Shown here: piece after piece, positions 1 to 39,443 of the stretch | How the letters are laid out: each line of letters opens with the position of its first letter | How positions within the stretch are numbered: position 1 is the first letter of the stretch | DNA from: a virus | Virus genome (UHGV): UHGV-0120658 | Reading direction: 5' to 3' (one strand) | Length of the DNA: 39,443 bases | Translations under genes and position numbers: made by a program | The notes under the pieces: generated by a model | Databases searched by the model: none | What the model saw: only the letters and a program-made list of their open reading frames with translations | Told to the model about the DNA's origin: nothing

Positions 1-49
1 TTAGCAAGGTTGTGTACATTTGTACACAATTGCAGAGAGAGGAAATGAC

Positions 50-586
50 ATGCGTCGCGCTAACGATCCGCAACGGCGAGAAAAAATTATCCAGGCCACG
101 CTGGAGGCGGTGAAACTTTACGGAATACATGCTGTTACGCACCGCAAAATTGCTACCCTTGCCGGGGTACCGTTGGGATCGATGACCTACTATTTTTCAG
201 GAATTGATGAGTTGTTGCTGGAGGCGTTCAGCAGTTTTACTGAGATTATGTCCCGGCAATATCAGGCATTTTTTAGCGATGTTAGTGATGCTCAAGGCGC
301 ATGCCAGGCTATCACCGATATGATCTACAGCTCACAGGTTGCAACGCCGGATAATATGGAGCTGATGTACCAGCTCTACGCGCTGGCTAGCCGAAAACCG
401 CTATTAAAAACGGTAATGCAAAACTGGATGCAGCGCAGTCAGCAAACGCTCGAACAATGGTTTGAACCCGGAACCGCCCGCGCGCTTGATGCGTTTATTG
501 AGGGGATGACGCTGCATTTTGTCACCGACCGTAAGCCGCTATCGCGCGAGGAGATTTTGAGGATGGTTGAGAGGGTTGCAGGGTAG
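50..586 (+). CDS. rcdA: TetR-family transcriptional regulator RcdA (YbjK); host gene at left prophage flank
   Basis: Translation from ATG at 50 begins [35 protein letters not shown] with an N-terminal TetR-type HTH; recognised as E. coli RcdA/YbjK from memory. The track ORF from 20 is an upstream extension. Confidence 0.85.
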
Positions 587-602
587 TAGATAAATTTTAG
601 AT

Positions 603-616
603 AACAAAAAACCCAT
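603..616. repeat. Candidate attL core (14-bp direct repeat, copy 1)
   Basis: aacaaaaaacccat is exactly repeated at 36616-36629; each copy is followed by a different hairpin. Confidence 0.4.
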
Positions 617-635
617 TTATGTAAATGGGTTAATG

Positions 636-669
636 AAAACAATAAGTTAGATTAAAAACAATAAGTTAG
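636..669. repeat. Tandem 15-bp direct repeat aaaacaataagttag x2 (candidate Int arm-type or IHF sites)
   Basis: Perfect copies at 636-650 and 655-669 (19-bp period) lie between the candidate att core and int. Function is inferred. Confidence 0.3.
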
Positions 670-710
670 GTTGGTGGTCAGTGGTGGTTATTACGGGGTA
701 ATGCCAACCG

Positions 711-730
711 CTGCCGCCACTTTGTCGCCA
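711..730. repeat. 20-bp direct repeat copy 1 (alternative attL core, or arm-type site)
   Basis: ctgccgccactttgtcgcca matches ctgccgccaatttgtcgcca at 36541-36560 in 19 of 20 positions. Confidence 0.4.
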
Positions 731-736
731 CTTGTT

Positions 737-1006
737 TTACCTTAAACGCCAGGGGCCTCTATCTTCAATCTGTTCGACTAACCCCTCCTCTTCTAGTTCA
801 CGCAATAGTGCAACAACCCAATATTGTTGGTTCGAACTTGTTGCTTTCCGTTTTTCTCCCCAATCGAGGCCGCTTAGACGAAATACCTCAGCTTGCTTAA
901 CGCCGTTGCCGTTTTTTTGGGCATCTGGGTGAGTTTTAAGTACGGATAAAGCCAATTCTTTGGCTCTGTTGCGCAATTCCGCTCCCTGATGCTGAAACTT
1001 ATTCAT
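737..1006 (-). CDS. Hypothetical 89-aa protein next to the att site
   Basis: ORF co-oriented with int, in GC-normal sequence; family not recognised. Confidence 0.4.
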   Translation of the reverse strand: MNKFQHQGAELRNRAKELALSVLKTHPDAQKNGNGVKQAEVFRLSGLDWGEKRKATSSNQQYWVVALLRELEEEGLVEQIEDRGPWRLR

Positions 1007-1064
1007 TGATAGTGCTCCATGTGAAAAAAAAGAATATTAGCTCAACAGGGCAAAATACGCATTT

Positions 1065-2096
1065 TCAAAAACTTGCTATTGATGTTGGTAGTGTTGCCAG
1101 CGGATTAAACCGTAATGCAGTTTCCAGGTGATCCGGTGCCAGATGTGCGTAACGCATAGTCATTTTTATATCGTGATGCCCGAGAATTTTTTGTAAGGCC
1201 AGGATATTTCCACCCGACATCATGAAGTGCGCCGCAAACGTATGGCGCAGAACGTGTGTCAGTTGACCGCGAGGGAGCACGATAGACGTTTTTTCCATCA
1301 CGGATAAAAATTGAAAATAGCAGTCTGTAAAGAAATTGAACCCATCAAGCGCCATGATCTCTTCGTAAAGCTCTTTACTGATAGGGATGCTTCTGTTTTT
1401 CTTCCCCTTCGTTCTTACAAAGGTAATTCGGTATTTGGTCACCTGTGAGCGGGTAAGATTTACGGCTTCACGCCAACGTGCGCCTGTGCTTAAGCATATC
1501 TTAACTACCAGTGCCAGAATTGGGTCCTGACGTTTGCAATCAGCCAGCAATTCAACAATCTGCTCATGGGTAAGCCATGCCATCTCTTTTTCTGCGATGG
1601 TGAATTTTCGCATGTTCTCCAGTGGGTTTGGATACGACCATTCGCCCAGGCGGGATAGTTCGCTAAAAACACTACTTAGATAGCTTTGCTCCAGGTTAAT
1701 GGTGACCGGGCTGGCTCCTTTCTTCCATTTCTCGCTGAAGTAGATCTCACCTGTCAGGCGTTTATCTCGATAGTGGGCAAACATTTTAGAGGTGAGATTG
1801 GTTGCAAGAGGATTGCCTAGAGCGTCAACCATCAGCAGCAATTTGTCATAGACATGCTGCCCAGCAGTCAGAGATTTACCATGTAATTTGAACCATAGCT
1901 CAACCACGTCTTTCAGGGTTCGACGATCCACTGATTCGCCCAGCCAGGGCTTTGATTCGGTTTCTTCCATCGTGTGACGCTCAAAAGCCAGTGCTTCGCC
2001 TTTGGTGGCGAATTGTTTACGCACACGACGCCCACTACGTCCGGCGGGGTAACATTCGCAAAGCCATTTTCCTGTGGTGAGTTTTCGTACTGCCAT
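1065..2096 (-). CDS. int: Tyrosine integrase (P2 Int-like)
   Basis: N-terminus MAVRKLTTGKW aligns with remembered P2 Int MAIKKLDDG; C-terminal catalytic signature LRHTFA...GHHDIKMTMRYAHL (R, H-x-x-R, Y). Start chosen at the ATG at 2094-2096, with GAGGG RBS 8 nt upstream on the minus strand. Confidence 0.9.
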   Translation of the reverse strand: MAVRKLTTGKWLCECYPAGRSGRRVRKQFATKGEALAFERHTMEETESKPWLGESVDRRTLKDVVELWFKLHGKSLTAGQHVYDKLLLMVDALGNPLATNLTSKMFAHYRDKRLTGEIYFSEKWKKGASPVTINLEQSYLSSVFSELSRLGEWSYPNPLENMRKFTIAEKEMAWLTHEQIVELLADCKRQDPILALVVKICLSTGARWREAVNLTRSQVTKYRITFVRTKGKKNRSIPISKELYEEIMALDGFNFFTDCYFQFLSVMEKTSIVLPRGQLTHVLRHTFAAHFMMSGGNILALQKILGHHDIKMTMRYAHLAPDHLETALRFNPLATLPTSIASF

Positions 2097-2122
2097 AAAA
2101 AAAGCCCTCATATCAGAGGGCT
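2097..2122 (-). terminator. Hairpin plus U-run just upstream of the int start (candidate terminator for the repressor-orf314 transcript)
   Basis: Stem agccctc (2103-2109) pairs with gagggct (2116-2122), 6-nt loop; on the minus strand it is followed by TTTTTT (2097-2102). Confidence 0.4.
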
Positions 2123-2124
2123 AA

Positions 2125-2153
2125 ATTTAACTGTATATAAAAACAGTATTCAA
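2125..2153 (-). promoter_or_regulatory. Candidate sigma70 promoter for int with a LexA box filling the spacer
   Basis: Minus strand reads TTGAAT (2153-2148), 17-nt spacer, TTAAAT (2130-2125). The spacer 2131-2146 is CTGTatataaaaACAG on the plus strand (CTGT-N8-ACAG). Confidence 0.45.
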
Positions 2154-2187
2154 TGTATTTTTTACTTAGGAGCATACATGTTCATGA

Positions 2188-3132
2188 TTAATCTGTTTCT
2201 TTATCACTTCCAGTTACTTTAACTTTGTCTTTGATTGTATTCACAAATGACGCAAAGCTCGGTGGTTGCTCTGTCTGACCTGAAAATGCAGAGTCACCTG
2301 AAATATTCCAATCCTTAAAGACTTCTATTGCATCCTCTTTAGTTGCTGTAGAACCGTATATCTGCAAAAAAACTTGACCAAACATCAAAGCATGTCGACG
2401 ATCTTTTCGCCTGATCGATTCATGTGTGTACTTTTTTGAGTTACTAAGGCAGATATATGATAGCCATGAAAGAATGGCGATTCCAACTAATCCTCGCGTG
2501 AAGATATATATTAACTGAAGGTTAGTGAGATTTTTTAAATCTAAGTTCATGTATAATGTAAAAAAAGCAGATACTACCGCAAGGAAGCCAAAAAATACCC
2601 CAGCAATAGACCAGATAATAGACATCAATATAAAATGTTTGTCATCACTAGCAAGATCTGATTTAACATCGTTAACATAGGTAGGGATTTTTTCATCGAT
2701 TCTTTGTTGCTGTACTTGGCTACGGAGTTCCTTATTTTCACTAATCAATGAATTAACTTGTTTTACATTTTTTTCGATTATTGCGTTTTTTCTATTAATA
2801 TCCTGAGTATAATGCTCTAACTGTAGAGTTAATATGCTGTTTCGTTCTTCTAATTGTATTATATGTTCTACATAATTATTAGGTTCAAGTGATTTTACAT
2901 TTTTTCTTTTATTAGTTTCATTTTCATTTATATTGGGTTCTTCATCCATCGCTGGCCTAGTTATGTATTTTTCAATTAGTGCTAGGTTATTATGAGCTTC
3001 AGAAAACTCTCCTGCTTCTATTAAGTTTTTTATATGAGAGTAGAAGTGTTTTGCTATATTTTCAGACTGTGAATCAAGAAAGTCTAATAGGTGTTTTTTT
3101 ATTTCGCTATCTTTATTGGTTGGTTCAGTCAT
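2188..3132 (-). CDS. Hypothetical 314-aa coiled-coil membrane protein (two predicted TM helices); cargo in the lysogenic operon
   Basis: AT-rich ORF between repressor and int on the same strand. Heptad-rich N-terminal half, two hydrophobic helices (ILMSIIWSIAGVFFGFLAVVSAFFTLYM and LQLIYIFTRGLVGIAILSWLSYICL, about 2446-2631), soluble C-terminus. Start codon 12 nt after the repressor stop. Confidence 0.6.
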   Translation of the reverse strand: MTEPTNKDSEIKKHLLDFLDSQSENIAKHFYSHIKNLIEAGEFSEAHNNLALIEKYITRPAMDEEPNINENETNKRKNVKSLEPNNYVEHIIQLEERNSILTLQLEHYTQDINRKNAIIEKNVKQVNSLISENKELRSQVQQQRIDEKIPTYVNDVKSDLASDDKHFILMSIIWSIAGVFFGFLAVVSAFFTLYMNLDLKNLTNLQLIYIFTRGLVGIAILSWLSYICLSNSKKYTHESIRRKDRRHALMFGQVFLQIYGSTATKEDAIEVFKDWNISGDSAFSGQTEQPPSFASFVNTIKDKVKVTGSDKETD

Positions 3133-3143
3133 GATGTTTCTCT

Positions 3144-4079
3144 TTATATATTTTTAGTAAAAACTCTTTTACATTTTGCCAAAACGATAATGTCAGTAAG
3201 TAAGCATTCAAAACTTGTGTTAGTGCCTACAACTTTAACCATACCAACGGGTATGCGAGTCAAATCTTTGATGCTTATTTTCCCTTCAATATTCACAAGC
3301 CACTTGCCATCAGTAACTTCATTAAATTTTGATTCTACAATATATATTTCCTCATCAATGAATACTGCTAAAGGTTGCAGAAAGGTTCCTTCTAACAACT
3401 TAGAGTCAAAAGTCAAGACGGTTTCTTGAGCAAGAGATCCATCAATTATTTTATGATATGGGATAGTGATAGTATTGATTCGAGGCTTTTCAAACATTGC
3501 CCCGTTACCAGTGGTTAGCCATGTTAATGAAGCACCAGTTTCCAGTGAGCATTGAATAATCCAGTCAGCAGGAAAGGTATCTCTCATGTAACGATTGGCT
3601 AATGTACTTTTTGATACACCAATATGATCAGCTAAAGCTTGTCTTGTCTTAAATCCATAAGCCAAAACGATTCGCTCTATTGCTGCTTTTCCGCCTTGGT
3701 TAATAGTAAAAAAGTTCTCATTTTGGATGTCTTGTTCTCTATTGAGATGTTGATGCTTGCTGTCACAATTGTTGTGACTTTTTTCTGCATTATTTGTAAT
3801 GCTTCCCTTCTCGGTATCAGTGCCAAATGCCAACCACTCGACCGGCACTCCAGTCTCCATGCTACAGATAACAACCCAATCAGCAGGGAAAGTGTCACGG
3901 GCATACCTGTTCGCCATTGTACTTTGCGATATACCTAGGTGATTACAGAATGCTTGTCGGGAAGAAAAACCATAGGCTTTCAGTATCCGATCTATAACCG
4001 ATTGCCCTCCGCGATTCTGCATGATTAAGGATTTCTTTTTTTCGTCCACATGGCGAAATGTGATTTCGTGTGTTGACAT
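3144..4079 (-). CDS. Prophage immunity repressor with two tandem CI-type HTH domains and a C-terminal beta-rich domain
   Basis: Residues about 24-86 and 129-191 are about 59% identical repeats (AYGF..RQA...G.S.ST.ANRY.RDTFPADW...CS.ETG...WL..G), resembling the phage CI N-terminal HTH. Divergent from the Apl-like gene across the 4080-4167 intergenic region. Confidence 0.7.
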   Translation of the reverse strand: MSTHEITFRHVDEKKKSLIMQNRGGQSVIDRILKAYGFSSRQAFCNHLGISQSTMANRYARDTFPADWVVICSMETGVPVEWLAFGTDTEKGSITNNAEKSHNNCDSKHQHLNREQDIQNENFFTINQGGKAAIERIVLAYGFKTRQALADHIGVSKSTLANRYMRDTFPADWIIQCSLETGASLTWLTTGNGAMFEKPRINTITIPYHKIIDGSLAQETVLTFDSKLLEGTFLQPLAVFIDEEIYIVESKFNEVTDGKWLVNIEGKISIKDLTRIPVGMVKVVGTNTSFECLLTDIIVLAKCKRVFTKNI

Positions 4080-4167
4080 AACCGATTTGTGATCCTATTC
4101 TCCGAAATGTGAAGTTGAAGCCACGATTAAAACTGACTCACCACAAGCCAATAGGAGATGTTGCATC
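4080..4167. promoter_or_regulatory. Divergent switch region (lytic and lysogenic promoters and operators expected)
   Basis: Intergenic region between the divergently transcribed repressor and Apl-like gene; contains TGTGA-type motifs. No operator or promoter was resolved. Confidence 0.3.
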
Positions 4168-4389
4168 ATGACCCCTAACATTTCAATAACCCTGAATACG
4201 CCACATGTCACAATTGAGCGTTATAGCGAACTTACTGGTCTTTCAATCGACACAATTAACGATATGCTGGCTGACGGTCGCATCCCTCGGCATCGCCTTC
4301 GGAAAGACAAGAAAAGAGAAAAGGTGATGATCAACCTTGCTGCTCTTACCGTTGATGCACTTACTGATTGCAATGTTGTATTCAACTAG
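4168..4389 (+). CDS. Apl/Cox-like excisionase-type HTH protein
   Basis: 73-aa ORF, first in the rightward early operon, with HTH-like segment [25 protein letters not shown]; AGGAG RBS upstream. Confidence 0.6.
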
Positions 4390-4421
4390 TTCCATTTTGG
4401 GATACATCAGGGGTGTCGACC

Positions 4422-4931
4422 ATGTTTGATTACCAAGTTTCCAAACATCCACATTTTGATGAAGCCTGTCGTGCATTCGCATTGCGCCACAACCTGGTGC
4501 AACTGGCAGAACGTGCTGGCATGAATGTGCAGATTCTGCGGAACAAGCTGAACCCAGCTCAACCTCATTTATTAACCGCACCAGAAATCTGGCTGCTTAC
4601 CGATCTGACTGAAGATTCAACGCTGGTAGATGGTTTTTTGGCACAGATTCATTGTCTGCCATGTGTACCGATTAATGAGGTGGCAAAAGAGAAACTGCCA
4701 CATTACGTCATGAGTGCAACCGCAGAGATCGGGCGTGTTGCTGCAGGTGCGGTATCTGGCGATGTAAAAACCAGTGCAGGTCGTCGTGATGCCATCAGCA
4801 GCATTAACTCTGTAACACGACTGATGGCACTGGCTGCTGTTTCATTGCAGGCCCGTTTACAGGCTAACCCTGCGATGGCGAGTGCAGTTGATACCGTAAC
4901 TGGCCTCGGTGCTTCATTCGGTTTGCTGTGA
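4422..4931 (+). CDS. cII: CII-like lysogeny-establishment activator (coliphage 186 CII homolog)
   Basis: 169-aa product starting [45 protein letters not shown]; recognised from memory as very similar to 186 CII. Start ATG at 4422. Confidence 0.75.
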
Positions 4932-4938
4932 GGTGCTT

Positions 4939-5235
4939 ATGCTGACGAAAGAACCATCATTTGCATCGCTGCTGGTAAAACAAAGCCCGGCAATGCACTA
5001 CGGTCACGGCTGGATCATGGGTGAGGATGGTAAACGCTGGCATCCATGTCATTCACAAGATGAATTGCTGTCTGAATTGACCACGAGGAAACGGAGAAAG
5101 TCAAAATGTATGCAGCGGAAAGTGAAGTGGTTTATCAGTTTCGTTACAGAGGGGAAAGTTATTCAGTACCTGAAGATGATTTGCTCTGTTGTTATCCGTC
5201 GTTGTCGGGCGATGGCAGTTACTTTTTCACGCTAA
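4939..5235 (+). CDS. Hypothetical early protein (ORF possibly extended by a frame problem)
   Basis: ATG at 4939 with GAGGTG RBS. The first ~55 aa look protein-like; the C-terminal part overlaps the next ORF in another frame and looks low-complexity. Confidence 0.3.
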   Translation: MLTKEPSFASLLVKQSPAMHYGHGWIMGEDGKRWHPCHSQDELLSELTTRKRRKSKCMQRKVKWFISFVTEGKVIQYLKMICSVVIRRCRAMAVTFSR

Positions 5236-5330
5236 GGGATGGGACGTTTTTACGGGGAGAGCAGGTTAAAGAAACGATACGAAAAAATGTATCTCCTCTT
5301 GAACGTTACCGTAAGAACAAAGAACGATAG
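5106..5330 (+). CDS. Hypothetical early protein (74 aa)
   Basis: ATG at 5106 with GGAG RBS 8 nt upstream; overlaps the previous ORF out of frame. Confidence 0.45.
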   Translation: MYAAESEVVYQFRYRGESYSVPEDDLLCCYPSLSGDGSYFFTLRDGTFLRGEQVKETIRKNVSPLERYRKNKER

Positions 5331-5352
5331 TTGCGTTTTGGGGATATGAATT

Positions 5353-5694
5353 ATGGCAATTAATGGCGCTGCGGCGACTGTTCCATTAAGCCCCGGTGAA
5401 CGCCTGAATGGACTTAATCACATTGCGGAGTTAAGGGCGAAAGTATTTGGCCTGAATATTGAGTCAGAGCTTGAGCGGTTTATTAAAGATATGCGTGATC
5501 CACGGGATATCAATAACGAACAAAATAAACGAGCACTGGCTGCCATATTCTTTATGGCAAAAATTCCAGCTGAACGTCATAGCATCAGCATTAATGAGCT
5601 GACCACTGACGAAAAGCGGGAGTTGATTAAAGCAATGAATCATTTTCGTGCAGTGGTGAGCTTATTTCCCAGACGGCTAACCATGCCGAATTAA
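5353..5694 (+). CDS. Hypothetical early protein (113 aa)
   Basis: ORF in the early operon; no recognised motif. Confidence 0.5.
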   Translation: MAINGAAATVPLSPGERLNGLNHIAELRAKVFGLNIESELERFIKDMRDPRDINNEQNKRALAAIFFMAKIPAERHSISINELTTDEKRELIKAMNHFRAVVSLFPRRLTMPN

Positions 5695-5761
5695 CCAATA
5701 AATAAAATTCATGGCGTAAACCCGCCGGGCATCCCTTTATCTAAATTCAGGAGAATTGATT

Positions 5762-5995
5762 ATGCGTAATATTGAAACCCTCACGACTAAAACCGGACCG
5801 GATGATGCAGGTCTTAATCTTTTACTGACAGAGGCCCGACTTGAAGAACGTCGGGCAAGGGCTGAGGCAATGGCTGCCCGCCTTGATAGCCTGGCGTGTC
5901 ATATCACATCCCGCCAGCTAAACCACGTCGAAGCAGCAGAACTGCTGCGTGTGACCGCTGAAGCAATCCAGAACGAAGCGCAGGAGATCCACTAA
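5762..5995 (+). CDS. Hypothetical early protein (77 aa)
   Basis: ATG at 5762 preceded by CAGGAGAA RBS; its stop overlaps the start of the TraR-like gene. Confidence 0.5.
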   Translation: MRNIETLTTKTGPDDAGLNLLLTEARLEERRARAEAMAARLDSLACHITSRQLNHVEAAELLRVTAEAIQNEAQEIH

Positions 5996-6222
5996 TGGCT
6001 GATGCAATGGATCTCGTACAGCAGCGCGTTGAAGAAGAACGCCAGCGCCATATCCGTGCTGCCCGTGCCAAAACACCGGGCGTGTCTCGCGTGCTTTGCA
6101 TTGAATGTGAAGCACCAATTCCGCCAGCACGCCGCCGTGCCATTCCTGGAGTGCAGCTTTGCATTACCTGTCAGGAAATCGCAGAGCTGAAAGGCAAACA
6201 TTACAACGGAGGTGCTGTATGA
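5995..6222 (+). CDS. TraR/DksA-family C4 zinc-finger protein
   Basis: CIECEAPIPPARRRAIPGVQLCITCQ gives a CxxC-N17-CxxC finger; position matches the small zinc-finger ORF upstream of A in P2-like phages. Confidence 0.75.
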   Translation: MADAMDLVQQRVEEERQRHIRAARAKTPGVSRVLCIECEAPIPPARRRAIPGVQLCITCQEIAELKGKHYNGGAV

Positions 6223-7076
6223 GCACCATCCTGAAATGGGCGGGAAATAAAACCGCAATTATGTCCGAACTGAAAAAATACCTACCTGCTGGCCCGCGAC
6301 TGGTTGAACCTTTCGCGGGTTCCTGTGCTGTGATGATGGAGACGGATTACCCCAGCTATCTGGTTGCGGATATTAATCCTGATTTAATCAACCTCTATAA
6401 AAAGATTGCCGCTGATTGCGAGGCGTTTATATCGCGGACCAGAACTTTGTTTGAGGAAGCAAACAGTGACCTAGCTTATTACAACATAAGGCAGGAGTTT
6501 AATTACTCAACTGAAATTACTGATTTCATGAAAGCGATATATTTCCTGTATCTCAATCGTCATGGTTACCGTGGGTTATGTCGCTATAACAAGAGCGGGC
6601 ATTTCAACATTCCCTACGGTAATTATAAAAATCCGTATTTCCCTGAAAAAGAAATTCGCGCATTTGCAGAAAAAGCCCAGCGGGCAACGTTTATCTGCGC
6701 CAGCTTTGATGAAACGCTGGCGATGTTGAAGGCGGGGGATGTGGTGTATTGCGATCCGCCGTATGACGGCACGTTTTCCGGTTATCACACTGACGGCTTC
6801 ACTGAAGATGACCAGTATCACCTGGCATCCGTTCTTGAATATCGATCATCAGAAGGTCATCCGGTCATTGTTTCTAACAGTGACACATCCCTGATCCGTT
6901 CGCTGTATCGCAATTTCACTCACCACTACATCAAGGCAAAACGCAGCATCGGCGTGTCAGCTGGCGAGAGTAAATCTGCAACAGAAATCATTGCTGTTTC
7001 CGGGTCGCGCTGCTGGATGGGATTTGATCCTTCGCGTGGCGTGGATAGTTCTGCTGTGTACGAGGTGCGTGTATGA
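6219..7076 (+). CDS. dam: DNA adenine methyltransferase (Dam-like, N6-A MTase)
   Basis: N-terminal LKWAGNK and AdoMet motif EPFAGSCAV, catalytic DPPY (VYCDPPYDG). ATGA overlap with the TraR-like gene at the start and with gene A at the end. Confidence 0.85.
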
Positions 7077-9487
7077 GTCATGACGATATGAGCAACTCTA
7101 GCGGCTTTAACGAGGCTGCCGCAGCATTTTCATGGAACGGCCCGAAAAAGGCCATTAACCCTTATCTGGATCCGGCGGAAGTTGCGCCGGAGTCTGCACT
7201 TTCAAACCTGATCACTCTGTACGCTGCCGATAACGAGCAGGAACAACTGCGCCGCGAGGCACTGAGTGAGCAGGTCTGGGAGCGTTATTTCTTTAATGAA
7301 TCCCGTGATCCTGTCCAGCGCGAAATGGAGCAGGATAAGCTCATTAGCCGGGCAAAGCTGGCGCATGAGCAGCAGCGTTTTAACCCGGACATGGTCATTC
7401 TGGCAGATGTCAGCGCCCAGCCTTCTCATATCAGCAAGCCGCTGATGCAAAGTATCGAATACTTCAGCAGCCTGGGCAGGCCAAAGGCTTATTCCCGCTA
7501 TTTGCGTGAGACGATTAAGCCATGTCTGGAGCGACTGGATTGTGTACGTGACAGTCAGCTATCTGTTTCTTTCCGTTTTATGGCAAGCCATCAAGGGCTG
7601 GAGGGGCTGCTGATCCTGCCTGAAATGAGCCAGGATCAGGTGAAACGCCTGTCCACCCTGGTAGCAGCGCATATGAGCATGTGTCTTGAGGCCGCTTGTG
7701 GTGATTTGTACGCCACCGATGACGTTAAGCCAGAAGAAATCCGCAAGACATGGGAAAAGGTGGCTGCGGAAACCCTGCGTCTGGATGTTATCCCGCCTGC
7801 GTTTGAGAAACTTCGTCGGAAAAGAAACCGCCGCAAACCTGTGCCCTATGAACTCATACCGGGTTCGCTGGCACGTATGCTTTGCGCCGACTGGTGGTAT
7901 CGAAAATTGTGGAAGATGCGTTGCGAATGGCGGGAAGAGCAGTTGCGTGCTGTCTGTCTGGTCAGCAAAAAAGCATCTCCCTATGTCAGCTATGAAGCAG
8001 TGACGCATAAACGTGAGCAGCGCCGCAAGTCGCTGGAGTTTTTCCGTTCTCATGAACTGGTGAACGAAGACGGAGACACGCTGGATATGGAAGATGTGGT
8101 AAACGCCAGCAGCAGCAACCCGGCACATCGCCGCAATGAGATGATGGCCTGCGTTAAAGGTCTGGAGCTTATCGCGGAAATGCGCGGTGACTGCGCCGTT
8201 TTCTACACCATCACCTGTCCGTCACGTTTCCATTCCACGCTCAATAACGGCAGACCAAACCCGACCTGGACAAATGCGACGGTAAGACAAAGCAGTGATT
8301 ATCTGGTCGGCATGTTTGCTGCATTTCGTAAGGCGATGCACAAAGCCGGATTGCGGTGGTATGGCGTGCGGGTGGCTGAGCCGCATCATGACGGTACTGT
8401 GCACTGGCATCTCATGTGCTTCATGCGTAAAAAAGACCGCCGCGCCATCACTGCATTACTGCGTAAGTTTGCCATCCGTGAAGACCGCGAGGAACTGGGC
8501 AATAACACGGGGCCACGCTTTAAGTCTGAGCTGATTAACCCGCGCAAAGGAACGCCGACAAGCTACATCGCGAAATACATCAGTAAGAACATTGACGGGC
8601 GTGGTCTGGCTGGCGAGATCAGCAAGGAAACGGGTAAATCCCTGCGTGATAACGCTGAATACGTTAATGCCTGGGCGTCTCTGCATCGTGTTCAGCAATT
8701 CCGCTTCTTTGGCATTCCGGGGCGTCAGGCTTACCGTGAACTGCGATTGCTGGCTGGTCAGGCGGCAAGGCAGCAGGGTGACAAAAAAGCAGGTGCGCCG
8801 GTACTGGATGATCCGCGTCTTGATGCCATTCTGGCTGCTGCTGATGCTGGCTGTTTTGCCACCTACATTATGAAGCAGGGCGGCGTGTTGGTTCCCCGCA
8901 AATATCACTTGATCAGAACCGCTTATGAAATCAACGAAGAGCCGACCGCCTATGGTGATCACGGTATTCGTATTTATGGCATCTGGTCACCCATTGCAGA
9001 GGGCAAGATCTGCACTCATGCAGTGAAGTGGAAAATGGTTCGTAAGGCCGTTGACGTTCAGGAGGCGGCAGCCGACCAGGGCGCTTGCGCCCCTTGGACT
9101 CGTGGCAATAACTGTCCCCTTGCTGAAAATTTGAACCAACAGGAGAAAGATAAATCAGCTGATGGGGACCCCAGAACGGACATTACCAGCATGGATGACA
9201 AGGGGTTGCACGATTACCTGCACAGTATGAGCAAAAAAGAGCGCCGGGAACTGGCAGCAAGGTTATGCCTGGTGAAACCGAAACGGCGTAAAGACTACAA
9301 ACAGCGAATTACAGACCATCAGCGACTGCAGCTCGTGTATGAGCTGAAGTCCAGAGGATTTGATGGCAGCGAGAAAGAGGTCGATTTACTCCTTCGCGGA
9401 GGCAGTATTCCGTCAGGAGCAGGCCTGCGTATCTTCTATCGGAACCAGCGTTTGCAGGAAGATGATCAGTGGCGGAACCTGTATTAA
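7073..9487 (+). CDS. A: Replication initiation protein A (rolling-circle endonuclease, P2 gpA-like)
   Basis: 804 aa with HxH motif VHWHLMCF and the tyrosine pair SYIAKYISK typical of P2 A-type initiators. Confidence 0.85.
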
Positions 9488-9556
9488 TTACGCGGGTTAA
9501 CAATTCGTGCTCTTAATAATACCAGGCATATCAGGCTGATGAATGTAAAAAAACGT

Positions 9557-9597
9557 TTTACATCAGTAAGATTATTATATACTGTAAATATAAACAG
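9557..9597 (+). promoter_or_regulatory. Candidate SOS promoter with a LexA box overlapping the -10
   Basis: TTTACA (9557-9562), 17-nt spacer, TACTGT (9580-9585); CTGTaaatataaACAG at 9582-9597 matches the LexA consensus CTGT-N8-ACAG. Confidence 0.5.
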
Positions 9598-9640
9598 TGG
9601 TTATACATACAGTATTGCGTGTGGTGTCATAGGAGGAAAG

Positions 9641-9829
9641 ATGCAGGACTATTTTTTGGAGTCTTTGAAGCTCCAGCGCATTGATTTTTTTCTTAAGCTT
9701 GTAGCGGCTAGTGAGTGTAGTGATGAAGAGAAGGGGCTGGCTCTGCAGTGGGTTTCTGAATTGACTGATGAACTCATGGCAAAAATCAGAACCCACGAAT
9801 ACAACCGCTCAATGGATGTCATCAGCTGA
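9641..9829 (+). CDS. Small 62-aa protein in the LexA-controlled module (candidate antirepressor partner)
   Basis: ATG at 9641 with AGGAGG RBS, immediately downstream of the LexA box. Function inferred from position. Confidence 0.45.
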   Translation: MQDYFLESLKLQRIDFFLKLVAASECSDEEKGLALQWVSELTDELMAKIRTHEYNRSMDVIS

Positions 9830-9839
9830 GGTGACTTTT

Positions 9840-10073
9840 ATGCGCATTGAAATAATGATCGATAAAGAGCAGAAGATTAGCCAGTCTACCCTGGACGCCC
9901 TTGAATCCGAGCTTTACCGCAATCTGCGCCCCCTGTATCCCAAAACGGTAATTCGCATTCGCAAAGGTAGCTCTAACGGTGTGGAACTAACCGGACTGCA
10001 ACTGGACGAAGAAAGAAAACAAGTGATGAAAATTATGCAGAAGGTGTGGGAAGACGACAGCTGGCTGCATTAA
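9840..10073 (+). CDS. DinI-family protein (Tum/DinI-like SOS module)
   Basis: 77 aa MRIEIMIDKEQKISQSTLDALESELYRNLRPLYP...KIMQKVWEDDSWLH resembles E. coli DinI (MRIEVTIAK...ETWESADDWF); GAGGTG RBS. Confidence 0.65.
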   Translation: MRIEIMIDKEQKISQSTLDALESELYRNLRPLYPKTVIRIRKGSSNGVELTGLQLDEERKQVMKIMQKVWEDDSWLH

Positions 10074-10208
10074 GAAACGTTGCTGGCGTCTGAACTTGCT
10101 TCTGGCGTCAGCAAGGTTGAACAACGAGCCCTTGCGAGGCGTTAGCTCTGTAGTGCATGTCTATGCCGCATGAGATCGCATGATCGTTTGAGGATCGTTT
10201 TTGCTAAG

Positions 10209-10232
10209 GCCCGCCAGAACTGGCGGGCTTTT
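10209..10232 (+). terminator. Rho-independent terminator after the SOS module
   Basis: gcccgcca (10209-10216), loop gaac, tggcgggc (10221-10228), then tttt. Confidence 0.6.
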
Positions 10233-10383
10233 GCGTAGCTCATGCAGGTGCATGAAAACCACTACATAAAGCGGGCAGGCGTGGCGGGGATACGAGCGCG
10301 CGCTTAGCCATGAATCTGTGGACTTGATGGTGAAGCTAAGGTAATTTGTATCAAAAAAAAGCAGTACAATAGGGATATATAGA

Positions 10384-11463
10384 GTGGCGTTATCAGATGC
10401 GTTAATTACAGTAAATCAAGCCGAACGGGGCGGTGAAAACGCGTTGAGAGGCTTTTCATATCAAGCCTCTTGGGGGATAAATTATTTACTTGAGAAACAA
10501 AAAGAAAAGGAGAAATATTTATTTCTATTTGAATATCATGACGATATTCTTGTATTGAATTCATCTGTTTCTCCGACTAGTGCTGAGTTTATCCAAGTTA
10601 AAACAAAAAAAGATGGTAAATGGACACTCGCAGCAATAGTGAACGCAACAAAAGCTAAACCTAAATCATTTGTTGCAAAACTATATGACCATTTCTATCA
10701 ATTCGTTGGTCACGAAATTTATATGGTTCTGTTATCGAATGCTGGATTCGATTTCTTAAATGATAATAACGAAAAAGGTAGTGATCTTAATAATGAGCAT
10801 AAGGAAATTATAATTAGTAAGGTTCAAGAGCAGCTAAATACTAAAAAAGAAGTTCCTCTTGATAAAATAAAATTTAAAACATCTGATCTTAGTTTGTTAG
10901 ATCCTAACTCACATTTATACGGGAAAGTTGCAGTTTTTTTGAATTCTTACTTTGGGGATGATCATGGTATTAATTCAACAGCATTCACTAAATTATTAAT
11001 CAATAAGTGTAATGAGAAGGTTAGTGTTGCTTCTAGTGATATCAAAACTTTTGAAGATTTAGTACTAAAGAAAGGTATATCTTCAGAATTTGTAACTGAT
11101 TTATTATCTGGACTCATTGCAAGCATAAAAATAACGCCAAAATGGGAACAGGTTTGTATGTTGCTTGGTACTTTCTCAGATCCTTATGAGGGGATTAAAT
11201 TACAATCAGTTTTTACACGCATATCAATAAAAGTGCTCAATGTCAATTCAATATACTATCTTTATTTTCTGGAATTTCAATCGGCTCTAAAGAGTATAGA
11301 GCATTATCGTGAGATACCTGTTCGAGACCTCTTCTTTACACTCGAAAAAACAATTGCAGCGGGGGACGGGGATTTCTCTTTATTAAATCAAGAAGAGAAA
11401 TTTATGATTGCTATATATGCAATTATAAAGTTGACTTTTGAGGATGTTTCTTATGAAGAATAA
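10384..11463 (+). CDS. Candidate defence effector: PD-(D/E)xK nuclease of the Cap4/DUF4297 type (LmuA-like)
   Basis: AT-rich gene; N-terminal GFSYQ, then FEYHDDILVL...AEFIQVKTKK, i.e. a D...QxK restriction-endonuclease-like catalytic core (about 10540-10602). GTG start with AGGGA RBS; 11-nt overlap with the downstream ATPase gene. Confidence 0.55.
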   Translation: MALSDALITVNQAERGGENALRGFSYQASWGINYLLEKQKEKEKYLFLFEYHDDILVLNSSVSPTSAEFIQVKTKKDGKWTLAAIVNATKAKPKSFVAKLYDHFYQFVGHEIYMVLLSNAGFDFLNDNNEKGSDLNNEHKEIIISKVQEQLNTKKEVPLDKIKFKTSDLSLLDPNSHLYGKVAVFLNSYFGDDHGINSTAFTKLLINKCNEKVSVASSDIKTFEDLVLKKGISSEFVTDLLSGLIASIKITPKWEQVCMLLGTFSDPYEGIKLQSVFTRISIKVLNVNSIYYLYFLEFQSALKSIEHYREIPVRDLFFTLEKTIAAGDGDFSLLNQEEKFMIAIYAIIKLTFEDVSYEE

Positions 11464-13111
11464 CGTTAAATTTAAAAATATAAAAATACTCTCATTAAGA
11501 GACAGAAAAGCTTTTTCTTATGAGTTTTCAGAAGGGGTTAACTTCATATATGGTACAAATGATGTTGGTAAATCAAGCCTGATTAAAAGTCTTTATTACA
11601 CATTAGGTGGAGATTTAAGGCTTGATGATGCTTGGAAATCAGATGATATAGTTACACTGGTGGAAATTAATAACGGGGAAAATGATTTTATTTTTTTGCG
11701 TTATAAAAAGATTATTGGTGTCTTTGATTTGAAGAATGATGATCTAGTCGTGTATAACACGATTTCGTCATTAGCATCTCGTGTTTCAAATATATTTGGT
11801 TTTAAACTGGAATTACATAATAAATATACGGGTGCTACGACTCAGGCAAACCCTGCTTGTTTGTTTGCCCCATTCTTTATTGATCAGGATGAAGGATGGA
11901 AAGCGGTGATAAATTCTTTCGAAAACATGAGTATGTACTCAGAATGGCAAAAAAACATTCTTTACTATCACTCTGGAATTAAGCCAAAGGAATATTATAC
12001 AGTTCAAGGGAAAATCAAAGAAATTAAAGTTAAAATTTCAGAGTTAGATGGTTTTGTTAAGGTTCTAAAAAGAAGCAAAAGTAAGATTGATGAATCTTTT
12101 GGCGTGGTTTTATTTGATGTTGATTTGGATTTTTATAAATCAAAGTTGGAACGTATATTAAATGAATATTCTAATTTAAATTTAGTTCAGACAGAATATA
12201 GATTGAATCTTTTGAGGTTATATTCTAGGAAGAATTTCCTTGAGAGTGAACTCAAAGAGATAACTGCGATTATTGATAATGAATTTGAGATTTCGAATTT
12301 TCGAGATGATAATGTTGCTTATTCAGTAAATGAATATAATTATATAAACCATAGAGATGAAATGCTCAAAAACATTGCTGTTCTTGCAGATGAGAAAAGC
12401 AAGATTGAGGAAAATATTCCTAAATTGAATCAAAAGCTAGAAGAGTCAAGGGCTGCTTCAGAGGCGTTGCAGGCGCTGATTTTAGAAACTCAATCGGAAA
12501 TAACGCTTCATGATGTTATTAAATCTGCCGCATACCATGAAATTGAATCTACTTTTATTTCACAGTTAGATGAGTTATTCGTTGAGATTGGTCGAAAAGA
12601 AGGCGAGTTGACAGAATTACAAGAAGAATTAGAAGTATACAATGATAAGAAAAGAACTGTTAAAATAAATGACTGTTTCAAAGAGTATTTCGCTAAAGCT
12701 CTTAAAGAGCTTGGTGTCGAAAATACAAAGGTAGGTGGCCTTAGTAGTTATAATAATATTACTAAGGGTAAGACTGGTAGTCGAGGTCCTCGAGGTATAT
12801 TTGCATTTCACTACGCGCTGCTTAGTGTTATGAAAAGCAACTCTTCAGTTGAGAATATGCCTATAGTAATAGACTCTCCAAAGCAACAAGATTTGGATCC
12901 AGAGCATACGCATAAGCTTATAAAACTATGCTTGGATGGGTTTTCCCTTACAAATCAGATTATTATTGGAACTGTTGGTTATGAGAGTTTCATGGATGGT
13001 TTTAATAGCATCAAACTTGAAAATAAATATCATCTTTTAAATGATGAACATTATGATAATGTTTATTCTCAATTAATGCCATTGTTTGAACGGGTGATAC
13101 TTTCAAGATGA
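11453..13111 (+). CDS. Candidate defence ATPase: SMC/Rad50-like coiled-coil ABC ATPase (LmuB-like)
   Basis: Walker A GTNDVGKSS near the N-terminus (about 11552-11578), long central heptad-rich region, C-terminal Walker B-like PIVIDSP. ATG at 11453 overlaps the upstream stop (11461-11463). Confidence 0.55.
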   Translation: MKNNVKFKNIKILSLRDRKAFSYEFSEGVNFIYGTNDVGKSSLIKSLYYTLGGDLRLDDAWKSDDIVTLVEINNGENDFIFLRYKKIIGVFDLKNDDLVVYNTISSLASRVSNIFGFKLELHNKYTGATTQANPACLFAPFFIDQDEGWKAVINSFENMSMYSEWQKNILYYHSGIKPKEYYTVQGKIKEIKVKISELDGFVKVLKRSKSKIDESFGVVLFDVDLDFYKSKLERILNEYSNLNLVQTEYRLNLLRLYSRKNFLESELKEITAIIDNEFEISNFRDDNVAYSVNEYNYINHRDEMLKNIAVLADEKSKIEENIPKLNQKLEESRAASEALQALILETQSEITLHDVIKSAAYHEIESTFISQLDELFVEIGRKEGELTELQEELEVYNDKKRTVKINDCFKEYFAKALKELGVENTKVGGLSSYNNITKGKTGSRGPRGIFAFHYALLSVMKSNSSVENMPIVIDSPKQQDLDPEHTHKLIKLCLDGFSLTNQIIIGTVGYESFMDGFNSIKLENKYHLLNDEHYDNVYSQLMPLFERVILSR

Positions 13112-13117
13112 AAATAT

Positions 13118-13135
13118 GGCCTCAGAAATGAGGCC
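13118..13135. terminator. Hairpin between the convergent ATPase gene and portal gene
   Basis: ggcctca / gaaa / tgaggcc; the minus-strand side is followed by a T-rich tract. Confidence 0.4.
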
Positions 13136-13151
13136 GACTAAATTATCTTAA

Positions 13152-14186
13152 TTAAATTTTTAGTTCGTAGGTTGAAAAATTTATAATTCTATCGTTTAAC
13201 CAATTATTTATTTCTAGAAACATTTTTTGTAGAGGCAGTAGCTCATTTCGTACAAATACTGTGCTTGCCTTTTCGATATCCCCAAACCCCCCGACATTAT
13301 TAGGCATTATCCCCATCATTTGTGGCGGCACACGATGCGCCGCCATCATGTCGTCCCGGCTCACGTTCTTGATATTCAGGAACTCATCCTTCGCCGCCAC
13401 TTCTGACAACGGGATAATCTGAAGCCCGTCCTTTTTACCGTTAGGCGAGTACATAAACAGGTTACGGAAGTTACCAGGACCTTTGGCGCTTTTCATCGCA
13501 TTGCGGAGGTTGTTCACATCCTCCTGGTTCTGCGCAGCATCGGTCATGTACATGATGAAGCCTGCATGACTGCCGTTAATGTAATACTTGCGGCGGAACA
13601 GCGTGGCGGACTCGTTGAGCAGAGCTGACGGAATGGCAGAAAGATAACCGGGCAGGCCGTAGATCTCCTGGTTAATGTCCGGTTCCATCAGATGAAAAAT
13701 GCTGCCTTTCGTGAACTGATACGGCTGGGTTGTCATACCGTATTGCACAAACCAGTAGGTATCCAGGTCTAACCCGCGTCGGGTGTATTTTGCCAGCGCA
13801 GGCTCAAGGGCGATAACTTCACCGAATCGGTTCGTGCGTTTCTCCAGGTAGGCGTTACCAAATACCAGATAGTCCAGCACAAAACGCGAAAAAGCCTGCT
13901 GGCTGAGAAGCGGGTGAGGGATGTAGGTGCTGGTCAGAATGTTGCATTTCACTGCAATTGGTGAACTGTGATGCACGGCAGCGCGGAAGGTGCGCGCCAG
14001 TCCGTCAAAGCTGACGGGAGGCTCATACCAGCGATCTGTCTGTACGCATTCCACATAGTCCAGCAGTTCGCGGCGGTCAAGTACTGGAATGGGATCACCG
14101 AAGCTGAATGCTTCGGCTGAAGCTTGGCTTTTATGCTGGATCTGGTTCGTCGCCGCAGCGCGTTTTTTTTTACTCTTTCCCATCAA
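13152..14186 (-). CDS. Q: Portal protein (P2 gpQ-like)
   Basis: 344 aa, same length as P2 Q; sits next to the terminase gene in the conserved Q-P leftward operon. Confidence 0.85.
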   Translation of the reverse strand: MMGKSKKKRAAATNQIQHKSQASAEAFSFGDPIPVLDRRELLDYVECVQTDRWYEPPVSFDGLARTFRAAVHHSSPIAVKCNILTSTYIPHPLLSQQAFSRFVLDYLVFGNAYLEKRTNRFGEVIALEPALAKYTRRGLDLDTYWFVQYGMTTQPYQFTKGSIFHLMEPDINQEIYGLPGYLSAIPSALLNESATLFRRKYYINGSHAGFIMYMTDAAQNQEDVNNLRNAMKSAKGPGNFRNLFMYSPNGKKDGLQIIPLSEVAAKDEFLNIKNVSRDDMMAAHRVPPQMMGIMPNNVGGFGDIEKASTVFVRNELLPLQKMFLEINNWLNDRIINFSTYELKI

Positions 14187-15949
14187 AAAATCTCCACAAT
14201 ATTGCTGGTATTGGCGGACTCGCCCTGCAGCGGTTCGTTAAACAGTGCGTGCATTGTTGCCCAGGCCAGATCGGCATGGCTGGCTTCTTCACTGCGGCTT
14301 GCTTCATAGGTCGGGCGGTTGCCGCTGGCGGTGGTTGCGCGACGGATTGCCATAAATGACTGCGCTATGTCGGTGTGTCCGGCGTCAAACTCCAGACGAC
14401 GGTGACTGATAATGTCGTAGGCCTTGAGTACCAGGGCGTTTTTAACGTTGGGGTTGTAGACAAACTCCCGGACGGCTGGAAAAAACGCTTTCACGTTTTC
14501 ATAAACCCCGTGACCGACACCCGTCGAGTCGATGCCGATATAGGTCACGTTGTACTGTTCGGTCAGTTTTTTGATGGCGTCAGCCTGGGCGCGGAAGTCC
14601 ATCCCGCGCCACTGGTGACGCTCAAGAATGCGGAACTTACCGCCCGGCACGGCTGGCGGTGCCACCACCACGCATCCGGCGCTGTCGCCGTTTTGCGTAC
14701 CTTTTGCCGGGTCATAACCGATCCACACCTCGCGCCAGCCAAACGGGCGCAGGGCCAGTGCATGAAAGTCGGTCCAGACTTCCCAGCTGTCCACCATGCA
14801 CGCCTGCAGCTCGCTGAGCGGGAACACGGACGCGAGATCGTCCACGAACTCGCACATCAGCAGGTTCTGGTATTCGTCCGGGCTGTACTCCATGCGCAAC
14901 TGGTCAAGGTCGAACAGGTTACAGCCGCCGCGCACCGCATCTTCCACGGTGACTATCTGGCGGTATTGCCCGTCTGCGCACAGCAGGCCGGGGGCCAGAT
15001 TGCTATGGGACAGGTCGATGTCCACCTTGTCGGCTTTGTTGCGTCCACGGTTGAACAGCGCACCGGACCAGAACGGATAAGCACTGTGTGTCAGGCTGGA
15101 TGGCGTGGAAAAATAGGTTTGTCGCCATTTTTTGTGAATAGCCATACCGGAAGCCACTTTGCGCAGCTCCTGGAATTTCGGTATCCAGAAATATTCATCC
15201 AGATACAGGTTGCCGTGGTAACTCTGGGCCGTGCGGGCATTGGTGCCGAGGAAGTAAAGAGTGGCCCCGTTGGGAAGCACCATCGGATCGCCTTTCAGCT
15301 CCACCTCCACTTCTTTGGCGAAGTCGATGATGTACTGTTTAAAGACGTGGGCCTGTGCCTTACTGGCAGAAAGGAAAATCTGGTTACGTCCGGTTAGCAG
15401 GGCGTCAATCAGGGCTTCACGGGCAAAATAGAAGGTCGCGCCGATCTGGCGTGACTTCAGCAGGTTGCGGATGCGGTTGGTTTTTCCGGCTTCCCACCAG
15501 TGGCACTGGTAGTTGAACATGGAGGAATGGAAGATTTCTTCCAGCTTCTCAATCTGTTCATCGGTGAAAACATTCTTTTCCGGCTGACGGCGCGGGCCTT
15601 TGTTGCGGTTGGCGACGTTAGGGTTTAAGTCGGCTTCGTTGCCGCCATTGTTAAACTTGCCGATCCGCGCGTGGCGCTCCGACTGGCGCGCCAGCAGGTC
15701 AATTTCTTTAAAGTCTTTCCCTTCTTTGTGCTCCTTCATGATGAGCTGGCAGTAGCGTGCGGCGGTGGTGAGCTGCATCTGATCCAGCGGCCCATAGTCA
15801 CCCCACTTGTCGCGTTTTTTCCAGCTGTGAACGGTTGCAACTTTCTCGCCCAGCATTTCAGCAATGCGGGCTACGCGGTATCCCTGAAAGTACAGCAGCA
15901 TGGCCTGCCGACGGGGATCGAGATCTGCGGATGTCAGTGTGGTGTTCAT
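14183..15949 (-). CDS. P: Terminase large subunit, ATPase (P2 gpP-like)
   Basis: 588 aa; terminase-type deviant Walker A LLKSRQIGATF; ATGA overlap with Q. Confidence 0.85.
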   Translation of the reverse strand: MNTTLTSADLDPRRQAMLLYFQGYRVARIAEMLGEKVATVHSWKKRDKWGDYGPLDQMQLTTAARYCQLIMKEHKEGKDFKEIDLLARQSERHARIGKFNNGGNEADLNPNVANRNKGPRRQPEKNVFTDEQIEKLEEIFHSSMFNYQCHWWEAGKTNRIRNLLKSRQIGATFYFAREALIDALLTGRNQIFLSASKAQAHVFKQYIIDFAKEVEVELKGDPMVLPNGATLYFLGTNARTAQSYHGNLYLDEYFWIPKFQELRKVASGMAIHKKWRQTYFSTPSSLTHSAYPFWSGALFNRGRNKADKVDIDLSHSNLAPGLLCADGQYRQIVTVEDAVRGGCNLFDLDQLRMEYSPDEYQNLLMCEFVDDLASVFPLSELQACMVDSWEVWTDFHALALRPFGWREVWIGYDPAKGTQNGDSAGCVVVAPPAVPGGKFRILERHQWRGMDFRAQADAIKKLTEQYNVTYIGIDSTGVGHGVYENVKAFFPAVREFVYNPNVKNALVLKAYDIISHRRLEFDAGHTDIAQSFMAIRRATTASGNRPTYEASRSEEASHADLAWATMHALFNEPLQGESANTSNIVEIF

Positions 15950-15995
15950 GGCACAAACCTACAGCCTTGAATAAAGGCTTTCCCCGCCTGCGGTT

Positions 15996-16013
15996 TGTGT
16001 GGTTGTCGGTACA
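15996..16013. promoter_or_regulatory. Candidate late-activator (Ogr) site TGT-N12-ACA in the P/O divergent region
   Basis: TGTgtggttgtcggtACA centred about 88 bp upstream of the O start codon, as expected for a site at -55 of a P2-type late promoter. Confidence 0.4.
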
Positions 16014-16091
16014 AATACCGCGCATTGTTTCACTGCCCCCATCACCGCAACCATAAGGCTCCAGTAAGTTTTTTCTAACGGAGCACGGCTC

Positions 16092-16925
16092 ATGACAGTG
16101 AAAGCAAAGCGTTTTCGCATCGGGGTGGAAGGTGCCACCACCGACGGACGCGAAATCCAGCGTGAATGGCTGGAACAGATGGCAGCCAGCTACAACCCGG
16201 CGGTGTACACCGCGCTGATTAACCTTGAGCACATCAAGTCTTATCTGCCGGACAGCACCTTTAACCGCTACGGCAAGGTGACGGCGCTGTTTGCTGAAGA
16301 AATCACGGAAGGTCCGCTGGCAGGCAAGATGGCATTGTATGCCGACGTTGAGCCAACGGAGTCCCTGGTGGAACTGGTGAAAAAAGGCCAGAAATTATTC
16401 ACCTCTATGGAAGTCAGCCCGAAGTTCGCTGATACGGGCAAAGCCTACCTGGTTGGCCTGGCCGCCACTGATGATCCCGCCAGTCTGGGTACGGAAATGC
16501 TGACATTCAGCGCCAGTGCAGCCCATAACCCGCTGGCAAACCGCAAGCAGAATCCCGCCAATCTTTTTACCGCTGCAGAGGAAACGGTGATCGAACTGGA
16601 AGAAATCCAGGAGGACAAGCCGTCCCTGTTTGCCCGTGTCACGGCGCTGTTTACCAAAAAAGAGCAGTCCGATGACGCCCGGTTCTCTGATGTGCATAAG
16701 GCCGTGGAGCTGGTCGCCACTGAGCAGCAGAACCTGAGCGCACGCACCGAAAAATCCCTGTCTGAGCAGGAAGAACGCCTGTCTGAGCTGGAGACTGCTC
16801 TGCAGGAGCAGCAAACCGCCTTAAACGAACTGGTGAATAAGCTGAGTCATGAAGACAGCCGCCAGGACTACCGCCAGCGTGCAACAGGCGGTAACGCCCC
16901 CGCTGACACTCTGACCAATTGCTGA
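16092..16925 (+). CDS. O: Capsid scaffolding protein (P2 gpO-like)
   Basis: 277 aa, first gene of the rightward head operon, with a coiled-coil-rich C-terminus. Confidence 0.8.
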   Translation: MTVKAKRFRIGVEGATTDGREIQREWLEQMAASYNPAVYTALINLEHIKSYLPDSTFNRYGKVTALFAEEITEGPLAGKMALYADVEPTESLVELVKKGQKLFTSMEVSPKFADTGKAYLVGLAATDDPASLGTEMLTFSASAAHNPLANRKQNPANLFTAAEETVIELEEIQEDKPSLFARVTALFTKKEQSDDARFSDVHKAVELVATEQQNLSARTEKSLSEQEERLSELETALQEQQTALNELVNKLSHEDSRQDYRQRATGGNAPADTLTNC

Positions 16926-16941
16926 TGGAGCACAAAACCTG

Positions 16942-18000
16942 ATGAAGAAGAATACCCGCTTTGCTTTTAACGCTTACCTGCAGCAACTGGCACGTCTGAA
17001 CGGTGTGGCAGTTGAAGAACTGTCCAGCAAGTTCACTGTAGAGCCGTCTGTGCAGCAGACGCTGGAAGACCAGATCCAGCAGTCCGCCGCTTTCCTGACG
17101 CTGATTAACGTCACGCCAGTGCCTGAGCAGTCCGGTCAGCTGCTGGGGCTGGGTGTTGGCAGCACCATTGCCGGAACCACTGACACCACCGCGAAAGAGC
17201 GTGAACCTGTCGATCCGACGCTGATGGTCGATGTGGAATACAAATGCGAACAGACCAACTTTGACACGGTGCTGACCTACGCGAAGCTGGACCTGTGGGC
17301 GAAGTTTCAGGATTTCCAGGTGCGTATCCGTAACGCCATCGTGAAACGTCAGGCACTGGACCGCATCATGATTGGCTTTAACGGCGTGAAGCGTGCGAAA
17401 ACCTCTAACCGTAGCGAAAACCCGCTGCTGCAGGATGTGAACAAAGGCTGGCTGCAGAAAATCCGTGAGGATGCACCGGATCACGTCATGGGCAGCACCA
17501 CCACGGGCGGTGAAACCACACCGGGTGCGGTGAAAGTCGGGAAAGGTGGCGAATATGCCAACCTGGACGCCGTGGTGATGGATGCCGTCAATGAGCTTAT
17601 CGACGTGGTCTACCAGGACGATGACGATCTGGTGGTGATTTGCGGTCGTGAACTGCTGTCTGACAAGTATTTCCCGCTGGTCAACAAAGAGCAGGAAAAC
17701 AGTGAAAAACTGGCTGCCGATATGATCATCAGTCAGAAACGCATGGGTGGCCTTCAGGCCGTGCGTGCGCCGTTCTTCCCGCCGAATGCGCTGCTGATCA
17801 CCCGTCTGGATAACCTGTCCATCTACTGGCAGGAAGACACCCGCCGCCGTTCAGTTATCGACAACCCGAAACGTGACCGGATTGAAAACTTTGAATCCGT
17901 TAACGAAGCCTATGTGGTTGAGGACTACCGCTGCGCCGCACTGGTGGAAAACATCCAGATTGGTGATTTCAGCGCCGCCGCAGCCGAAACCGGAGCGTAA
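16942..18000 (+). CDS. N: Major capsid protein (P2 gpN-like)
   Basis: 352 aa; position and size match P2 N. Confidence 0.85.
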   Translation: MKKNTRFAFNAYLQQLARLNGVAVEELSSKFTVEPSVQQTLEDQIQQSAAFLTLINVTPVPEQSGQLLGLGVGSTIAGTTDTTAKEREPVDPTLMVDVEYKCEQTNFDTVLTYAKLDLWAKFQDFQVRIRNAIVKRQALDRIMIGFNGVKRAKTSNRSENPLLQDVNKGWLQKIREDAPDHVMGSTTTGGETTPGAVKVGKGGEYANLDAVVMDAVNELIDVVYQDDDDLVVICGRELLSDKYFPLVNKEQENSEKLAADMIISQKRMGGLQAVRAPFFPPNALLITRLDNLSIYWQEDTRRRSVIDNPKRDRIENFESVNEAYVVEDYRCAALVENIQIGDFSAAAAETGA

Positions 18001-18003
18001 TCC

Positions 18004-18654
18004 ATGAGCCTGAGTCCCGCACGGCAGCATCGCCTGCGCGTTCAGGCTGAACAGGCCGCCCGCGAGGGCGGCAGTGTTCGCCACGCATCGGGCTATGACC
18101 TGATGCTGCTGCAACTGGCGGAAGACCGCCGCCGTCTCAAGGGCGTTCAGTCCACGGTCAAAAAAGCGGAAATCAAGGTGGAGCTGCTGCCGAAGTACGC
18201 CGCCTGGGCAGAGGGTGTCCTGGCTGCCGGAGGCGCTCAACAGGATGACGTGCTGATGTACGTGATGCTGTGGCGCATTGATGCCGGAGATTATGCCGGG
18301 GCGCTGGAGATCGGGCGTCATGCCCTGCGTCATGGCTGGGTGATGCCGCTGGGTAACCGCAACGTGCAGACCGTGCTGGCAGAGGAAATGGCAGACGCCG
18401 CGCAGAGCGCAATGCTTGCCGCCACCGGCTTTGATGCCGATCTGTTGTTGCAGACGCTGGAGCTGACAGACGGTCTGGATATGCCGGACCAGTCACGGGC
18501 GCGTCTGCATAAAGCGATTGGCGCTGTCCTGAGTGAAAGCAATCCGGCTTCCGCCCTTAATCATCTCAACCATGCGTTACAGCTCGATCCCCGCTGTGGC
18601 GTGAAAAAAGACAAACAGCAGCTGGAGCGCAGACTGCGCAATGACAGCCGCTGA
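18004..18654 (+). CDS. M: Terminase small (endonuclease) subunit (P2 gpM-like)
   Basis: 216 aa following N, as in P2. Confidence 0.75.
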   Translation: MSLSPARQHRLRVQAEQAAREGGSVRHASGYDLMLLQLAEDRRRLKGVQSTVKKAEIKVELLPKYAAWAEGVLAAGGAQQDDVLMYVMLWRIDAGDYAGALEIGRHALRHGWVMPLGNRNVQTVLAEEMADAAQSAMLAATGFDADLLLQTLELTDGLDMPDQSRARLHKAIGAVLSESNPASALNHLNHALQLDPRCGVKKDKQQLERRLRNDSR

Positions 18655-18748
18655 CAGAACGTGCCCCGCGCACGGGCGGCACGGGGTGGCGAAAGGCACC
18701 GCCACATCAAAACCCCGTCCACCGCCCTCTATTTCAGGAGAAAGCAGC

Positions 18749-19213
18749 ATGAAGTTTGTTGCGCCAGAACAGGCACCGGAACAGGCGGAAATCATCAGGA
18801 ATACGCCGTTCTGGCCTGATGTGGACTTGTCGGAGTTTCGCAGTGTCATGCGCACTGACGGTACGGTGACGCAGCCGCGTTTAAAGCAGGTTGCGCTGTC
18901 GGCAATTTCGGAGGTCAACGCAGAGCTGTATGAGTTTCGCAGACGTCAGCAGATGCTGGGGTATGCGTCGCTGGCTGAGGTTCCGGCGGAACAGCTGGAC
19001 GGCAAAAGTGAGCGCATTCAGCATTATTTCAACGCGGTTTACTGCTGGGCACGCGCCATGCTCAACGAACGTTACCAGGACTATGACGCCACGGCGTCCG
19101 GTGTGAAGCGGGGCGAGGAACTGGCGGAAGCAAGCGGTGATTTGTGGCGTGACGCCCGCAGGGCCATCAGCCGGGTGCAGGATGCGCCGCACTGCACAGT
19201 GGAGCTTATCTGA
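18749..19213 (+). CDS. L: Head completion protein (P2 gpL-like)
   Basis: ATG at 18749 with CAGGAG RBS; NTPFWPDVDL...AELYEFRRRQ resembles P2 L. Confidence 0.75.
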   Translation: MKFVAPEQAPEQAEIIRNTPFWPDVDLSEFRSVMRTDGTVTQPRLKQVALSAISEVNAELYEFRRRQQMLGYASLAEVPAEQLDGKSERIQHYFNAVYCWARAMLNERYQDYDATASGVKRGEELAEASGDLWRDARRAISRVQDAPHCTVELI

Positions 19214-19416
19214 TGAAAGTGCGTGCGCATCAGTATGACACGGTGGACGCGCTTTGCTGGCGTCATTACGGGCGCACGCAGGGTGTCACGGAGCAGGTAC
19301 TGAAGGCAAATCCGGGGCTTGCCGAATACGGCCCCTTTTTACCTCACGGGCTGCAGGTGGAGCTGCCGGACATTCCGACCACCACCACCGTGCAGACCGT
19401 CCAGCTATGGGACTGA
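19213..19416 (+). CDS. X: Tail protein X (P2 gpX-like)
   Basis: 67 aa MKVRAHQYDTVDALCWRHYGRTQGV...LPHGLQVELPDI, very similar to P2 X. Confidence 0.85.
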   Translation: MKVRAHQYDTVDALCWRHYGRTQGVTEQVLKANPGLAEYGPFLPHGLQVELPDIPTTTTVQTVQLWD

Positions 19417-19419
19417 ATT

Positions 19420-19635
19420 ATGACGCTTGAGCGAATCAGTGCCTTTATCACGTATTGCATCGCCGTCGTGCTGGCCTGGCTGGGCGATTTGTCCATCAAG
19501 GATGCCTCAACGCTGGGCGGCCTGATGATTGGTGTGCTGATGCTGGCTATCAACTGGTACTACAAACATAAAGCCTACCAGCTTCTGCGCGACGGGCAGA
19601 TCTCGCGGGAGGACTATGAATCCATCAATCGTTAA
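19420..19635 (+). CDS. Holin (small two-TM, pinholin-like)
   Basis: 71 aa with two hydrophobic helices and a charged C-terminus, immediately upstream of the endolysin. Confidence 0.65.
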   Translation: MTLERISAFITYCIAVVLAWLGDLSIKDASTLGGLMIGVLMLAINWYYKHKAYQLLRDGQISREDYESINR

Positions 19636-20131
19636 ACGCTGCCTTGTCGGGGCCGTGCTGGCTATTGCAGCTACGTTGCCGGGTTTTCAGCAGCTTCACA
19701 CCTCCGTGGAGGGGCTGAAACTAATTGCCGATTACGAAGGCTGCCGTCTGCAGCCGTATCAGTGCAGTGCAGGTGTCTGGACCGACGGCATTGGTAATAC
19801 ATCGGGCGTCATTCCCGGCAAAACAATCACGGAACGACAGGCAGCAGAAGGGCTGATTTCCAACGTGCTGCGTGTGGAGCGGGCGCTGGAAAGGTGTGTG
19901 AAGCAACAGCCGCCGCAGAAGGTATATGACGCTACGGTGTCGTTTGCCTTCAACGTGGGAACGGGCAATGCCTGCAGTTCCACACTGGTGAAATTACTCA
20001 ATCAGCGGCGCTGGGCAGAAGCGTGCCGACAGTTGCCGCGCTGGGTTTATGTGAAAGGTGTGTTTAATCAGGGGCTGGATAACCGCCGTGCGCGGGAGAT
20101 GGCCTGGTGCCTTAAAGGAGCTGGACTATGA
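19616..20131 (+). CDS. Endolysin, T4-lysozyme-type muramidase with an N-terminal SAR-like segment
   Basis: N-terminal Gly/Ala-rich weakly hydrophobic stretch KRCLVGAVLAIAATLPGF followed by the lysozyme motif EGLKLIADYEGCRLQPYQCSAGVWTDGIGNT. Confidence 0.8.
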   Translation: MNPSIVKRCLVGAVLAIAATLPGFQQLHTSVEGLKLIADYEGCRLQPYQCSAGVWTDGIGNTSGVIPGKTITERQAAEGLISNVLRVERALERCVKQQPPQKVYDATVSFAFNVGTGNACSSTLVKLLNQRRWAEACRQLPRWVYVKGVFNQGLDNRRAREMAWCLKGAGL

Positions 20132-20556
20132 CGCGTGCGCTGGCGGTAGTGGCGGCGCTGGCACTCGTTGCGCTGGGCTGGCAGTCGTGGCGGCTTAACA
20201 GCGCCAGCCACACCATCGAAACGCAGCGCGCGGCGCTGAAAAGTAAAGCGCACGAACTAACGAAGAAAAATAGCCAGCTGATCAGTCTGTCCATTCTGGC
20301 TGAAACCAATAACCGGGAGCAGGCGCGGCTCTATGCCGAAGCAGAACAGACCAGCGCGCTGCTGAGACAACGACAACACCGGATCGAGGAACTGAAACGT
20401 GAGAACGAGGATTTACGCCGCTGGGCTGATACTCCTTTGCCTGCTGACATTATCCGGCTGCGAAAACGTCCGGTATTCACCGGAGGTGCAGCTTACCGTC
20501 AGTGGTTGTCCGCGAGTGACGCCGTGTCGGCTGGATCAGGCAACGCCGCGCACTAA
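20128..20556 (+). CDS. i-spanin (Rz/LysB-like)
   Basis: N-terminal TM segment ALAVVAALALVALGW, then a coiled-coil periplasmic domain. Confidence 0.7.
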   Translation: MTRALAVVAALALVALGWQSWRLNSASHTIETQRAALKSKAHELTKKNSQLISLSILAETNNREQARLYAEAEQTSALLRQRQHRIEELKRENEDLRRWADTPLPADIIRLRKRPVFTGGAAYRQWLSASDAVSAGSGNAAH

Positions 20557-20689
20557 CGGTGATCTGAACGCGTTGCTGGATGAAACGGAGGCCGCCTGGG
20601 CGGTCTGTGCAGACAAAGTGGACATGATTATTGCGTGTCAGGAGCGAAACAGTGAACAAACCACAATCCCTGCGCCACGCCCTCAATAA
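20399..20689 (+). CDS. o-spanin lipoprotein (Rz1/LysC-like), overlapping the i-spanin in the +1 frame
   Basis: Signal peptide with lipobox LTLSGC; GTG start with GAGGA RBS. Begins inside the i-spanin gene and runs past its end. Confidence 0.65.
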   Translation: MRTRIYAAGLILLCLLTLSGCENVRYSPEVQLTVSGCPRVTPCRLDQATPRTNGDLNALLDETEAAWAVCADKVDMIIACQERNSEQTTIPAPRPQ

Positions 20690-21083
20690 AGCAGTGCCTT
20701 ATGTCCGCAATAACCCGGACAAACTGCATCTGTTTGTGGATAACGGTTCGCTGGTTGCCACGGGGGCCAGCTCCATGTCATGGGAGTACCGCTATACCCT
20801 GAACGTGGTGATTGAGGATTTCAGCGGCGACCAGAATCTGCTGATGGCCCCGGTTTTGCTGTGGCTGCGGGATAATCAGCCTGATGCCATCAATAACCCG
20901 GCGTTACGGGAAAAGTTATTCACCTTTGAGGTGGATATTCTGCGCAATGATGTCTGTGATATCAGCCTTAACCTGCAACTGACGGAGCGTGTGCTGGTCA
21001 GCACTGATGGCAGTGTGTCGAGTGTTGAAGCTGTAGCGGAACCCGATGAACCTGAAGAAATGTGGACGGTGAAACGTGGCTGA
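20652..21083 (+). CDS. R: Tail completion protein (P2 gpR-like)
   Basis: GTG start with AGGAG RBS; VNKPQSLRHALNKAV...FVDNGS aligns with P2 R. Confidence 0.75.
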   Translation: MNKPQSLRHALNKAVPYVRNNPDKLHLFVDNGSLVATGASSMSWEYRYTLNVVIEDFSGDQNLLMAPVLLWLRDNQPDAINNPALREKLFTFEVDILRNDVCDISLNLQLTERVLVSTDGSVSSVEAVAEPDEPEEMWTVKRG

Positions 21084-21522
21084 ATTGCAGAAGGTGGACG
21101 GCTGGTTGAGTGCCTTGCTGGCGAATCTGGAGCCAGCCGCAAGAAGCCGTATGATGCGCCAGCTGGCGCAAGAACTGCGCCGGACACAGCAGCAGAACAT
21201 CAGGATGCAGCGCAATCCAGATGGCAGTAGTTATGAGCCGCGCAGAGTAACAGCACGCAGCAAAAAGGGGCGCATCAAACGTCAGATGTTTGCAAAGCTG
21301 CGCACCAAAAAATACCTGAAAACTGCCGCCAGCGCCGATTCTGCCAGCGTGCAGTTTGAAGGTAAGGTGCAGCGCATTGCCCGCGTTCATCACTACGGCC
21401 TGCGTGATCGTGTTAGTCGTAAGGGGCCGGAGGTACGTTATGCTGAGCGGCGGCTATTGGGTTTCAACGATGAAGCTACTCTTCAAATTAAGACAATTTT
21501 ATCTAGTTACTTAATGGGGTGA
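21076..21522 (+). CDS. S: Tail completion protein (P2 gpS-like); last ~13 codons come from AT-rich inserted DNA
   Basis: 148 aa; conserved through ...GPEVRYAERRLLGFNDE, then the sequence turns AT-rich (from about 21470) and the C-terminal tail ATLQIKTILSSYLMG lies in that AT-rich DNA. Confidence 0.75.
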   Translation: MAELQKVDGWLSALLANLEPAARSRMMRQLAQELRRTQQQNIRMQRNPDGSSYEPRRVTARSKKGRIKRQMFAKLRTKKYLKTAASADSASVQFEGKVQRIARVHHYGLRDRVSRKGPEVRYAERRLLGFNDEATLQIKTILSSYLMG

Positions 21523-21614
21523 AGATTCATGCTTTTGCTAGCTTCTACAAGGTTTTATGCTTCTAAACACTGTATGTTTAATTTGACATATAACTATTTG
21601 TACAAGCGGTGAGT

Positions 21615-22838
21615 ATGAAAAAGCAAGATGAGTCCCCCAAAGCTGATAAATCAAATTTAGATAAAAGTGAGTCTGAACCACCAAAAGCGAACTCTATGGC
21701 AGATGCCATGGCCATAGCGGCAGAGGTTGCTACGACAGCAACGTCAGTTCAAACATCAACCTTTGCAATTATCGCGGATTTTCTACGTTCAGGTGGTATA
21801 GAAAAACTAACTTCAAATGCTATCAAAAATTTAGAAATAAAAGTAAAGGGCCATTCTCAAGCGACAAGAACTACGGTATTGAGGAACCTGAAGACCTCTT
21901 TCAAAGAGGAGAATTTAGTTCTTGTTTTAGGTGCTGGCATTTCTTTAGATTACAGCATACCAACATGGAGTGAATTATTAAAGCGGCTATTGGCAAGAGC
22001 TTTGGATGATAAAAATGAAAATCAGAAAATGGTATCGGTTTTGTTTAATGAGGTTTTCGGTCCGAACGCACTCATAGCAGCCAGATATCTAAAACTACAC
22101 TTTGATGGTATTAATACTCCCTTGGAAAAAGAAATTCAGCATGTTTTGTATGAATATTATCAGGAGGAAGAAAGCAGTACATTGAAAGCAATCAAGAAAT
22201 TGTGCATATCGGCAGGCAAGTCACCAGGTCTAGATTCCGTTATTACATATAACTATGATGATATTTTGGAACAGACATTAACTAGAGCTGATGTTTGTAT
22301 AAAGTATAAGGTGATTTCAAAGACGGGACAGCATGCAAAAAATGATGAACTGCCGATCTACCATGTGCATGGCTATCTCCCATTGCAGGGGAAAGTTGAA
22401 CTCGATGACACGCTAGTCCTTTCTGATGAAAGCTATCATAGGCAATACATGGATTTATACCATTGGAGCAATATGGTTCAGTTGAATAAATTCAAAGATG
22501 GAAATTGCCTGTTTGTTGGTCATTCCTTTACAGATCCAAACCTCAGAAGGTTGATGGATACAGCCAAAAAACTTAGAGGGAATGATTCTAAACCTCATTA
22601 TTTAATTAAGTGTAGACATTCGAAAGAAGATGTGATTGCTAATATTCAAAGAATTGTTAGTGACTCAAGAAATGGATTTGATAATAAACTGAATATTAAT
22701 GAGGATGCAATCGCGACCTCTCTTTTACAGACAGTGCATACTTTTGAAGAAATCGATGCTAATTCATTTGGCGTGAATGTTATTTGGATCGACTCTTACG
22801 ATGAGATTGCACCAATACTTAATGATCTAACACAATAA
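21615..22838 (+). CDS. Standalone SIR2-like (SIR2_2 family) protein; candidate NAD+-depleting defence effector
   Basis: AT-rich gene between S and V. Motifs in family order: LVLVLGAGISLDYSIPTWSELL (GAGIS at 21930-21944), ITYNYDDILE, IYHVHGYL, LVLSDESYHRQY, CLFVGHSFTDPNLRRL. About 100-aa charged N-terminal extension. The track ORF starts at GTG 21609. Confidence 0.65.
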   Translation: MKKQDESPKADKSNLDKSESEPPKANSMADAMAIAAEVATTATSVQTSTFAIIADFLRSGGIEKLTSNAIKNLEIKVKGHSQATRTTVLRNLKTSFKEENLVLVLGAGISLDYSIPTWSELLKRLLARALDDKNENQKMVSVLFNEVFGPNALIAARYLKLHFDGINTPLEKEIQHVLYEYYQEEESSTLKAIKKLCISAGKSPGLDSVITYNYDDILEQTLTRADVCIKYKVISKTGQHAKNDELPIYHVHGYLPLQGKVELDDTLVLSDESYHRQYMDLYHWSNMVQLNKFKDGNCLFVGHSFTDPNLRRLMDTAKKLRGNDSKPHYLIKCRHSKEDVIANIQRIVSDSRNGFDNKLNINEDAIATSLLQTVHTFEEIDANSFGVNVIWIDSYDEIAPILNDLTQ

Positions 22839-22849
22839 TCTCCCTAAGT

Positions 22850-22867
22850 TGTGCCAGAAATGGCACA
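22850..22867. promoter_or_regulatory. TGT-N12-ACA palindrome upstream of V (late-activator site or hairpin terminator of the SIR2-like gene)
   Basis: TGTgccagaaatggcACA; also a 7-bp stem-loop. Its centre is only 57 bp from the V start codon, so assignment is ambiguous. Confidence 0.3.
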
Positions 22868-22915
22868 GCTTTAAATCCTATCCTAATGACGGCAGCATTT
22901 GGCAATCTAATTGCC

Positions 22916-23494
22916 ATGAACGCTCAACTAACAGAAATCATGCGCCTTATCACCAATCTGATCCGCACTGGTGTAGTCACCGAAGTGGACCGGGAAAACT
23001 GGCTTTGTCGGGTGAAAACGGGCGACCTTGAAACCAACTGGATTAACTGGCTGACACTGCGCGCGGGCAAATCGCGCACCTGGTGGAAACCGTCTGTGGG
23101 TGAGCAGGTTGTGCTGTTCAGCCTTGGCGGCAATCTGGAAACCGCGTTTGCCCTGCCTGCGGTCTACTCAAACCAGTTTCCGCCACCTTCAGATTCTGAG
23201 AACGGTAACGTGACGGAATACCCGGACGGTGGCTGGTTTGAATACGAACCCGCCACCGGGCGCTGGTATGTCAGGGGCATCAAATCAATGGTCATTGAGG
23301 CCGCTGACAACATCACCATGAAAGCCAGTGAGTTTGTACTGGAGGCTGACCGCACGCGCATTAACAGCGAAGTGGTGATCAATGGTGGCGTTACCCAGGG
23401 CGGCGGAGCGATGAGTTCTAACGGGATCGTGGTTGATGCGCATCAGCATACTGGCGTCCTGAAAGGCGGCGATACAACCGGAGGCCCGGTATGA
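22916..23494 (+). CDS. V: Baseplate spike/assembly protein (P2 gpV-like)
   Basis: MNAQLTEIMRLITNLIRTGVVTEVD aligns with the remembered P2 V N-terminus; the track ORF from 22886 is an upstream extension. Confidence 0.85.
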   Translation: MNAQLTEIMRLITNLIRTGVVTEVDRENWLCRVKTGDLETNWINWLTLRAGKSRTWWKPSVGEQVVLFSLGGNLETAFALPAVYSNQFPPPSDSENGNVTEYPDGGWFEYEPATGRWYVRGIKSMVIEAADNITMKASEFVLEADRTRINSEVVINGGVTQGGGAMSSNGIVVDAHQHTGVLKGGDTTGGPV

Positions 23495-23850
23495 CGCTTT
23501 ATAGCGGGATGAACAATACCAGCGGCAAAGTCATTACTGATATTGACCATCTGAGCCAGTCGGTACGGGACATTCTGCTGACACCGCAGGGTAGCCGTAT
23601 TGCCCGTCGTGAATATGGTTCCCTGCTGTCGGCACTGATAGACCAGCCACAAAATCCAGCATTACGCCTGCAGGTCATGTCGGCAGTGTATGTAGCGCTG
23701 AGTCGCTGGGAGCCACGGCTGACGCTGGACTCCATCACCATTAACAGCAATTTTGACGGTTCAATGGTGGTGGGGCTGACCGGGCGGCGTAATAACGGTG
23801 TGCCTGTTTCCCTTTCCGTATCAACAGGAGCAGAGAATGGCAGTGATTGA
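23491..23850 (+). CDS. W: Baseplate wedge protein (P2 gpW-like)
   Basis: 119 aa; ATGA overlap with V. Confidence 0.8.
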   Translation: MTLYSGMNNTSGKVITDIDHLSQSVRDILLTPQGSRIARREYGSLLSALIDQPQNPALRLQVMSAVYVALSRWEPRLTLDSITINSNFDGSMVVGLTGRRNNGVPVSLSVSTGAENGSD

Positions 23851-24745
23851 CCTTTCGCAGTTGCCTGCGCCGCAGATTGTGGATGTGCCGGACTTTGAGA
23901 CGCTGCTTGCCGAACGCAAGGCAGAATTTGTGGCGCTTCATCCGAAAGATGAGCAGGAAGCAGTGATGCGTACGCTGGAACTGGAATCTGAACCCGTCAC
24001 CAAATTGCTGCAGGAGAACGCTTACCGTGAGTTGCTTCTGCGCCAGCGCATTAACGAAGCCGCGCAGGCTGTGATGGTGGCTTACGCGATGGGCGGCGAT
24101 CTTGACCATCTCGCTGCTAACTACAACGTGAAACGCCTGACGGTGACACCTGCTGATGATGACGCTGTACCGCCCGTTGCGGCTGTGATGGAAAGTGATG
24201 AAGCGTTACGCCTGCGTGTGCCTGCAGCCTTTGAAGGGCTTTCTGTTGCTGGGCCAACTGCCGCTTATGAGTTTCATGCACGAAGCGCCGACGGTCGGGT
24301 GGCGGATGCCAGTGCAACCAGTCCGGCACCTGCAGAGGTGGTGCTTACGGTCCTAAGCCGTGAAGGCGACGGAACAGCAGAAAAAGACCTGCTGGATGTG
24401 GTGGAGAAAGCCCTGAACAGTGAGAACGTCCGCCCGGTGGCTGACCGTCTGACGGTTCGCAGCGCGGAAATCATCCCGTACCGCGTGGAAGCCACCATTT
24501 TTCTCTATCCGGGGCCGGAAGCAGAGCCGGTAATGGCAGCGGCAAAAGCCAGCCTGCAGAGGTACATCGCCAGTCAGACGCGGCTTGGTCGGGATATTCG
24601 CCGTAGCGCCATTTTTGCCGCGCTGCATGTTGAGGGTGTTCAGCGTGTGGAACTAGCTTCCCCGCTGGCGGATGTGGTCATGAACAAAACGCAGGCGGCA
24701 TCATGTACGCAGTGGAGCGTGACCAACGGGGGTACGGATGAATAG
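23837..24745 (+). CDS. J: Baseplate assembly protein J (P2 gpJ-like)
   Basis: ATG at 23837 gives 302 aa, the P2 J length; overlaps the W stop. Confidence 0.8.
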   Translation: MAVIDLSQLPAPQIVDVPDFETLLAERKAEFVALHPKDEQEAVMRTLELESEPVTKLLQENAYRELLLRQRINEAAQAVMVAYAMGGDLDHLAANYNVKRLTVTPADDDAVPPVAAVMESDEALRLRVPAAFEGLSVAGPTAAYEFHARSADGRVADASATSPAPAEVVLTVLSREGDGTAEKDLLDVVEKALNSENVRPVADRLTVRSAEIIPYRVEATIFLYPGPEAEPVMAAAKASLQRYIASQTRLGRDIRRSAIFAALHVEGVQRVELASPLADVVMNKTQAASCTQWSVTNGGTDE

Positions 24746-25343
24746 TCTGCTGCCACCGGGTTCAACGCCACTGGAGCGCCGACTGGCGCAAACCTGCAGC
24801 GGGATTTCTGATCTGCAGGTGCCGCTGCGTGACTTGTGGAATCCGGCAACCTGTCCGGTCAGTTTCCTGCCTTATCTCGCCTGGGCGTTCTCTGTGGATC
24901 GCTGGGACGAGGGCTGGACAGAAAGCGTCAAACGTCAGGTGGTGAAGGATGCTTTTTATATTCATCAGCATAAAGGAACCACCAGTGCCGTGCGGCGGGT
25001 GGTGGAGCCGTTCGGCTTTCTGATCCGCATTATTGAGTGGTGGCAGACCGGAGAGGCACCGGGCACGTTTCGTCTGGATATCGGCGTGCAGGACCAGGGC
25101 ATCACTGAAGATACCTATCTGGAACTTGAGCGACTGATAAGCGATGCCAAACCATGTAGCCGTCACATGATCGGCATGTCCATCAACCTGCAGACCAGCG
25201 GCCCGCACTGGGTGGGAGCCGCCAGCTATCTTGGCGAAGAAATCACGATCTATCCGTATATCAACGAAACAATTATTTCCGGCGGCACCGCGCATGAAGG
25301 CGGGGCGGTCCATGTTATTGACACAATGAGAGTGAATCCATGA
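24738..25343 (+). CDS. I: Baseplate/tail protein I (P2 gpI-like)
   Basis: 201 aa between J and H. Confidence 0.75.
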   Translation: MNSLLPPGSTPLERRLAQTCSGISDLQVPLRDLWNPATCPVSFLPYLAWAFSVDRWDEGWTESVKRQVVKDAFYIHQHKGTTSAVRRVVEPFGFLIRIIEWWQTGEAPGTFRLDIGVQDQGITEDTYLELERLISDAKPCSRHMIGMSINLQTSGPHWVGAASYLGEEITIYPYINETIISGGTAHEGGAVHVIDTMRVNP

Positions 25344-26884
25344 GCACAAAATTTTATACCCTGCTGACGGATATTGGCGCGGCGAAACTTGCCAGCGCCG
25401 CCGCGCTCGGTGTGCCGCTAAAAATTACCCATATGGCGGTGGGCGATGGCGGCGGAGTATTGCCGACGCCGGACGCAAAGCAGACTGCACTGGTAAATGA
25501 GAAACGCCGGGCTGCGCTGAATATGCTCTATATCGACCCGCAGAACAGCAGCCAGATTATTGCTGAACAGGTGATCCCTGAAAACGAGGGCGGTTGGTGG
25601 ATACGTGAAGTGGGCCTGTTTGATGAGTCAGGGGCATTGATTGCCGTGGGGAACTGCCCGGAAAGCTATAAACCGCAACTGGCTGAAGGCAGCGGGCGCA
25701 CCCAGACCGTGCGCATGGTGCTGATTACCAGCAGCAAGGAAAATATCACCCTGAAAATCGATCCTGCTGTAGTGCTGGCAACCCGCAAGTATGTGGATGA
25801 CAAGGTACTGGAGCTGAAGGTGTATGTGGATGACCTGATGGCAAAACACCTTGCCGCACAGGACCCACATTCACAGTATGCACAGAAAGAAAGTCCGACG
25901 TTTACCGGGAAACCCAAAGCGCCAACGCCAGCAGCAGGGAATAACACCACGCAGATTGCGACCACCGCGTTTGTTCAGGCGGCACTGATGGCCCTTATTA
26001 ATGGTGCGCCAGCCACACTGGATACGCTGAAAGAAATTGCCGCTGCCATTAATAATGACCCGAAATTCAGTACCACCATTAACAATGCGCTGGCACTGAA
26101 AGCGCCGTTGTCGAGTCCGGCACTCACCGGAACGCCAACAGCCCCCACGGCGGCGCAGTCGGTCAACAATACACAGATTGCCACTACGGCTTTTGTGAAA
26201 TCGGCGATTGCGGCAATGGTGGGTTCTGCACCTGCGGCACTGGATACACTGAACGAACTGGCGGCGGCGCTGGGGAATGACCCGAACTTTGCCACGACAA
26301 TGCTTAATGCACTGGCAGGTAAACAACCGCTGGACAATACGCTGACTAATTTGAGTGGAAAGGATGTAGCTGGTCTTCTCACATACCTTGGTTTGGGAGA
26401 AGGCTCAGCGTTACCCGTTGGTGTGCCTGTTCCGTGGCCTTCAGCCACACCACCAACAGGCTGGCTGAAATGCAACGGTGCACCTTTTTCTGCCGAAGAG
26501 TACCCAAAACTGGCAAAGGCTTACCCAAAGTTAAAATTACCGGATTTGCGCGGTGAGTTTATTCGCGGGTGGGATGATGGGCGAGGTGTTGATTCCGCGA
26601 GACTGCTACTTTCAAGTCAGGCGGCATCTATCCTTGAACATAACCATGAAATGCATGGATGGACAGGGAACCCACTCATGGCTAGAGATGTTTATTCATC
26701 CGGTTCATCCGTATTTGCGGTGCAGTTGAGCATTGGCGATGGCGGGTTATTGTATTCGTGGAAGGATGGGAGTGGAACAACAAATGACAGTAAACGAATG
26801 GATAGAACAAATCATGTCAGTTCCGGCGCCGGTGATGGTAGCCCGCGAAACATTGCATTTAACTACATTGTGAGGGCTGCATAA
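25340..26884 (+). CDS. H: Tail fibre protein (P2 gpH-like); C-terminal part lies in the invertible segment
   Basis: Conserved N-terminus MSTKFYTLLTDIGAAKLA; the variable C-terminal part begins downstream of the inversion site at about 26388. Confidence 0.85.
   Translation: MSTKFYTLLTDIGAAKLASAAALGVPLKITHMAVGDGGGVLPTPDAKQTALVNEKRRAALNMLYIDPQNSSQIIAEQVIPENEGGWWIREVGLFDESGALIAVGNCPESYKPQLAEGSGRTQTVRMVLITSSKENITLKIDPAVVLATRKYVDDKVLELKVYVDDLMAKHLAAQDPHSQYAQKESPTFTGKPKAPTPAAGNNTTQIATTAFVQAALMALINGAPATLDTLKEIAAAINNDPKFSTTINNALALKAPLSSPALTGTPTAPTAAQSVNNTQIATTAFVKSAIAAMVGSAPAALDTLNELAAALGNDPNFATTMLNALAGKQPLDNTLTNLSGKDVAGLLTYLGLGEGSALPVGVPVPWPSATPPTGWLKCNGAPFSAEEYPKLAKAYPKLKLPDLRGEFIRGWDDGRGVDSARLLLSSQAASILEHNHEMHGWTGNPLMARDVYSSGSSVFAVQLSIGDGGLLYSWKDGSGTTNDSKRMDRTNHVSSGAGDGSPRNIAFNYIVRAA
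26376..26401. repeat. Left inversion site (hix/gix-like 26-bp site) inside H
   Basis: TTCTCACATACC-TT-GGTTTGGGAGAA; the half-sites are an imperfect inverted repeat and resemble the remembered Gin/Hin half-site pattern TTxTCxxAAACC. Confidence 0.6.
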
Positions 26885-27487
26885 ATGGAACAGGTTATTT
26901 TGGGAAAAGACGGTTACGCTTTAAATGATGGGGAAATCATCGTACATAACTATGATGGCGAAACGCGGGAATATATTTCCACATCAACTGAATATCTTGC
27001 GGTTGGCGTCGGTATCCCGGCATGTTCTTGTTTAGATGCACCAGTTACACATAAAGCTGGTTATACAATTTGCCGTTCTGTGGATTTAAAATCATGGGAA
27101 TATGTGTCAGACCATCGCGGTGAAATCGTCTATAACACCGAAACGGGAGACGCCAAAGAAATCACAGCTCCGGGTGATTACCCTGAAAATACAACCACTA
27201 TCGCCCCATTAACGCCATACGATAAATGGGATGGTGAGAAATGGGTGACCGATACTGAGGCACAGCATCGCGCCGCAGTAGACGCGACAGAAGCACAGCG
27301 TCAGTCACTGATTGATACTGCAATGGCTTCCATTAGTCTGATTCAACTGAAATTACAGGCCGGGCGGAAACTGACGCAGGCAGAAACAACCCGGCTTAAC
27401 GCTGTGCTGGATTACATTGACGCGGTGACGGCAACAGATACCAGCACCGCGCCGGATGTCATCTGGCCTGAACTGCCGGAGGAGTAG
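26885..27487 (+). CDS. G: Tail fibre assembly protein (P2 gpG-like)
   Basis: 200 aa after H; its C-terminus resembles that of the alternative Tfa on the other strand. Confidence 0.8.
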   Translation: MEQVILGKDGYALNDGEIIVHNYDGETREYISTSTEYLAVGVGIPACSCLDAPVTHKAGYTICRSVDLKSWEYVSDHRGEIVYNTETGDAKEITAPGDYPENTTTIAPLTPYDKWDGEKWVTDTEAQHRAAVDATEAQRQSLIDTAMASISLIQLKLQAGRKLTQAETTRLNAVLDYIDAVTATDTSTAPDVIWPELPEE

Positions 27488-27899
27488 GCCATTCAATATC
27501 TGGTGCACTGGAAGTATCGACCAGCTCCAGTGCGTCCAGATAATCCAGCCACAAATTATATTGCGCCAGTTCCTCACCTTTCAGACGACCAATTGATGCT
27601 TTACCTGGCCATTGTTTACTGTTGATGTATTCGTTGGCCTGGTTAATCAATTGCTGCTTTTTAGTTTCGGCTGATGCAATTTGTTCTTCACGTGTTGGTG
27701 GAGGAACATCTGCCCAAGCTGGCATTCCGTCGCCTGCGGTAATTCTGCGCTTACCTTCGGGCGGCGTGTCATAGAAATATTCCCTGAAAATAGCTTCGTC
27801 TATATCCACGCCTTTACCTTCGGGCCATTGGCCTTTTGCAGCGTAAACAGACTGGAGGGCATAAGGGTACGCCAGATTATCAACATACAAATATTTCAT
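27459..27899 (-). CDS. Alternative tail fibre assembly protein (tfa'), inverted orientation
   Basis: 146 aa on the minus strand, convergent with and overlapping G; C-terminal SAPDIEWPTPP parallels TAPDVIWPELP in G. Confidence 0.7.
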   Translation of the reverse strand: MKYLYVDNLAYPYALQSVYAAKGQWPEGKGVDIDEAIFREYFYDTPPEGKRRITAGDGMPAWADVPPPTREEQIASAETKKQQLINQANEYINSKQWPGKASIGRLKGEELAQYNLWLDYLDALELVDTSSAPDIEWPTPPAVQAR

Positions 27900-27901
27900 A
27901 A

Positions 27902-28231
27902 TTAACGCCCTTTCGCGTAGAAGGCTCCACCTTCAAAGCCATAGTTACAATGAGCAACGAAACCTGTTTTCGTCCAGTTAGTTGCGCCCCACATATTCCC
28001 ACCACCAAAACCGCCGTCATATACAATCACTACGTCTGGCTCCTGCGTAAAAGGAATGGTGAAAGTCACATTTGTAGATACCGCCGCGGCGTTATTCGGG
28101 AAATTAATTCTTCCCCACTGTTCAATTGAACCATCAGGCAATTTTTGCCAGCCAGATCCTGATGAATAAGCTGACATATCAGGTATCTGATTTTCCCCTG
28201 TCCCTACATCCCGTTTTGCCGCCTCTCCCAA
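27902..28231 (-). other. Promoterless alternative tail fibre C-terminal cassette (H'), expressed only after inversion
   Basis: Minus-strand ORF with no ATG, starting at the right inversion site; in frame with the H constant part across the shared GLGE crossover codons. Confidence 0.65.
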
Positions 28232-28248
28232 ACCAACCTTTGAAAATG
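28223..28248. repeat. Right inversion site (inverted copy)
   Basis: CTCTCCCAAACC-AA-CCTTTGAAAATG; the core TCTCCCAAACCAA (28224-28236) is the exact reverse complement of TTGGTTTGGGAGA (26388-26400). Confidence 0.6.
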
Positions 28249-28270
28249 GTCACCTATATAGGTGACCATT
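28245..28270. other. Perfect 26-bp palindrome AATGGTCACCTATATAGGTGACCATT (terminator or protein-binding site)
   Basis: Exact reverse-complement symmetry; sits between the orf140 stop and the right inversion site. Confidence 0.5.
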
Positions 28271-28274
28271 CGGG

Positions 28275-28697
28275 TTAATGCAGCGTTGTAGTTGAGCTGG
28301 ACTCTGCCATTGCCACTGTCAATTCATCGCCTTCGGCTGAGATCTTAATGGTATTACTTCCTTCTGATTTAGCGCCTTTTGGTAGACCTAGCTGATCATA
28401 GATACACAAGAATCTTGAATCATTTATAAAGGTGATTTCTGTTACAGTCCCACCTTCAACGACCTTAGAGTCTATTGATTTTATCAAATTGATATCCTGA
28501 ACATTAATGTGCTTTATCGCATCCCAGTTAAGGCTGATGTCCACGTTATCCTTTTGCATCGTTATCACATGACCGGCCTTATGCTGGGTTGTGACTTTTC
28601 CATCAGGGCTCATCGTAATCTTTTGCCCCATGTGATAAATAATTTGAGTTCCGTCTTCGAGACACTCGATTTTTGGCTCTTTAGTAAAGTCGTTCAT
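28275..28697 (-). CDS. Hypothetical 140-aa protein at the Z/fun-equivalent position
   Basis: AT-rich ORF between the invertible segment and the invertase gene; no recognised motif. Confidence 0.5.
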   Translation of the reverse strand: MNDFTKEPKIECLEDGTQIIYHMGQKITMSPDGKVTTQHKAGHVITMQKDNVDISLNWDAIKHINVQDINLIKSIDSKVVEGGTVTEITFINDSRFLCIYDQLGLPKGAKSEGSNTIKISAEGDELTVAMAESSSTTTLH

Positions 28698-28902
28698 GAA
28701 AATCCTTCAATTATCTGTTGCTGGAAGGTGCTAATCTACACGAATCCTTGGTTATGTATGTAATGAGGCTCTAGAAATCCACTTGAATATAAATAAATTT
28801 TTATGGTGTTGGCTTGTAATGCTCGCGTAGCTCTTTGTCAAAAGTGAAACTCTGATAACCTGGTTCTACTGACGAACAGAAGGATGAGCAGGAGATCGCT
28901 TT

Positions 28903-29463
28903 ATGATTATTGGGTATGCACGAGTATCAAGTAACCATCAGGACACCGAGCTTCAGATGCAGGCGCTCAGAGCTGCTGGCTGTAAGTTAATTTTTGAGGA
29001 AAAGGCTTCTGGCCGTAAGACGAATCGACCAATCTTGAAGAAAGTGGTTGAGATGCTTGAACCCGGTGACGAACTGGTCATCTGGAAGTTAGATCGTATC
29101 GGTCGCAATGTACTGCACGCATTATTGACCTTTCAGAGCCTCGCAGAACGCAATGTTAATATTCGTTCTATTACAGATGGCGTTGACCTGAGCACTGCCA
29201 GTGGGCGCTATAACTTCCGTAATATTCTCTCTGCGGCACAATATGAGTCTGATCTGAATAGTGAACGCACTCTGGCAGGGTTAGCGGTTGCCCGCGCTAA
29301 GGGGAGGATTGGCGGACGTAAGCCTAAGTATACTGATGAGCACTGGGATGCGTTTGAACGGGAAATTAAGTCCGGCTGCTCACATCGTGATATAGCTCTC
29401 AAATATGGGGTCGGCCTGTCGACTCTCTACAAACGTTATCCGCCTCAGCAAGAGCATCACTAA
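28903..29463 (+). CDS. Serine recombinase, DNA invertase (Hin/Gin/Pin/Cin family)
   Basis: N-terminal catalytic domain MIIGYARVSSNHQDTELQMQAL with the active-site serine in RVSS; C-terminal HTH. Confidence 0.85.
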   Translation: MIIGYARVSSNHQDTELQMQALRAAGCKLIFEEKASGRKTNRPILKKVVEMLEPGDELVIWKLDRIGRNVLHALLTFQSLAERNVNIRSITDGVDLSTASGRYNFRNILSAAQYESDLNSERTLAGLAVARAKGRIGGRKPKYTDEHWDAFEREIKSGCSHRDIALKYGVGLSTLYKRYPPQQEHH

Positions 29464-29599
29464 ACACTCTTTGCGTTCATTTTTGCACTGTGCAGAATGT
29501 GTCTTTTTGGCACCTTCTGGCAGTGCAAAATTTATCGCGTTTTGGTGCAAAAAAAATCGCCGCGCTACAATCTGCGGGGATTTTTTTTGCCCCTTCCAT

Positions 29600-29617
29600 T
29601 GTGCCATTCTCCACACA
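29600..29617. promoter_or_regulatory. Candidate late-activator site TGT-N12-ACA upstream of FI
   Basis: TGTgccattctccacACA centred about 84 bp upstream of the FI start codon. Confidence 0.4.
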
Positions 29618-29691
29618 TAGCCCGGTGCGTGCGCAGTGCGCATATCAACCAGAACATAGGCAGACACCCTGTAAACCGGAGAGACTGCCTT

Positions 29692-30864
29692 ATGGCTCAG
29701 GACTACCACCACGGCGTGCGCGTTGTTGAAATCAACGAGGGCACCCGATCCATTACCACGGTGAGCACCGCCATTGTGGGCATGGTATGCACCGGCGATG
29801 ATGCTGATGCGTCCATGTTTCCACTCAATAAGCCGGTTCTGCTGACCGATGTGTTGACCGCCAGCGGTAAAGCGGGCGAGTCCGGCACGCTGGCCCGTTC
29901 GCTGGATGCGATTGCAGACCAGGCTAAACCCGTGACCGTCGTTGTACGTGTGGCGCAGGGCGAAACCGAAGCGGAAACCACCTCCAACATTATCGGCGGC
30001 GTGACCGCTGACGGTAAAAAGACGGGCATGAAAGCGCTGCTTTCGGCGCAGTCGCAGCTCGGCGTCAAGCCGCGCATTCTCGGCGTGCCGGGACACGACA
30101 CGCAGGCGGTTGCCACTGAGCTGCTGAGCGTGGCGCAGAGCCTGCGCGGGTTTGCTTATCTGTCCGCCTATGGCTGCAAAACGGTGGAAGAAGCGATTGC
30201 CTACCGTGACAATTTCAGCCAGCGCGAGGGGATGCTGATCTGGCCTGACTTCATCAACTTTGACACCGTGCTGAATGCAGATGCGACGGCTTACGCCTCC
30301 GCTCGTGCGCTCGGCCTGCGTGCCAAAATTGACGAGCAGACCGGCTGGCACAAAACCCTGTCCAACGTGGGCGTGAATGGTGTCACCGGCATTTCCGCTG
30401 ATGTGTTCTGGGATCTGCAGGACCCGGCAACCGATGCGGGACTGTTGAACCAGAACGACGTCACCACGCTTATCCGCAAAGACGGCTTCCGCTTCTGGGG
30501 TTCCCGCTGCCTCAGTGACGATCCGCTGTTTGCCTTTGAGAACTACACCCGCACGGCGCAGGTGCTGGCTGACACCATCGCAGAAGCGCACATGTGGGCG
30601 GTGGATGGCGTGCTTAACCCATCGCTGGCCCGTGACATTATCGAAGGTATCCGCGCCAAGCTGCGCAGCCTGAAAGCGCAGGGTTACATCATCGGCGCAG
30701 ACTGCTGGCTGGATGAGTCGGTGAACGATAAAGACTCCCTGAAAGCCGGGAAGCTCACTATCGACTACGACTACACGCCGGTGCCGCCGCTTGAAAACCT
30801 GATGCTGCGCCAGCGCATCACCGATCAGTACCTGCTGGATTTCTCCAGCCAGGTCAGCGCGTAA
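29692..30864 (+). CDS. FI: Tail sheath protein (P2 gpFI-like)
   Basis: ATG at 29692 with GGAGAG RBS gives 390 aa, close to P2 FI; the track ORF from 29497 is an upstream extension. Confidence 0.85.
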
Positions 30865-30873
30865 GGGGACACC

Positions 30874-31389
30874 ATGGCTTTACCACGTAAGTTAAAACAC
30901 CTGAACCTGTTCAACGACGGGAACAACTGGCAGGGGATCGTTGAGTCTCTGACCCTGCCGAAATTCACCCGCAAGTTTGAGAAGTATCGCGGCGGCGGTA
31001 TGCCGGGCGCGGTGGACGTGGATATGGGGCTGGATGACGGCGCACTGGACACGGAATTTTCAATCGGTGGCACTGAACTGCTGTTATTCAAGCAGATGGG
31101 CAAGGCCACCGTTGACGGCATCCAGCTGCGTTTCACCGGCTCCATTCAGCGTGACGATACCGGGGAAGTGCAGGCCGTTGAGCTGGTTGTGCGCGGGCGC
31201 CATAAAGAAGTGGATTCCGGCGAGTGGAAAACCGGCGAGAGCAGCAGCACCAAAGTCAGCAGCACCAACAGCTACGCGAAGCTGACCATTAACGGTGAGG
31301 TGCTCTATGAGGTCGATCTGGTCAACATGGTTGAAATCGTTGACGGCGTGGACCTGATGGAAGAACACCGTAACGCCCTCGGCCTCTGA
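30874..31389 (+). CDS. FII: Tail tube protein (P2 gpFII-like)
   Basis: 171 aa following FI, with AAGGGGA RBS. Confidence 0.85.
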   Translation: MALPRKLKHLNLFNDGNNWQGIVESLTLPKFTRKFEKYRGGGMPGAVDVDMGLDDGALDTEFSIGGTELLLFKQMGKATVDGIQLRFTGSIQRDDTGEVQAVELVVRGRHKEVDSGEWKTGESSSTKVSSTNSYAKLTINGEVLYEVDLVNMVEIVDGVDLMEEHRNALGL

Positions 31390-31400
31390 TTAACCTTAAC

Positions 31401-31418
31401 GGCGCGGGAAGCCGCGCC
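31401..31418 (+). other. GC-rich stem-loop between FII and E (weak terminator or attenuator)
   Basis: ggcgcgg / gaag / ccgcgcc, followed by only a weak T tract. Confidence 0.25.
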
Positions 31419-31443
31419 AGTATTTCATTAACAGGAAACGAAC

Positions 31444-31746
31444 ATGAGCGACAAGCTGACTGAAAAGACCGTAAAACTAGATACCACCATCATGCGCGGT
31501 AAAACTGAAATTACCGAAATTGTGCTGCGTAAGCCGCAGTCCGGCGCACTGCGTGGCACCCGTCTGCAGGCCATTATGGATATGGACGTGGGCGCGATGA
31601 TGACTGTGATCCCGCGAATCTCCTCCCCGACGCTGACTGCGCAGGAAATGGCAGAGCTGGACCCCGCCGATCTGACAGCAATGGCTGTAGAGGTGGTTAC
31701 TTTTTTGTTGCCGAAGTCGGTGCTTGCCGATTTGCCGACAACCTGA
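31444..31746 (+). CDS. E: Tail assembly chaperone E (P2 gpE-like)
   Basis: 100 aa upstream of the tape measure gene; contains the T TTT TTG slippery site at 31701-31707. Confidence 0.8.
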   Translation: MSDKLTEKTVKLDTTIMRGKTEITEIVLRKPQSGALRGTRLQAIMDMDVGAMMTVIPRISSPTLTAQEMAELDPADLTAMAVEVVTFLLPKSVLADLPTT

Positions 31747-31880
31747 CGGTTGATGATCTGGTGGCAGATATTGCCACCATCTTTCACTGGTCGCCGTCCA
31801 TCACTGACGTTATGCCGCTGACTGATGTGCTGGAGTGGCGGCATAAGGCAATTCAGAGAAGCGGGGCCAGCGATGAGTGA
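31444..31880 (+). CDS. E+E' fusion made by a programmed -1 frameshift
   Basis: After a -1 slip at TTTTTTG the reading frame continues (FFVAEVGACRFADNLTVDDLVADIATIFHWSPSITDVMPLTDVLEWRHKAIQRSGASDE) to the TGA at 31878-31880, overlapping the T start. Same arrangement as P2 E/E+E'. Confidence 0.6.
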
Positions 31881-34650
31881 TAATAACCTGCGACTGCAGG
31901 TAGTTCTGGGGGCGGTGGATAAGTTAACCCGCCCATTTAAAAATGCACAGGCTGGCTCTAAGGAGCTGGCATCAGCTATTCGACAAACCCGCGATCAGAT
32001 TAAAAAGCTGAGTGATGCTGGAGGTCAGCTTAAATCTTTCGATCAGCTAACTCAAAGTGTTAGCCGTACTGGTGCCGAACTGGATCAGGCGAGGCTACGC
32101 GCTCAAATGATGACGCGCGAAATGTCTTCTTTGGAATCCCCGACAAAAAAACAAACGCAGGCGCTTGAAGCTCAGTGGCGTGCTGTTTCACGTCTTGAAC
32201 AAAAACAGCAACAGGAAACTCGCCAGATGGCGGCAGCCAGGGCTGAGCTTTATCGGCTGGGGTTATCTGCTGGGGGCGGAGCGCGTGAGACGGCACGGAT
32301 TGCACAAGAAACTGAGCGGTATAACCGACAGTTGGCTGAGCAGGAGCGCAGGCTGCGTGAAGTTGGCGAGCGTCAGCGAAAGCTCAACGCCATCAAAGCC
32401 AAGGCTGAAAAGACCCGCGAGTTAAGGAACTCTCTGGCAGGTAATGGTGCAGGGGCGATGGCGGCTGGGGTAACTACTGGCATGACGTTGCTGGCTCCAG
32501 TAAAAGCCTATTCAGAATCAGAAAATGCAGCGAATCAGCTCGCCGGTTCAATGATGGGGCCGGGCGGAAAGGTAGCGCCTGAATTTGAAAAAATTAACCG
32601 GCTTGCAGTTGCTTTGGGCGATAAGCTGCCGGGAACAACAGCCGACTTTCAGAACATGATGACTATGCTACGCCGTCAGGGTATGTCGGCGCAGGTCATC
32701 CTGGGCGGCTTGGGAGAGTCAGCAGCTTATCTTGGCGTGCAGTTACAGATGGCTCCCACTGCAGCAGCTGAGTTTGCGGCTAAGTTACAAGATGCTACCC
32801 AGACCTCCGAAAAAGACATGATGAATCTGATGGACGTGATCCAGAAAGGATTCTACGCAGGGGTAGATTCAGGAAATATGCTGCAGGGGTTCTCAAAAAT
32901 CAGCAGTGCGATGGATATTATTCATAAAAAGGGATTGGACGCGGCTAAGACATTTGCTCCTCTATTAGTTATGGCTGATCAGGCTGGTATGGCTGGAGAG
33001 TCAGCTGGTAATGCCTACCGAAAAGTATTTCAGTCCGTCATGAATACGGAAAAAGTGAAGGATGCTAATGATGAACTAAAAGGCACCGGTGTTAAGTTCG
33101 ATTTTACGGATGGCAAGGGGGAGTTTGGCGGGCTGGAGAAAATGTACACGCAGTTAGCTCAACTCCAAAAGCTTAATACTGAGAAAAGGTTAGCTACTCT
33201 AAAAGGTATTTTTGGGGATGATGCGGAAACGCTGCAGGTGCTAAATATTATGATTACCAAAGGCATCTCAGGGTATCGAGAAACGGCTTCAAAGCTACAA
33301 AATCAGGCTTCTCTGCGCGAGCGTGTTGATGCCTCCTTGAATACTCTTGGTAATAAATGGGAAGCCGCTACAGGTTCCTTTACCAATGCTATGGCTAGTA
33401 TCGGTGAAACAGTCGCCCCTGCATTAAAGAAGCTGGCTGACTGGTTGGGTGAACTGGCTTCGCGTCTGGATGGTTTTGTTAAACGACACCCACAATTGAC
33501 CTCTGCGCTGTTTAAGCTGGCAGCTGGCTTTGCGATTGTTGCTACCGCCGCTGGGGTTGTTTCACTGGCGCTGGCGTCCGTGTTAGGACCGATGGCAGTA
33601 GTGCGAATGAGCGCAGGGGTGATGGGGCTAAAATTTTCATCTGCATTTGGTCTTATTGGGAAAGCAATCAGTTCTGTTGGCAAGTCAGTTATATGGCTGG
33701 GCCGATTGATGTTTGCAAATCCTATACTGGCTGTCATTGGGTTGATCGCCGCTGGTGCTATTTATATCTGGCAGAATTGGGACACGCTTGGGCCAAAGTT
33801 CAAGGCCATGTGGGATGCCGTATGTAATGCCACAGGTACGGCATGGGATTGGATTAAAGAAAAGGCCAGCGCCGCATGGGAGGGGATTAAATCACTGTTC
33901 TTTAATTATACCTTGCCGGGATTAATAGCTAAAAATTGGGATGCAATAAAATCTGGCGTTTCTGAGGCGTGGGCTAATATCAGGCAATCTATTAGTGATA
34001 AATGGAATTCGATCTTGGCTGATGTTGCCGCGCTTCCTGCGAAGTTTCAGGACATGGGCAGCGCCATTATTGACAGTATTCTTAATGGAATTAATGCCAA
34101 ATGGGAGACACTAAAAAGCAAGCTTTCCTCAGTCACCGATTATCTGCCTGACTGGATGACCGGAAATAATAAAACACAAGGCAAAGCACAGGTGCAGGTG
34201 GTTGGTGGAGCAGCGGCTGCTGCGGTTCCGTTTGCTGGCATGTATGACAGCGGTGGCACGATCCCGCGTGGTCAGTTTGGCATCGTTGGGGAGAACGGCC
34301 CCGAAATAGTGAACGGTCCCGCAAATGTGACCAGCAGACGGCGCACTGCTGCGCTGGCTTCCGTCGTTGCAGGCGTTATGGGCGTAGCGGCAGCGCCTGC
34401 AGAGGCTGCTCCACTACATCCTTACAGTCTGCCTACTGTGGCATATAAACAAAGCCAGCCAGCGAAATCAGCCAGCGCGCCGCCTGTGATGCACTTTGAA
34501 ACTCACGCGCCGATCACTATCTATGCTCAGCCAGGGCAAAGTGCGCAGGATATTGCCCGTGAAGTGGCGCGGCAGCTCGACGAGCGTGAACGCAGGGCCA
34601 GGGCTAAAGCACGCAGTAATTTCAGCGATCAAGGGGGATATGAATCATGA
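31873..34650 (+). CDS. T: Tail tape measure protein (P2 gpT-like)
   Basis: 925 aa from ATG 31873; coiled-coil N-terminal part and Gly/Ala-rich hydrophobic segments. Confidence 0.85.
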   Translation: MSDNNLRLQVVLGAVDKLTRPFKNAQAGSKELASAIRQTRDQIKKLSDAGGQLKSFDQLTQSVSRTGAELDQARLRAQMMTREMSSLESPTKKQTQALEAQWRAVSRLEQKQQQETRQMAAARAELYRLGLSAGGGARETARIAQETERYNRQLAEQERRLREVGERQRKLNAIKAKAEKTRELRNSLAGNGAGAMAAGVTTGMTLLAPVKAYSESENAANQLAGSMMGPGGKVAPEFEKINRLAVALGDKLPGTTADFQNMMTMLRRQGMSAQVILGGLGESAAYLGVQLQMAPTAAAEFAAKLQDATQTSEKDMMNLMDVIQKGFYAGVDSGNMLQGFSKISSAMDIIHKKGLDAAKTFAPLLVMADQAGMAGESAGNAYRKVFQSVMNTEKVKDANDELKGTGVKFDFTDGKGEFGGLEKMYTQLAQLQKLNTEKRLATLKGIFGDDAETLQVLNIMITKGISGYRETASKLQNQASLRERVDASLNTLGNKWEAATGSFTNAMASIGETVAPALKKLADWLGELASRLDGFVKRHPQLTSALFKLAAGFAIVATAAGVVSLALASVLGPMAVVRMSAGVMGLKFSSAFGLIGKAISSVGKSVIWLGRLMFANPILAVIGLIAAGAIYIWQNWDTLGPKFKAMWDAVCNATGTAWDWIKEKASAAWEGIKSLFFNYTLPGLIAKNWDAIKSGVSEAWANIRQSISDKWNSILADVAALPAKFQDMGSAIIDSILNGINAKWETLKSKLSSVTDYLPDWMTGNNKTQGKAQVQVVGGAAAAAVPFAGMYDSGGTIPRGQFGIVGENGPEIVNGPANVTSRRRTAALASVVAGVMGVAAAPAEAAPLHPYSLPTVAYKQSQPAKSASAPPVMHFETHAPITIYAQPGQSAQDIAREVARQLDERERRARAKARSNFSDQGGYES

Positions 34651-35132
34651 TGATGGTGCTGGGGTTATATGTCTTCATGTTGCGTACAGTGCCATATCAG
34701 GAGCTGCAGTATCAGCGCAGCTGGCGACACGCTGCGAACAACCGGGTGAACCGTCGTCCGTCAACGCAGTTCCTTGGGCCGGATAATGACTCGCTCACGT
34801 TATCTGGCGTACTGCTGCCGGAAGTCACCGGCGGCAGGCTGTCATTGCTGGCGCTGGAGTTGATGGCGGAGCAGGGAAAAGCCTGGCCTCTGATTGAAGG
34901 AAGTGGAACCATTTACGGTATGTTTGTGATTGAAAGTCTGAGCCAGACCAAAACGGAGTTTTTTGCAAGCGGCATGCCTCGACGCATTGAGTTTACGATT
35001 ACCCTCAAACGGGTTGATGAGTCGCTGTCTGACTTGTTCGGGAGCCTGAGTGACCAGCTGAGCAACCTGCAGGATTCTGCAGCCTCTGCAGTTGGGGGAA
35101 TTAAAAACACAGTTGGAGGATTGCTGCAGTGA
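34647..35132 (+). CDS. U: Tail protein U (P2 gpU-like)
   Basis: 161 aa; ATGA overlap with T. Confidence 0.8.
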   Translation: MMMVLGLYVFMLRTVPYQELQYQRSWRHAANNRVNRRPSTQFLGPDNDSLTLSGVLLPEVTGGRLSLLALELMAEQGKAWPLIEGSGTIYGMFVIESLSQTKTEFFASGMPRRIEFTITLKRVDESLSDLFGSLSDQLSNLQDSAASAVGGIKNTVGGLLQ

Positions 35133-36229
35133 ATTTTAATTCTGATCTCCTGAACCTTAACAGCAAAAGCCCGGCTTTCAGTATCACCATTGAAGGTAAG
35201 GACGTGACTGCCGCGCTGGATGCGCGTCTGATGAGTCTGACGCTCACCGATAACCGGGGTTTTGAAGCGGACCAGCTTGATCTGGAGCTGGACGACGCCG
35301 ACGGGCAGATCGTTCTGCCGCGACGTGGTGCCGTTATTCAGCTGGCGCTGGGATGGAAGGGCCAGCCGCTTTTCCCAAAAGGGGCCTTTACCGTGGATGA
35401 GATTGAACACACTGGCGCACCGGACCGCCTGACTATCCGGGCGCGAAGTGCTGATTTTCGTGAAACGCTGAATACCCGCCGTGAAAAGTCGTGGCACAAG
35501 ACCACCGTCGGGGAAGTGGTGAAGGAAATAGCTGTGCGGCACAAACTGAAGATGGCATTGGGTAAAGACCTGTCAGATAAACCCGTGGAACATATAGACC
35601 AGACCAATGAGAGTGACGGCAGTTTTCTGATGCGGCTGGCGCGCCAGTACGGTGCTATTGCGTCGGTGAAAAATGGCAATCTGTTATTCATCCGGCAGGG
35701 ACAGGGTAAAAGCGCCAGCGGTAAACCACTACCGGTGATCACTATCACACGTAAGGACGGCGACAGTCACCGCTTTACCCTGGCAGATCGCGGAGCCTAC
35801 ACGGGCGTAATTGCCAGCTGGTTGCATACCCGCGAACCCGCGAAGAATGAAAGCACCACGGTGAAGCGTAAGCGCAGGACTAAGAAGCAGAAGAAAGAGC
35901 CGGAAGCGAAGCAGGGCGATTACCTGGTGGGTACAGATGAAAACGTGCTGGTACTTAATCGCACCTATGCCAACCGGAGCAATGCCGAACGGGCGGCGAA
36001 AATGCAGTGGGAACGCCTGCAACGCGGCGTTGCGTCATTCTCGCTACAACTGGCAGAAGGTCGGGCAGATCTCTACACGGAAATGCCAGTGAAAGTCAGT
36101 GGCTTTAAACAGCCGATAGATGATGCGGAATGGACCATTACGACTCTGACGCATACCGTCAGCCCCGATAACGGTTTTACAACCAGTCTGGAGCTTGAAG
36201 TGAGGATTGATGATTTCGAAATGGAATGA
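35129..36229 (+). CDS. D: Tail protein D (P2 gpD-like)
   Basis: 366 aa; GTGA overlap with U; last gene of the tail operon, before ogr. Confidence 0.8.
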   Translation: MNFNSDLLNLNSKSPAFSITIEGKDVTAALDARLMSLTLTDNRGFEADQLDLELDDADGQIVLPRRGAVIQLALGWKGQPLFPKGAFTVDEIEHTGAPDRLTIRARSADFRETLNTRREKSWHKTTVGEVVKEIAVRHKLKMALGKDLSDKPVEHIDQTNESDGSFLMRLARQYGAIASVKNGNLLFIRQGQGKSASGKPLPVITITRKDGDSHRFTLADRGAYTGVIASWLHTREPAKNESTTVKRKRRTKKQKKEPEAKQGDYLVGTDENVLVLNRTYANRSNAERAAKMQWERLQRGVASFSLQLAEGRADLYTEMPVKVSGFKQPIDDAEWTITTLTHTVSPDNGFTTSLELEVRIDDFEME

Positions 36230-36319
36230 TTCTTCGCAATGGAGAACTTTTAAGTTTGCAAAATGGAATAATGCGGTATCATTATTGTGAATTTAGCAAA
36301 AATGGGGAGAACTCGAAAA

Positions 36320-36538
36320 ATGATGATTTGCCCACTGTGTGGAAGTGCCGCCCATACTCGCAGCAGTTTTCAGGTATCTTCATTGACCAAAGAGCGTTAC
36401 AACCAGTGCCAGAACATTAACTGCAGCCATACTTTTGTTACCCATGAAACTTTTGTTCGTTCGATTGCAACGCCAAAAGAGTCAAATCCGGTTCAGCCGC
36501 ATCCAATGAAATCAGGACAGGTGGCGCTCTCTCTTTGA
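36320..36538 (+). CDS. ogr: Late-gene transcriptional activator Ogr (zinc finger; 186 B homolog)
   Basis: 72 aa MMICPLCGSAAHTRSSFQVSSLTKERYNQCQNINCSHTF with CxxC...CxxxxC, aligning with remembered P2 Ogr. Confidence 0.85.
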   Translation: MMICPLCGSAAHTRSSFQVSSLTKERYNQCQNINCSHTFVTHETFVRSIATPKESNPVQPHPMKSGQVALSL

Positions 36539-36540
36539 CT

Positions 36541-36560
36541 CTGCCGCCAATTTGTCGCCA
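36541..36560. repeat. 20-bp direct repeat copy 2 (alternative attR core, or arm-type site)
   Basis: ctgccgccaatttgtcgcca, 19/20 identical to 711-730. Confidence 0.4.
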
Positions 36561-36615
36561 TCGTTAAAAAACAGCGCTTCTAACATCATGATTTTAAACG
36601 GCATAAATTTCAGGC

Positions 36616-36629
36616 AACAAAAAACCCAT
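36616..36629. repeat. Candidate attR core (14-bp direct repeat, copy 2)
   Basis: aacaaaaaacccat, identical to 603-616. Confidence 0.4.
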
Positions 36630-36661
36630 CAACCTTGAACCGAAATGGCGGGGTTGATGGG
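36616..36661 (-). terminator. Candidate ybjL terminator
   Basis: cccatcaacc (36625-36634) pairs with ggttgatggg (36652-36661) around a 17-nt loop; on the minus strand it is followed by a U-run (complement of the A-run at 36616-36624). Confidence 0.35.
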
Positions 36662-36773
36662 CTCCACAAAATGGGGACATCAAAGAAAAGCAGTGGCACT
36701 AATTAAGACTGATGCCCTGCGGAAAAGTTCTGCGGTTGTGCAAAAAAATTTCATTTTCAGGGCAACTTCAGTT

Positions 36774-38459
36774 TTATCCTAATCCTGGCCATACCATGAC
36801 GATGATTGTCCCTGCCAGCGTCAGCAGGACGTTGGCGATTGCGTAGGTGCCCGCATAGCCCAGCGCAGGGATGTTACTGCGAGCTGTATCACTGATGATC
36901 TCCATTGCCGGCGCGCAGGTGCGTGCGCCCATCATTGCGCCGAACAACAGTGCGCGGTTCATTCGCAATACATAAGCACCGAACAAGAAACAGATAACCA
37001 CGGGCACAAGACTGACAATTAATCCGGCAATCAACATCTGACCGCCAATCGCGCCCAGGCCGTTATTAATACCGCTACCGGCGCTCAGACCAACGCCTGC
37101 CATAAACACCATCAAGCCGAACTCTTTCACCATGCTTAATGCACCTTGCGGAATGTAACCGAAGGTCGGGTGGTTAGCACGCATAAAGCCCAGCATAATT
37201 CCGGCGAATAACAACCCGGCAGCGTTCCCCATGCCGAAACTGAATGTGCTGAACTGGAAGGTGATCATCCCGATCATCAGCCCAATAACAAAGAAGGCGC
37301 AAAATGCCAGCAGGTCAGTGACCTGGCTGTGAATCGAGATAAAGCCGATGCGATCGGCGATGGTTTTTACGCGACGGGCATCACCGCTGACTTGTAAAAC
37401 GTCACCTTTGTTAAGCACGACGTTGTCATCTATCGGCATCTCAATCTGGCTACGAATGACGCGGTTAAGGAAGCAACCGTGATCGGTCAACTTCAGTTGT
37501 GCGAGACGTTTACCTACAGCGTTATGGTTTTTAACGACCACTTCTTCAGTGACGATACGCATGTCGAGAAGGTCACGATCGAAAACTTCTTTACCGTTAC
37601 GGAAGCTGGGATCGAGTCGGGCATGGGCGTCGGGATAGCCTACCAACGCTATTTCATCGCCCATTTGTAGCACGGCATCACCGTCTGGATTTGCCAGAAT
37701 CCCGTTACGTCGAATACGTTCAATGTAGCAGCCGGTTTGTCGATAAATACCCAGTTCACGCAGATTTTTGCCGTCGGTCCAGGCCACCAGCTCCGGGCCG
37801 ACGCGATAGGCGCGGATCACCGGTAAATAAACCTTACGGTTGGCATCAGTGTCCAGGCCACGTTCGCGGGCGATTTGCTGGGCGCTGGTCTGTAAGTCCT
37901 GATGCTGCAATTTCGGCAAGTAACGCGCACCAACAATCAAACTCACCAGACCGATTAAATAGGTTAAGGCATACCCGAGGCTCAGATTATCCAGTGCCAG
38001 TGAGAGCTGCCTGCTTTCCATGCCGAAATGACGCAGTGTATCGCCAGCACCGACCAGAACCGGTGTCGACGTCATAGAGCCTGCTAACATACCGGCCGTC
38101 AGGCCAATATCCCAGCCAAACAGCTTACCTAACCCTAAGGCGATCACCAGCGCACTGCCAACCATCACCAGTGCTAACATTAGGTAATTTTTCCCATCGC
38201 GAAAAAAAATGGAAAAAAAGTTCGGTCCGGCTTCGACCCCGACGCAGAAAATAAACAGCATAAAGCCAAGATTAAGCGCATCGGTGTTAATGCTGAAATG
38301 TTGTTGGCCTAATAACAGCGATACGACTAAAACGCCAATGGAATTACCCAGTTGGATCGAACCAAGTCGTAACTTTCCGAGACATAGCCCAAGCGCGAGG
38401 ACCACAAATAATAACAGAATGTAATTCCCATTTAACAATTCGGCGACGTTTATATTCAC
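36774..38459 (-). CDS. ybjL: AAE-family transporter YbjL; host gene at right prophage flank
   Basis: 561-aa polytopic membrane protein [28 protein letters not shown] with central soluble domains; recognised as E. coli YbjL. Confidence 0.85.
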
Positions 38460-38728
38460 GGAGGCTAACTTCTTGTTTACTAGTAAGCTGTTGAAAGAAA
38501 TGGTAATTTACGATAATGTTTTTTACCAGAATTCAGGGCGCAGATTCATTCAGCGCACCTAAACGATAGTAAAGTAACAATATATTTTACTAGTGTAATC
38601 ACATTAGGTATCAACGGCTATATGAATTGCGTTGGCCTATATTAGCATGGAATGCGAAGCGGCTTTATCTTACTGAACGCCACACTGGCGAAAAATGTGT
38701 TCGATAGACGCAGTGTCAGGAGGAACGA

Positions 38729-39106
38729 GTGAAACATAAACAACGTTGGGCGGGGGCAATCTGCTGTTTTGTCCTCTTCATTGTGGTGTGCCTTTTTCTG
38801 GCGACGCACATGAAAGGCGCTTTTCGGGCTGCCGGGCATCCTGAAATCGGCTTGCTATTTTTCATTCTTCCTGGAGCAGTTGCCAGTTTCTTTTCACAGC
38901 GTAGAGAAGTCCTGAAACCTCTATTTGGCGCAATGCTGGCGGCACCCTGTTCAATGCTCATTATGCGGCTGTTTTTTTCACCGACGCGCTCATTCTGGCA
39001 AGAGCTGGCATGGTTACTAAGCGCGGTGTTCTGGTGTGCGCTGGGGGCACTGTGTTTCTTATTTATCAGTAGTTTGTTTAAACCACAGCACAGAAAAAAT
39101 CAGTAA
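38729..39106 (+). CDS. ybjM: Inner membrane protein YbjM
   Basis: 125 aa from a GTG start with AGGAGG RBS; begins (M)KHKQRWAGAICCFVLFIVV; recognised as E. coli YbjM. Confidence 0.8.
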   Translation: MKHKQRWAGAICCFVLFIVVCLFLATHMKGAFRAAGHPEIGLLFFILPGAVASFFSQRREVLKPLFGAMLAAPCSMLIMRLFFSPTRSFWQELAWLLSAVFWCALGALCFLFISSLFKPQHRKNQ

Positions 39107-39125
39107 AGCCCTCAACGCGAGGGCT
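39103..39125 (-). terminator. Terminator between convergent ybjM and grxA (mainly for grxA)
   Basis: agccctc (39107-39113), loop aacgc, gagggct (39119-39125); on the minus strand it is followed by a U-rich tract. Confidence 0.55.
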
Positions 39126-39135
39126 TGTCAGACGA

Positions 39136-39393
39136 TCAGGCGTCCAGATTTTCTTTCACCCATGCAGCAAAATCGGTATAGCCGCCGATATGTTGCTGAT
39201 CGACAAAAATCTGCGGCACGGTTTCTACGGGTTTACCTGCCTTTTGTTGTAGATCTTCTTTAGTGATCCCTTCCGCACGAATATCTACATACTGATACTG
39301 AAAATCATCGCGTTCATTGCTCAATTTCTCAGCCAGATCTTTTGCACGCACACAGTAAGGGCAACCCGAACGACCAAAAATAACGGTTTGCAT
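39136..39393 (-). CDS. grxA: Glutaredoxin 1
   Basis: 85 aa MQTVIFGRSGCPYCVRAKDLAEKL with the CPYC active site; recognised as E. coli GrxA. The track ORF extends 5 codons upstream. Confidence 0.9.
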   Translation of the reverse strand: MQTVIFGRSGCPYCVRAKDLAEKLSNERDDFQYQYVDIRAEGITKEDLQQKAGKPVETVPQIFVDQQHIGGYTDFAAWVKENLDA

Positions 39394-39443
39394 TATTTCT
39401 CTCCTCATAGATTTATGCCTGTAATGATCACGCTAAAATGTAT

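Follow-up and report, generated by a model that had tools for sequence, protein, structure and literature searches.

The window analysed here (a 39,443-nt stretch of DNA) contains a 186/P2-like prophage in the 3′ end of the small-RNA gene rybB, and its attachment site very probably consists of a 14-nt core flanked by tandem arm-type pairs that are bound by a heterobivalent integrase; we give this reading as a whole a probability of about 0.9. The initial annotation had left a 14-nt and a 20-nt terminal repeat in competition for the role of att core, with a preference for the former. This competition is settled: the 14-mer AACAAAAAACCCAT is the crossover core. Phage DNA thus comprises nucleotides 617–36615, which corresponds to a prophage of 36.0 kb.

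Both repeats are present at the prophage ends as had been claimed, and they occur far beyond chance expectation. When the whole window was searched, AACAAAAAACCCAT was found only at the two att cores, on the plus strand in both cases and identical at 14/14 positions, and the 20-mer CTGCCGCCANTTTGTCGCCA only at 711–730 and 36541–36560, again on the plus strand and with 19/20 identical positions. Shuffled sequences yield 0.04 matches for the 14-mer with one mismatch allowed and 0.00 for the 20-mer with two mismatches allowed, against two matches observed for each. The 14-mer belongs to a longer, imperfect repeat of 27 nt (24/27 identical), of which it is the part without mismatches, and the 20-mer is better read as a 22-nt sequence made of two tandem 11-bp units. 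In the reconstructed phage circle, the left pair is separated from the core by 55 bp (75 bp start to start), and 95 bp lie between the core and the units starting at 712 (94 bp to the 20-mer at 711), in agreement with the approximately 75 and 95 bp quoted beforehand. The features discussed below are listed in the table.

Table. Features of the attachment region, the neighboring phage genes and the host flanks (window coordinates).
Feature	Position	Strand	Remarks
rcdA, host gene beside attL	50..586	+	RefSeq annotation of matching genomes
Extended imperfect core at attL	590..616		27 nt; three mismatches 5′ of the 14-mer, host-type
att core copy at attL, AACAAAAAACCCAT	603..616		Host DNA left, phage DNA right
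Hairpin completed by phage, AACCCATTTA-CA-TAAATGGGTT, then core T-tract	610..631	-	-9.4 kcal/mol, z -2.4
Two direct repeats AAAACAATAAGTTAG(A/G)TT, 19 bp apart	636..672	+	Candidate IHF (H′) sites
P′-arm tandem pair TGCCGCCACTT.TGTCGCCACTT (predicted arm-type sites)	712..733	+	Units 712–722 and 723–733
Cargo ORF, 89 aa, between P′-arm pair and int	737..1006	-	
int, tyrosine integrase	1065..2096	-	186-type N-terminus (MAVRKLTTGKWLCECYP)
Cox/Apl-like excisionase-repressor	4168..4389	+	phrog_575, E 1e-31
ogr/B-type late activator, last phage gene before attP	36320..36538	+	Pfam Ogr_Delta, KP12 annotation
P-arm tandem pair TGCCGCCAATT.TGTCGCCATCG (predicted arm-type sites)	36542..36563	+	Units 36542–36552 and 36553–36563
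IHF-consensus-like site, 12/13	36581..36593	-	P arm, between arm pair and core
Extended imperfect core at attR	36603..36629		Left part phage-type (..TTTCAGGC)
att core copy at attR	36616..36629		Also last 14 nt of rybB
rybB small-RNA gene, intact at attR	36616..36694	-	Rfam RF00110
ybjL, host gene upstream of rybB	36774..38459	-	

The suggestion that the 20-mers could be integrase arm-type sites is supported by a match to the 186-type consensus in sequence, tandem structure, orientation and position, and we predict this function for both tandem pairs on the basis of their sequence and of the analogy with 186. For the 186-type integrases, an arm consensus tgccGCCActt and the N-terminal discriminators W/E/Y have been described (Nilsson et al., 2011; PMC3448106), and the first P′-arm unit is identical to that consensus. 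The 186 GenBank record gives the arm sites, labelled "predicted", as YAYCGCCAYTY, with three sites on the left side of the core and two on the right. Against this second consensus, both P′-arm units score 10/11 and both P-arm units 9/11; unit position 2 is G in this phage and A in the 186 consensus, and the second P-arm unit ends in TCG instead of CTT. The annotated sites of 186 include a tandem 11-bp pair on each arm, and a regular expression describing the tandem pair finds nothing else in 186; in the window, with 0.01 matches expected by chance, it finds the two 20-mers alone. The P-arm pair begins 3 nt past the ogr stop codon.

The int translation matches the Pfam families Phage_integrase (7e-22) and Int_N (2.5e-32) and contains the catalytic R..HxxR..Y residues in the segments ARWRE, HVLRHTF and RYAHL. 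It is 98% identical to the integrases of KP12 and 4LV2017, 55% to that of 186 (43% in the core-binding domain), 49% to that of HP1 and 39% to that of P2. The N-terminal segment GKWLCECY corresponds to GGWICELY in 186 Int, both being of the 186-type W..E.Y form (W16/E19/Y21), and this motif is kept in nearly all integrases linked to the arm pair.

Comparison with related loci bears on the role of the pairs. In arms that are otherwise diverged and that were chosen by flank homology (loci L003, L004 and L008), the pair is kept exactly. Of 27 distinct spacers between P-arm pair and core, 26 measure 55 bp, and these include four with only 51–56% identity; a distance so constant over unrelated sequence suggests that the pair has a role in the recombination complex. 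The tandem pair is also found near other cores, namely at the 3′ end of sdsR (Rfam) and at tRNA 3′ ends, and the integrases encoded at these non-rybB cores are 39–49% identical in the core-binding domain and 57–72% in the N-terminal domain, GKWLCECYP being kept. Because the exact pair served as the search pattern for the IMG/VR loci, its conservation among them follows from their selection, and independent evidence from these loci is confined to the position of the pair, the neighboring cores and the co-varying integrase domains.

It could be argued that the 14-mer is the core and that the 20-mers have been kept for a reason other than integrase binding, candidate reasons being the coding of the Int C-terminal tail, a site for excisionase, CI or Ogr, or a short homology patch for module exchange. 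In KP12-like relatives the P′ pair does lie within the last 12 int codons, where it encodes GDKVAAA, so that part of its conservation there could be due to coding constraint; furthermore, homology to other rybB prophages ends at 732–734, just past the pair, as would be expected of a module boundary. We nevertheless consider this explanation unlikely. The P-arm pair is never coding, and the P′ pair remains exact despite 285–721 bp of cargo before int in the window and in loci L003, L036, L044, L066, L074 and L128; in phage 186 an arm pair is also separated from int, in the same layout. The 20-mer sequence moreover equals the published arm consensus, in a phage whose integrase has the matching N-terminal discriminators, and the spacing discussed above also argues against it.

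In most relatives int terminates −18 to +28 bp from the arm pair. Varied DNA of 285–721 bp instead separates the two in at least eight lineages, among them the window (89-aa ORF) and 186 (orf69), and insertion at this point rewrites the Int C-terminal tail; that of the window Int is unlike the tail of KP12 Int. The 89-aa ORF gave no family match. Whether the boundary between P′-arm pair and int represents a recurrent cargo-insertion slot in 186/P2-like phages is doubtful, and we raise it as a tentative idea. Such a slot would be distinct from the two hotspots usually cited in these phages, tin/old and Z/fun.

Returning to arm-type sites around a 14-nt core, the position of the core was determined by searching 5,426 complete E. 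coli genomes for synthetic empty sites joined either at the 14-mer or at the 20-mer, with a cut-off of at least 80% coverage. For the 14-mer-joined site, matches with coverage and identity both at 100% exist, and the cut-off is reached in 4,295 of the 5,426 genomes; the 20-mer-joined site (..730 fused to 36561..) reaches it in none. Alignment to prophage-free E. coli, which had been proposed as a check, identifies a K-12-like empty site joined at the 14-mer: on the left side homology extends as far as 616, on the right side it resumes at 36603, and the K-12-like genome reads ...TAGATAACAAAAAACCCAT followed directly by CAACCTTG..., with one 14-mer and the 20-mer absent. Two phage genome records, KP12 and ESSI2_ev129, contain a contiguous attP in the order ogr, 20-mer, core, 20-mer, int; in both, the arm pairs are separated by 164 bp that include the 14-mer. 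KP12 attP is 97% identical to the window over the junction. When the four junctions are tabulated, attB, attP (from KP12), attL and attR form an exact reciprocal set.

If the 20-mer were the crossover core, the 14-mers and nucleotides 617–710 and 36561–36615 would be duplicated host DNA. The 20-mer is indeed the longer repeat (19/20) and has, like a core, direct orientation at both ends. This very improbable reading is refuted by the empty-site count, and neither the K-12-like site nor the two attP records, nor the finding that the 20-mer also adjoins unrelated cores, agree with it. The notion that both repeats are chance similarities and that the true prophage boundaries lie elsewhere, which has nothing but the shortness of the 14-mer in its favor, is hardly conceivable and is refuted by the shuffles and by boundaries that match homology breaks to the base in thousands of genomes.

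With the 14-mer as core, the crossover can be delimited further. The three mismatches of the extended core at attL remain host-type, which places strand exchange within the 14-mer. At attR, the block TTTCAGRC of the extended core is kept in 25 of the 27 distinct P-arm spacers and is a candidate core-type Int site. In Klebsiella phage 4LV2017, att identity reaches 19 nt (CAGGC plus the 14-mer), as compared with 14 nt in E. coli.

The insertion locus between rcdA and ybjL had been correctly recognized, and the exact target can now be specified as the 3′ end of rybB, which encodes a sigma-E-controlled regulator of outer-membrane proteins. The gene matches RF00110 with 105.3 bits (gathering score 40) over model positions 1–79 of 79, the model ending exactly at 36616, where the attR core begins. 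The predicted fold includes an intact 12-bp terminator stem, and on the minus strand the 14-mer provides the 3′ half of this stem (ATGGG) together with the U-tail. The hairpin completed by the right 14-mer, previously ascribed to ybjL, is hence a terminator, but that of the RybB RNA and not one dedicated to ybjL. As the stretch from the ybjL stop codon to rybB yielded no further terminator-like call, ybjL read-through may also end there. The core therefore overlaps the 3′ end of an RNA gene that is intact at one junction, as in integration that regenerates a small-RNA gene. rybB has been reported as an integration site of P2-like phages (PMC3032704, PMC10121019, PMC4048246).

At attL, the hairpin at 610–631 is the sole terminator-like call within nucleotides 500–1100 and resembles a copy of the rybB terminator. 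It is probably the terminator of the int operon in attP as well as at attL, and would then put a RybB-like hairpin and U-tail on the 3′ ends of int-operon transcripts.

Candidate IHF sites are located between each arm and the core. Each of the repeats at 636–672 matches the IHF consensus WATCAANNNNTTR at 12/13 positions, and the 218-bp attP contains three 12/13 matches (637, 656 and 36581) against 0.24 expected, by a weak, consensus-only criterion; window-wide, 43 matches against 38 expected represent no enrichment. Pairs of the form AAWCAAnnnnTTA have equivalents in P′ arms beside rybB, sdsR and most tRNA-type cores, and the TAAC-N4-TGATT block of the P-arm site is largely kept in diverged spacers. 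The Cox/Apl-like protein is expected to be the recombination directionality factor acting at the P′ arm, where GGTGGT is repeated at 673 and 683 with a period of 10 bp. No convincing excisionase operator motif common to the P′ arm and the pR-pL region (4080–4167) was found.

Taken together, we propose that a heterobivalent tyrosine integrase would insert the phage at the 3′ end of rybB, between rcdA and ybjL. By analogy with 186, P2 and lambda, its N-terminal domain would bind the arm pairs, and its core-binding and catalytic domains would act at the core; the IHF-like sites probably serve to bend the DNA, so that one Int multimer could bridge arm and core. The phage carries its own copy of the core, and consequently rybB is rebuilt intact at attR; at attL, the phage part of the 610–631 hairpin would pair with the duplicated core to give a look-alike terminator for the int operon. 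Excision would be directed by the Cox/Apl-like protein.

The prophage boundaries are thereby fixed to the base and the true target is named, RybB stays intact in lysogens, and a full attP map becomes available for a prophage family present at rybB in about one fifth of complete E. coli genomes. The spacing rules (55, 14 and 95 bp; 164 bp from pair to pair) could be useful for the automated delimitation of related prophages. The attP layout itself is ordinary and already described for this phage family, and no new biology is implied.

In lambda, the N-terminal domain of Int contacts arm sites and its C-terminal domains contact the core, bending proteins joining the two. The likeness to the present phage is one of mechanism and not of family membership: the two phages have unrelated arm sequences in a different arrangement, and a Pfam search of the present Int showed no arm-binding domain of the lambda type. 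P2 resembles the present phage in its heterobivalent tyrosine integrase, the order ogr-attP-int, a core flanked on either side by two direct arm repeats, and tolerance of imperfect attP/attB identity outside the exchange region. The P2 core has 27 nt, comparable to the 27-nt stretch described here (24/27 identical). P2 differs in its arm consensus tgTGGaCa and Int discriminators Y/D/R (PMC3448106), those found here being 186-type, and in integrating beside cyaR and not at rybB (PMC3032704).

A close parallel in attP is coliphage 186 (NC_001317). Both phages have the order B(ogr), P arm, core, P′ arm, (small ORF), int and cI; both have direct, CGCCA-centered 11-bp units (CACCGCCATTC.TATCGCCACTC and TACCGCCACTT.TATCGCCATTC in 186; TGCCGCCAATT.TGTCGCCATCG and TGCCGCCACTT.TGTCGCCACTT here), with the P′ pair about 95–100 bp from the crossover. 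The present phage has an immunity region of the 186 type, which encodes CI and a Cox/Apl-like excisionase, and each of the two phages uses as its core the 3′ end of a small stable RNA gene, which it regenerates. However, the target in 186 is tRNA-Ile (ileY), 36 nt are common with E. coli attB instead of 14, and the gap between P pair and core is about 105 bp instead of 55 bp; a convincing third, inverted P-arm unit is absent here, and the Apl operator repeats of 186 are not recognizable.

The same site is occupied by the prophages Rybb*B/W/Cr of E. coli B, W and Crooks, the "hotspot #29" Felsduovirus, Klebsiella Kpn38RybB, 4LV2017 and KP12, and the 4LV2017 record already has attL and attR features placed on the core described here. 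The D-ogr-attR-rybB junction is present in approximately 1,115 of the 5,426 complete E. coli genomes, and the left end through position 1100 is common to only 208 genomes. The prophages at rybB differ in cargo, that of the present copy including Lamassu, a SIR2 ORF and the 89-aa ORF.

Between the repeats lies a P2-like prophage whose immunity region is of the 186 type; the features considered here are collected in the table below. Its Int is 98% identical to the Ints of the Klebsiella phages KP12 and 4LV2017, 55% to that of 186, 49% to that of HP1 and 39% to that of P2. A repeat search of the window recovered both repeats that the initial annotation had reported at the prophage ends. The 14-mer AACAAAAAACCCAT matches only at 603-616 and 36616-36629 (0.04 matches expected even with one mismatch allowed), and the 20-mer CTGCCGCCANTTTGTCGCCA only at 711-730 and 36541-36560 (0.00 expected with two mismatches allowed). 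A 27-nt repeat (590-616 and 36603-36629, 24/27 identical) contains the 14-mer as its perfect part, while each 20-mer corresponds to two tandem 11-bp units, referred to here as a pair: the P-arm pair on the ogr side of the core and the P'-arm pair on the int side.

Features of the prophage ends, the att region and the host flanks
Feature	Coordinates	Strand	Remarks
rcdA (host)	50-586		flanks left end
Candidate IHF sites, P' arm	636-653, 655-672		direct repeats AAAACAATAAGTTAG; each 12/13 against IHF consensus
P'-arm pair	712-733		TGCCGCCACTT.TGTCGCCACTT
89-aa ORF	737-1006	minus	inserted exactly between P' pair and int
int	1065-2096	minus	left end
CI, 186-type	3144-4079	minus	left end
Cox/Apl-like excisionase	4168-4389		left end
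D gene and ogr	36320-36538 (ogr)		right end
P-arm pair	36542-36563		TGCCGCCAATT.TGTCGCCATCG
Candidate IHF site, P arm	36581-36593	minus	12/13 against IHF consensus
RybB small RNA	36616-36694	minus	Rfam, 105 bits (gathering score 40), full-length model
ybjL (host)	36774-38459	minus	flanks right end

Either repeat had been proposed as the att core, with a preference for the 14-mer and the suggestion that a prophage-free E. coli genome be aligned to the site. We compared the flanks and the empty site with 5,426 complete E. coli genomes. Homology to the left flank ends at 616 or at about 734, and homology to the right flank starts at 36603 (36588 in one case). A K-12-like genome reads ...TTTTAGATAACAAAAAACCCAT|CAACCTTGAACC... 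at the site, with one 14-mer and no 20-mer. One synthetic empty site was then built for each hypothesis, joining 317-616 to 36630-36929 for the 14-mer and 431-730 to 36561-36860 for the 20-mer. For the former, the best match was complete (100% coverage, 100% identity), and 4,295 of the 5,426 genomes covered it to 80% or more; the latter reached 80% coverage in none of them, which rules out the 20-mer as core and bears out the choice of the 14-mer. The D-ogr-attR-ybjL junction was found in 1,115 further genomes, so that empty and occupied sites together account for 5,410 of the 5,426.

The sequences of attB, attP, attL and attR are exactly reciprocal. As the three mismatches 5' of the 14-mer are of host type at attL and of phage type at attR, strand exchange is placed inside the 14-mer. 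The predicted junction of the excised circle, the reconstructed attP, reads ...TTTCAGGC-AACAAAAAACCCAT-TTATGTAAATGGG around the core. It is 97% identical to a contiguous stretch of KP12 in which ogr, pair, core, pair and int follow one another, and this order recurs in the virome phage ESSI2_ev129, again with 164 bp between the two pairs. In Klebsiella the att identity extends over 19 nt (CAGGC and the 14-mer), at which attL and attR are already annotated in the 4LV2017 record. The phage-side CAGGC left of the core is the flank of the Klebsiella attB and not that of E. coli, which reads TAGAT and leaves a 14-nt identity (L006, a retrieved locus, 1-30 and 33420-33445, against window 598-616 and 36611-36629). 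For this reason attP looks better fitted to Klebsiella, despite which the prophage is common in E. coli.

The Rfam placement of RybB makes the core the last 14 nt of rybB, comprising the 3' half of the terminator stem (AUGGG) and the U-tail (UUUUUUGUU). At attR, rybB is intact. The initial annotation had seen in the right 14-mer a part of an intact ybjL terminator; the terminator is indeed intact, but it is that of rybB, and this is the sole correction to an annotation that had picked the correct alternative for the core. Terminator prediction gave no separate call from the ybjL stop to rybB, so read-through from ybjL may also stop at the rybB terminator. At attL, phage-supplied AACCCATTTA-CA-TAAATGGGTT and the duplicated core form a hairpin of 9 bp with a trailing T-tract on the minus strand (610-631, -9.4 kcal/mol). 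This hairpin is the sole terminator-like call in 500-1100 and most likely terminates the int operon in free phage and prophage alike. The GenBank record of 186 also places a 'predicted terminator of lysogenic operon' in attP. There, unlike in the window, the core lies between this terminator and int, so that the two are parted by integration.

P2-like phages have two classes of arm-type sites, the P2 type (tgTGGaCa) and the 186 type (tgccGCCActt), and their Int N-termini carry Y/D/R and W/E/Y as the respective discriminating residues (Nilsson et al., 2011, PMC3448106). The 186 GenBank annotation lists 'predicted Int arm-type recognition sequences' with the consensus YAYCGCCAYTY, three to the left and two to the right of attP, among them one tandem 11-bp pair per arm (CACCGCCATTC.TATCGCCACTC and TACCGCCACTT.TATCGCCATTC). 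The pairs of the window share with these the CGCCA centre as well as the period and orientation. The first P' unit is identical to the 186-type consensus of Nilsson et al. A regular expression for tandem units 11 bp apart matches twice in the window, at both pairs (0.01 matches expected by chance), and in 186 at the two annotated places only. The N-terminus of Int reads GKWLCECY in the window and GGWICELY in 186, that is, with the W..E.Y pattern. The proposal that the 20-mers are integrase arm-type sites is therefore well supported at the sequence level, where consensus, tandem period, orientation and Int type all point to 186-type sites. We also considered a third, inverted P-arm unit as in 186. 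The candidate, CGCCACC on the minus strand at 36521-36527 inside ogr, was treated as chance; visual inspection of three diverged relatives (L004, L074 and L090) showed no CGCCA-type unit there.

In prophages found by flank homology and not by motif, the pair is kept exactly while the remaining arm has drifted. The left arm of L003 shows this, as do the right arm of L004, whose spacer is 55% identical, and the P' arm of ESSI2_ev129, at 76% identity. Of 27 distinct P-arm spacers, 26 measure exactly 55 bp, and four of these 55-bp spacers are only 51-56% identical to that of the window; a TAAC-N4-TGATT block (IHF-like, minus strand) is largely kept in the four, and a TTTCAGRC block adjoining the core is also kept in three of them. 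Scanning IMG/VR for the pair returned 120 loci, in which the independent evidence is the context of the pair and not its conservation, as the exact pair was the search pattern. Several kinds of core are found about 95-100 bp away from the pair, namely rybB variants, the SdsR/RyeB sRNA 3' end (identified with Rfam), tRNA-Ile, which 186 also uses, and further tRNA 3' fragments. ARAGORN called no full tRNA beside the tRNA-type cores, as expected if attP carries 3' fragments only. In phages with other cores the Int core-binding domain falls to 39-49% identity and the N-terminal domain is still 57-72% identical, with GKWLCECYP kept; such constant arm-binding and variable core-binding modules are predicted for a heterobivalent integrase.

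The identical pair TGCCGCCACTTTGTCGCCA is used with the SdsR/RyeB 3' end as core at the ryeA/ryeB locus (L012 1-215; also L025, L043, L048, L058, L060, L077 and L106), a second case of an sRNA terminator serving this integrase group as att site. Four IMG/VR contigs of 10.7-13.1 kb (L014, L030, L081 and L074) carry two arm pairs only about 8-11 kb apart. They may be the remains of prophages with deletions, or small elements with these attP arms as their boundaries.

The int gene of KP12 and of most relatives extends into the P' pair, where the sequence codes for GDKVAAA close to the C-terminus of Int. The 89-aa ORF of the window, for which no family match was found in Pfam, PHROGs or PADLOC, belongs to an insert that replaces the Int tail ...PLATLPSGDKVAAAVGITP by ...PLATLPTSIASF (KP12 ends in ...SGDKVAAAVGITP, the window in ...TSIASF). 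As the left end of the window is common to 208 genomes, the altered Int may be tolerated. Different inserts occupy this boundary in at least eight lineages, counting the window and 186 (orf69). They consist of 285-721 bp of varied DNA (compare L005 2692-2735, L003, L036, L044, L066, L074, L128 and L009 21157-21408). Their recurrence exactly beside the pair suggests that the pair marks the functional edge of attP and that its boundary with int may be a recurrent cargo slot.

Three matches to the IHF consensus fall in 218 bp, against 0.24 expected locally, and equivalent AAWCAAnnnnTTA pairs occur in the P' arms beside most tRNA-type cores as well as beside rybB and sdsR. In 186, IHF footprints flank the core on either side. 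As the consensus is not significantly enriched window-wide (43 matches, 38 expected), the sites are retained as candidates on local density and conservation. A GGTGGT repeat with a 10-bp period lies at 673 and 683, where 186 has Apl operators. The search for excisionase operators common to the P' arm (632-711) and pR-pL (4080-4167) gave trivial 6-mers only, with no GGTGGT-like match at pR-pL and no periodic repeats in the switch region.

The junction positions, anatomy and family match were observed directly; where the proteins bind and where exactly the strands are cut is inferred by analogy with 186, P2 and lambda. The N-terminal domain of Int would bind both arm pairs and its C-terminal domains the core, IHF bending the arms so that arm-bound protomers could reach the core. 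Strand exchange falls within the 14-mer. Integration regenerates rybB at attR and leaves a terminator mimic at attL, and excision would need the Cox/Apl-like protein.

The prophage has further features of note. A Lamassu defence pair (10384-13111, plus strand), consisting of LmuA (Cap4-type nuclease, PADLOC E 4e-143) and LmuB (SMC-like ATPase, E 9e-254), has the replication region on one side and the portal gene Q (13152-14186, minus strand) on the other. Retron Ec86 also sits between replication genes and cos, as the Lamassu pair does here. That retron is carried by the rybB prophage of E. coli B (PMC3032704). A 409-aa SIR2-domain ORF (21609-22838, plus strand; Pfam SIR2_2, 1e-19; weak PADLOC matches to ThsA and LmuA-SIR2) is a candidate single-gene defence cargo; its neighbours look like tail-completion (S-like) and baseplate (V-like) genes from P2 gene order. 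This slot is not known to be one of the usual P2 hotspots. A Hin/Cin-type serine invertase (28903-29463; Resolvase and HTH_7) adjoins oppositely oriented tail-fibre C-terminus/assembly ORFs (27459-28697, minus strand), and 27459-29463 is probably an invertible host-range segment. Between int and CI, a 314-aa ORF (2188-3132, minus strand; phrog_2628, unknown function, E 9e-220; faint membrane-protein Pfam hints only) is probably another accessory (moron) gene. A DinI-family ORF (9768-10073, plus strand; Pfam 1e-22) occupies the position of Tum, the SOS-dependent antirepressor of 186, which suggests SOS-inducible induction of the 186 type.

P2-like prophages of E. coli B, W and Crooks are known to be inserted at rybB (PMC3032704). 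The site is also 'hotspot #29', with Felsduovirus prophages in 109 genomes (PMC10121019), and a Klebsiella prophage targets it as well (PMC4048246). Since both this site and the arm-site consensus are published, the att system of the window is an ordinary, already described one.

Follow-up and report, generated by a model that had tools for sequence, protein, structure and literature searches.

How can the supply of Int persist during SOS induction of a P2/186-like prophage, while the lysogenic promoter is being shut off? In the published circuit of phage 186, among the best-modelled of genetic switches, there are one CII-activated promoter (pE) and one LexA-repressed promoter (p95), and int is carried on the cI transcript. 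The question is raised here by the DNA immediately 5' of int in the virus genome UHGV-0120658, of which the whole stretch analysed (39,443 nucleotides) is called the window below. The window holds a 186-like prophage (P2/186-like, Peduoviridae) in an E. coli chromosome, with an integration site that adjoins rcdA. The genes around int are arranged as follows.

737-1006, minus strand: orf89, an ORF of the prophage
1065-2096, minus strand: int, encoding a tyrosine integrase of 343 aa (Pfam Int_N and Phage_integrase; ATG at 2096-2094, in agreement with the RefSeq start)
2188-3132, minus strand: orf314, an ORF, the 3' gene of the lysogenic operon (2188-4079)
3144-4079, minus strand: the CI-like repressor gene (CI Pfam domains), in the same operon as orf314
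4168-4389, plus strand: a cox/apl-like gene
4422-4931, plus strand: cII (Pfam Phage_CP76, PF06892, E 3e-42)

The cI and orf314 ORFs have 12 nt between them in the ORF list, and fil, dam and replication gene A are further plus-strand genes of the prophage. For orf314, whose slot is occupied by variable cargo among relatives, neither a Pfam family above threshold nor a PADLOC family was found.

Between orf314 and int, a segment of about 85 bp on the minus strand (2097-2179) appears, on balance, to be a self-contained expression cassette for int, in which a predicted promoter (designated P_int) is combined with a LexA operator, a CII-type operator and a transcription start placed inside a hairpin. 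A preliminary description of this DNA had pointed to TTGAAT and TTAAAT separated by 17 nt, to a LexA core between them and to a hairpin with a U run; sequence inspection and a terminator scan located all of these where it had placed them, and its assignment of the spacer to the LexA consensus CTGT-N8-ACAG was borne out by an exact match (2131-2146) that is conserved 5' of int in many genera. The elements, in the direction of int transcription, are given below.

2179-2173, minus strand: distal half-site ATGTATG of the CII-type operator, centred at about -58 from the predicted start
2159-2153, minus strand: proximal half-site AATACAT, centred at about -38; its final T doubles as the first position of the -35 hexamer
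2153-2148, minus strand: -35 hexamer TTGAAT (TTGACA, TTGACC, TTGATT or TTTACA in relatives)
2129-2148: LexA operator, the 20-mer AACTGTATATAAAAACAGTA, with the 16-mer core CTGTTTTTATATACAG at 2146-2131, an exact CTGT-N8-ACAG
2130-2125, minus strand: -10 hexamer TTAAAT (TAAAAT in the other promoter class)
2118, minus strand: predicted transcription start, placed by the geometry of 186 pE
2122-2097, minus strand: hairpin AGCCCTC-TGATAT-GAGGGCT with a T run, from the terminator scan, abutting the int ATG (2096)

The two hexamers of P_int, with the 17-nt spacer ACTGTTTTTATATACAG (minus strand) between them, agree with the sigma-70 consensus at 8 of 12 positions. P_int is absent from the list returned by a generic promoter scan of the window, the hexamers being weak and position 2 of TTAAAT not being the conserved A. 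At the same position, relatives carry TTGACA or TTGACC paired with TAAAAT or TTAAAT, and it is this conservation, rather than the match in a single sequence, that speaks for more than a chance resemblance.

The LexA 20-mer fills the entire spacer of P_int and touches both predicted hexamers. Within the 39.4-kb window, CTGTN8ACAG occurs twice against 0.38 expected, a number reached in 3 of 100 shuffles. The strength of the box was estimated by a heterology index, whose matrix was built from E. coli LexA sites and all of whose values are approximate. On this approximate index, the int box scored 3.1, as compared with 2.4-12.1 for bona fide E. coli sites; the other sites of the window scored 4.5 and 9.1 (both within 9580-9614), followed by 14.3 as the next best. 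The boxes of int relatives gave approximate values of 1.9-10.1, all within the range of genuine sites. Thus, the int box would rank, to the approximation of this index, with the strongest SOS boxes of E. coli.

Conservation was analyzed with two sets of int homologues, one with a single genome per species (77 loci) and the other from IMG/VR (80 loci, Int identity of at least 98%). Of the 77 species-level loci, 39 have CTG-N10-CAG at the same place 5' of int, as do all 80 of the close viral loci. Among 40 distinct species-level sequences, the window included, the CTG and CAG triplets are invariant; CTG and ATACAGT are conserved at 95-100%, while the centre of the box varies. Invariant triplets around a drifting centre are the pattern to be expected of a LexA operator. 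The box is found in Escherichia, Klebsiella, Citrobacter, Enterobacter, Raoultella, Kluyvera, Serratia, Yersinia, Rahnella, Pantoea, Pectobacterium, Brenneria and Mixta, and it is kept with Int identity as low as about 55%. The spacer of P_int would accordingly hold a high-affinity operator bound by LexA, a reading to which we assign, jointly with the cassette as a whole, a likelihood modestly above even.

A LexA operator at int would not be the only one of this phage. The two other high-ranking sites of the window lie ahead of a short plus-strand gene pair.

9580-9614, plus strand: a pair of LexA boxes that overlap, followed by a 62-aa ORF and a DinI-like ORF
9641-9829, plus strand: the 62-aa ORF, behind the pair of LexA boxes
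9840-10073, plus strand: the DinI-like ORF (DinI Pfam domain; 41% identity to Tum residues 71-145)

As read from these predicted features, the segment 9580-10073 is the counterpart of the p95-tum SOS operon of 186, and its LexA boxes indicate that the phage already takes LexA as its induction signal.

The comparison of loci also revealed that the module from the inverted repeat to the hairpin is separable from the gene upstream. 5' of the inverted repeat, different phages have unrelated sequences, as the gap between cI and int is occupied by different cargo genes, while the module itself is kept. One locus (L464) has cI, the module and int in succession, with no cargo gene. Moreover, a second layout was found in a large group of prophages (Rahnella, Pantoea and Mixta), in which the module lies 3' of the late activator gene ogr and int is inverted, at the opposite end of the prophage (hereafter, the ogr-int layout); there, a separate terminator already ends ogr 5' of the module. 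Since the module is found with any cargo, without cargo or behind ogr, it travels with int. We therefore rejected the possibility that it is part of the orf314 cargo, as the upstream gene differs between phages and the module stays. In 186, PSP3, Fels-2 and ENT90 the module is absent, and cI abuts or nearly abuts int. A search of sequenced isolates for an experimental system with the module returned Klebsiella phages 4LV2017 and KP12, E. coli phage 813R9 and a Yersinia phage, and none beyond these.

Directly 5' of the -35 hexamer, the inverted repeat ATGTATG-N13-AATACAT (2179-2153, minus strand) is of the type bound by the CII protein of 186, which recognizes an inverted repeat at pE, with half-sites at -38 and -58 that are separated by two helical turns (PMC6593788). 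The GenBank record of 186 (U32222) annotates a CII site of the same sequence type at 23435-23462, at the cII start, and the window has a second copy at the corresponding place.

4422-4448: second CII operator copy, ATGTTTG-N13-CAAACAT, at the cII start codon; a pE-type establishment promoter, directed leftward

The pattern ATGTWT-N12-16-AWACAT occurs in the window only at P_int and at the cII start, two occurrences against 0.08 expected. The repeat at P_int departs from ATGTTTG/CAAACAT by 2 mismatches, with 20 bp from centre to centre. In the species-level set, 36 of the 39 loci with the LexA box have at most 2 mismatches in 14 to ATGTWTG/CAWACAT at this place, as compared with 4-11 at control positions shifted upstream. 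Furthermore, in the alignment the distal half-site (at least 90% of 41 aligned sequences agree at 5 of its 7 positions, 4 of them among the first five) stands as a conserved island between the variable spacer of the repeat and the unrelated sequence upstream. Relative to the -10 hexamer, the geometry is also that of pE: measured from where the proximal half-site ends, this hexamer is at an offset of 22-27 in 186 pE and of 23-28 in the window, for its pE and for P_int alike; the pE start is at offset 35. The -10 hexamers of pE are CAAAAT in the window and TAAAGT in 186.

With a 186-CII-type operator at P_int, the promoter is probably CII-activated as well as LexA-repressed, and would serve the establishment of lysogeny in addition to the SOS response. 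Thus, of the int-specific LexA promoter first proposed, the core is retained, with box, hexamers and hairpin conserved whatever gene lies upstream, while the control would probably not be purely by SOS in view of this candidate operator, which had been missed. At the position of the -35, pE has TGTTGC or TGGTCG, whereas P_int has TTGAAT and its relatives TTGACA or TTGACC, all much better; at the sequence level, therefore, P_int lies outside the pE class as defined by a poor -35, with negligible basal activity and dependence on CII. Since the -35 of P_int is usually near-consensus, CII may be dispensable there, and P_int may act as a CII-boosted promoter without strict membership of the pE class.

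The presence of CII itself was also surveyed. By a looser half-site pattern, 30 of the 77 species-level loci have a CII operator where cII starts, and the exact operator, detected in 119 viral stretches, is at the cII start in 79 of them. A CII gene was seen in 21 of the 39 loci with the LexA box, mostly together with a pE-type operator; in the other 18 it was out of range or undetected. In the ogr-int layout, where the early region mostly lies at a distance of over 10 kb, the evidence for CII consists of one contig of a metagenome scan (L529), in which CI, CII, ogr, the module and int are joined in a single element. An operator-pattern scan of IMG/VR and two CII protein scans, compared with the prophages of this layout, gave no contig in common.

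The best-surviving alternative, which we consider unlikely and yet far from negligible, is that P_int responds to LexA only, the repeat being left over from a duplicated pE, or being an UP-like A/T element or a site for some other factor, with Int for integration supplied by leakage or read-through. The good -35 speaks for it, as an activator would not be needed, and so does the spacing of the half-sites, which at P_int amounts to 19 bp in 21 loci and to 20 bp in another 18, as opposed to always 20 bp at pE. A change of 1 bp in this spacing reportedly weakens the binding of 186 CII strongly, as found by Shearwin and Egan in 2000. In addition, 186 is described with a single CII-activated promoter (PMC7708051); a second one at int would thus be without precedent in the model phage, which counts against CII at P_int. 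On the other hand, the repeat is kept as two blocks around a variable spacer in two unrelated genomic contexts, which argues for selection on a dimeric binding site, and both its sequence and its predicted -38/-58 geometry coincide with those of the pE operator, the one further copy that the window contains. Nor does another known protein of 186 offer a match: assignment of the repeat as an Apl, CI or Int-arm site was rejected, because the sites annotated in 186 (TTGGCAAA-like repeats, CI operators and YAYCGCCAYTY) are unlike ATGTWTG/CAWACAT.

Returning to the cassette with both regulators, its third element is the hairpin that separates P_int from int. The arms (2122-2116 and 2109-2103) form 7 pairs, 5 of them G-C, around a loop at 2115-2110, and are followed by seven Ts (2103-2097), the first of which pairs with A2122. 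The Shine-Dalgarno sequence of int, GAGGG (2109-2105), is inside the 3' arm. The preliminary description had predicted that transcription starts within this hairpin, and the geometry of 186 pE independently gives a start at about 2118, that is, 7 nt past the -10 hexamer, at the fifth base of the 5' arm and 38 nt downstream of the proximal half-site's centre. In read-through RNA the full hairpin folds at -13.9 kcal/mol (z -4.0), as compared with 3 pairs left in RNA beginning at 2118. Thus, with the start inside the 5' arm, transcripts from P_int would lack the hairpin.

A stable hairpin lies between the -10 hexamer and the start codon in 37 of 40 species-level loci (z -2.3 to -8.5). Its stem is represented by at least 10 unrelated sequences, whose 3' arm always includes the Shine-Dalgarno sequence. 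The proximal half-site was located in 39 of the 40 loci, and in all 39 the predicted start falls within the 5' arm. A U run follows the stem in the Escherichia, Klebsiella, Citrobacter and Enterobacter clades. The hairpins of Rahnella, Yersinia and Serratia are without it, and their stem covers both the Shine-Dalgarno sequence and the start codon. The earlier claim that the hairpin stops read-through would accordingly stand for the clade of the window, in which it is terminator-like, and gives way elsewhere to another role: absence of the U run from the other clades suggests that the conserved function is sequestration of the ribosome binding site (RBS) in read-through RNA, with termination as a clade-specific addition. 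The conserved role of the hairpin is hence more likely to be the blocking of translation of read-through RNA than termination. Covariation within a close clade yielded one compensatory change, which did not exceed the shuffle control; as the variation within the clade is too small, support was taken from the replacement of stems across clades. A known RNA family was also considered for the hairpin and rejected, as the hits in Rfam 15 were all below threshold and driven by the terminator (the best, RyhB, with 27 bits against a gathering score of 55).

A different account of the same stem, improbable in our estimation, is that it serves only as the terminator of the upstream operon or as a stabilizing or attenuating 5' stem-loop, with the start of P_int at or before 2122 and int limited by attenuation or post-transcriptionally. 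The purines A2122 and G2121 would be available for such a start, and the predicted +1 is a pyrimidine; they are, to be precise, only 3-4 nt past TTAAAT, and the full stem does fold in RNA starting at 2122. Post-transcriptional control of P2 int, moreover, was reportedly described by Yu et al. in 1994. Against this account, the 5' arm always begins 0-9 nt from the -10 hexamer across the at least 10 unrelated stems, a constancy that is hard to explain unless the start falls inside the arm; in the TAAAAT class, in which the arm follows immediately, a start at the normal distance of 6-8 nt falls within or after the 5' arm. The terminator that ogr has of its own in the ogr-int layout likewise speaks against the hairpin as a mere terminator of the gene upstream.

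Scarcely credible, finally, is a LexA-like palindrome that arose by chance or is decaying, or that belongs to the plus strand (antisense to orf314 or ahead of a mini-ORF): A/T-rich promoter spacers can resemble CTGT-(AT)4-ACAG, the two exact matches of the window do arise in occasional shuffles and a 14-codon mini-ORF with AGGAG adjoins the box (MFMINLFLYHFQLL, 2179-2223), but neither the invariant triplets across genera and divergent integrases nor the LexA-like scores of all family boxes fit with chance, and the mini-ORF was rejected because it lies in the non-conserved spacer of the repeat and is missing in relatives, the far side of the box differing between phages.

With LexA, CII and the start-in-hairpin acting together, the cassette would operate as follows. 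In an undamaged lysogen, LexA bound to the spacer of P_int would occlude RNA polymerase, and transcripts of cI-orf314 would either stop at the hairpin or go untranslated past it. RNA arriving from upstream, be it cI-orf314 or the late transcripts of the ogr-int layout, would carry the whole hairpin, by which it would be terminated in this window and have the RBS of int buried in all layouts; RNA born at P_int, lacking the 5' arm, would read through and be translatable. Int would thus be made from its own promoter alone, with output at its peak when LexA is gone and CII is present. Upon DNA damage, RecA-mediated cleavage of LexA would open both P_int and the tum/DinI-like operon. In 186, Tum inactivates CI, and pR then fires to yield Apl and CII (PMC7708051). 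By analogy, CI would be inactivated during SOS induction through the tum-like operon, and pR would also make the Apl excisionase, timed with Int; CII from the lytic pR transcript, after infection or induction, probably recruits RNA polymerase at P_int. Int would in this manner be supplied together with the excisionase while the leftward lysogenic promoter shuts down. After infection, CII at P_int could supply Int for integration, comparable to pI of phage lambda.

These steps amount to a portable int cassette with three inputs (CII, LexA and the start-bisected hairpin), which would move with int and attP in P2/186-like phages, set Int separately for integration (CII present and LexA bound: low) and for SOS excision (CII present and LexA cleaved: high), and be deaf to upstream transcription. 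We offer it as a tentative proposal, of a likelihood somewhat short of even. Counted against the joint action of LexA and CII is that LexA bound during a normal infection must still permit enough Int for integration.

The separate parts have counterparts in known systems. In lambda, pI is a CII-activated promoter dedicated to int, and the yield of Int depends on the origin of the transcript through sib/RNase III retroregulation, set at the 3' end of the RNA. P_int resembles pI as an int-dedicated CII promoter that would make the needs of integration and excision separable. The lambda CII and its TTGC-N6-TTGC site are, in contrast, unrelated to the 186 type, pI has no LexA operator, and lambda discriminates at the 3' end, as opposed to the promoter-bisected 5' hairpin of P_int. 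Activation of integrase expression by lambda CII is described in PMC7708051. The pE promoter of 186 shares with P_int the half-sites of the ATGTTTG/CAAACAT type two helical turns apart and their distance to the -10 hexamer, which would place them at -38/-58 in P_int too, and the CII encoded in the window belongs to the family of 186 CII; pE, however, drives cI, reaches int by read-through and has a poor -35, whereas P_int would serve int alone and has a LexA box in its spacer. The action of CII at pE was reportedly studied by Murchland in 2014. The p95-tum unit is another LexA-repressed promoter within the same phage family, coupling prophage induction to DNA damage; it controls an antirepressor, not a recombinase, and descriptions of 186 mention no second LexA target at int.

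Outside phages, LexA boxes overlap the promoters of integron integrases (intI1 and V. cholerae intIA), for which SOS control was shown experimentally (PMC3108266). As at P_int, CTGT-N8-ACAG lies over the core promoter of a tyrosine recombinase, recombination is licensed by SOS, and conservation across elements is the main functional argument (Guerin 2009; Cambray 2011; PMC3108266). The integron enzymes belong to another recombinase family, and the integron is not a prophage and has neither a phage activator site nor a start in a hairpin; the SOS control of P_int is predicted.

In open-access full texts and the 186 annotation, no description was found of a LexA operator, a second CII operator or a start-in-hairpin at the int of P2/186-like phages. 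What appears to be new here is thus the predicted combination of the three at such an int gene, the parts being known separately from integrons, lambda and 186. If true, both CII and LexA would have a second target, directly at the recombinase gene, and the question of how Int continues to be supplied through SOS induction would be answered. A start placed inside the blocking hairpin would also be a compact route to a gene that is deaf to transcription from upstream, and may explain why the cI-int junction can act as a hotspot for cargo or defence genes. The proposed control further bears on SOS-driven, that is, antibiotic-induced, mobilization of prophages in Enterobacterales. As for the distribution of this particular version, a 501-bp query taken across the module (window 1900-2400, comprising the 5' end of int, the module and the 3' end of orf314) is 100% identical to strain 65COLEC, and it matched in 1108 of 5426 complete E. 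coli genomes.

The window contains, at 9580–10073, a pair of overlapping LexA boxes followed by a 62-residue open reading frame and a DinI-family open reading frame, the boxes being scored by an approximate heterology index (low values denoting good boxes) whose matrix was built from known E. coli LexA sites:

9580–9599, LexA box 1, approximate index 4.5
9595–9614, LexA box 2, overlapping box 1, approximate index 9.1
9641–9829, plus strand, 62-residue open reading frame
9840–10073, plus strand, DinI-family open reading frame

The C-terminal half of Tum, encoded in the LexA-controlled p95-tum SOS operon of phage 186, showed 41% identity to the DinI-family product, and no similarity to Tum was found for the 62-residue product. 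Judged from sequence, this region resembles the p95-tum operon in split or replaced form, and the 62-residue protein is a candidate antirepressor acting against the unusual CI of this phage. The CI-family repressor and the gene lying between it and int are placed as follows:

3144–4079, minus strand, CI-family repressor (311 residues)
2188–3132, minus strand, orf314

The window CI carries two tandem Phage_CI_repr helix-turn-helix domains and one CI C-terminal domain, whereas the CI of 186 has a single Phage_CI_repr helix-turn-helix domain; CI proteins at the same position in relatives range from about 190 to 310 residues.

The interval from cI to int is a variable cargo slot, which is filled in the window by orf314 and in other phages by a 558-residue ‘chromosome segregation ATPase’, a 349-residue hypothetical protein, a DUF2511 protein, or a small secreted-looking protein. 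The orf314 gene is low in G+C, and its product, for which Pfam gave no family above threshold and PADLOC none, is coiled-coil-like in its N-terminal half with hydrophobic helices close to the C terminus. Such a slot is possibly a hotspot for defence genes or morons.

At two of the species-level loci, L017 and L072, the module upstream of int has decayed: one has a LexA box whose left half-site is mutated to GTG, and the other has lost part of the box. Since both the −10 element and the hairpin are intact in these loci, the LexA operator is occasionally lost from the module. In P2-like prophages of Rahnella, Pantoea, Mixta, Winslowiella, and Pectobacterium, the same int cassette was found immediately 3′ of ogr and its terminator (relatives' loci L033, 3629–5044; L165–L244; and L526–L566), in the same orientation as the late genes and at the opposite prophage end. 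This position and orientation imply inversion or transposition of the int–attP segment together with its regulatory module.

Phages of the Pantoea-type CII clade (L364–L443; e.g., L365 near 3661) are without the int module, and their establishment promoter pE has ATGGGTG or ATGTGTG, not ATGTTTG, as the distal half-site, the proximal CAAACAT, which also serves as the cII start codon region, being unaltered. Finally, metagenome contig Ga0268259_10000163 (L529) contains a compact element, extending from ~8 kb upstream of int through int, that comprises genes for CI, an apl-like product, CII, and a 1010-residue replication-type protein, together with U, D, ogr, and int with its module. Head genes and most tail genes are absent, and the element represents a prophage that has undergone deletion or else a satellite-like derivative.

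Follow-up and report, generated by a model that had tools for sequence, protein, structure and literature searches.

A candidate phage-defence gene for a predicted two-helix membrane protein between cI and int of a 186/P2-like prophage

The cI-to-int slot and its cargo gene

The window analysed here is a 39,443-nt stretch of viral DNA (UHGV-0120658) that carries an entire 186/P2-like E. coli prophage, integrated beside rcdA. Between its repressor and integrase genes, and on the same minus strand as both, lies an open reading frame of 314 aa with an ATG start and a TAA stop, referred to here as X. Its product is labelled 'hypothetical protein' in RefSeq and carries the same tag in all records. 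The features of the locus, in the order in which they would be transcribed, are as follows.

3144..4079, minus strand: CI repressor, upstream gene of the presumed cI-X operon (Pfam and RefSeq)
3133..3143, minus strand: 11-nt spacer from the cI stop codon to the X start, AGAGAAACATC (sequence inspection)
2188..3132, minus strand: X, a predicted 314-aa inner-membrane protein, WP_049028122.1 (open reading frame listing, RefSeq annotation and PHROG 2628 match)
2097..2122, minus strand: intrinsic-terminator hairpin AGCCCUC-UGAUAU-GAGGGCU plus U7 (terminator scan; RNA fold -14.5 kcal/mol, z = -3.15)
1065..2096, minus strand: tyrosine integrase, int, downstream border of the cargo slot (Pfam Int_N and Phage_integrase; RefSeq)

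The upstream product matches Phage_CI_repr (E=3.8e-58, in two stretches, HTH) and Phage_CI_C (E=8.6e-27) in Pfam and is named 'phage repressor protein CI' in RefSeq. The cI stop codon occupies positions 3144-3146 and the ATG of X positions 3132-3130, in agreement with an earlier note made from the DNA alone, which had placed the start 12 nt past the repressor stop: 11 nt intervene and the ATG begins at the 12th base. The spacer is purine-rich with a weak SD-like motif and is too short for a promoter. Downstream, the terminator hairpin ends 1 nt short of the int AUG, and phages with different cargo keep this hairpin ahead of int; the cI-X transcript presumably ends there. Given the spacing of 11 nt and this terminator, we infer that X is co-transcribed with cI and expressed in the lysogen.

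X has a GC content of 32.5%, where cI has 38.5%, int 47% and the whole window 49%, so that the AT-rich frame described in the earlier note, lying between repressor and integrase on their strand, is borne out. An intact frame occurs in 115 of the 5426 complete E. coli genomes (at least 95% DNA identity), a patchy presence of this X allele, and the same integrase and rcdA site are found in 1134 of these genomes, about one fifth. Low GC and patchy occurrence are signs of horizontal acquisition of X. Silencing of this AT-rich gene by H-NS is possible.

Several lines of evidence show that the position of X is constant and that the slot itself is variable. All 43 IMG/VR loci with an X homologue have cI as its immediate upstream neighbour in the same orientation, and 41 of the 43 have int downstream; the same cI-X-int placement recurs in genomes of E. 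coli, Enterobacteriaceae isolate RIT714, Dryocola, Brenneria and Yersinia. PD-lambda-1/SNIPE (PADLOC, E=3e-120) fills the slot at this rcdA site in vB_EcoM-813R9 and E. coli 4973, an ORF of 63 aa or an unrelated protein of 349 aa takes its place in other sibling prophages, and many sibling phages are without X. Because the slot is variable and so many siblings do without it, the phage does not need X to complete its life cycle. SNIPE, a membrane-bound nuclease validated by experiment, acts at genome injection by cleaving incoming DNA (PMC13190303). A defence hotspot between cI and int has been described in Vibrio K139-like P2 relatives (Rousset 2022, PMC9122126), in another host clade and with other cargo proteins, and the enterobacterial 186-like slot lay outside that analysis; of the P2 defence systems, 8% sit between int and the primase (PMC13586616). 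Between loci whose apl, cII and int are 97-100% identical, cI is only 44-66% and X only 38-62% identical, a pattern that we read as the likely exchange of cI and X together as a cassette.

The prophage also encodes an HP1-family holin, lysozyme, LysB and LysC at about 19100-20800, and X sits in the lysogeny module, outside this lysis cassette. A role for X as a holin or lysis gene was accordingly rejected. The earlier note had allowed that X might prove to be a conserved morphogenesis or lysis component; with a full lysis cassette present elsewhere in the prophage, it is neither.

Predicted architecture and family of X

The AlphaFold2 model of X (mean pLDDT 80) has a small bundle formed by helices 6-21, 28-39 and 43-58, a continuous helix 84-194 that comprises the stalk and the first transmembrane segment (TM1), a helix 204-259 that comprises TM2 and a cytoplasmic extension, and two further helices at 265-283 and 293-308. 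A low-confidence linker occupies 59-83, and a loop, residues 195-203, lies between the transmembrane helices. Together with hydropathy and alignments, the model distinguishes the following parts.

2959..3132, minus strand: N-terminal helical bundle, residues 1-58 (AlphaFold2 helices, pLDDT about 90; hypervariable among alleles)
2884..2958, minus strand: N/E/K-rich linker, residues 59-83, probably disordered (pLDDT <50 at 62-72 and 77-82)
2638..2883, minus strand: coiled-coil stalk, residues 84-165 (single AlphaFold2 helix, heptads and PDB profile matches)
2437..2637, minus strand: transmembrane hairpin, residues 166-232, with invariant R213-G214 (hydropathy, AlphaFold2 helices and alignment columns)
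2263..2436, minus strand: family-defining cytoplasmic tail, residues 233-290 (four alignments; column conservation 0.85-0.92)

In the best heptad register of the stalk, 54% of a/d positions are hydrophobic compared with 24% elsewhere, and a sequence-profile search of the PDB with X gave matches to coiled coils only. The coiled-coil N-terminal domain of about 165 aa proposed in the earlier note is thus retained for an 80-aa stalk, the rest being a bundle of roughly 58 aa and a disordered linker in the model, and the hydrophobic helical hairpin that it described is found as two segments with Kyte-Doolittle means (19-residue window) of up to 2.35 at about 166-195 (TM1) and 1.69 at about 205-232 (TM2). 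The predicted periplasmic loop between them spans about 196-204, only about 9 residues, and a K/R cluster (KKYTHESIRRKDRRH) follows immediately after TM2. Because this cluster obeys the positive-inside rule and cytoplasmic TIR or EAD11 domains replace the N-terminus in relatives, we infer that X is an inner-membrane protein with both termini in the cytoplasm. The Foldseek comparison that the earlier note had suggested, run with the full model against the PDB, returned nothing at E<=1e-3, and fold searches with X found generic helical hairpins only.

The claim that X belongs to no recognised family stands for Pfam, NCBIfam and PADLOC, where no match was significant and only DUF996, DUF2207_C and LeoC appeared below threshold, but it gives way to a match with PHROG 2628 (function unknown), which covers X end to end (E=8.7e-220; all 314 residues on all 314 profile positions), and to a large family. 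Homologues number 161 proteins in a set clustered at 90%, and a phmmer search with X reached 424 clusters at 50% identity (E<=1e-3; matched stretch about 105-300). Given the end-to-end PHROG match and this large homologue family, X is a true conserved gene and no chance ORF. A profile of the trimmed module found just 21 matches in a set of 5.8 billion proteins, and a scan of the genome collection with a closer alignment found 7 loci. By tblastn, no X homologue was found in 50,697 GenBank phage records; the family's only known sources are prophages and uncultivated viral genomes. With PADLOC 2.0.0, neither X nor nine relatives matched a validated defence family; X is not listed in the DefensePredictor supplements, and no mention of WP_049028122 was found in the literature searched, although the gene may have been named or tested already.

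Conservation is distributed very unevenly along the protein. Among 61 Enterobacterales homologues the median identity is 18% over residues 1-83; over residues 1-139 it is 18-23%, compared with 63% over residues 140-314. Alleles from E. coli and Klebsiella measure 314, 325 and 329 aa. Conservation sets in within the stalk, from about residue 140 (RIDEKIPxYVxxV), and culminates in the tail motif Y-x-H-E-S-[IL]-[KR]-x-x-D-R-x-H-A-x-x-F-G ... F-x-x-W-N, where the alignments show E238, H247, A248, G252, F272 and W275 to be invariant, distant homologues included. We read this as a probable combination of variable input at the N-terminus with constant output in the C-terminal module, and residues 1-58 are proposed as a sensor or input domain. 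The N-terminal variability could also reflect relaxed constraint instead of diversifying selection. The present analysis defines from these features a family, still without a name, described as '2TM + HE..DRxHA..WN tail', and X has its transmembrane hairpin, juxtamembrane helix, F-x-x-W-N helix and invariant residues.

Relatives of the C-terminal module and known systems

The domains to which the C-terminal module (residues about 140-300) is joined in distant relatives, and the genes beside them, provide the context for a functional proposal. In a large clade the module is fused to a TIR domain with the catalytic Glu. One such fusion lies on a conjugative element in a ThsB_TIR/SLATT/HEPN cluster with a SLATT_1 gene two genes off, and another lies beside HEPN_AbiU2 and transposases. 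Elsewhere the module is fused to EAD11, at one locus beside trypsin and an AAA_16/TPR STAND gene and at two others near an EAD11-DO-GTPase2 gene. Further homologues adjoin a type I restriction-modification system and a resolvase, or CDI genes at a prophage end. The homologues in Chimaeribacter are solitary chromosomal genes amid metabolic genes, and some relatives have an MgtE_N-like N-terminal domain. MgtE_N is a magnesium-transporter domain and not an immune domain.

The TIR-[2TM + tail] proteins, of about 320 aa, occur in Vibrio, Pseudoalteromonas, Shewanella, Idiomarina and Flavobacteriia and are labelled only 'TIR domain-containing protein'. Their C-terminal module is homologous to that of X, with the same invariant residues, and like X they are standalone genes in mobile-element or defence neighbourhoods; they differ at the N-terminus, where a TIR domain bearing the catalytic Glu motif stands in place of the small bundle and long coiled coil of X. 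The searches made turned up no characterised member of this group. Its membrane module might serve as a mere anchor or sensor for a TIR domain that is itself the effector, which would weaken any step in which the module acts as a pore effector. EADs are adaptors that join effectors to NTPase cores (Kaur et al. 2020, PMC7159879), and in the EAD11-linked systems (Kaur, Burroughs, Iyer & Aravind 2020) the module of X follows EAD11 in the 'effector' position next to a STAND or DO-GTPase gene. X seems to depart from this arrangement: Pfam detected no EAD11 in it, hhalign of its N-terminal alignment against an EAD11 alignment gave an ambiguous probability of 31% over 26 columns, and the 39-kb window contains no STAND, MoxR-vWA or DO-GTPase partner. 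Nor was a SMODS, SLOG or TIR signal generator found in the window; in distant relatives, TIR is present in cis.

SLATT, PycTM, CBASS 2TM and type II Thoeris TM-Macro proteins share with X a two-helix hairpin flanked by cytoplasmic helices and similar neighbourhoods, and for them, as for X, membrane perturbation upon activation is predicted; the conserved HE...DRxHA...WN tail is by comparison specific to the X family. Kinship of X with SLATT was rejected at the sensitivity reached: Pfam SLATT_1 to SLATT_5 matched neither X at E<=0.1 nor 60 relatives at E<=0.01, and hhalign of the family alignment against SLATT_1 gave a probability of 0.4%, a weak test with a single SLATT_1 sequence. One relative of X has a weak PycTM match (E=6.6e-4).

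In phage lambda, RexA and RexB are abortive-infection genes co-transcribed with cI, two proteins of which RexB has four transmembrane segments. X resembles them in its expression from the repressor operon in the lysogen (presumed for X), in its inner-membrane location, in being dispensable for the phage and, as proposed here, in the logic of a sensor with a membrane-depolarising effector. It differs in uniting a 2TM hairpin with an N-terminal domain of its own in a single protein, as opposed to two proteins with a 4TM RexB, and no sequence kinship with RexA or RexB was found, the PADLOC scan giving only a non-significant LeoC match (E=0.026). SNIPE/PD-lambda-1 (Vassallo 2022) occupies the identical cI-int slot at rcdA and is likewise a single-gene membrane-anchored protein, but consists of DUF4041 and a nuclease domain, whereas X lacks a nuclease or any other enzymatic domain and is not similar to SNIPE; the PD-Lambda-1 profile in PADLOC does not match it. 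By sequence comparison, the X family is unrelated to RexAB and to the 2TM effectors that CBASS, Pycsar and Thoeris use, and is so far unnamed.

A proposed function and its alternatives

Its position and its distant relatives make X a good candidate for a new phage-defence gene. The candidacy for exclusion or abortive infection raised in the earlier note gains from the presence of SNIPE in the same slot of sibling phages, from the unvarying position behind cI and from the TIR- and EAD11-fused module, and loses from the lack of a match to any validated defence family. We give about an even chance to the specific proposal that X is expressed in the lysogen and acts on its own at the membrane as an abortive-infection effector. 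As cargo (a 'moron') in the immunity cassette of the 186/P2-like prophage, X would most likely be transcribed with cI from the lysogenic promoter, with the transcript ending at the hairpin before int. The hypervariable N-terminal bundle and the stalk would keep X inactive and respond to a phage-derived cue, and the coiled coil would transmit or drive a change in oligomeric state, upon which the transmembrane hairpin and juxtamembrane tail, with the invariant E238, H247 and W275, would breach or depolarise the inner membrane. The superinfecting phage would be aborted and the lysogen population, hence the prophage, protected. X would in this way combine sensor and membrane effector in one protein, as a functional analogue of lambda RexAB or of the CBASS, Pycsar and Thoeris 2TM effectors.

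The main rival to abortive infection is exclusion at DNA entry without cell death, in which X at the inner membrane would block genome entry in the manner of P22 SieA, HK97 gp15, T4 Imm or K139 Glo, glo being an exclusion gene of phage K139, and the variable N-terminus and stalk would fit particular injection machineries or host transporters. The inner-membrane location and presumed lysogen expression are as expected for such a protein, and linkage in a cI-X cassette would suit protection against related phages. The slot is shared with SNIPE, which acts at genome injection (PMC13190303), and has its counterpart in the cI-int hotspot of Vibrio K139-like P2 relatives (PMC9122126). A periplasmic loop of about 9 residues, with nearly all of the mass in the cytoplasm, is however a poor fit, and the fusions of the module with TIR and EAD11 in conflict systems of the NTPase type suit a triggered effector better than a passive block to entry. 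The exclusion family SieB (PF14163) is also absent from the Pfam matches of X. On balance we consider an entry block unlikely, though deserving serious weight. A function outside defence, whether in induction, lysis timing, the envelope-stress response or lysogenic conversion, with the shared module as a reused anchor or signalling stalk, appears quite unlikely. It would accommodate the failure to match any defence family, the Chimaeribacter copies amid metabolic genes and the MgtE_N-like domain of some relatives, and the tight linkage to cI could signal a regulatory role. Yet the slot is variable with many siblings lacking X, the prophage has its separate complete lysis cassette, and TIR and EAD11 fusions recur in defence-island or mobile-element neighbourhoods.

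The 2TM hairpin also resembles a membrane toxin, and X is co-inherited with cI as a cassette, as would be expected if X were toxic unless restrained by a prophage product, for example through CI-dependent regulation, such that loss of the immunity cassette or prophage is penalised. That X shares its presumed transcript with cI and is not opposed to it, that no small antitoxin-like gene is adjacent, and that homologues stand alone in chromosomes and outside prophages together make such an addiction role improbable. The very low GC and the universal 'hypothetical' annotation might be those of a passenger gene that is decaying or silent and now functionless, but the frame is intact across the 115 E. 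coli genomes and the C-terminal module is strongly conserved, with invariant residues, over hundreds of clusters; we regard this as highly improbable.

Returning to the proposal of a self-contained abortive-infection effector, a broader version can be put forward more tentatively. The '2TM + HE..DRxHA..WN tail' may be a widespread, so far unnamed membrane effector domain of bacterial immunity, its partners being TIR domains, EAD11 together with STAND or DO-GTPase cores and, among 186-like phages, a hypervariable coiled-coil sensor. In such phages, cI and the module would form one immunity cassette in which repressor allele and exclusion specificity are swapped jointly, perhaps with tuning to heteroimmune relatives. 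X would then be a single-protein counterpart of cI-rexAB whose targeting depends on the allele. This is possible, though less likely than not.

If the proposed function is true, X would represent a new single-gene defence family with a new membrane effector module, and its TIR, EAD11 and coiled-coil inputs would be natural domain swaps with which to study how membrane effectors are triggered. The enterobacterial 186-like cI-int slot would then be a defence hotspot that holds at least SNIPE and the X family. On the same premise, the co-divergence of cI and its cargo points to a joint inheritance of immunity type and exclusion specificity, which bears on the competition of temperate phages within one host species.

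The gene in its prophage and its expected expression

The window matches E. coli 65COLEC (NZ_CP070914.1) at 100% identity. Inserted between rcdA and ybjL is a ~34-kb 186/P2-like (Peduoviridae) prophage; it is complete, with a full set of morphogenesis genes and a lysis cassette (HP1-family holin, lysozyme, LysB, LysC) separate from the ORF considered here. As the earlier note described, this ORF encodes 314 aa on the same strand as cI, begins right after the cI stop codon and is AT-rich; it starts with ATG, its spacer to cI is 11 nt (AGAGAAACATC), and its GC is 32.5% versus 49% in the window.

Genes at the left end of the prophage, divergent plus-strand genes, and ORFs downstream of a LexA-box-like site
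4079-3144, minus: cI
3132-2188, minus: ORF of the 314-aa protein, after cI
2096-1065, minus: int
plus: apl/cox-like gene (divergent), cII, fil, TraR/DksA-family gene, dam, replication gene
9640-9828, plus: ORF downstream of the LexA-box-like site at 9580-9598
9839-10072, plus: ORF downstream of the same site

Because the 11-nt gap is too small for a promoter of its own, the ORF should ride on the cI message, so that its product would be made in the lysogen. Downstream, the hairpin AGCCCUC-UGAUAU-GAGGGCU followed by U7 ends one base before the int AUG and has a folding energy of -14.5 kcal/mol (z = -3.15). It is kept upstream of int in phages with other cargo, where changes preserve the stem. 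Given this conserved terminator before int, the unit of cI and cargo gene appears to be insulated from int.

The ORF-int interval (2097-2153, minus) also holds a perfect LexA-box-like palindrome, TACTGTTTTTATATACAGT (2130-2148). Around it is a promoter-like TTGAAT-17 nt-TTAAAT, immediately followed by the hairpin, and phages with other cargo retain this block. The sole SD-like motif for int is GAGGG in the 3′ arm of the hairpin. A transcript starting at the promoter-like element would begin inside the 5′ arm and so could not form the hairpin; SOS induction may therefore switch on int, with read-through from the cI-cargo unit being terminated or SD-masked. The second LexA-box-like site, TACTGTAAATATAAACAGT (9580-9598), closely precedes two plus-strand reading frames, one of 62 aa and one DinI-like, which probably make up the SOS-controlled antirepressor (tum-like) operon of this 186-like phage. 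The pattern has four matches on two strands (two sites) in the window, where 0.34 matches are expected by chance.

Several other features of the prophage deserve mention. CI (3144-4079, minus) carries two tandem, clearly alike Phage_CI_repr HTH domains (residues ~24-86 and 132-196) and is 311 aa long in the window (292 aa in RefSeq), against 189-198 aa in sibling prophages with other cargo. An 89-aa hypothetical ORF (WP_001032044.1, 737-1006, minus) between int and the rcdA-side attachment site is present in some siblings (EC361) and missing from others (ATCC 8739); the int-att interval is a minor P2 cargo site in a 2026 survey (PMC13586616). In the classical P2 defence hotspot, located between GpA (replication) and the portal gene (~9500-12850), an ImmA/IrrE-family metallopeptidase (339 aa, 11132-12151, plus) is followed by a 212-aa hypothetical protein (12157-12795, plus); the interval also has a hypothetical of 111 aa (10265-10600, minus), and these genes may be a further uncharacterised cargo system. 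A recombinase-family gene (26790-27356, plus) adjoins oppositely oriented tail-fibre and tail-fibre-assembly genes, which suggests an invertible host-range segment.

Architecture of the protein and its family

Hydropathy places two membrane segments at ~166-195 and 205-232, in agreement with the hydrophobic hairpin of the earlier note, and a basic cluster (KKYTHESIRRKDRRH) follows immediately C-terminal of the second. An AlphaFold2 model built with 62 homologues as input (mean pLDDT 80) has a small helical bundle at residues 6-58, a low-confidence linker at 59-83, an unbroken helix at 84-194 in which a stalk is continuous with TM1, a short loop, a helix at 204-259 in which TM2 extends into the cytoplasm, and two more helices. 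Residues 84-165 follow a heptad pattern, with 54% of a/d positions hydrophobic versus 24% elsewhere. On the strength of these helices and heptads, the single ~165-aa coiled-coil domain proposed earlier is better split into bundle, linker and 80-aa stalk; in all else that description holds.

The ORF is a real gene of a large family. Scans with Pfam, NCBIfam and PADLOC gave no significant match, so far in keeping with the remark that no family was recognised, but PHROG 2628 (function unknown) is a full-length match (E=8.7e-220). A word-indexed protein search returned 161 relatives, all "hypothetical", in Escherichia, Klebsiella, Enterobacter, Citrobacter, Pectobacterium, Dickeya, Serratia and other genera, and an exhaustive phmmer search (E<=1e-3) gave 424 clusters at 50% identity. 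The exact protein is found on 148 contigs, and the window allele in 115 of 5426 complete E. coli genomes, chromosomal every time; among GenBank phage records, none encodes a relative. Literature searching found no paper mentioning the protein, and an earlier characterisation is possible.

Family alignments show that conservation is confined to residues ~140-300: in a set of 61 Enterobacterales homologues, residues 140-314 have a median identity of 63% to the window protein, against 23% for residues 84-139 and 18% for residues 1-83. The conserved elements are the stalk end RIDEKIPxYVxxV, a TM hairpin whose second half carries an invariant R/K-G, and the tail Y-x-H-E-S-[IL]-[KR]-x-x-D-R-x-H-A-x-x-F-G ... 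F-x-x-W-N; E238, H247, A248, G252, F272 and W275 are invariant down to 20% overall identity.

A variable slot between cI and int

Among the 43 IMG/VR viral loci (L032-L074), cI lies directly upstream of the relative on the same strand in all, and int lies downstream in 41, the remaining two contigs stopping first. The same arrangement is found for a 329-aa E. coli allele (50% identical) and in an Enterobacteriaceae isolate (RIT714), Dryocola, Brenneria and Yersinia rohdei; solitary chromosomal copies occur in Chimaeribacter only. At the same rcdA site, in prophages with ~89-97% identical integrases, the slot has differing occupants: a 63-aa ORF in some siblings, an unrelated 349-aa protein in Klebsiella phage 4LV2017, and in others a 558-aa protein matching PD-Lambda-1 (E=3e-120; RefSeq label "SNIPE associated domain-containing protein"). 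Experiments have validated PD-lambda-1/SNIPE as a nuclease bound to the membrane that cleaves phage DNA at injection (PMC13190303). A cI-int defence hotspot is known in Vibrio K139-like P2 relatives (Rousset et al., PMC9122126), and 8% of P2 defence systems lie between int and primase (PMC13586616). A variable slot that can house SNIPE, together with these published findings, gives a high prior for anti-phage cargo here.

Identity of apl, cII and int to those of the window often reaches 97-100% in the viral loci, whereas cI is at 44-66% and the cargo protein at 38-62%. The pair thus behaves as one deeply diverged immunity cassette, exchanged between near-identical backbones; the two genes may simply be linked, or immunity type and cargo specificity may be functionally coupled. 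Several E. coli genomes with a 97%-identical locus (H7-H15) carry an IS element (ISKox3, IS903B or ISEc53) in the matched cargo-int region, and several viral loci have 1-2.5 kb of extra DNA there.

Domain fusions and the proposed membrane effector

Pfam scans of distant members place the module of TM hairpin and conserved tail behind differing N-terminal domains. EAD11 precedes it in some (E=2.7e-24); such a fusion directly follows a trypsin-like protease and a 963-aa AAA_16/TPR STAND-type NTPase at locus L019, and lies two genes from an EAD11-DO-GTPase2 protein at L021 and L022. Since EADs are adaptors coupling variable effectors to a constant NTPase core (Kaur et al., PMC7159879), the module occupies the effector position in these proteins. 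In a large clade of ~320-aa proteins the module follows TIR_2, with the motif S..S.....E, including the catalytic glutamate, retained. One TIR fusion, on an Idiomarina conjugative element (L025, 6001-9472), comes first in a run of ThsB_TIR, SLATT_1, ThsB_TIR and TIR genes with a HEPN gene, which may be one multi-TIR system; another (L023) lies amid transposases, a group II intron reverse transcriptase and HEPN_AbiU2. Family members also adjoin a resolvase and type I R-M system (L017) and, at a prophage end, CDI genes (L015). PADLOC models matched only the TIR parts of nine relatives, not the module.

These fusions and the genomic context considerably strengthen the earlier reading as an exclusion or abortive-infection protein, although support overall is partial. 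We give roughly even odds to a self-contained membrane effector that aborts infection, with both termini cytoplasmic as the positive-inside cluster and the cytoplasmic TIR and EAD11 domains of relatives suggest. The variable bundle and stalk would act as sensor for a phage cue and govern oligomeric state; the conserved hairpin and tail would then act on the inner membrane, damaging or depolarising it so that infection aborts. Non-lethal exclusion of genome entry, suggested by SNIPE and classic Sie proteins, is the main rival, but the tiny periplasmic loop and the TIR/EAD11 fusions make it rather unlikely. A membrane role other than defence is slightly less probable still, an addiction module improbable, and a silent passenger very improbable.

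In its proposed working, the infection-aborting effector would be closest to lambda RexAB, the 2TM effectors of CBASS, Pycsar and Thoeris, and SLATT. However, the protein fell outside all of these in the comparisons made: no profile matched, the TM count differs, and the window locus holds neither partner gene nor signal generator. It belongs to PHROG 2628 and to the family of the 2TM-plus-tail module delineated here. The 314-aa protein is a candidate prophage-encoded, presumably lysogen-expressed membrane defence protein of an unnamed family, well motivated and readily testable, and its module is potentially a general new effector.

Follow-up and report, generated by a model that had tools for sequence, protein, structure and literature searches.

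The cI gene and its switch region

The window, by which we mean the whole 39,443-nucleotide stretch of DNA analysed here, contains at 3144..4079 on the minus strand an open reading frame of 311 aa, cI. The gene order around it is int, a variable gene, cI, an 88-bp switch, an apl-like gene and cII, so that cI heads a leftward lysogenic operon upstream of int and faces the apl/cox-like gene and cII across pR/pL. The apl/cox-like gene (4168..4389, plus strand; 73 aa) was assigned to phrog_575, Cox-like excisionase and repressor, while the cII gene (4422..4931, plus strand; 169 aa from the ATG at 4422) matches PF06892 (Phage_CP76) and yields a protein start that matches 186 cII. A promoter scan placed a putative pR (TTGACA, 17-nt spacer, TATTCT; 10/12 matches) at 4073..4101 on the plus strand. 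Its −35 hexamer shares bases with the cI start codon, its position matches that of the annotated 186 pR, and both hexamers are invariant in the five related switch regions that can be aligned through pR. For the facing promoter, a putative pL (TTGAAA, 17-nt spacer, CAACAT; 4158..4186, minus strand), the match to consensus is weak; it was assigned from its placement relative to the apl start, following the annotated 186 pL. This face-to-face layout agrees with the annotated 186 record.

The CI protein of phage 186, the textbook alternative to lambda CI, consists of an HTH head and a C-terminal domain (CTD) that builds a wheel of seven dimers, which wraps and loops DNA. In the window protein, PF07022 (Phage_CI_repr) was matched twice (whole-protein E 3.8e-58) and PF16452 (Phage_CI_C) once, at residues 206–304 (E 8.6e-27); these are the sole Pfam families over curated cut-offs. 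The 186 CI chain 2FJR aligns over its entire length with residues 133–308, and all homologues found are CI-type. The reading frame is a functional 186-type CI immunity repressor. The first-pass annotation had proposed an immunity repressor, which is borne out by the placement of cI between the int side and the face-to-face switch with its apl-like and cII genes.

Five parts can be told apart, all on the minus strand. A leader of 23 codons (MSTHEITFRH...; 4011..4079) overlaps the pR −35 hexamer and a candidate operator, O1; some database entries start the protein at M20 instead (292-aa annotation). It is followed by a first HTH domain, N1 (residues 24–86, 3822..4010; recognition helix ISQSTMANRYARD), a linker (residues 87–128, 3696..3821), a second HTH domain, N2 (residues 129–191, 3507..3695; recognition helix VSKSTLANRYMRDTFPAD), and the oligomerization domain (3147..3506). 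Both HTH boundaries come from Pfam and HMM domain calls, and self-alignment together with Pfam upholds the original observation of two HTH domains, about 59% identical, ahead of one CTD in a single polypeptide. One HTH domain per monomer is usual in 186-type CIs. Compared with 186 CI (2FJR, 2FKD), the window protein shares the Pfam families, CTD fold, gene position and pR/pL switch, but is only about 32% identical and carries an additional N-terminal leader, HTH and 40-aa linker.

AlphaFold modelled N1 with a pLDDT of approximately 80–87 and the CTD region with 80–93, and the CTD model matches 2FKD with a TM score of 0.93 and an rmsd of 1.3 Å (Foldseek). The linker is predicted to be disordered (pLDDT < 50 for residues 90–126). 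Although each domain is modelled with confidence, the disorder of the linker and a pTM of 0.37 leave the monomer model uninformative on the packing of N1 against N2. No Peptidase_S24 match was found in the protein at E ≤ 0.01, and the CTD resembles the LexA and lambda CTDs only distantly in fold (Foldseek E 4e-6 to 1e-2). The label ‘peptidase S24’, attached to the homologue P0006 by one source, is unsupported by these Pfam and fold results.

Age, constraint and ancestry of the two HTH domains

N1 and N2 align without gaps at an offset of 105 residues and are identical at 37/63 positions (58.7%), with a local self-alignment score of 243 against 26.9 ± 4.7 (maximum 60) in 500 shuffles. Their coding DNA is also 58.7% identical (111/189), rather than the approximately 70% given at first. 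Identity at first, second and third codon positions is 57%, 84% and 35%, and with a pS of 0.86 the synonymous sites are close to saturation, so the two copies are old. The recognition helices differ at few positions (SQSTMANRYA in N1, SKSTLANRYM in N2), and several of their residues are invariant in both copies (in N2: S156, S158, T159, R163 and Y164). Across 28 distinct group-A genes, the frame of which is intact in all, N1 has a dN/dS of 0.049 and N2 one of 0.094, compared with 0.58 in the linker and 0.44 in the CTD (pS approximately 0.65–0.69); N1 and N2 are both under strong purifying selection. Synonymous divergence is low in the leader (pS 0.38 versus 0.65–0.69 elsewhere), and the linker is hypervariable in length and sequence among relatives.

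Two classes of single-HTH repressor served for comparison, one of approximately 198 aa (P0042, P0045; loci L010, L021, L023 and others) from prophages of Citrobacter, Klebsiella and Raoultella, and one of approximately 208 aa (P0078 of Salmonella enterica subsp. diarizonae; loci L012 and L013). The front of the window protein resembles the 208-aa class: the leader is 57–65% identical (57% for P0078) and N1 79–83% identical (83% for P0078), with the same recognition helix, SQSTMANRYARDTFPAD. That class has one HTH, however, with an unrelated Apl (25% identical in L012) and a CTD that is just 32% identical. The remainder resembles the 198-aa class, which lacks N1: N2 shares 89% identity with the P0042 HTH, and the helix is identical; the CTD is 55–59% identical; the apl-like proteins of the window and L010 are 88% identical; and the pL side matches L010 at 44/45 positions. 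The leader found at the N terminus of the 198-aa CIs survives in the 3' part of the linker, where the motif xPxExxINxNQGGKA matches MSTLKYPNEIKINPNQGGKA of P0042.

In sliding comparisons, identity to L012 is 58–78% from about −60 to +240 and at background elsewhere, while identity to L010 is 70–95% outside the block and approximately 0–30% inside it. Counted from the cI start, the block runs from about −60 to +350 (3729..4139, approximately 410 bp, boundaries good to about ± 30 bp) and takes in the pR operators, pR, the cI start, the leader, N1 and part of the linker. Among related proteins, N1 falls in at least four unrelated lineages, each nested with different single-HTH CIs, whereas N2 forms one group with the 198-aa class. 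By these sequence comparisons, the N1 block is a cassette from the lineage of the 208-aa CIs inside a 198-class backbone and not a local duplication. The internal tandem duplication proposed in the first-pass annotation is at odds with this pattern, as each HTH is closer to one single-HTH class (79–83% and 89%) than the two are to one another (59%).

Operators at pR and N2-type sites

Exact matches to CGAWWTGTGA occur three times in the 39 kb, at 4054, 4083 and 4103, all within 60 bp and all on the plus strand. The first is the candidate operator O1 (CGAAATGTGA, or TCACATTTCG on the cI strand; 4054..4063), inside cI codons 6–9. The second, the operator-like repeat O2 (CGATTTGTGA; 4083..4092), lies in the pR spacer and is less conserved in relatives, and the third, candidate operator O3 (CGAAATGTGA; 4103..4112), which like O1 is conserved, is directly downstream of the pR −10. 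The O1 core is kept in 17/20 unique switch regions of two-HTH genes of the SQST type and in none of 94 from SKST single-HTH genes; two or more TCAC..CG repeats show the same split (17/20 versus 0/94). L012, a single-HTH phage with an N1-like head, has the same three TCACA..CG repeats in the same places around pR. L010, which has an Apl of the same type and an N2-like HTH, instead has CCCAATTGGG palindromes at the repeat positions, with GTACCCAATTGGGAAC at that of O3, and the pR operators of the 198-aa class in general are GT(A/C)CCCAAWTGGGAAC palindromes, absent from the window pR. At L121, whose two-HTH gene belongs to group C, the pR sites are of the kind that single-HTH CIs with the same N1-like helix use. 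As far as sequence comparison can tell, the TCACA-type direct repeats over pR follow N1, and neither Apl nor the tandem architecture. The suggestion that a tandem HTH implies direct-repeat operators is not supported: such repeats are present over pR, but single-HTH L012 has the same ones, and they go with the N1-type HTH, not with two heads in tandem.

Other readings of the repeats were considered. Apl/Cox sites were ruled out, because O1 and O3 differ in L010 despite an Apl 88% identical and a pL side identical at 44/45 positions. CRP half-sites (for the TGTGA motifs) and regular palindromes were rejected for want of a consistent second half-site; partial symmetry is confined to O1 (CGAAAT-CAC-ATTTCG) and O3 (CTTCAC-N6-GAGAAT). 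No ATTCAC-N5-GTGAAT site of the 186 FL/FR type with up to one mismatch was found near the switch in the window. 186 CI has three sites at pR plus the distal sites FL and FR approximately 300 bp away (PMC3675496; annotated 186 record), and three repeated sites over pR are predicted here too, but as TCACA-type direct repeats at intervals of 29 and 20 bp and not of the 186 type. Because the pR operators are unlike those of both 186 and the nearest single-HTH relatives, a distinct immunity specificity is to be expected from the sequence, in keeping with the earlier prediction. Placing the repressor in a ‘P2/186 family’ was too broad, since P2 C is an unrelated protein: an immunity repressor of the same phage group that binds non-palindromic direct repeats (PMC2995052), it is a small (approx. 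99 aa) single-domain protein with no Pfam or sequence relation to the 311-aa cI.

The recognition helix of N2 is identical to that of L010 CI and is the one present in CIs that use GTTCCCAATTGGGAAC operators. With a position weight matrix (PWM) for 198-class operators, built from 10 unique sites at eight related loci, a GTTCCCAATTGGGAAC-type site was found within the linker-coding DNA of 17 of the 27 distinct two-HTH genes, and in 16 of the 27 the best match (13.8–21.5) sits precisely 34 nt ahead of the N2 GG codons. The score of the internal site splits perfectly by N2 helix, with 17 ..NRY.. genes at 11.9–21.5 and 10 ..TRY.. genes at no more than 5.1, counted as raw genes uncorrected for shared ancestry. 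Conservation of the site is seen at the nucleotide level: base 3 before the Pro is always C, the residue being F, S, N or A; the Pro codon is CCA in 14/15 cases; a Glu to Gly change in two genes improves the palindrome; and a Val replacement retains G at bases 1 and 3.

In the window itself, two weak N2-type operator-like sites lie 20 bp apart at 3714..3749 (GTTCTCATTTTGGATG at 3714–3729 and GTTCTCTATTGAGATG at 3734–3749), approximately 345–360 bp from pR. They coincide in position with the strong sites (13.8–21.5) of relatives, and their PWM scores of 10.9 and 11.9 are at the genome-wide chance level (top scores 10.6–12.5 in shuffled sequence). A genome-wide scan for N2-type sites gave top matches (at 856, 3734, 3714 and 35371) that were not above shuffled sequence.

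A further element, GTTCCATTTTGGGATAC (4391..4407, plus strand), lies past the stop of the apl-like gene and ahead of the cII start, approximately 316 bp from pR and at the 186 FR/pE position, where it is a candidate flanking site or pE −10. It is identical in two-HTH, 198-class and 208-class loci, with diverged flanks. As 208-class phages have it without N2, it does not discriminate for N2 and was rejected as an N2-specific site; it may be the pE −10. The 208-class single-HTH genes have a CCCAA-like match at approximately +317, and one head might therefore read both site types. The single head of 186 CI is reported to read both site types. Suggestive repeats were also seen in the D-B intergenic region.

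A repressor with two heads

We lean towards a bispecific CI, with a captured N1 and its operators and a retained N2, in an inducible, widespread 33-kb P2/186-like Klebsiella prophage. With a second head and its operators derived from another lineage, the protein probably recognizes two operator types. The ancestral phage would have belonged to the 198-aa CI class and would have taken from the 208-aa lineage the cassette of approximately 410 bp, and with it new pR operators, a cI start and head N1. The cassette would have been fused in frame at an operator sequence within the first codons of the old cI, and such a fusion would leave the old head N2 behind a disordered linker of approximately 40 aa. 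We infer that N1, on the three TCACA-type repeats at pR, would confer the phage's own immunity, while N2 may keep the ancestral GTTCCCAATTGGGAAC-type specificity. N2 could act on an operator in the linker-coding DNA approximately 350 bp from pR, similar to the FL site of 186, and/or could continue to repress superinfecting phages of the ancestral immunity class, with the CTD presumably building an oligomer that joins the N1 and N2 contacts. Weighing against the bispecific reading are the chance-level scores of the window's own N2-type sites, the presence of the 4391..4407 element in phages that lack N2, the CCCAA-like match of the 208-class genes, the 10 sites on which the PWM was built and the low pTM of the monomer model. 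Tandem HTH domains that are much more alike, in other and very divergent lineages, also speak for an advantage of two heads that has nothing to do with reading two kinds of site. More tentatively, a natural bispecific CI might escape the immunity of its ancestral class and yet repress that class (one-way cross-immunity), use its old head on an FL-like operator in linker DNA, and serve other prophages (L119, L125) as an accessory anti-phage gene; taken together, we regard this as possible but doubtful.

Nature and the laboratory offer partial parallels. A monomeric immunity repressor of mycobacteriophages has two DNA-binding domains per polypeptide and an asymmetric site, but that repressor (PMC9283540) belongs to an unrelated family, its second domain is no HTH copy, and it acts as a monomer at many stoperators with no wheel CTD. 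In an engineered lambda–186 hybrid (PDB 7JVT), a foreign N-terminal DNA-binding domain is joined to a 186-type CTD that matches the window CI, which indicates that this CTD tolerates head swaps; that hybrid is man-made, and its one head replaces the native one, whereas here a head was added.

The strongest competitor, although still an unlikely one in our judgement, is that N1 and N2 share one composite operator with a half-site each, so that a single chain acts like a 186 CI dimer and the valency of the oligomer is doubled, with neither a second specificity nor cross-immunity. The similarity of the two recognition helices and the asymmetry of the pR repeats are compatible with this, as is O3, which can be read as an imperfect inverted repeat whose right half is like an N2-type half-site. 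Moreover, the combination of a tandem HTH with CI_C recurs in several deep lineages, some with copies approximately 70% alike. On the other hand, L012 has these very pR repeats for a CI with a single HTH, no second half-site can be recognized in O1 or O2, a linker of approximately 40 aa that is disordered and hypervariable does not suggest a fixed N1–N2 geometry, and the N2 helix and the internal N2-type site vary together.

An ancient duplication in place, in which the two-HTH form arose once and the 198- and 208-aa classes later lost N1 or N2, appears improbable. The gapless self-alignment does reach weakly into the leaders (2–86 versus 107–191), and such events do happen in this family, as is shown by divergent lineages whose copies are more alike. 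Against it, 186 and most of the family (111/130 representatives) are single-HTH, N1 groups with different single-HTH CIs in its four or more lineages while N2 stays with the 198-aa class, the backbone beyond the 410-bp block is 198-class, and the CTD of the 208-aa class is only 32% identical.

We also give little credence to a vestigial N2 that lost DNA binding after the capture and whose remaining role is that of a spacer, or of a contact surface in oligomerization or for an antirepressor. This would account for the presence of N1-type sites alone at pR and for the lack of a statistically significant N2-type site in the window, but not for a dN/dS of 0.09 and invariant recognition-helix residues across saturated synonymous divergence, for a helix identical to that of working single-HTH CIs, or for strong internal sites in relatives that covary with that helix. 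If N2 were inert, the finding would shrink to an annotation curiosity. A repressor with two different heads per subunit raises the questions of how new immunity specificities come about when head and operators are added as one cassette and not exchanged, whether prophages gain one-sided cross-immunity over their relatives, and in what way a wheel of 28 heads would contact DNA.

Distribution of the two-HTH form

The exact cI protein is present on at least 280 contigs, within a cluster of 434 members, and 98.7% identical copies are carried by the deposited Klebsiella phages ST11-OXA245phi3.1 and ST340-VIM1phi10.2. That prophage is inducible and has been imaged by TEM (PMC7371120). An assembly duplication or an untranslated first copy, the two ways in which the first-pass annotation might have been wrong about the architecture, can be set aside with near certainty, given that the copies share only 59% DNA identity, that the gene is in hundreds of independent assemblies, that M1 and M20 both precede N1, and that the frame is intact in all 28 group-A genes with an N1 dN/dS of 0.05.

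Nor is the form as unusual as it was initially held to be. Two HTH domains are present in 47 of the best 120 clusters at 90% identity, hence in at least 47 related clusters, and among 130 representatives at 50% identity with an HTH domain, 19 have two and 111 have one. Two different heads per subunit are, on these counts, a common natural variant of 186 CI. Only 2/80 loci from GTDB species representatives were two-HTH, and IMG/VR loci were therefore used for the two-HTH comparison. No earlier description of a two-HTH 186-type CI was found in the literature searched, the coverage of which was incomplete; the architecture goes unmentioned in a 2011 survey of P2-like regulatory genes and in the paper on this prophage. 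As the prophage is among the most widespread in clinical clones of Klebsiella pneumoniae, its immunity range bears on phage therapy and on competition between prophages. PADLOC returned no match for CI or for the adjacent 314-aa gene in the window. At two other loci, L119 and L125, a two-HTH cI is located downstream of a resident single-HTH cI, inside a defence-gene slot.

Architecture of the two-HTH repressor

The cI gene is an ORF of 311 aa (3144..4079, minus strand) in which self-alignment matched residues 24-86 (the first HTH domain, N1) with residues 129-191 (the second, N2), without gaps and at an offset of 105 residues, 37 of the 63 positions (58.7%) being identical. The local self-alignment score was 243, compared with 27 ± 5 for shuffled sequences. 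Pfam placed two CI-type HTH domains (PF07022) and one CI C-terminal domain (PF16452) on the chain, in agreement with the first-pass annotation, which had described two copies of about 59% identity and a single C-terminal domain (CTD). Its figure of about 70% for the DNA of the copies was too high: we measured 58.7%, which, together with a copy-versus-copy pS of 0.86 and 35% identity at the third positions of codons, indicates that they are old.

An AlphaFold model with 43 two-HTH homologues as input had three confident domains (pLDDT ~80-87 for N1, 85-90 for N2 and 80-93 for the CTD), with residues 90-126 below 50 and a pTM of 0.37. N1, N2 and CTD are modelled as beads on a string, with no packing predicted between the heads. 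The modelled CTD matches that of phage 186 CI (2FKD; TM 0.93, rmsd 1.3 Å), and in alignment residues 133-308 cover 186 CI (PDB 2FJR) end to end. Domains, fold, gene position and switch layout make the window CI a member of the 186 CI family, from which it is set apart by carrying two heads on each chain and by having direct repeats as its pR sites; P2 C is unrelated. We found no published account of a two-HTH 186-type CI architecture in the searchable literature, although databases contain many such sequences under the plain name CI.

Putative operators at pR and a candidate intragenic site

The best reading of the sequence comparisons is that the window CI is a bispecific 186-type CI. N1 would set the phage's own immunity at pR, N2 would retain the ancestral specificity and act on an intragenic distal site and/or repress phages of the ancestral class, and the CTD would assemble the oligomer. 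One-way cross-immunity or a functional intragenic operator would, if real, make the protein more notable.

The switch is 88 bp long. A putative pR (4073-4101; promoter-like TTGACA, 17-nt spacer, TATTCT) overlaps the cI start codon with its −35 hexamer, and 4158-4186 is a pL candidate, placed by comparison with where pL is annotated in 186. CGAWWTGTGA has three exact matches in the whole 39-kb window, all on one strand, giving putative operators O1 (4054, within cI codons 6-9), O2 (4083, in the pR spacer) and O3 (4103, directly past the pR −10), placed like the three CI sites over pR in 186. Locus L012, encoding a single-HTH CI of ~208 aa (208-class) with an N1-like head, has the same repeats at the same positions, whereas L010, with the same Apl and a single-HTH CI of ~198 aa (198-class) with an N2-like head, has GTACCCAATTGGGAAC and GTACCCAAATGAGATC there instead. 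Two or more TCAC..CG repeats occur in 17 of 20 unique switch regions adjoining two-HTH genes with the N1-like SQST recognition helix and in 0 of 94 adjoining single-HTH genes with the N2-like SKST helix; between these two sets, the CCCAAnTRRG palindrome is confined to the latter. Their presence in L012, their replacement in L010 despite the same Apl and the SQST/SKST split mark the pR repeats, at the level of sequence, as N1-type CI sites. Tandem HTH domains had been thought to imply direct-repeat operators, but the direct repeats are common to single-HTH relatives and so do not stem from the tandem architecture. Two heads on one chain might alternatively form an intramolecular pseudo-dimer on composite operators, which we consider unlikely; the linker between the heads is predicted to be disordered, and the repeats recur beside a single head.

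In favour of the bispecific reading, N2 and the 198-class CIs have the same recognition helix (VSKSTLANRYMRDTFPAD). A weight matrix built on 10 unique 198-class operators (own scores 10.6-21.0) gave, for 16 of the 27 distinct two-HTH genes, a best match (scores 13.8-21.5) that precedes the N2 'GG' codons by exactly 34 nt, the same offset as that of the +14 operator in 198-class genes. Conservation of this internal site is at the nucleotide level: the codon preceding Pro always ends in C while its residue varies (F, S, N, A), 14 of 15 Pro codons are CCA, and Glu is GAG, its replacement by Gly in two genes giving a better palindrome (GTCCCCAATTGGGAAC in locus L123) and by Val in one case retaining G at the first and third bases. 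Site scores split perfectly by one N2 helix residue, 17 ..NRY.. genes scoring 11.9-21.5 and 10 ..TRY.. genes at most 5.1 (Mann-Whitney p = 1e-5, uncorrected for shared ancestry). The window has two weak N2-type sites 20 bp apart (3714-3729, score 10.9; 3734-3749, score 11.9), the weakest of the ..NRY.. group and no better than top shuffled-sequence matches. They lie ~345-360 bp from pR; in 186, the distal flanking sites FL and FR lie ~300 bp from pR, help pR repression and permit pL activation (PMC3675496). The FR-position element (4391-4407) is conserved, yet not specific to N2-bearing phages. A CCCAA-like match near +317 is also present in 208-class genes, so one head may read both site types.

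Weak as the window's own sites are, a vestigial N2 is improbable; among 28 distinct genes of the main two-HTH group, dN/dS was 0.049 for N1 and 0.094 for N2, with 0.58 for the linker (3696-3821), 0.44 for the CTD and 0.41 for the 23-codon leader. Codons 1-23 (4011-4079) had a pS of 0.38, about half of the 0.65-0.69 in the remaining cI, consistent with overlapping regulatory DNA (the pR −35 and O1). The CTD (3147-3506) evolves fast: where the heads of two proteins share 85-95% identity, their CTDs share ~35-60%. One possible reason is that the repressors of co-resident prophages thereby avoid forming mixed oligomers.

Several further elements were seen. TAGTTCCATTTTGGGATA(C) (4388-4407, between the apl-like stop and the cII start, where 186 has FR/pE) does not differ among two-HTH, 198-class and 208-class loci despite diverging flanks. 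The top genome-wide match of the 198-class matrix (856-871, CTCCCCAATCGAGGCC, score 13.3, near chance level) lies inside an 89-aa ORF left of int and is kept in locus L004. The D-B(ogr) intergenic region (36230-36320) has repeats CGCAATGGAGAAC, GCAAAATGGAAT and GCAAAAATGGGGAGAAC, and promoter-like TTTGCA, 16-nt spacer, TATCAT at 36255-36282, then TTGTGAAT; by analogy with 186, CI may bind these repeats at a promoter resembling pB.

Origin of the second head

A tree of all HTH domains places N2 with ~198-aa single-HTH CIs and the main N1 group beside those of ~207-208 aa; at least three more N1 lineages each lie beside other single-HTH CIs. Identities to the 208-class (P0078, P0087) versus the 198-class (P0042, P0045) were 79-83% versus 56-57% for N1, 65-68% versus 81-89% for N2 and 32-33% versus 55-59% for the CTD; the leader was 57-65% identical to the 208-class, with no comparable match in the 198-class. 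The 198-class N-terminal leader persists at the linker end (YPNEIKINPNQGGKA in the 198-class, QNENFFTINQGGKA in the window, PIEININPNQGGKA in relatives). Window DNA and L010 share 70-95% identity over two stretches, one running from 900 bp upstream of cI to ~−60 and the other from ~+360 to the cI end; the block between has no L010 counterpart and is 58-78% identical to L012. At ~410 bp (roughly 3729-4139), the block comprises pR with its operators, the start of cI, the leader, N1 and part of the linker, and its left junction falls at an operator-like sequence found at +14 of 198-class cI genes. Between the window and L010, the apl-like proteins share 88% identity and the pL sides of the switch 44/45 positions; against L012, identity of the apl-like protein is 25%. 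Since L010 matches outside the block, including apl and the pL side, and L012 inside it, the block sits in a 198-class backbone and reads as a captured cassette, not the internal tandem duplication proposed earlier. An ancient duplication in place with later losses is poorly supported.

Family-wide, 19 of 130 HTH-bearing 50%-identity representatives have two HTH domains, among them very divergent lineages, some with much more alike copies; two heads therefore arose repeatedly, sometimes probably by true duplication. P0228, P0272 and P0275, whose copies are of this kind, suggest independent duplications in place. Very divergent members (24-38% identity) with two HTH domains and the CI C-terminal domain are P0141, P0149-P0152, P0160, P0165, P0178, P0183, P0228, P0272 and P0275.

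Occurrence and possible accessory copies

The exact window CI, named 'phage repressor protein CI', is present on at least 280 contigs in public collections, and the genomes deposited for Klebsiella phages ST11-OXA245phi3.1 and ST340-VIM1phi10.2 carry 98.7% identical copies, which closes the possibility of an assembly artefact. An untranslated first copy is likewise excluded, as candidate starts M1 and M20 (the latter chosen in some database entries) both precede N1 and N1 dN/dS is so low. Database starts give 311 aa (M1) or 292 aa (M20). For Klebsiella phage ST11-VIM1phi8.4 (MK416020.1; cI at 3043-3978 of locus L002), the deposited cI annotation begins at an internal start (locus position 3205) and thus leaves out the first HTH. 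The 33.3-kb prophage of the ST11-OXA245phi3.1/ST340-VIM1phi10.2 type is inducible, identical across many K. pneumoniae clones and inserted, as in the window, with a TetR-type gene on one side and a transporter gene on the other (PMC7371120); that paper nowhere mentions the repressor. The 90%-identity cluster holding the window CI has 434 sequences from Klebsiella and E. coli. Among the best 120 such clusters, 47 have two HTH domains (290-330 aa), from Klebsiella, Escherichia, Salmonella, Citrobacter, Enterobacter, Edwardsiella and Kosakonia. Truncated two-HTH genes of 227-237 aa lacking the CTD (L015 2501-3190; L122 2501-3214; P0047; P0135) may be decaying prophages or heads-only variants.

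Tandem cI genes exist in loci L119 (1875-3424) and L125 (IMG/VR), where the resident single-HTH cI at the switch has, 50 nt downstream of it and in the same orientation, a two-HTH cI of 307 aa without its own TCACA-type switch in front. Next comes a gene for a PDC-S20/PifA-like NTPase, within the variable cI-int slot, an arrangement that fits use of two-HTH CIs as accessory immunity genes. The window's slot gene (2188-3132, minus strand; 314 aa, phrog_2628) has predicted membrane and coiled-coil features and had no PADLOC match. Unrelated genes, one the PDC-S20/PifA-like NTPase, occupy the same slot in L004 (3940-4911), L006 (3958-4740) and L119 (3450-4967), and the slot resembles a variable hotspot for morons or defence genes.

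Follow-up and report, generated by a model that had tools for sequence, protein, structure and literature searches.

The virus genome UHGV-0120658, a stretch of 39,443 nucleotides referred to here as the window, carries a Dam-type DNA methyltransferase gene wedged between a TraR-like zinc-finger gene and the replication gene A. What is such a gene doing there, and do its start and stop overlaps with both neighbors mean anything? The original prediction saw it as cargo in the early operon, translationally coupled to its neighbors, expressed with the replication genes, and able to provide anti-restriction or to alter GATC-dependent processes of the host. We very probably have here the usual replication module in the early operon of an Escherichia coli prophage of the Fels-2/Kapieceevirus type, related to 186 (Peduoviridae) and integrated at rybB; the module would be driven by a pR-like promoter, linked by translational restart, and used for methylation of the phage's own GATC sites.

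Gene organization of the locus

The features of the locus, all on the + strand, are the following:

4073–4101, + strand: candidate pR-like early lytic promoter (TTGACA, 17 nt, TATTCT), a consensus match only
5762–5995, + strand: DUF2732 gene (PF10809, E = 4e-29), homologue of 186 CP80 and P2 orf80
5995–6222, + strand: TraR/DksA-family C4 zinc-finger gene, 75 aa, homologue of 186 CP81 and P2 orf82
6208–6231, + strand: ribosome-binding site of dam (GGAGGTG, 6208–6214) inside a predicted hairpin
6219–6222, + strand: ATGA start/stop overlap of the zinc-finger gene and dam, read from the sequence
6219–7076, + strand: dam, orphan Dam-family (D12, alpha-group) N6-adenine DNA methyltransferase, 285 aa, with predicted GATC specificity
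7062–7076, + strand: Shine-Dalgarno of A (GAGGTG, 7062–7067) and the ATGA overlap of dam and A (7073–7076)
7073–9487, + strand: gene A, P2/186-type rolling-circle replication initiator, 804 aa (PF05840)

The sequence, read directly, places the zinc-finger ORF between its ATG at 5995 and its TGA at 6220–6222, the dam ORF between its ATG at 6219 and its TGA at 7074–7076 (285 aa), and the start codon of A, an ATG, at 7073. The two ATGA overlaps (6219–6222 and 7073–7076) are exactly those first described, and the gene identities proposed with them were correct, with matches to PF01258 for the TraR-like zinc finger, PF02086 for Dam and PF05840 for A. One junction upstream, the TAA stop of the DUF2732 gene (5993–5995) shares one nucleotide with the zinc-finger start (TAATG). 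All three starts have their own Shine-Dalgarno, AGGAG at 5982–5986 for the zinc finger, GGAGGTG at 6208–6214 for dam and GAGGTG at 7062–7067 for A. A longer dam ORF of 305 aa, starting from a TTG at 6159, was discarded, because the homologues are all ~285 aa long. The TTG start is also disfavored by the alignment with E. coli Dam, which opens at residue 4 in the numbering that begins with the 6219 ATG.

The surrounding genes are laid out as in the early lytic operon of P2/186-like phages. A CI-like repressor gene is divergent from apl/cox, which is followed by cII, fil, small ORFs, the zinc finger, gpA and a DinI/tum-like gene, colinear with 186, Fels-2 and Kapieceevirus. Pfam profiles recognized CI, CII, DUF5347, DUF2732, the zinc finger and GPA, and DinI was recognized via phrog_189. 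Gene A matched PF05840 (Phage_GPA) with E = 2e-128, and its product was 96% identical to gpA of Klebsiella phage ST512-KPC3phi13.2, in which gene order and overlaps are identical to those of the window.

The zinc-finger protein matched PF01258 (zf-dskA_traR; E = 3e-11, 43.5 bits, cut-off 24.9), TIGR02419 (65.8 bits, cut-off 59.7) and phrog_54 (E = 1e-30), as well as E. coli YbiI (2KGO) and the F-plasmid TraR (5W1S, 6N57). Its four cysteines are spaced as CxxC-17-CxxC (C35-I-E-C38 ... C56-I-T-C59). The homology to TraR in its RNA polymerase complexes (5W1S, 6N57) suggests that the protein may bind the secondary channel of RNA polymerase and modulate transcription.

The Dam protein and its predicted specificity

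The dam product matched the D12 methylase profile PF02086 over its full length (positions 1–253 of 253; E = 5e-76, 256.1 bits, cut-off 22) and the TIGR00571 “dam” subfamily with 320.8 bits, against a cut-off of 114.85. Residues 4–260 aligned with the structures of E. coli Dam (2G1P, 4GOL; E = 2e-72). The two enzymes belong to the same fold family and have in common the SAM-binding motif (PFAGSC, residues 31–36), the catalytic DPPY (residues 179–182), both of which align with the E. coli motifs, and most of the GATC-contact residues. Conserved are K6/W7 (K9/W10 in E. coli Dam), Y117, L120 and R122 (Y119, L122, R124), and N124, N130, P132 and Y136 (N126, N132, P134, Y138), while two positions are changed, N120 to R118 and R137 to N135. 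In the 2G1P structure of E. coli Dam, these are the residues reported to make the DNA contacts and to recognize GATC. The dam gene is, judging by its profile matches and motifs, intact and codes for an orphan Dam-family enzyme, which most likely methylates the adenine of GATC.

Against NF008152, the NCBIfam equivalog of chromosomal Dam, the protein scored 284.4 bits, below the cut-off of 441, and in sequence terms it is a phage paralogue and not the housekeeping orthologue. It differs from chromosomal Dam also by a 25-aa C-terminal tail running into the start of A, and by being phage-borne and under lytic promoter control. The changed DNA-contact residues, together with the sub-equivalog score, leave room for an altered or relaxed specificity.

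D12-class enzymes include methylases from type II systems, DpnII being an example, and the second-best PADLOC model for the window Dam was a type II methylase. The best model, however, was the orphan methylase PDLC03729 (E = 6e-110), E. coli Dam was likewise among the best matches, and the TIGR00571 cut-off was passed. In addition, no nuclease or restriction endonuclease gene adjoined dam in any of the 42 loci surveyed here (the window, four phages and 37 species genomes), the neighbors being always phage early genes. That the methylase would be one half of a restriction-modification system, or would recognize a site other than GATC, is therefore extremely improbable.

The window has 141 GATC sites, for 153 (zero-order model) or 174 (Markov model) expected. 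This is no signal of avoidance or enrichment, and we dropped the site count as a sign of selection. A count near expectation is consistent with a phage living with GATC methylation.

Conservation and distribution of the module

The order DUF2732, zinc finger, dam, A, with the same overlaps, was found in 1241 of the 5426 complete E. coli genomes, about a quarter. The exact Dam protein of the window was present on 623 contigs. Outside E. coli, the arrangement was found in the Klebsiella phages Kapieceevirus and Gegavirus, in Fels-2, and in ~35 other Enterobacterales species. In Escherichia phage Cartapus, Salmonella phage RE-2010 and SopEPhi, which were compared by DNA match and by their annotation, the zinc finger-dam segment had 73–94% DNA identity to the window, with the same annotated neighbors where these were annotated.

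In E. coli, 1240 genomes had the DUF2732/zinc-finger segment of this lineage, and 1241 had zinc finger-dam-A. These nearly equal counts indicate that Dam is a fixed part of the lineage and not sporadic cargo. The layout is thus ordinary, already annotated and already known, and the unusualness implied by the original prediction was not borne out: besides its frequency in E. coli, the module has had both database entries and a literature ever since retron-Ec67 was studied.

At the start of dam, the overlap with the upstream stop has the form NTGA in 40 of the 42 loci. At its end, ATGA or GTGA is kept in Kapieceevirus, Gegavirus, Fels-2, SEN8 and most species genomes; in Fels-2 and SEN8 it is a GTGA that lies in frame, 6 nt into A from the GTG annotated as its start. 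A gap of 31 nt separates dam from A in four Kosakonia-type loci (L029–L032, one of them labelled as an Enterobacter MAG).

Comparison with known phages and with retron-Ec67

One protein, P0148, also 285 aa long, is annotated as “retron EC67 DNA adenine methylase” and was 93% identical to the window Dam. For the retron-Ec67 element, Dam methylase function is stated in the title of the original paper (Hsu, Inouye and Inouye 1990, PNAS), and Dodd and Egan (1996, Virology) place the Ec67 retron in a 186-related prophage. The retron-Ec67 Dam thus shares with ours its location in a 186-related E. coli prophage. P0148 carries its name by annotation transfer, and the identity of our Dam to the prototype is indirect. 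Unlike the retron-Ec67 element, the window has no retron, and its prophage cargo slot, at 10384–13111, is occupied by Lamassu.

Fels-2 (STM2731-STM2730-STM2729), Kapieceevirus and Gegavirus agree with the window in gene order (DUF2732, zinc finger, dam, A), in the lengths of the genes and in the 4-nt overlaps. DNA identity to the window was 94–95% for Kapieceevirus, Cartapus and RE-2010, and 73–78% for Fels-2, Gegavirus and SopEPhi. The window differs from these phages in the immunity region (a CI with two HTH domains) and in the cargo genes. Fels-2 itself has diverged in the last ~80 bp of dam and in the annotated start of A, a GTG located 10 nt before the stop, with the in-frame GTGA as overlap. 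A literature search returned no functional study of a Dam from P2-like phages, and STM2730 turned up only in work on the sigma-54 regulon.

Phage 186 (CP80-CP81-CP82-CP83-CP84-A) shares with the window the DUF2732, zinc-finger and A flanks, the chain of ATGA overlaps and, presumably, a pR-driven transcript. Where the window has Dam, 186 has an RNase_T-type exonuclease, a DUF5405 protein and a PAPS reductase, and its A gene has no detectable DNA similarity to that of the window. Phage P2 (orf80-orf83-A) likewise has a series of small, non-essential ORFs running up to A, among them DUF2732 and a DksA-like zinc finger. It differs by orf81 and the DUF5405 gene (orf83), by having no methylase, and by its immunity system. 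The original prediction was right that P2 and 186 lack a Dam: none is annotated in either, and tblastn against them gave no hits better than E = 0.39.

A variable slot between the zinc finger and A

Variable small ORFs have long been noted in this region of P2-like phages. In the relatives, the place between the zinc finger and A was taken by a second m6A (D12) methylase, an m5C (C5) methylase, an exonuclease, a DUF3850/ASCH protein or a PAPS reductase, each attached through an NTGA overlap. DNA similarity of the window to 186 and SEN8 breaks exactly at the ATGA junction, at window position 6225. The content of this slot is variable, and the breakpoints at the junction are clean. Judged by these gene contents, dam is at the family level one of several interchangeable cassettes in the zinc finger-A slot. 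The description of dam as cargo in the early operon therefore holds for the family, where slot content varies by lineage, and fails for the E. coli lineage, in which dam is fixed.

A wider reading, which we offer tentatively and regard as rather improbable, is that the zinc finger-A site of 186/Fels-2-type phages is a standardized slot into which cassettes for DNA modification and counter-defence are plugged. The conserved junction would then be an extended Shine-Dalgarno plus NTGA (GGnGGTGC, 3–4 nt, ATGA), serving both as a translational relay and as microhomology for cassette exchange, and the cassette at hand would set which defences are escaped. The counter-defence function of the cassettes and the role of the junction in recombination are speculation.

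Translational coupling and RNA structure

Both dam junctions have the layout of a coupled gene pair, with the genes on the same strand and the upstream stop overlapping the downstream start (ATGA), conserved in relatives. In themselves, 4-nt overlaps at the dam junctions are nothing special, since at least six other neighboring gene pairs in the window have them (eight such overlaps among the main ORFs), yet here they are strongly conserved.

At the zinc finger/dam junction a hairpin was predicted, GGAGGUGCU-GUAUG-AGCACCAUCC, in which the Shine-Dalgarno is paired and the AUG/UGA overlap lies in the loop. The 101-nt fold at this junction had z = -3.09, with 1 of 200 shuffles folding as well, and the hairpin was also predicted in close relatives. 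A covariation test over 29 distinct junctions gave 76% pairing and zero double-sided changes, with 500 of 500 shuffles matching or exceeding the score. The hairpin was dropped as a coupling device, being accounted for by the conserved Shine-Dalgarno and the conserved N-terminal codons of dam. RNA structure was not significant at the dam/A junction (z = +0.44), nor at the DUF2732/zinc-finger junction (z = -0.92). A search of the locus and its surroundings against Rfam matched no RNA family there; the only match was RybB, at the prophage end.

The overlaps could be compact packing, each gene being translated independently from its own Shine-Dalgarno and without functional coupling, a possibility to be taken seriously but one we doubt. 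The good Shine-Dalgarno at each gene means that initiation could be independent, and the gap of 31 nt in the four Kosakonia-type loci means that dam need not overlap A. The frequency of 4-nt overlaps throughout the prophage, the hairpin lacking covariation and the dam/A junction lacking significant structure also agree with packing. Against it stands the conservation of the NTGA at the dam start, which persists despite differing upstream genes (zinc finger, exonuclease, ASCH protein, second methylase) and is kept also at most cassette-to-A junctions. Further, the record of phage 186 notes that translation of orf84 to its end “appears necessary for translation of A protein”. Also annotated in this record are pR, the early lytic operon as far as A, and a terminator, tM1, which lies early in A and acts when A is untranslated. 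Dependence of downstream on upstream translation is documented only for this orf84/A pair of 186. By the layout and its conservation, we infer that zinc finger, dam and A are probably translationally coupled.

As a counterpart of tM1, we considered a CCGGCG...CGCCGG hairpin at 7171–7189, ~100 nt into A. It has no T-run, is absent from the list of the terminator scan and has a non-significant fold (z = -0.30), and no tM1 counterpart is claimed.

Transcription of dam

A promoter scan of the + strand between 3900 and 10400 found a single sigma-70-like site, at 4073–4101, with 10 of 12 consensus matches. It faces the apl/cox-like gene, back-to-back with the CI-like repressor gene, at a position matching that of pR in 186. 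The consensus match suggests that this site could function as pR. Together with the gene order of 186, this lone pR-like site agrees with the early, replication-operon placement originally proposed for dam. An antisense consensus match at 6649–6622 was discounted, with three sites found for 7.6 expected by chance.

Expression of Dam in the lysogen, as a lysogenic-conversion gene altering the epigenetic regulation or the mutation rate of the host, would be in line with the host effects proposed at the outset. According to a review, the excision of SopEPhi is affected by Dam methylation from the host; this phage is related to the module at the DNA level. However, dam lies deep in a CI-repressed early lytic operon, the nearest forward promoter-like site being that at 4073–4101, and the consensus scan found no internal + strand promoter able to express dam in lysogens. 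Lysogenic-conversion cargo of P2-like phages is located elsewhere, here as Lamassu at 10384–13111. We consider lysogenic conversion by dam very unlikely.

Proposed role of the phage Dam

Upon induction or infection, the CI-repressed pR-like promoter would drive transcription of apl, cII, fil, DUF5347, DUF2732, zinc finger, dam and A. Overlaps of 1 or 4 nt link the genes from DUF2732 to A, each of which has a Shine-Dalgarno of its own; ribosomes ending one gene could thus restart on the next, so that the methylase would be made together with the replication initiator. Dam would then keep the fast-replicating phage DNA fully GATC-methylated when the host Dam is limiting. The progeny would be insensitive to enzymes cutting unmethylated GATC, and its DNA would not be treated as hemimethylated or unmethylated by MutH or SeqA. 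The E. coli host is itself Dam+, so simple GATC protection would add little unless host Dam becomes limiting during phage replication, and the selective benefit of a phage Dam is not obvious.

With GATC already methylated by the host, Dam might instead act mainly in host takeover or counter-defence, either by over-methylation that disturbs SeqA/oriC timing and mismatch repair, or by a relaxed specificity that blocks other restriction and defence systems. The two DNA-contact residues differing from E. coli Dam would fit with this, and the other DNA-modification enzymes in the slot of relatives (second D12 methylase, C5 methylase, PAPS reductase) resemble a counter-defence repertoire. On the other side, the main GATC-contact residues are conserved, and a relaxed specificity of the Dam family has no experimental indication. 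Sequence cannot separate a takeover role from self-methylation; we judge the takeover role unlikely and prefer GATC self-methylation within the replication module.

As a discovery the locus is small, the gene being routinely annotated as “DNA adenine methylase”, its prototype having been reported in 1990, and the module being present in about a quarter of the complete E. coli genomes. Many strains of E. coli, of Klebsiella and of Salmonella probably have, besides their own enzyme, an inducible second methylase for GATC, which can confound dam- genetics and the interpretation of methylomes. Whether the phage Dam triggers or evades defence systems may deserve a test, and for counter-defence screens the family-level slot, with its many DNA-modification genes directly ahead of the replication initiator, offers a modest lead.

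Gene order and identity of the methylase

The following genes were recognized at and around the methylase gene:

5762-5995, DUF2732 gene, preceding the zinc-finger gene and overlapping its start by one base (TAATG)
5995-6222, TraR/DksA C4 zinc-finger gene, 75 aa (PF01258; TIGR02419 above cut-off)
6219-7076, D12-class methylase gene (dam), 285 aa (PF02086, E=5e-76, full length)
7073-9487, replication gene A (PF05840, E=2e-128)

The original prediction, a Dam gene coupled to a TraR-like zinc finger and to gene A, was correct in its gene identities and in both overlaps. The ATGA start/stop overlaps were at 6219-6222 (zinc finger/dam) and 7073-7076 (dam/A), and each start followed a Shine-Dalgarno sequence (AGGAG at 5982-5986 for the zinc finger, GGAGGTG at 6208-6214 for dam, GAGGTG at 7062-7067 for A). 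A TTG at 6159, opening a longer ORF in a mechanical ORF list, was rejected as the dam start: all homologues were ~285 aa long, and the E. coli Dam alignment started at residue 4 from the ATG at 6219.

Residues 4-260 aligned with the E. coli Dam structures 2G1P and 4GOL (E=2e-72). The SAM motif PFAGSC and a catalytic DPPY (179-182) were present, as were counterparts of E. coli Dam K9, W10, Y119, L122, R124, N126, N132, P134 and Y138, residues to which the 2G1P structure paper reportedly assigns functional roles. Two positions differed, E. coli N120 aligning with R and R137 with N. The protein scored above the NCBIfam cut-off for the Dam subfamily and below the equivalog cut-off that defines chromosomal Dam, and its best PADLOC model was an orphan methylase. 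We surveyed 42 loci, which came from the window, from four reference phages and from 37 species genomes retrieved using the Dam protein, and no nuclease gene adjoined dam in any of them. The methylase is an orphan member of the Dam family and not an orthologue of the chromosomal Dam.

The exact protein was found on 623 contigs, recorded as “MULTISPECIES: DNA adenine methylase [Enterobacteriaceae]”. It shared 93% identity with a protein that carries the name “retron EC67 DNA adenine methylase”, to which the Fels-2 RefSeq record likewise links its methylase. The retron-Ec67 element has since been identified as a prophage related to 186. The 90%-identity protein cluster holding the window Dam also contained 804-aa gpA proteins, one being its representative. 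This mixture is a database artefact of the 4-nt dam/A overlap, the bridge presumably being gene calls in which Dam and A are fused or frameshifted (e.g., the protein records P0065 and P0079).

Prophage context and distribution

The genes belonged to a P2/186-like prophage of ~36 kb, located between rcdA and rybB. A 14-nt repeat, AACAAAAAACCCAT, was present at 603-616 and at 36616, in the 3' end of the RybB gene, and is the probable att core. Outside the methylase region we recognized:

36616-36694, minus strand, RybB sRNA gene (Rfam match, 105 bits), marking the right prophage end
10384-11463, plus strand, LmuA (DUF4297; PADLOC E=4e-143)
11438-13111, plus strand, LmuB (SMC-like ATPase; PADLOC E=9e-254)
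2188-3132, minus strand, 314-aa gene between integrase and CI (phrog_2628, a PHROG of unknown function, full length, E=9e-220)

The Lmu genes formed a two-gene Lamassu defence system (10384-13111, plus strand) between the DinI-like and portal genes, a position equivalent to the tin/old cargo slot of P2. E. coli 65COLEC, a 100% match to window 5995-7300, had an ImmA/IrrE and a hypothetical gene there instead. The 314-aa gene had no Pfam domain. It was conserved in the relatives from Klebsiella and E. coli, and may be cargo expressed during lysogeny.

The zinc finger-dam-A segment was found in 1241 of the 5426 complete E. coli genomes, three times at 100% identity, with RefSeq annotating DUF2732, TraR/DksA, DNA adenine methylase and replication endonuclease. 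The DUF2732/zinc-finger segment alone was found in 1240 genomes, which means that in E. coli this phage lineage has Dam as a fixed component. Gene order, gene lengths and overlaps were the same as in the window in Klebsiella Kapieceevirus phages (95% DNA identity) and in Fels-2 and Gegavirus (76-78%). By DNA match and annotation alone, the zinc finger-dam segment was matched in Escherichia phage Cartapus and Salmonella phage RE-2010 (94%), and in SopEPhi (73%). Dam homologues in the same context, with 55-96% protein identity, came from Citrobacter, Enterobacter, Kluyvera, Pantoea, Erwinia, Tatumella, Kosakonia and others. The locus is a typical early operon of the Fels-2/Kapieceevirus type, and the unusualness implied by the original prediction did not hold.

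The site between the zinc finger and A

As anticipated, P2 and 186 lacked Dam: none was annotated, and the best tblastn match had E=0.39. Between zinc finger and A, 186 (whose zinc finger is CP81) had an RNase_T-type exonuclease, DUF5405 and a PAPS reductase, P2 had DUF5405, and SEN8 had the exonuclease followed by Dam. The DNA similarity of the window to 186 and to SEN8 broke in both cases exactly at the zinc finger/dam junction (6225). In other relatives, the gene preceding dam encoded a DUF3850/ASCH protein or a second D12 methylase, and the gene following it a C5 cytosine methylase or PAPS reductase. The second D12 methylase was divergent, 22% identical to Dam. These extra cassettes of other species (second D12 methylase, C5 methylase and DUF3850/ASCH proteins), all NTGA-chained, were seen at:

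L012 2156-3004, L018 3876-4874 and L024 3855-4904
L009, L011, L018, L021 and L036, upstream of dam

NTGA overlaps joined all of these cassettes, and the Shine-Dalgarno sequence ahead of each overlap was extended and of similar form. Across the family, then, this is a slot for cassettes, with Dam as one standard filling. The description of Dam as cargo thus stands for the family, where slot content varies, and fails in E. coli, where Dam is fixed (1240 vs 1241).

An overlap by itself is unremarkable, since 4-nt overlaps were frequent in the prophage (at least eight among the main ORFs, six of them in late genes). At this position, the overlap at the dam start is strongly conserved: NTGA joined it to the upstream stop in 40 of the 42 loci, even where the upstream gene was not the zinc finger. 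Most loci also had a 4-nt overlap of dam with the next gene, usually A. This overlap is not obligatory, because dam and A were 31 nt apart in four Kosakonia-type loci (L029-L032).

Expression of the early genes

Upstream of the operon we found:

3144-4079, minus strand, CI-like repressor gene
4073-4101, plus strand, pR-like promoter candidate, the sole forward-strand consensus site before A

The repressor was 311 aa long (292 aa by RefSeq in a related genome), with two Phage_CI_repr HTH domains in tandem ahead of a CI C-terminal domain. The 186 CI has 192 aa and one HTH domain, whereas here the DNA-binding domain was duplicated. By homology with 186, the repressor would hold the pR-like promoter off in the lysogen. 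Upon induction, a single early transcript would reach A. Because a GATC (4091-4094) lies in the promoter spacer directly 5' of the -10 hexamer (gtGATCcTATTCT), methylation could influence how active this early promoter is.

According to the 186 record, translation of A requires translation to the end of the preceding gene, and a terminator early in A is active when A is untranslated. A translational relay, which we infer for the window, is in keeping with the conserved chain of overlaps: ribosomes would be brought to A while the slot gene product is made alongside. A predicted hairpin paired the dam Shine-Dalgarno with dam codons 2-4 (z=-3.09) and recurred in close relatives. It showed no compensatory change across 29 distinct junctions and did not beat shuffled controls; it was rejected as a relay device, being explained by the conserved Shine-Dalgarno and N-terminal codons. 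Fold prediction gave no significant structure at the dam/A junction, and a hairpin ~100 nt into A had no T-run.

Role of the methylase

The prophage had 141 GATC sites against 153-174 expected, a near-expected frequency, as would be the case for DNA living methylated. The tightest GATC cluster of the window, three sites within 23 bp (GAGATCGCATGATCGTTTGAGGATCG), directly preceded a strong terminator-like hairpin (GGCCCGCCAGAACTGGCGGGCTTTTG) in the intergenic region 3' of the DinI-like gene (10174-10232, plus strand). With moderate confidence, we assign to Dam the self-methylation of phage DNA: it would hold fast-replicating phage DNA fully GATC-methylated while host Dam is limiting. A role in host takeover or counter-defence is less likely, and so is expression of Dam in the lysogen. 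For the family, it is possible, if doubtful, that the slot between zinc finger and A serves as a standardised site for DNA-modification or counter-defence cassettes, with the Shine-Dalgarno-NTGA junction as their point of exchange.

Follow-up and report, generated by a model that had tools for sequence, protein, structure and literature searches.

General features of the prophage and its SOS module

The window, which is the whole stretch of DNA analysed in this study, comprises the 39,443 nucleotides of the viral genome UHGV-0120658 and holds a prophage of the P2/186-like group (Peduoviridae) whose insertion site adjoins rcdA. At the left end, this prophage carries the integrase gene, a cargo gene, a gene for a CI-type repressor, an apl/cox-like gene followed by cII, a Dam methylase gene and replication gene A. 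Directly 3' of gene A, at the position occupied by tum in phage 186, lies a compact operon with a LexA-type operator, two small genes and a terminator. The features considered below are as follows.

1065-2111, minus strand: integrase gene (int)
2188-3132, minus strand: cargo ORF of 314 aa between cI and int
3144-4079, minus strand: CI-type repressor of 311 aa, the presumed target of Tum
6219-7076: Dam methylase
7073-9487: replication gene A (PF05840, E 1.8e-128)
9557-10232, plus strand: SOS operon, from promoter to terminator
9557-9562, plus strand: -35 element TTTACA, read from the sequence, its position matching the annotated -35 of the 186 promoter p95
9580-9585, plus strand: -10 element TACTGT, separated from the -35 by a 17-nt spacer and forming the left half of LexA box 1
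9580-9599, plus strand: LexA box 1, 20-mer TACTGTAAATATAAACAGTG, with the core CTGT-N8-ACAG at 9582-9597
9582-9597: core of LexA box 1, CTGTAAATATAAACAG, overlapping the -10
9597-9612, plus strand: LexA box 2, GTGGTTATACATACAG, having one base in common with box 1
9641-9829, plus strand, ATG to stop: tum/tumA-like gene of 62 aa (ORF62), predicted antirepressor, with AGGAGG at 9631-9636
9840-10073, plus strand, ATG to stop: tumB-like DinI-family gene of 77 aa (ORF77), PF06183
10209-10232, plus strand: intrinsic terminator, a G+C-rich hairpin GCCCGCCAG..CTGGCGGGC followed by TTTT

In the 314-aa ORF, the N-terminal half is coiled-coil-like and membrane segments are predicted; no significant match to a Pfam or PADLOC family was obtained. 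The cargo found at this spot between cI and int varies among relatives, being annotated as an 'ATPase' in phage 813R9 and as a hypothetical protein in Klebsiella phage 4LV2017.

SOS promoter and double LexA operator

The initial annotation described a promoter TTTACA-17 nt-TACTGT located after gene A, with a LexA box over its -10, and all of these elements were found where it had placed them. The box begins (9580) 93 nt past the stop codon of gpA. As to the operator itself, the box at 9582-9597 stood, but the operator is not a single site, because a second box at 9597-9612 had been missed.

Box 1 departs from the 20-mer LexA consensus at three positions. When three or fewer mismatches were allowed, this consensus had two matches in the window and none in 100 shuffled sequences. 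The 16-mer core also had two matches in the window, against 0.38 expected, and three of the 100 shuffles reached two. The double-box pattern had a single match in the window and was absent from the 100 shuffles. Conservation weighs more heavily as evidence than these chance statistics: a LexA box was present upstream of the homologous small ORF in 12 of 12 relatives examined, including SopEphi, several Klebsiella phages, a Yersinia phage, ESSI2, PSP3 and 186, and in the latter three (186, PSP3 and ESSI2) it has been retained although the flanking DNA does not align. The strict double-operator pattern is kept in six Fels-2-type phages, and DuoHS, a prophage of Escherichia coli HS, and ST13phi12.1 also possess a double operator, while 186, PSP3 and ESSI2 have only a single box. 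The -35 hexamer is unchanged in DuoHS and Fels-2, and the 157-nt upstream region is 97% identical across the window, DuoHS and Fels-2.

A generic promoter scan did not call the site at 9557-9585, because its -10 is weak. The assignment of a promoter is made by analogy with p95 of 186, an experimentally annotated promoter with the same -10, TACTGT, inside a LexA site. A search of Rfam returned nothing credible in the region 9400-10450.

A search with 45 nt spanning the operator returned matches of about 85% identity in hundreds of small plasmids. Two of these plasmids were inspected; a pore-forming colicin gene in one and a Klebsiella tRNase bacteriocin gene in the other stand just downstream of the match, and the phage operator is about 85% identical to these two bacteriocin operators over 42 nt. 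The SOS operators of colicin and bacteriocin genes have the same CTGT-N9-CAGTGG-N9-CAGT design, with boxes overlapping by one base. In comparison with the colicin promoters, the phage -35 is 8 nt closer, so that the distal LexA box covers the -10 itself, and the genes that follow are unrelated. The operator of the prophage is thus predicted to be a colicin-type double LexA site; such an operator in a Tum module was not found described in the literature examined. Cooperative binding of two LexA dimers, with tight and late induction, would be expected of such a site, and repression should be tighter, and the SOS threshold higher, than for the single box of 186.

The 62-aa protein, a remote homologue of the N-terminal half of Tum

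A 62-aa ORF followed by a 77-aa DinI-like protein had been proposed in the initial annotation, and the present analysis confirmed both. In comparison with SopEphi, 20 of 31 and 23 of 35 substitutions in the two ORFs, read in the plus frame, fall in third codon positions. Since change in the plus frames is dominated by third positions, both ORFs are regarded as real genes, and the minus-strand ORFs that overlap them may be disregarded; ORF62 is under purifying selection.

ORF62 belongs to the protein family phrog_698 (E 3.6e-38) and also matches phrog_8554 (E 2.4e-8) and phrog_1993 (E 2.2e-3). Residues 1-70 of 186 Tum match the same three families in the opposite order, namely phrog_1993 (E 1.5e-23), phrog_8554 (E 3.4e-12) and phrog_698 (E 5.9e-6), while TumA of PSP3 is a member of phrog_1993. 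The links among phrog_698, phrog_8554, phrog_1993 and phrog_189, for ORF62 and the N-terminal half of 186 Tum, are reciprocal. A profile built from 29 diverse ORF62 relatives was aligned by hhalign to 186 Tum with 94.9% probability (E 4.3e-8), residues 3-44 corresponding to residues 3-44; against PSP3 TumA alone the match of the profile was weak (8.9% probability). Pairwise BLASTP found no similarity between ORF62 and 186 Tum, between ORF62 and PSP3 TumA, or between PSP3 TumA and 186 Tum. The profile matches link ORF62 to 186 Tum and show it to be a free-standing remote homologue of the N-terminal half of this protein.

Much closer relatives exist in other prophages: ORF62 is identical in 61 of 62 residues (98%) to ECHS_RS04495 of DuoHS and 98% identical to STM2728 of Salmonella phage Fels-2. 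In E. coli HS, ECHS_RS04495 is a 189-nt gene annotated as 'hypothetical protein' and located between gene A and the DinI-like gene ECHS_RS04500.

The AlphaFold2 model of ORF62 is a two-helix hairpin predicted with confidence (pLDDT 88.5; helices 2-23 and 28-61). A Foldseek search with this model retrieved generic helical hairpins only, none of them at E <= 0.001; a sequence search of PDB with the family profile gave no match, and ORF62 was not assigned to any family in Pfam or PADLOC. One source names the family 'levan regulatory protein', a designation for which no support was found here.

Many database entries extend ORF62 to 84-101 aa from in-frame starts upstream, and the 96-aa ORF at 9539-9829 of the window represents the same start-codon artefact. 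These long forms are doubtful because their starts precede or fall inside the promoter or LexA boxes, and they are probably start-codon errors.

In 186 Tum, antirepressor and DinI-like parts are fused, a trait absent in the window, which carries a split variant. A search for fusions of ORF62 with DinI, which could serve as a Rosetta-stone link between them, found none among the best 120 of 482 close relatives, nor among 66 representative clusters.

A different arrangement is found in the Escherichia phage ESSI2_ev129. Positions 9501-9713 of this phage encode a 70-aa homologue of the 62-aa protein, 49% identical to it and preceded by a single LexA box; next come a convergent regulator gene and the portal gene, with no DinI gene. 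The antirepressor part can therefore stand alone, which is consistent with the small ORF as the essential component.

The DinI-family protein

ORF77 matches the Pfam family DinI (PF06183) over residues 14-76 with an E-value of 6.6e-23 and a score of 81.3 bits (cut-off 24.2). Its alignment with E. coli DinI (1GHH; E 2.7e-6) runs over the full length and takes in the C-terminal W-E-acidic-W helix. The protein is 41% identical to residues 71-145 of 186 Tum, which make up its DinI-like C-terminal half, 78% identical to TumB of PSP3, and 100% identical to its counterparts in DuoHS (ECHS_RS04500) and Fels-2 (STM2726.1). The gap between the two genes is 10 nt, and the Shine-Dalgarno sequence of ORF77, GAGG, overlaps the stop codon of ORF62. 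Membership of the DinI family suggests that ORF77 may bind RecA filaments and modulate their coprotease activity. In Gifsy prophages, non-polar deletions of dinI caused no measurable change in induction (PMC3121763).

Terminator and downstream region

The proposed terminator at 10209-10232 was borne out, since its hairpin, followed by TTTT, is present in both the MFE and the centroid folds of the 3' UTR; it was not listed by a terminator scan. In 4LV2017 it is kept beyond a cargo insertion.

The interval that separates the stop codon of DinI from the conserved terminator (10074-10260 in the window) constitutes a cargo slot. In 4LV2017 this slot (9836-10760) holds an extra gene of about 760 bp with a signal-peptide-like start, and in Fels-2 (8359-9090) a 732-nt gene equal in length to orf97 of 186. 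In the window it contains only a structured 135-nt 3' UTR with a hairpin at 10079-10114 (fold z = -3.1). Both the terminator and the sequence on either side of it have been retained in these phages.

Just past the terminator of the tum operon, at 10384-13111, the window encodes a two-gene Lamassu anti-phage system consisting of LmuA, with a Cap4-type nuclease domain (PADLOC E 4e-143; PF14130), and LmuB, an SMC-like ATPase (E 8.6e-254). No LmuC-like ORF was seen in this locus, which is directly followed by the portal gene.

LexA box in the int region

The other LexA box of the window (2131-2146) serves as the 17-nt spacer in a promoter-like site directed toward int (2096-2152, minus strand), in which a -35 TTGAAT is followed by the box and by a -10 TTAAAT. 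Next comes a hairpin, AGCCCTC..GAGGGCT, with a run of seven T residues, abutting the int ATG. This arrangement is also found in 813R9 (about position 1333), 4LV2017 (about 1186), ESSI2_ev129 (about 1547) and DuoHS (about 13330), but not in Fels-2, in which int is adjacent to cI. This site may give SOS-dependent expression of int. If transcription from it began within the left arm of the hairpin, these transcripts alone would escape termination.

CI repressor and its pairing with Tum

The CI protein of the window contains two tandem Phage_CI_repr helix-turn-helix (HTH) domains (PF07022) and one C-terminal oligomerisation domain, Phage_CI_C (PF16452). No match to the peptidase S24 domain, responsible for autocleavage, was found in it. 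The protein belongs to the 186 type of repressor and cannot be expected to self-cleave, a situation that calls for an antirepressor. The earlier proposal that SOS induction works here through an antirepressor rather than through repressor cleavage is supported by this domain composition. Two HTH domains are also present in CI of 4LV2017 (313 aa) and PSP3 (286 aa), and the repressors of 186, Fels-2 and DuoHS have one copy. CI of the window is 311 aa long, compared to 189 aa in DuoHS and 210 aa in Fels-2, and is 47% identical to DuoHS CI.

Six phages, namely the window, 813R9, 4LV2017, Cartapus, Fels-2 and DuoHS, share Tum proteins that are at least 97% identical. The CI proteins of these six phages are 25-59% identical in their C-terminal domains and 61-84% identical in their HTH domains; for CI of the window, the values against the other phages with the same Tum are 25-37% and 64-84%, respectively. 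One Tum allele thus seems to serve several immunity types, because the same allele stands beside divergent CIs and because Tum of DuoHS and of Fels-2 has been tied to induction. A pairing of one Tum allele with divergent CIs was not found described in the literature examined.

Most simply, Tum would contact the conserved N-terminal HTH domain of CI, which would also explain the block of DNA binding. We infer that this Tum allele inactivates the double-HTH CI of the window.

When Tum identity was compared with CI identity, no relation was observed for the C-terminal domain and a weak trend was observed for the HTH domain. This trend is not separable from overall relatedness, because gpA follows the same order, and co-evolution of Tum and CI is not claimed.

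Proposed mechanism and alternative explanations

The region 9557-10232 is best read as the SOS operon of a prophage of the Fels-2/DuoHS type (186-like), controlled by LexA and encoding a Tum antirepressor (ORF62) directed against CI and a DinI protein acting on RecA; we assign to this reading a probability of about 0.85. It builds on the anatomy, homology and conservation of the module as observed here, and by analogy extends to this prophage the LexA dependence and the requirement for tum demonstrated in other studies for near-identical or homologous modules.

As long as the lysogen is undamaged, a pair of LexA dimers would occupy the two overlapping boxes, covering the -10 and the start region, and keep the promoter shut. 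Upon DNA damage, active RecA would promote self-cleavage of LexA, the promoter would fire and the two proteins would be made. The helical hairpin protein Tum would then bind the non-cleavable CI stoichiometrically and hold it off its operators, and the early lytic promoter would be released as CI is titrated away. For DinI/TumB, we infer that it most likely modulates RecA filaments or the SOS signal and would be dispensable for derepression itself. In the model of 186 induction, Tum likewise sequesters CI once p95 is derepressed (PMC7708051), and binding of CI by 186 Tum is credited to earlier literature cited in PMC3121763 and PMC7708051.

Experimental data that bear on this reading come from DuoHS. 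According to the passages on this prophage in the Phollow paper (2025, PMC12055606), an in-frame deletion of ECHS_RS04495 (tum) abolished lysis by mitomycin C and the formation of virion foci, and a lexA(Ind-) host likewise blocked induction; those passages leave a polar effect of the tum deletion on DinI as not excluded. Tum of Fels-2 is tied to induction by the title of Bunny et al. (2002) and the summary of that work in PMC3121763.

These data also serve to weigh the other explanations. That the LexA-like sequence arose by chance, with both ORFs being ordinary early or accessory genes without a link to SOS, is scarcely credible: the 16-mer core is only moderately unlikely, two matches being reached in 3 of 100 shuffles, but the 20-mer and double-box patterns are absent from all shuffles, the box is kept in every relative despite diverged flanks, and the lexA(Ind-) result for DuoHS reported in PMC12055606 argues for LexA control. 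It could be supposed instead that the DinI-family protein is the inducer and the 62-aa ORF an accessory gene or leader peptide, since ORF77 is the sole part with a Pfam family and the 186 tum record is labelled as a DinI-type protein. This is very improbable, although somewhat less so than chance, given that the DinI-only products of 186 are annotated as modulators and not as antirepressors, that the activity in PSP3 is placed in the upstream gene by the account in PMC3121763, that ESSI2 has the small ORF without DinI, and that the non-polar dinI deletions in Gifsy left induction unchanged (PMC3121763). Loss of the 62-aa gene in DuoHS, as described in PMC12055606, abolished induction. The initial annotation proposed an induction module, which these results support, without naming either ORF as the antirepressor; on the evidence, ORF62, and not DinI, is the predicted antirepressor part.

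It is also conceivable that the SOS operon works and Tum is mismatched to the resident CI, through recombination of tum with another immunity region, leaving a prophage that is poorly inducible or non-inducible by damage. These phages are mosaic, gpA and tum travelling together while the immunity region varies, and CI of the window, with its 311 aa and two HTH domains, is distant in its C-terminal domain (25-37%) from the CIs of phages with the same Tum. We consider this explanation unlikely, as the same Tum allele (at least 97% identity) stands beside six different CI types, two of the phages carrying it, DuoHS and Fels-2, are those in which Tum is tied to induction by the sources named above (for Fels-2, the title and summary), and repeated retention together with purifying selection argues that Tum works with all those CIs.

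Starting from the preferred reading, in which Tum acts on the resident CI, a wider role can be tentatively proposed, which we consider possible if somewhat doubtful. The near-invariant Tum might act as a master key that inactivates many heteroimmune 186-type CIs via their HTH domains, so that damage would induce several P2/186-like prophages or satellites in trans. The double operator would set a high threshold and restrict the response to a subpopulation, and DinI would damp the RecA coprotease and thereby restrain rivals that depend on cleavage.

Distribution and significance

Of 5426 complete E. coli genomes, 1144 contain a match to the 761-nt module, and in 731 of these the match covers 80% or more of its length. 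The module is annotated there as 'DinI-like family protein' and 'hypothetical protein'. Its presence in about a fifth of the complete genomes of this species makes its recognition of practical use for annotation. RefSeq and phage records list ORF62 as a 'hypothetical protein', yet it is a predicted prophage induction switch and could be named tum/tumA.

The system as such is already known, and a 98%-identical copy has been tested experimentally; the split tumA/tumB form has also been described before, for PSP3 and Fels-2. The additions made here are the assignment of ORF62 as the Tum homologue, the colicin-type double operator, and the occurrence of one Tum with many CI types. The latter two bear on cross-talk between prophages, and the known picture of 186-type induction is unchanged.

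Comparison with known systems

Small antirepressors of the Gifsy and Fels-1 prophages, GfoA, GftA and FsoA, resemble the system of the window in being encoded together with a dinI homologue in one LexA-controlled operon and in acting on a repressor that remains uncleaved (PMC3121763). They differ in that dinI comes first and in that both the repressor and the antirepressor belong to other families (PMC3121763).

Phage 186 likewise has a LexA-repressed promoter after gene A with the -10 TACTGT inside the box, and its CI is of the same Pfam architecture. According to its sequence record, full-length Tum, a LexA-repressed protein of 146 aa, inhibits DNA binding by CI, and products of internal starts, down to a 76-aa DinI-like C-terminal piece, are annotated as modulators of SOS induction. 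The N-terminal domain of Tum corresponds to ORF62 and its C-terminal domain to DinI. The initial annotation placed a Tum-like module at the site expected from 186, and position, the LexA promoter and the homology of ORF62 and DinI to the two halves of Tum agree with this. In contrast to 186, which has one polypeptide of 146 aa with internal starts, a single LexA box and orf97 as the next gene, the window has two genes split by a stop codon and 10 nt, and a double operator.

The split form is shared with PSP3, in which a small upstream antirepressor gene and a DinI homologue form an operon with a LexA box after gene A. The PSP3 record describes tumA, located after gene A, as 'UV induction of prophage' and tumB as a DinI homologue. 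Lemire et al. (PMC3121763), in their remarks on these phages, assign antirepressor activity to the upstream gene, a point that goes back to a personal communication via Bunny et al. (2002), and describe Fels-2 as split in the same way. PSP3 differs from the window in having one LexA box and a TumA of another subfamily (phrog_1993), which is about 20% identical to ORF62 and linked to it by profiles only.

In DuoHS the double LexA operator is identical to that of the window, the prophage occupies the same insertion site adjoining rcdA, and the module is likewise located after gene A, as it is in Fels-2. The differences of DuoHS and Fels-2 from the window lie in the immunity repressor and in the downstream cargo, which is Lamassu in the window and other genes in those two prophages.

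What the first reader, a model, noticed from the sequence alone, without database searches (positions are those of the whole stretch)
10384..13111. AT-rich two-gene cargo at the A-to-portal hotspot: Cap4/DUF4297-like nuclease plus SMC-like ATPase (Lamassu-like)
The interval between replication gene A and portal gene Q is the tin/old cargo position of P2. Here it holds a very AT-rich, translationally coupled pair (11-nt overlap). Gene 1 has GFSYQ and a D-D...Q-x-K core in the spacing of PD-(D/E)xK Cap4-type nucleases. Gene 2 has an N-terminal Walker A (GTNDVGKSS), a long coiled-coil and a C-terminal Walker B-like PIVIDSP. Effector followed by SMC-like ATPase is the Lamassu (LmuA-LmuB) architecture, but no LmuC-like third gene is present and the ATPase lacks an obvious LSGGQ signature, so it could be a divergent or unclassified variant.
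Basis: partly seen in the sequence, partly recalled or inferred. Interest (0 to 1): 0.7.

Follow-up and report, generated by a model that had tools for sequence, protein, structure and literature searches.

The report
Two-gene Lamassu defence system in prophage
The two AT-rich genes are an intact two-gene (type I) Lamassu anti-phage system, a nuclease held by an SMC/Rad50-like ATPase, carried as swappable cargo next to the packaging site of a P2/186-like E. coli prophage. Standard defence-finding tools already recognise it, so it is an ordinary, known finding.

Summary
Two co-oriented ORFs, 10384..11463 and 11453..13111, overlap by 11 nt and have 32% GC against about 53% for the phage backbone. 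All the quoted motifs are present.

- ORF1 matches PADLOC LmuA over its full length (E 4e-143) and Pfam Cap4_nuclease (E 1.4e-33).
- ORF2 matches PADLOC LmuB over its full length (E 8e-254).
- A profile of the LmuB family finds the solved type I Lamassu LmuB of Bacillus cellulasensis (9ux7_A, E 1.7e-47).
- Both predicted folds have 9ux7 chains as their best PDB match.

The missing LmuC is the defining trait of published type I Lamassu (clade S). The Asp-Ser Walker B is the published deviant motif of short Lamassu.

Two refinements:
- This gammaproteobacterial subclade has lost the CxxC zinc hook that BcLmuB and more distant relatives keep.
- The cargo lies on the portal side of cos, whereas P2's old/tin lie on the A side.

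Sibling prophages carry a retron Ec78 system or a DUF262 gene in the same slot. The likely mechanism, inferred by homology, is that an LmuB dimer sequesters monomeric LmuA, senses foreign DNA ends and releases LmuA, which oligomerises and cuts DNA (abortive infection). This kind of system is already known, so interest is low.

The parts
10203..10234 (+). Hairpin with T-run downstream of the DinI/Tum-like gene. It probably terminates the SOS-controlled early-right transcript before cos. This is context, not part of the cargo.
   Evidence: Inverted repeat I3, 15-nt arms, 87% complementary, followed by TTTTGC.
10246..10295 (.). cos region of the prophage. It comprises the cosR-side flank plus the putative 19-nt cohesive end GGCGTGGCGGGGATACGAG (10277-10295). 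It marks the left edge of the variable slot.
   Evidence: Window 10246-10290 aligns to the P2 cosR flank plus cohesive end at 82% over 45 nt, E 1e-5 (P2 annotation). In 1,282 E. coli records the backbone homology stops at about window 10315-10317.
10318..13151 (+). Variable cargo slot between cos and the stop codon of portal gene Q. Here it is filled by lmuAB.
   Evidence: Only 11 of 5,426 complete E. coli genomes match beyond query position about 268. Sibling prophages carry a retron Ec78 system or a DUF262 gene in the same slot. GC is 0.32 against 0.53 for the backbone.
10384..11463 (+). lmuA, 359 aa: the Lamassu effector.
   Evidence: PADLOC LmuA PDLC00243, E 4e-143, residues 1-356 on profile positions 1-360 of 361. 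The AlphaFold2 model has pLDDT 86. Its best PDB match is 9ux7_C, the LmuA of the B. cellulasensis LmuAB-DNA complex, E 7.9e-7, TM 0.51/0.59.
10426..11019 (+). Cap4-type PD-(D/E)xK dsDNA nuclease domain of LmuA (residues 15-212). Candidate catalytic residues are E50, D53/D54, Q71 and K73 (codon 10600-10602).
   Evidence: Pfam PF14130 Cap4_nuclease, E 1.4e-33, residues 15-212. G17, Q27, D54, Q71 and K73 are invariant in 59 diverse family members. H52, D53, D54, Q71, V72 and K73 are invariant in closer relatives.
11020..11460 (+). All-helical C-terminal domain of LmuA (residues 213-359). It is inferred to be the LmuB-binding and oligomerisation module.
   Evidence: Model helices span 198-354. On its own the domain matches only the C-terminal part of LmuA profiles and no LmuC profile. 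Its role is inferred from BcLmuA, where the CTD anchors LmuA to the distal LmuB coiled coil.
11440..11444 (+). Shine-Dalgarno sequence GAGGA for lmuB, inside the 3' end of lmuA. It indicates translational coupling.
   Evidence: Read directly from the sequence. The lmuB ATG at 11453 overlaps the end of lmuA by 11 nt.
11453..13111 (+). lmuB, 552 aa: a short Rad50/SMC-like ABC ATPase, the sensor and scaffold of Lamassu.
   Evidence: PADLOC LmuB PDLC00255, E 8.3e-254, residues 3-550 on profile positions 2-549 of 550. The family profile hits 9ux7_A 'Lamassu protein LmuB' at E 1.7e-47 over the full length. The model has pLDDT 86 and its best PDB match is 9ux7_A at E 5.5e-23, followed by type II LmuB proteins and then Rad50.
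11552..11575 (+). Walker A motif G34-T-N-D-V-G-K40-S41.
   Evidence: N36, G39, K40 and S41 are invariant in 44 homologs. The motif aligns with the BcLmuB Walker A region. K37A in BcLmuB and K40A in VcLmuB almost abolish ATPase activity, and VcLmuB K40A also impairs defence against Lambda-vir.
11987..12709 (+). Antiparallel coiled-coil arm (residues 179-419). It has breaks at about 217-224 and 350-351 and an apex loop at 283-287.
   Evidence: DSSP of the model gives H179-216, H225-282, H288-349, H352-395 and H399-419. BcLmuB kinks at 210-225 and 351-357.
12293..12313 (+). Coiled-coil apex (residues 281-287) without a CxxC zinc hook.
   Evidence: The query and all 27 aligned relatives of 36% identity or more have no C..C. 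All 16 relatives of 30% identity or less have CP[TIMR]C at about residue 294, plus about 18 extra residues. Model pLDDT is below 50 at 281-284.
12773..12793 (+). T441-G-S-R-G-P-R447: a degenerate motif at the position of the ABC signature motif.
   Evidence: G442, S443 and R447 are invariant. The motif sits at the N-terminus of helix 444-463, 28 residues before the Walker B Asp. It aligns with SGSG in BcLmuB. Equivalence to LSGGQ is an inference.
12860..12877 (+). Deviant Walker B P470-I-V-I-D474-S475, with Asp-Ser in place of Asp-Glu.
   Evidence: P470, V472, D474, S475 and P476 are invariant. BcLmuB has PFCMDS at the aligned position. This matches the published short-Lamassu consensus hhhhD[Q/S/T/E] (PMC12663957).
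13118..13135 (.). GC-rich hairpin between the stop codons of lmuB and Q. On the minus strand it is the tQ-type terminator of the P-Q operon. It probably also ends lmuAB transcription.
   Evidence: The terminator scan finds 7 pairs, 5 of them G-C, with a T-run on the minus strand. P2 annotates a terminator tQ at the equivalent place.

Best explanation
The interval encodes an intact short Lamassu anti-phage system of the two-gene type I architecture, with a Cap4 nuclease effector. It is carried as horizontally acquired cargo in the cos-to-portal slot of a 186/P2-like prophage of E. coli.

**Shown here**
- LmuA is a Cap4-type PD-(D/E)xK nuclease domain followed by a helical C-terminal domain.
- LmuB is a 552-aa Rad50/SMC-like ABC ATPase. 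It has a canonical Walker A, an Asp-Ser Walker B and a folded-back coiled coil.
- The genes are translationally coupled.
- No LmuC is present, here or in relatives.

**Inferred by homology to the solved B. cellulasensis LmuAB and V. cholerae LmuACB complexes**
- In the lysogen an LmuB dimer holds one LmuA monomer by its C-terminal domain at the distal coiled coil. This keeps the nuclease inactive.
- When a superinfecting phage or other foreign replicon produces free dsDNA ends or replication intermediates, an LmuB head binds the end.
- With ATP binding and slow hydrolysis, LmuA is released.
- LmuA assembles through its C-terminal domains into a tetramer whose paired nuclease domains cut dsDNA non-specifically. 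This aborts the infection, to the benefit of the prophage's clonal hosts.

This LmuB has no zinc hook. Dimerisation must therefore rest on coiled-coil, apex and LmuA contacts. That step is untested.
For: **Profile matches**
- PADLOC LmuA E 4e-143 and LmuB E 8.3e-254, both full length.
- Pfam Cap4_nuclease E 1.4e-33.

**Links to solved structures**
- The LmuB family profile finds the solved type I LmuB 9ux7_A at E 1.7e-47 over the full length. The type II LmuB chains score only 5e-6 to 7e-4.
- The predicted LmuA and LmuB folds both have 9ux7 chains as best PDB match.
- Coiled-coil breaks at 217-224 and 350-351 mirror the BcLmuB kinks.

**Conserved residues**
- Catalytic and nucleotide-binding residues are invariant across the families.

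**Gene context**
- A Cap4_nuclease gene of 356-371 aa lies directly upstream of LmuB, with no third gene, in five distant relatives: Microbulbifer, Serratia, Elizabethkingia, a mine-drainage MAG and V. cholerae.
- No LmuC is found in or around the pair.

**Hotspot setting**
- Sibling prophages with the same backbone carry a retron Ec78 system or a DUF262 gene in the same slot.
- The A-to-Q interval is a published defence hotspot. The arrangement 'hypothetical + DinI + DUF4297 + hypothetical' is listed in its Table S5A (PMC9122126).

**Published mechanism and defence evidence** (type I LmuAB)
- 2:1 LmuB:LmuA complex
- Binding of DNA ends
- ATP-regulated nuclease activity
- LmuA tetramer
- Defence against phage T1
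- Loss of function in K59A (LmuA) and K37A (LmuB) mutants
Against: - Nothing was tested experimentally for this ortholog.
- Identity to the solved type I proteins is low: 19% for LmuB and 15% for LmuA in the Foldseek alignments.
- LmuA family profiles did not detect BcLmuA, VcLmuA or Cap4 chains by sequence. They detected only the Hachiman HamA nuclease. The LmuA link to the solved effectors therefore rests on Pfam and PADLOC profiles, fold and gene context.
- The CxxC zinc hook is absent. In BcLmuAB the hook lies close to where the LmuA C-terminal domain binds, so stoichiometry and geometry may differ.
- No convincing promoter was found upstream of lmuA. The scan gave 12 promoter-like sites against 14.9 expected by chance, and none in 10296-10383.
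- It is unclear how a prophage that itself makes cos ends avoids triggering a DNA-end sensor.
Confidence: 0.9

Rival explanations
1. The same Lamassu machine is present, but its main biological target is not lytic phage. It would act against plasmids or competing mobile elements such as P4-like satellites or other P2-like phages, as DdmABC does against plasmids in V. cholerae.
For: - Type II Lamassu (DdmABC) is described as a DNA defence module triggered by palindromic sequences from both phages and plasmids.
- A 40%-identical LmuAB pair lies in a P4-like satellite of Serratia, so the system moves between helpers and satellites.
- Systems in the P2 hotspot can act against related P2-like phages.
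Against: - The solved type I system protects against phage T1.
- No plasmid phenotype has been reported for type I in the papers read.
- The two roles are not mutually exclusive.
Confidence: 0.1
2. The pair is an inactive or decaying remnant of a Lamassu system. It would be retained by hitch-hiking in the prophage and would no longer be functional, for example because the zinc hook was lost.
For: - The CxxC hook is missing.
- In E. coli L73 the same lmuA is split into two ORFs and an HNH endonuclease gene has been inserted next to it, so decay does occur.
- No clear promoter was found.
Against: - Both ORFs are full length against their profiles.
- All invariant motif residues are kept.
- The hookless state is shared by a whole subclade, down to 36% identity, in many gammaproteobacterial genera, all of full length. 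This indicates purifying selection.
- Hookless LmuB proteins, such as the V. cholerae one, are functional.
- The locus is at least 99% identical in 11 E. coli genomes and 12 Klebsiella prophage records.
Confidence: 0.04
3. The system is really a three-gene (type II) Lamassu whose LmuC was missed. LmuC would be an unannotated small ORF or a gene elsewhere in the prophage.
For: LmuC proteins are small and diverse and lack a Pfam family, so profile searches can miss them.
Against: - The two genes overlap by 11 nt, and the flanks are cos on one side and a terminator plus the Q stop codon on the other. This leaves no room for a third gene.
- Four internal antisense ORFs and both upstream small ORFs have no PADLOC hit at E up to 1.
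- Five distant relatives show the same two-gene layout.
- The LmuB profile is far closer to the LmuC-less BcLmuB than to type II LmuB proteins.
Confidence: 0.02
4. The pair is not a defence system. It would be a phage-encoded Rad50/SbcC-like recombination or repair module with an associated nuclease, serving prophage replication or packaging.
For: - LmuB shows weak Rad50, RecF and SMC similarity at its N-terminus.
- Lamassu is proposed to have evolved from SbcCD.
Against: - There is no Mre11/SbcD phosphoesterase partner.
- The Rad50 hits are limited to the Walker A region and fall far below the curated cut-offs.
- The genes are cargo, absent from most sibling prophages and replaced there by other defence systems.
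- GC is 32%, against 53% for the backbone.
Confidence: 0.01

Closest known systems
Type I Lamassu LmuA-LmuB of Bacillus cellulasensis NIO-1130 (PDB 9ux7/9ux8; Doron 2018 system; clade S of PMC12663957)
   Same: - Two-gene operon ordered lmuA-lmuB, with no LmuC.
- LmuA is a Cap4 nuclease domain plus a helical C-terminal domain of similar size.
- LmuB is a short protein (552 vs 562 aa) with Walker A, a hhhhD-S Walker B, a conserved PFYIDQD loop and a kinked coiled coil.
- It is the best sequence-profile match for LmuB and the best fold match in the PDB for both proteins.
   Different: - Identity is only about 19% (LmuB) and 15% (LmuA).
- The LmuA link is not detectable by my sequence profiles.
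- The window LmuB lacks the 285-CQYC-288 zinc hook and has an apex about 18 residues shorter than that of its hook-bearing relatives.
- The host is a gammaproteobacterium and the carrier is a P2/186-like prophage.
Type II Lamassu / DdmABC of Vibrio cholerae and Salmonella LmuACB (PDB 9uxh, 9ny5/9nyg, 9nxx, 9hqu/9hqx)
   Same: - Cap4-type LmuA effector.
- Short, hookless LmuB with a deviant Walker B.
- Fold matches rank second and below for both proteins.
- By inference, the same logic of DNA-end sensing and LmuA release.
   Different: - Type II needs LmuC, which sits at the centre of the complex and contacts DNA. No LmuC is present here.
- LmuB is about 100 aa longer (653-660 aa).
- The sequence-profile match is only 5e-6 to 7e-4.
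CBASS effector Cap4 (PDB 6vm5, 6vm6, 6wam, 6wan)
   Same: The nuclease domain belongs to the same family, PF14130. Fold matches are at E about 1e-3.
   Different: - Cap4 carries a SAVED/CARF sensor domain and is activated by cyclic oligonucleotides from a CD-NTase.
- The window protein has a helical LmuB-binding C-terminal domain instead, and no cyclase gene is nearby.
Rad50/SbcC of the Mre11-Rad50 (SbcCD) repair complexes
   Same: ABC ATPase head split by an antiparallel coiled coil. Walker A similarity and fold matches are seen. It is the proposed evolutionary ancestor of Lamassu.
   Different: - The coiled coil is much shorter.
- There is no zinc hook.
- Walker B is Asp-Ser and the signature motif is degenerate.
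- The partner is a Cap4 nuclease rather than an Mre11/SbcD phosphoesterase.
P2 old and tin (exclusion genes of the same hotspot)
   Same: Non-essential, AT-rich defence cargo in the A-to-Q interval next to cos of a P2-family phage.
   Different: - The proteins are unrelated.
- old and tin lie between A and cos and are transcribed leftward.
- lmuAB lies between cos and Q and is transcribed rightward.
Hachiman HamA nuclease (PDB 8zue)
   Same: It is the only PDB chain found by the LmuA sequence profiles, at E 1e-4 to 8e-4. It shares the GF.[YF]Q ... DDI ... F.QVK core.
   Different: - The similarity is confined to about 90 N-terminal residues.
- HamA is 565 aa and works with the HamB helicase, which is absent here.

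Membership tests
Lamassu (any type) | An LmuB protein: an SMC/Rad50-like ABC ATPase that matches LmuB profiles over its full length. | tested here: met
   PADLOC PDLC00255, E 8.3e-254, residues 3-550 on profile positions 2-549 of 550, plus 15 or more further LmuB models. The family profile hits the solved 'Lamassu protein LmuB' 9ux7_A at E 1.7e-47. The best fold match is 9ux7_A at E 5.5e-23.
Lamassu (any type) | An LmuA effector gene next to lmuB, in the same operon. | tested here: met
   PADLOC LmuA PDLC00243, E 4e-143. The gene is co-oriented with lmuB, overlaps it by 11 nt and contains an internal SD for lmuB. The same adjacency is seen in five distant relatives.
Lamassu (any type) | Canonical Walker A (Gx4GK[S/T]) in LmuB. 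| tested here: met
   G34-TNDV-G39-K40-S41. N36, G39, K40 and S41 are invariant in 44 homologs.
Short Lamassu | LmuB of about 600 aa with Walker B of the form hhhhD[Q/S/T/E] (PMC12663957). | tested here: met
   LmuB is 552 aa. I471-V-I-D474-S475 is invariant apart from I471 and I473. The published definition is quoted.
Short Lamassu | ATPase head halves joined by a folded-back coiled coil. | tested here: met
   The AlphaFold2 model (pLDDT 86) has beta-rich head lobes at 1-175 and 434-552 and helices spanning 179-419 with an apex at 283-287.
Lamassu with Cap4 effector | N-terminal Cap4/DUF4297 PD-(D/E)xK nuclease domain with a conserved catalytic lysine. | tested here: met
   PF14130, E 1.4e-33, residues 15-212. 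D54, Q71 and K73 are invariant in 59 diverse members. Equivalence of K73 to BcLmuA K59 and VcLmuA K57 is inferred from the motif position and was not aligned residue by residue.
Type I Lamassu (clade S) | Absence of LmuC. | tested here: met
   There is no room for a third gene. None of six small ORFs in or beside the pair has a PADLOC hit at E up to 1, and the LmuA C-terminal domain matches LmuA models only. Five relatives have the same two-gene layout.
Type I Lamassu (clade S) | CxxC zinc hook at the coiled-coil apex, as in the solved BcLmuB. This is not a requirement of the family, because short LmuB proteins have 0, 1 or 2 copies. | tested here: not met
   There is no C..C anywhere in the protein or in any relative of 36% identity or more. 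CP[TIMR]C is present in all 16 aligned relatives of 30% identity or less. The published variation is quoted.
Type I Lamassu (clade S) | An LmuB2:LmuA1 resting complex, binding of dsDNA ends, ATP-regulated release and tetramerisation of LmuA, and anti-phage activity. | not testable with these tools
   These properties are known for BcLmuAB. Testing them here needs biochemistry, cryo-EM and plaque assays.
Type II Lamassu / DdmABC | A third gene, lmuC, encoding a small globular subunit. | tested here: not met
   See the rows above.
CBASS (Cap4 effector) | A SAVED/CARF sensor domain on the nuclease, and a CD-NTase gene in the operon. | tested here: not met
   The only Pfam domain on LmuA is Cap4_nuclease, and its C-terminal domain is all-helical. 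The neighbours are DinI, a small orf, LmuB and the portal gene.
Hachiman | HamA (DUF1837, about 540 aa) paired with the HamB helicase. | tested here: not met
   The HamA models match only residues 5-97, at E 5e-11 to 2e-8. No helicase gene is adjacent.
Gabija / OLD-family ATPase nucleases | An ATPase fused to a Toprim nuclease (GajA, Old), with a GajB helicase in Gabija. | tested here: not met
   The GajA models match only short stretches, at E 4e-5 to 2e-4. There is no Toprim hit and no helicase gene.
P2-family defence hotspot cargo | Location between gpA and gpQ next to cos, variable between otherwise homologous prophages, with atypical composition. | tested here: met
   cos lies at 10246-10295. 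Backbone homology stops at about 10317 in 1,282 records, and 11 genomes carry lmuAB. The alternative cargos are a retron Ec78 system and a DUF262 gene. GC is 0.32 against 0.53. The hotspot is defined in PMC9122126.

The most novel reading that the evidence does not exclude
The pair may represent the most reduced Lamassu architecture, with no LmuC and no zinc hook. Neither of the two dimerisation and bridging devices seen in solved complexes (the Zn hook in BcLmuAB, LmuC in VcLmuACB) would then be available. The LmuB dimer would have to be held together, and LmuA sequestered, by a different apex or coiled-coil interface. A further point is that the system lies directly beside cos in a phage that itself generates DNA ends, so the phage may have a dedicated way of avoiding self-triggering during induction. 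As far as the papers read here show, no hookless type I system has been studied structurally or functionally.
Probability: 0.25. Interest if true: 0.4.

Novelty: already known. Interest (0 to 1): 0.14.

Why it matters
The finding adds little that is new. It documents that a type I Cap4 Lamassu is one of the interchangeable alleles of the cos-proximal defence slot of 186/P2-like prophages. Essentially the same 3.1 kb occurs in E. coli and Klebsiella prophages, and a 40%-identical pair occurs in a Serratia P4-like satellite. This fits the published picture of defence systems shuttling between P2 helpers and P4 satellites.

The modestly useful point is that this clade lacks both LmuC and the zinc hook. 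That makes it a compact, E. coli-native model (911 aa in total) for asking what minimal features a Lamassu needs to dimerise, hold its nuclease and sense DNA ends. It could also show how a cos phage tolerates a DNA-end sensor.

Tried and rejected
- **Single-sequence phmmer against the PDB.** LmuA gave nothing and LmuB gave only the Rad50 Walker A region. A family profile was needed to reach the solved LmuB.
- **LmuA profiles against the PDB.** I tried three searches: 14 sequences (A2), 59 diverse sequences from a 1.84-billion-protein scan (A3), and both at E up to 10. None detected BcLmuA, VcLmuA or Cap4 chains. Only Hachiman HamA was found. I therefore could not align K73 to the published catalytic lysines residue by residue. 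The link rests on Pfam and PADLOC profiles and on the fold.
- **Search for a hidden LmuC.** I scanned four internal antisense ORFs, the two upstream small ORFs and the LmuA C-terminal domain alone. No LmuC hit was found.
- **Promoter scan of 9480-13300.** The 12 promoter-like sites are not above chance (14.9 expected), and none lies in the 10296-10383 leader. By eye, a TACAAT at 10365-10370 lacks a -35 element and lies too close to the GTG, so I make no promoter claim.
- **Repeats.** A search for repeats flanking the cargo (insertion scars) found only short chance matches.
- **Rfam.** Nothing was found in or near the interval. ARAGORN found no tRNA in the window.
- **NCBIfam.** Only sub-threshold Rad50, SMC and RecF hits were found.
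- **Literature.** The search was poorly designed and returned only generic prophage papers. Searches failed on term length.
- **Considered and rejected.** CBASS, Hachiman, Gabija/OLD and Rad50-repair memberships (see the membership table).

Full report
**1. The observation**

The window is an E. coli chromosomal segment with a 186/P2-like prophage integrated between rcdA and ybjL. In the flagged interval there are two co-oriented ORFs.
- ORF1 is 10384..11463 (GTG start, 359 aa).
- ORF2 is listed from 11438, but its ATG at 11453 gives 552 aa, an 11-nt overlap with ORF1 and a GAGGA Shine-Dalgarno sequence 8 nt upstream.
- RefSeq annotation of an identical locus uses the same two starts.
- The N-terminus from the GTG is conserved in homologs.

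GC is 0.32 for both genes, against 0.53 for gene A, 0.50 to 0.56 for Q and P, and 0.53 for the backbone.

There is no LSGGQ and no third gene.

**2. What the proteins are**

LmuA:
- ORF1 matches the PADLOC LmuA model PDLC00243 end to end (E 4e-143), plus eleven other LmuA-named models.
- It matches Pfam Cap4_nuclease over residues 15-212 (E 1.4e-33).

LmuB:
- ORF2 matches the PADLOC LmuB model PDLC00255 end to end (E 8.3e-254), plus 15 or more further LmuB models.
- General libraries see only sub-threshold SMC_N, Rad50 and RecF similarity at the Walker A region.
- That weak signal explains why RefSeq calls it 'hypothetical protein' or 'AAA family ATPase'.

**3. Link to characterised Lamassu**

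Single-sequence searches of the PDB found no Lamassu chain. Profiles and folds gave clearer results.
- A profile of 44 LmuB homologs finds 'Lamassu protein LmuB' 9ux7_A (562 aa) at E 1.7e-47 over the full length. This is the Bacillus cellulasensis type I protein.
- The type II LmuB chains (9hqu, 9uxl, 9ny5) score only 5e-6 to 7e-4.
- The AlphaFold2 model of LmuB (pLDDT 86) has 9ux7_A as its best Foldseek hit (E 5.5e-23). Type II LmuB proteins follow, then Rad50, SMC and SbcC.
- The model of LmuA (pLDDT 86) has 9ux7_C as its best hit. This is the LmuA of the same type I complex (E 7.9e-7, TM 0.51/0.59, both domains aligned). HamA, VcLmuA, Cap4 and Salmonella LmuA follow.
- LmuA sequence profiles did not reach BcLmuA, VcLmuA or Cap4 chains. 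This includes one built from a scan of 1.84 billion representatives, which found 631 clusters at E up to 1e-30. They reached only the Hachiman HamA nuclease core.

The LmuA assignment therefore rests on the Pfam and PADLOC profiles, the fold and the gene context.

**4. Motifs**

In LmuB:
- N36, G39, K40 and S41 are invariant (Walker A).
- D144 and Q145, within PFYIDQD, are invariant. This loop is also conserved in BcLmuB.
- G442, S443 and R447, within TGSRGPR, are invariant.
- P470, V472, D474, S475 and P476 are invariant (Walker B with Asp-Ser).
- D482 and Q502 are invariant.

BcLmuB has PFCMDS at the aligned Walker B position and SGSG at the aligned TGSRG position. The published surveys state that short Lamassu LmuB proteins carry hhhhD[Q/S/T/E] (PMC12663957). 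They also state that BcLmuB and VcLmuB have a 'naturally deviant Walker B' yet hydrolyse ATP at a moderate rate (bioRxiv 10.1101/2025.06.23.660979).

TGSRG sits at the N-terminus of a helix, 28 residues before the Walker B Asp. That is where an ABC signature motif belongs. I read it as a degenerate signature motif, which is an inference.

In LmuA, G17, Q27, D54, Q71 and K73 are invariant across 59 diverse members.

**5. The missing LmuC**
- The genes overlap, and the flanks are cos on one side and a terminator plus the Q stop codon on the other.
- Six small ORFs in and around the pair have no PADLOC hit. The LmuA C-terminal domain alone matches LmuA models only.
- In five relatives spanning 25-45% identity, a 356-371-aa Cap4_nuclease gene lies immediately upstream of lmuB with nothing between or after it. 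The relatives are Microbulbifer, V. cholerae, Serratia, a mine-drainage MAG and Elizabethkingia.

This is the published type I architecture, described as loss of LmuC in 'clade S'. It is a canonical type I Lamassu.

**6. One real difference: no zinc hook**
- BcLmuB has a 285-CQYC-288 hook at the apex, close to where the LmuA C-terminal domain binds.
- The window LmuB and all 27 aligned relatives of 36% identity or more have no CxxC. Their apex is about 18 residues shorter.
- All 16 aligned relatives of 30% identity or less have CP[TIMR]C at about residue 294.
- The model's apex (281-287) is a low-confidence loop.
- Variation of 0, 1 or 2 hooks among short LmuB proteins is already documented, and the hookless V. 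cholerae protein is functional.

This is known variation. Even so, a system lacking both LmuC and the hook has not been characterised in the papers I read.

**7. Genomic setting**

The cos site:
- Window 10246-10290 aligns with the P2 cosR flank plus the start of the cohesive end (82%, E 1e-5).
- This places the 19-nt cohesive end at about 10277-10295, upstream of lmuA.
- In P2, old and tin lie between A and cos, and only 186 nt separate cosL from the Q stop codon.
- Here the cos-to-Q interval holds lmuAB.

The variable slot:
- Backbone homology in 1,282 E. coli records ends at about window 10317. Only 11 of 5,426 complete genomes, plus 12 Klebsiella P2-like prophage records (99.6% identical), carry lmuAB.
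- Sibling prophages with the same A-orf-DinI-cos backbone carry other cargo in the slot: retron Ec78 (RT, ATPase and PtuB) or a DUF262 gene.
- The A-to-Q interval is the published P2 defence hotspot. Its Table S5A already lists 'hypothetical + DinI + DUF4297 + hypothetical', including strain L73 (PMC9122126).
- A 2026 preprint confirms that defence systems concentrate in this hotspot across 1,511 P2-like prophages.

**8. Mechanism**

What is shown here is the domain anatomy, the conserved catalytic and nucleotide-binding residues, the operon coupling, the absence of LmuC and the cargo status.

- An LmuB dimer holds one LmuA monomer, by its C-terminal domain, in an inactive state.
- An LmuB head binds a dsDNA end.
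- ATP binding and slow hydrolysis regulate the release of LmuA.
- Released LmuA tetramerises and degrades DNA non-specifically, which aborts the infection.

The hookless apex makes the dimerisation and LmuA-docking step the least secure part of this transfer.

**9. Rival explanations**

I considered five alternatives:
- an anti-plasmid or anti-satellite role for the same machine;
- an inactive remnant;
- a type II system with a missed LmuC;
- a repair module;
- membership of CBASS, Hachiman or Gabija.

All are disfavoured by the evidence listed in the dedicated sections.

**10. Verdict**

The system is of an already known kind. Standard tools recognise it, and this arrangement at this hotspot has already been catalogued. 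Interest is low. The only mildly novel angle is the doubly reduced architecture (no LmuC, no hook) in an E. coli-native, cos-adjacent context.

Noticed in passing
window 21609-22838 (+): A 409-aa SIR2-domain protein lies in a second AT-rich island (GC 0.37-0.38) inside the late genes, probably a second defence cargo of the same prophage. Hits are Pfam SIR2_2 at E 1.3e-19, and PADLOC ThsA1 and a SIR2-type LmuA model at about 1e-20.
   Followed up: partly
window 2188-3132 (-): A very AT-rich (GC 0.29-0.32) 314-aa ORF lies between the 186-type CI repressor (3144..4079) and the integrase (1065..2111). It matches phrog_2628 over the full length, a family of unknown function. It has only weak membrane-protein Pfam hits and no PADLOC hit. 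It may be uncharacterised cargo in the int-to-repressor slot.
   Followed up: partly
window 9580-9598 and 2130-2148: Two perfect LexA-box matches TACTGT-N8-ACAGT were found, against 0.34 expected by chance. One lies upstream of the small orf (9641..9829) and the DinI/Tum-like gene (9840..10073), as in the SOS-inducible tum operon of phage 186. The other lies just upstream of the integrase start.
   Followed up: partly
window 10246-10295: The cos site lies upstream of lmuA, so the Lamassu genes would sit at the extreme left end of packaged linear DNA, between cosL and Q. In P2, old and tin lie at the right end.
   Followed up: yes
window 27459-29463: A resolvase/invertase gene (28903..29463; Pfam Resolvase E 2.8e-37) lies next to minus-strand ORFs for a tail-fibre assembly protein and tail-fibre C-termini. 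It looks like a Gin/Cin-type invertible host-range switch.
   Followed up: no
L002 (E. coli L73, NZ_CP033378) 1647-3735: In this strain an HNH endonuclease gene is inserted between DinI/cos and lmuA. lmuA is annotated as two ORFs (579 and 525 nt), which suggests decay of the system in one lineage.
   Followed up: no
L001 (E. coli H2, NZ_CP028733) 7103-7926: The 99.9%-identical lmuAB copy lies in a prophage remnant next to ssrA. A truncated portal gene abuts a truncated tape-measure gene, so most late genes are deleted, yet lmuAB is intact. A reverse-transcriptase-domain gene lies beside ssrA.
   Followed up: no
L006/L007 (Serratia marcescens) 1-5662: A 40%-identical lmuAB pair lies directly after a P4-type primase (Zn_Ribbon_Prim, Toprim_3, DUF927) and an Ogr_Delta gene, which is in a P4-like satellite. 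The same Lamassu clade therefore occurs in both helper and satellite hotspots.
   Followed up: no
L012 5455-8725 and L013 5342-7123: Sibling E. coli prophages with the same A-orf-DinI-cos backbone carry a retron Ec78 system (RT, AAA ATPase and PtuB HNH) or a single DUF262 protein in the cos-to-Q slot.
   Followed up: partly
window 36616-36694 (-): The RybB sRNA gene (Rfam RF00110, 105 bits) lies just outside the ogr end of the prophage. The phage may use the rybB region as its attachment site.
   Followed up: no
window 3144-4079 (-): The immunity repressor ORF, as listed, is 311 aa and has two Phage_CI_repr HTH matches plus one Phage_CI_C domain. This is longer than a typical 186 CI. It could be a duplicated HTH or an over-extended ORF call.
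   Followed up: no
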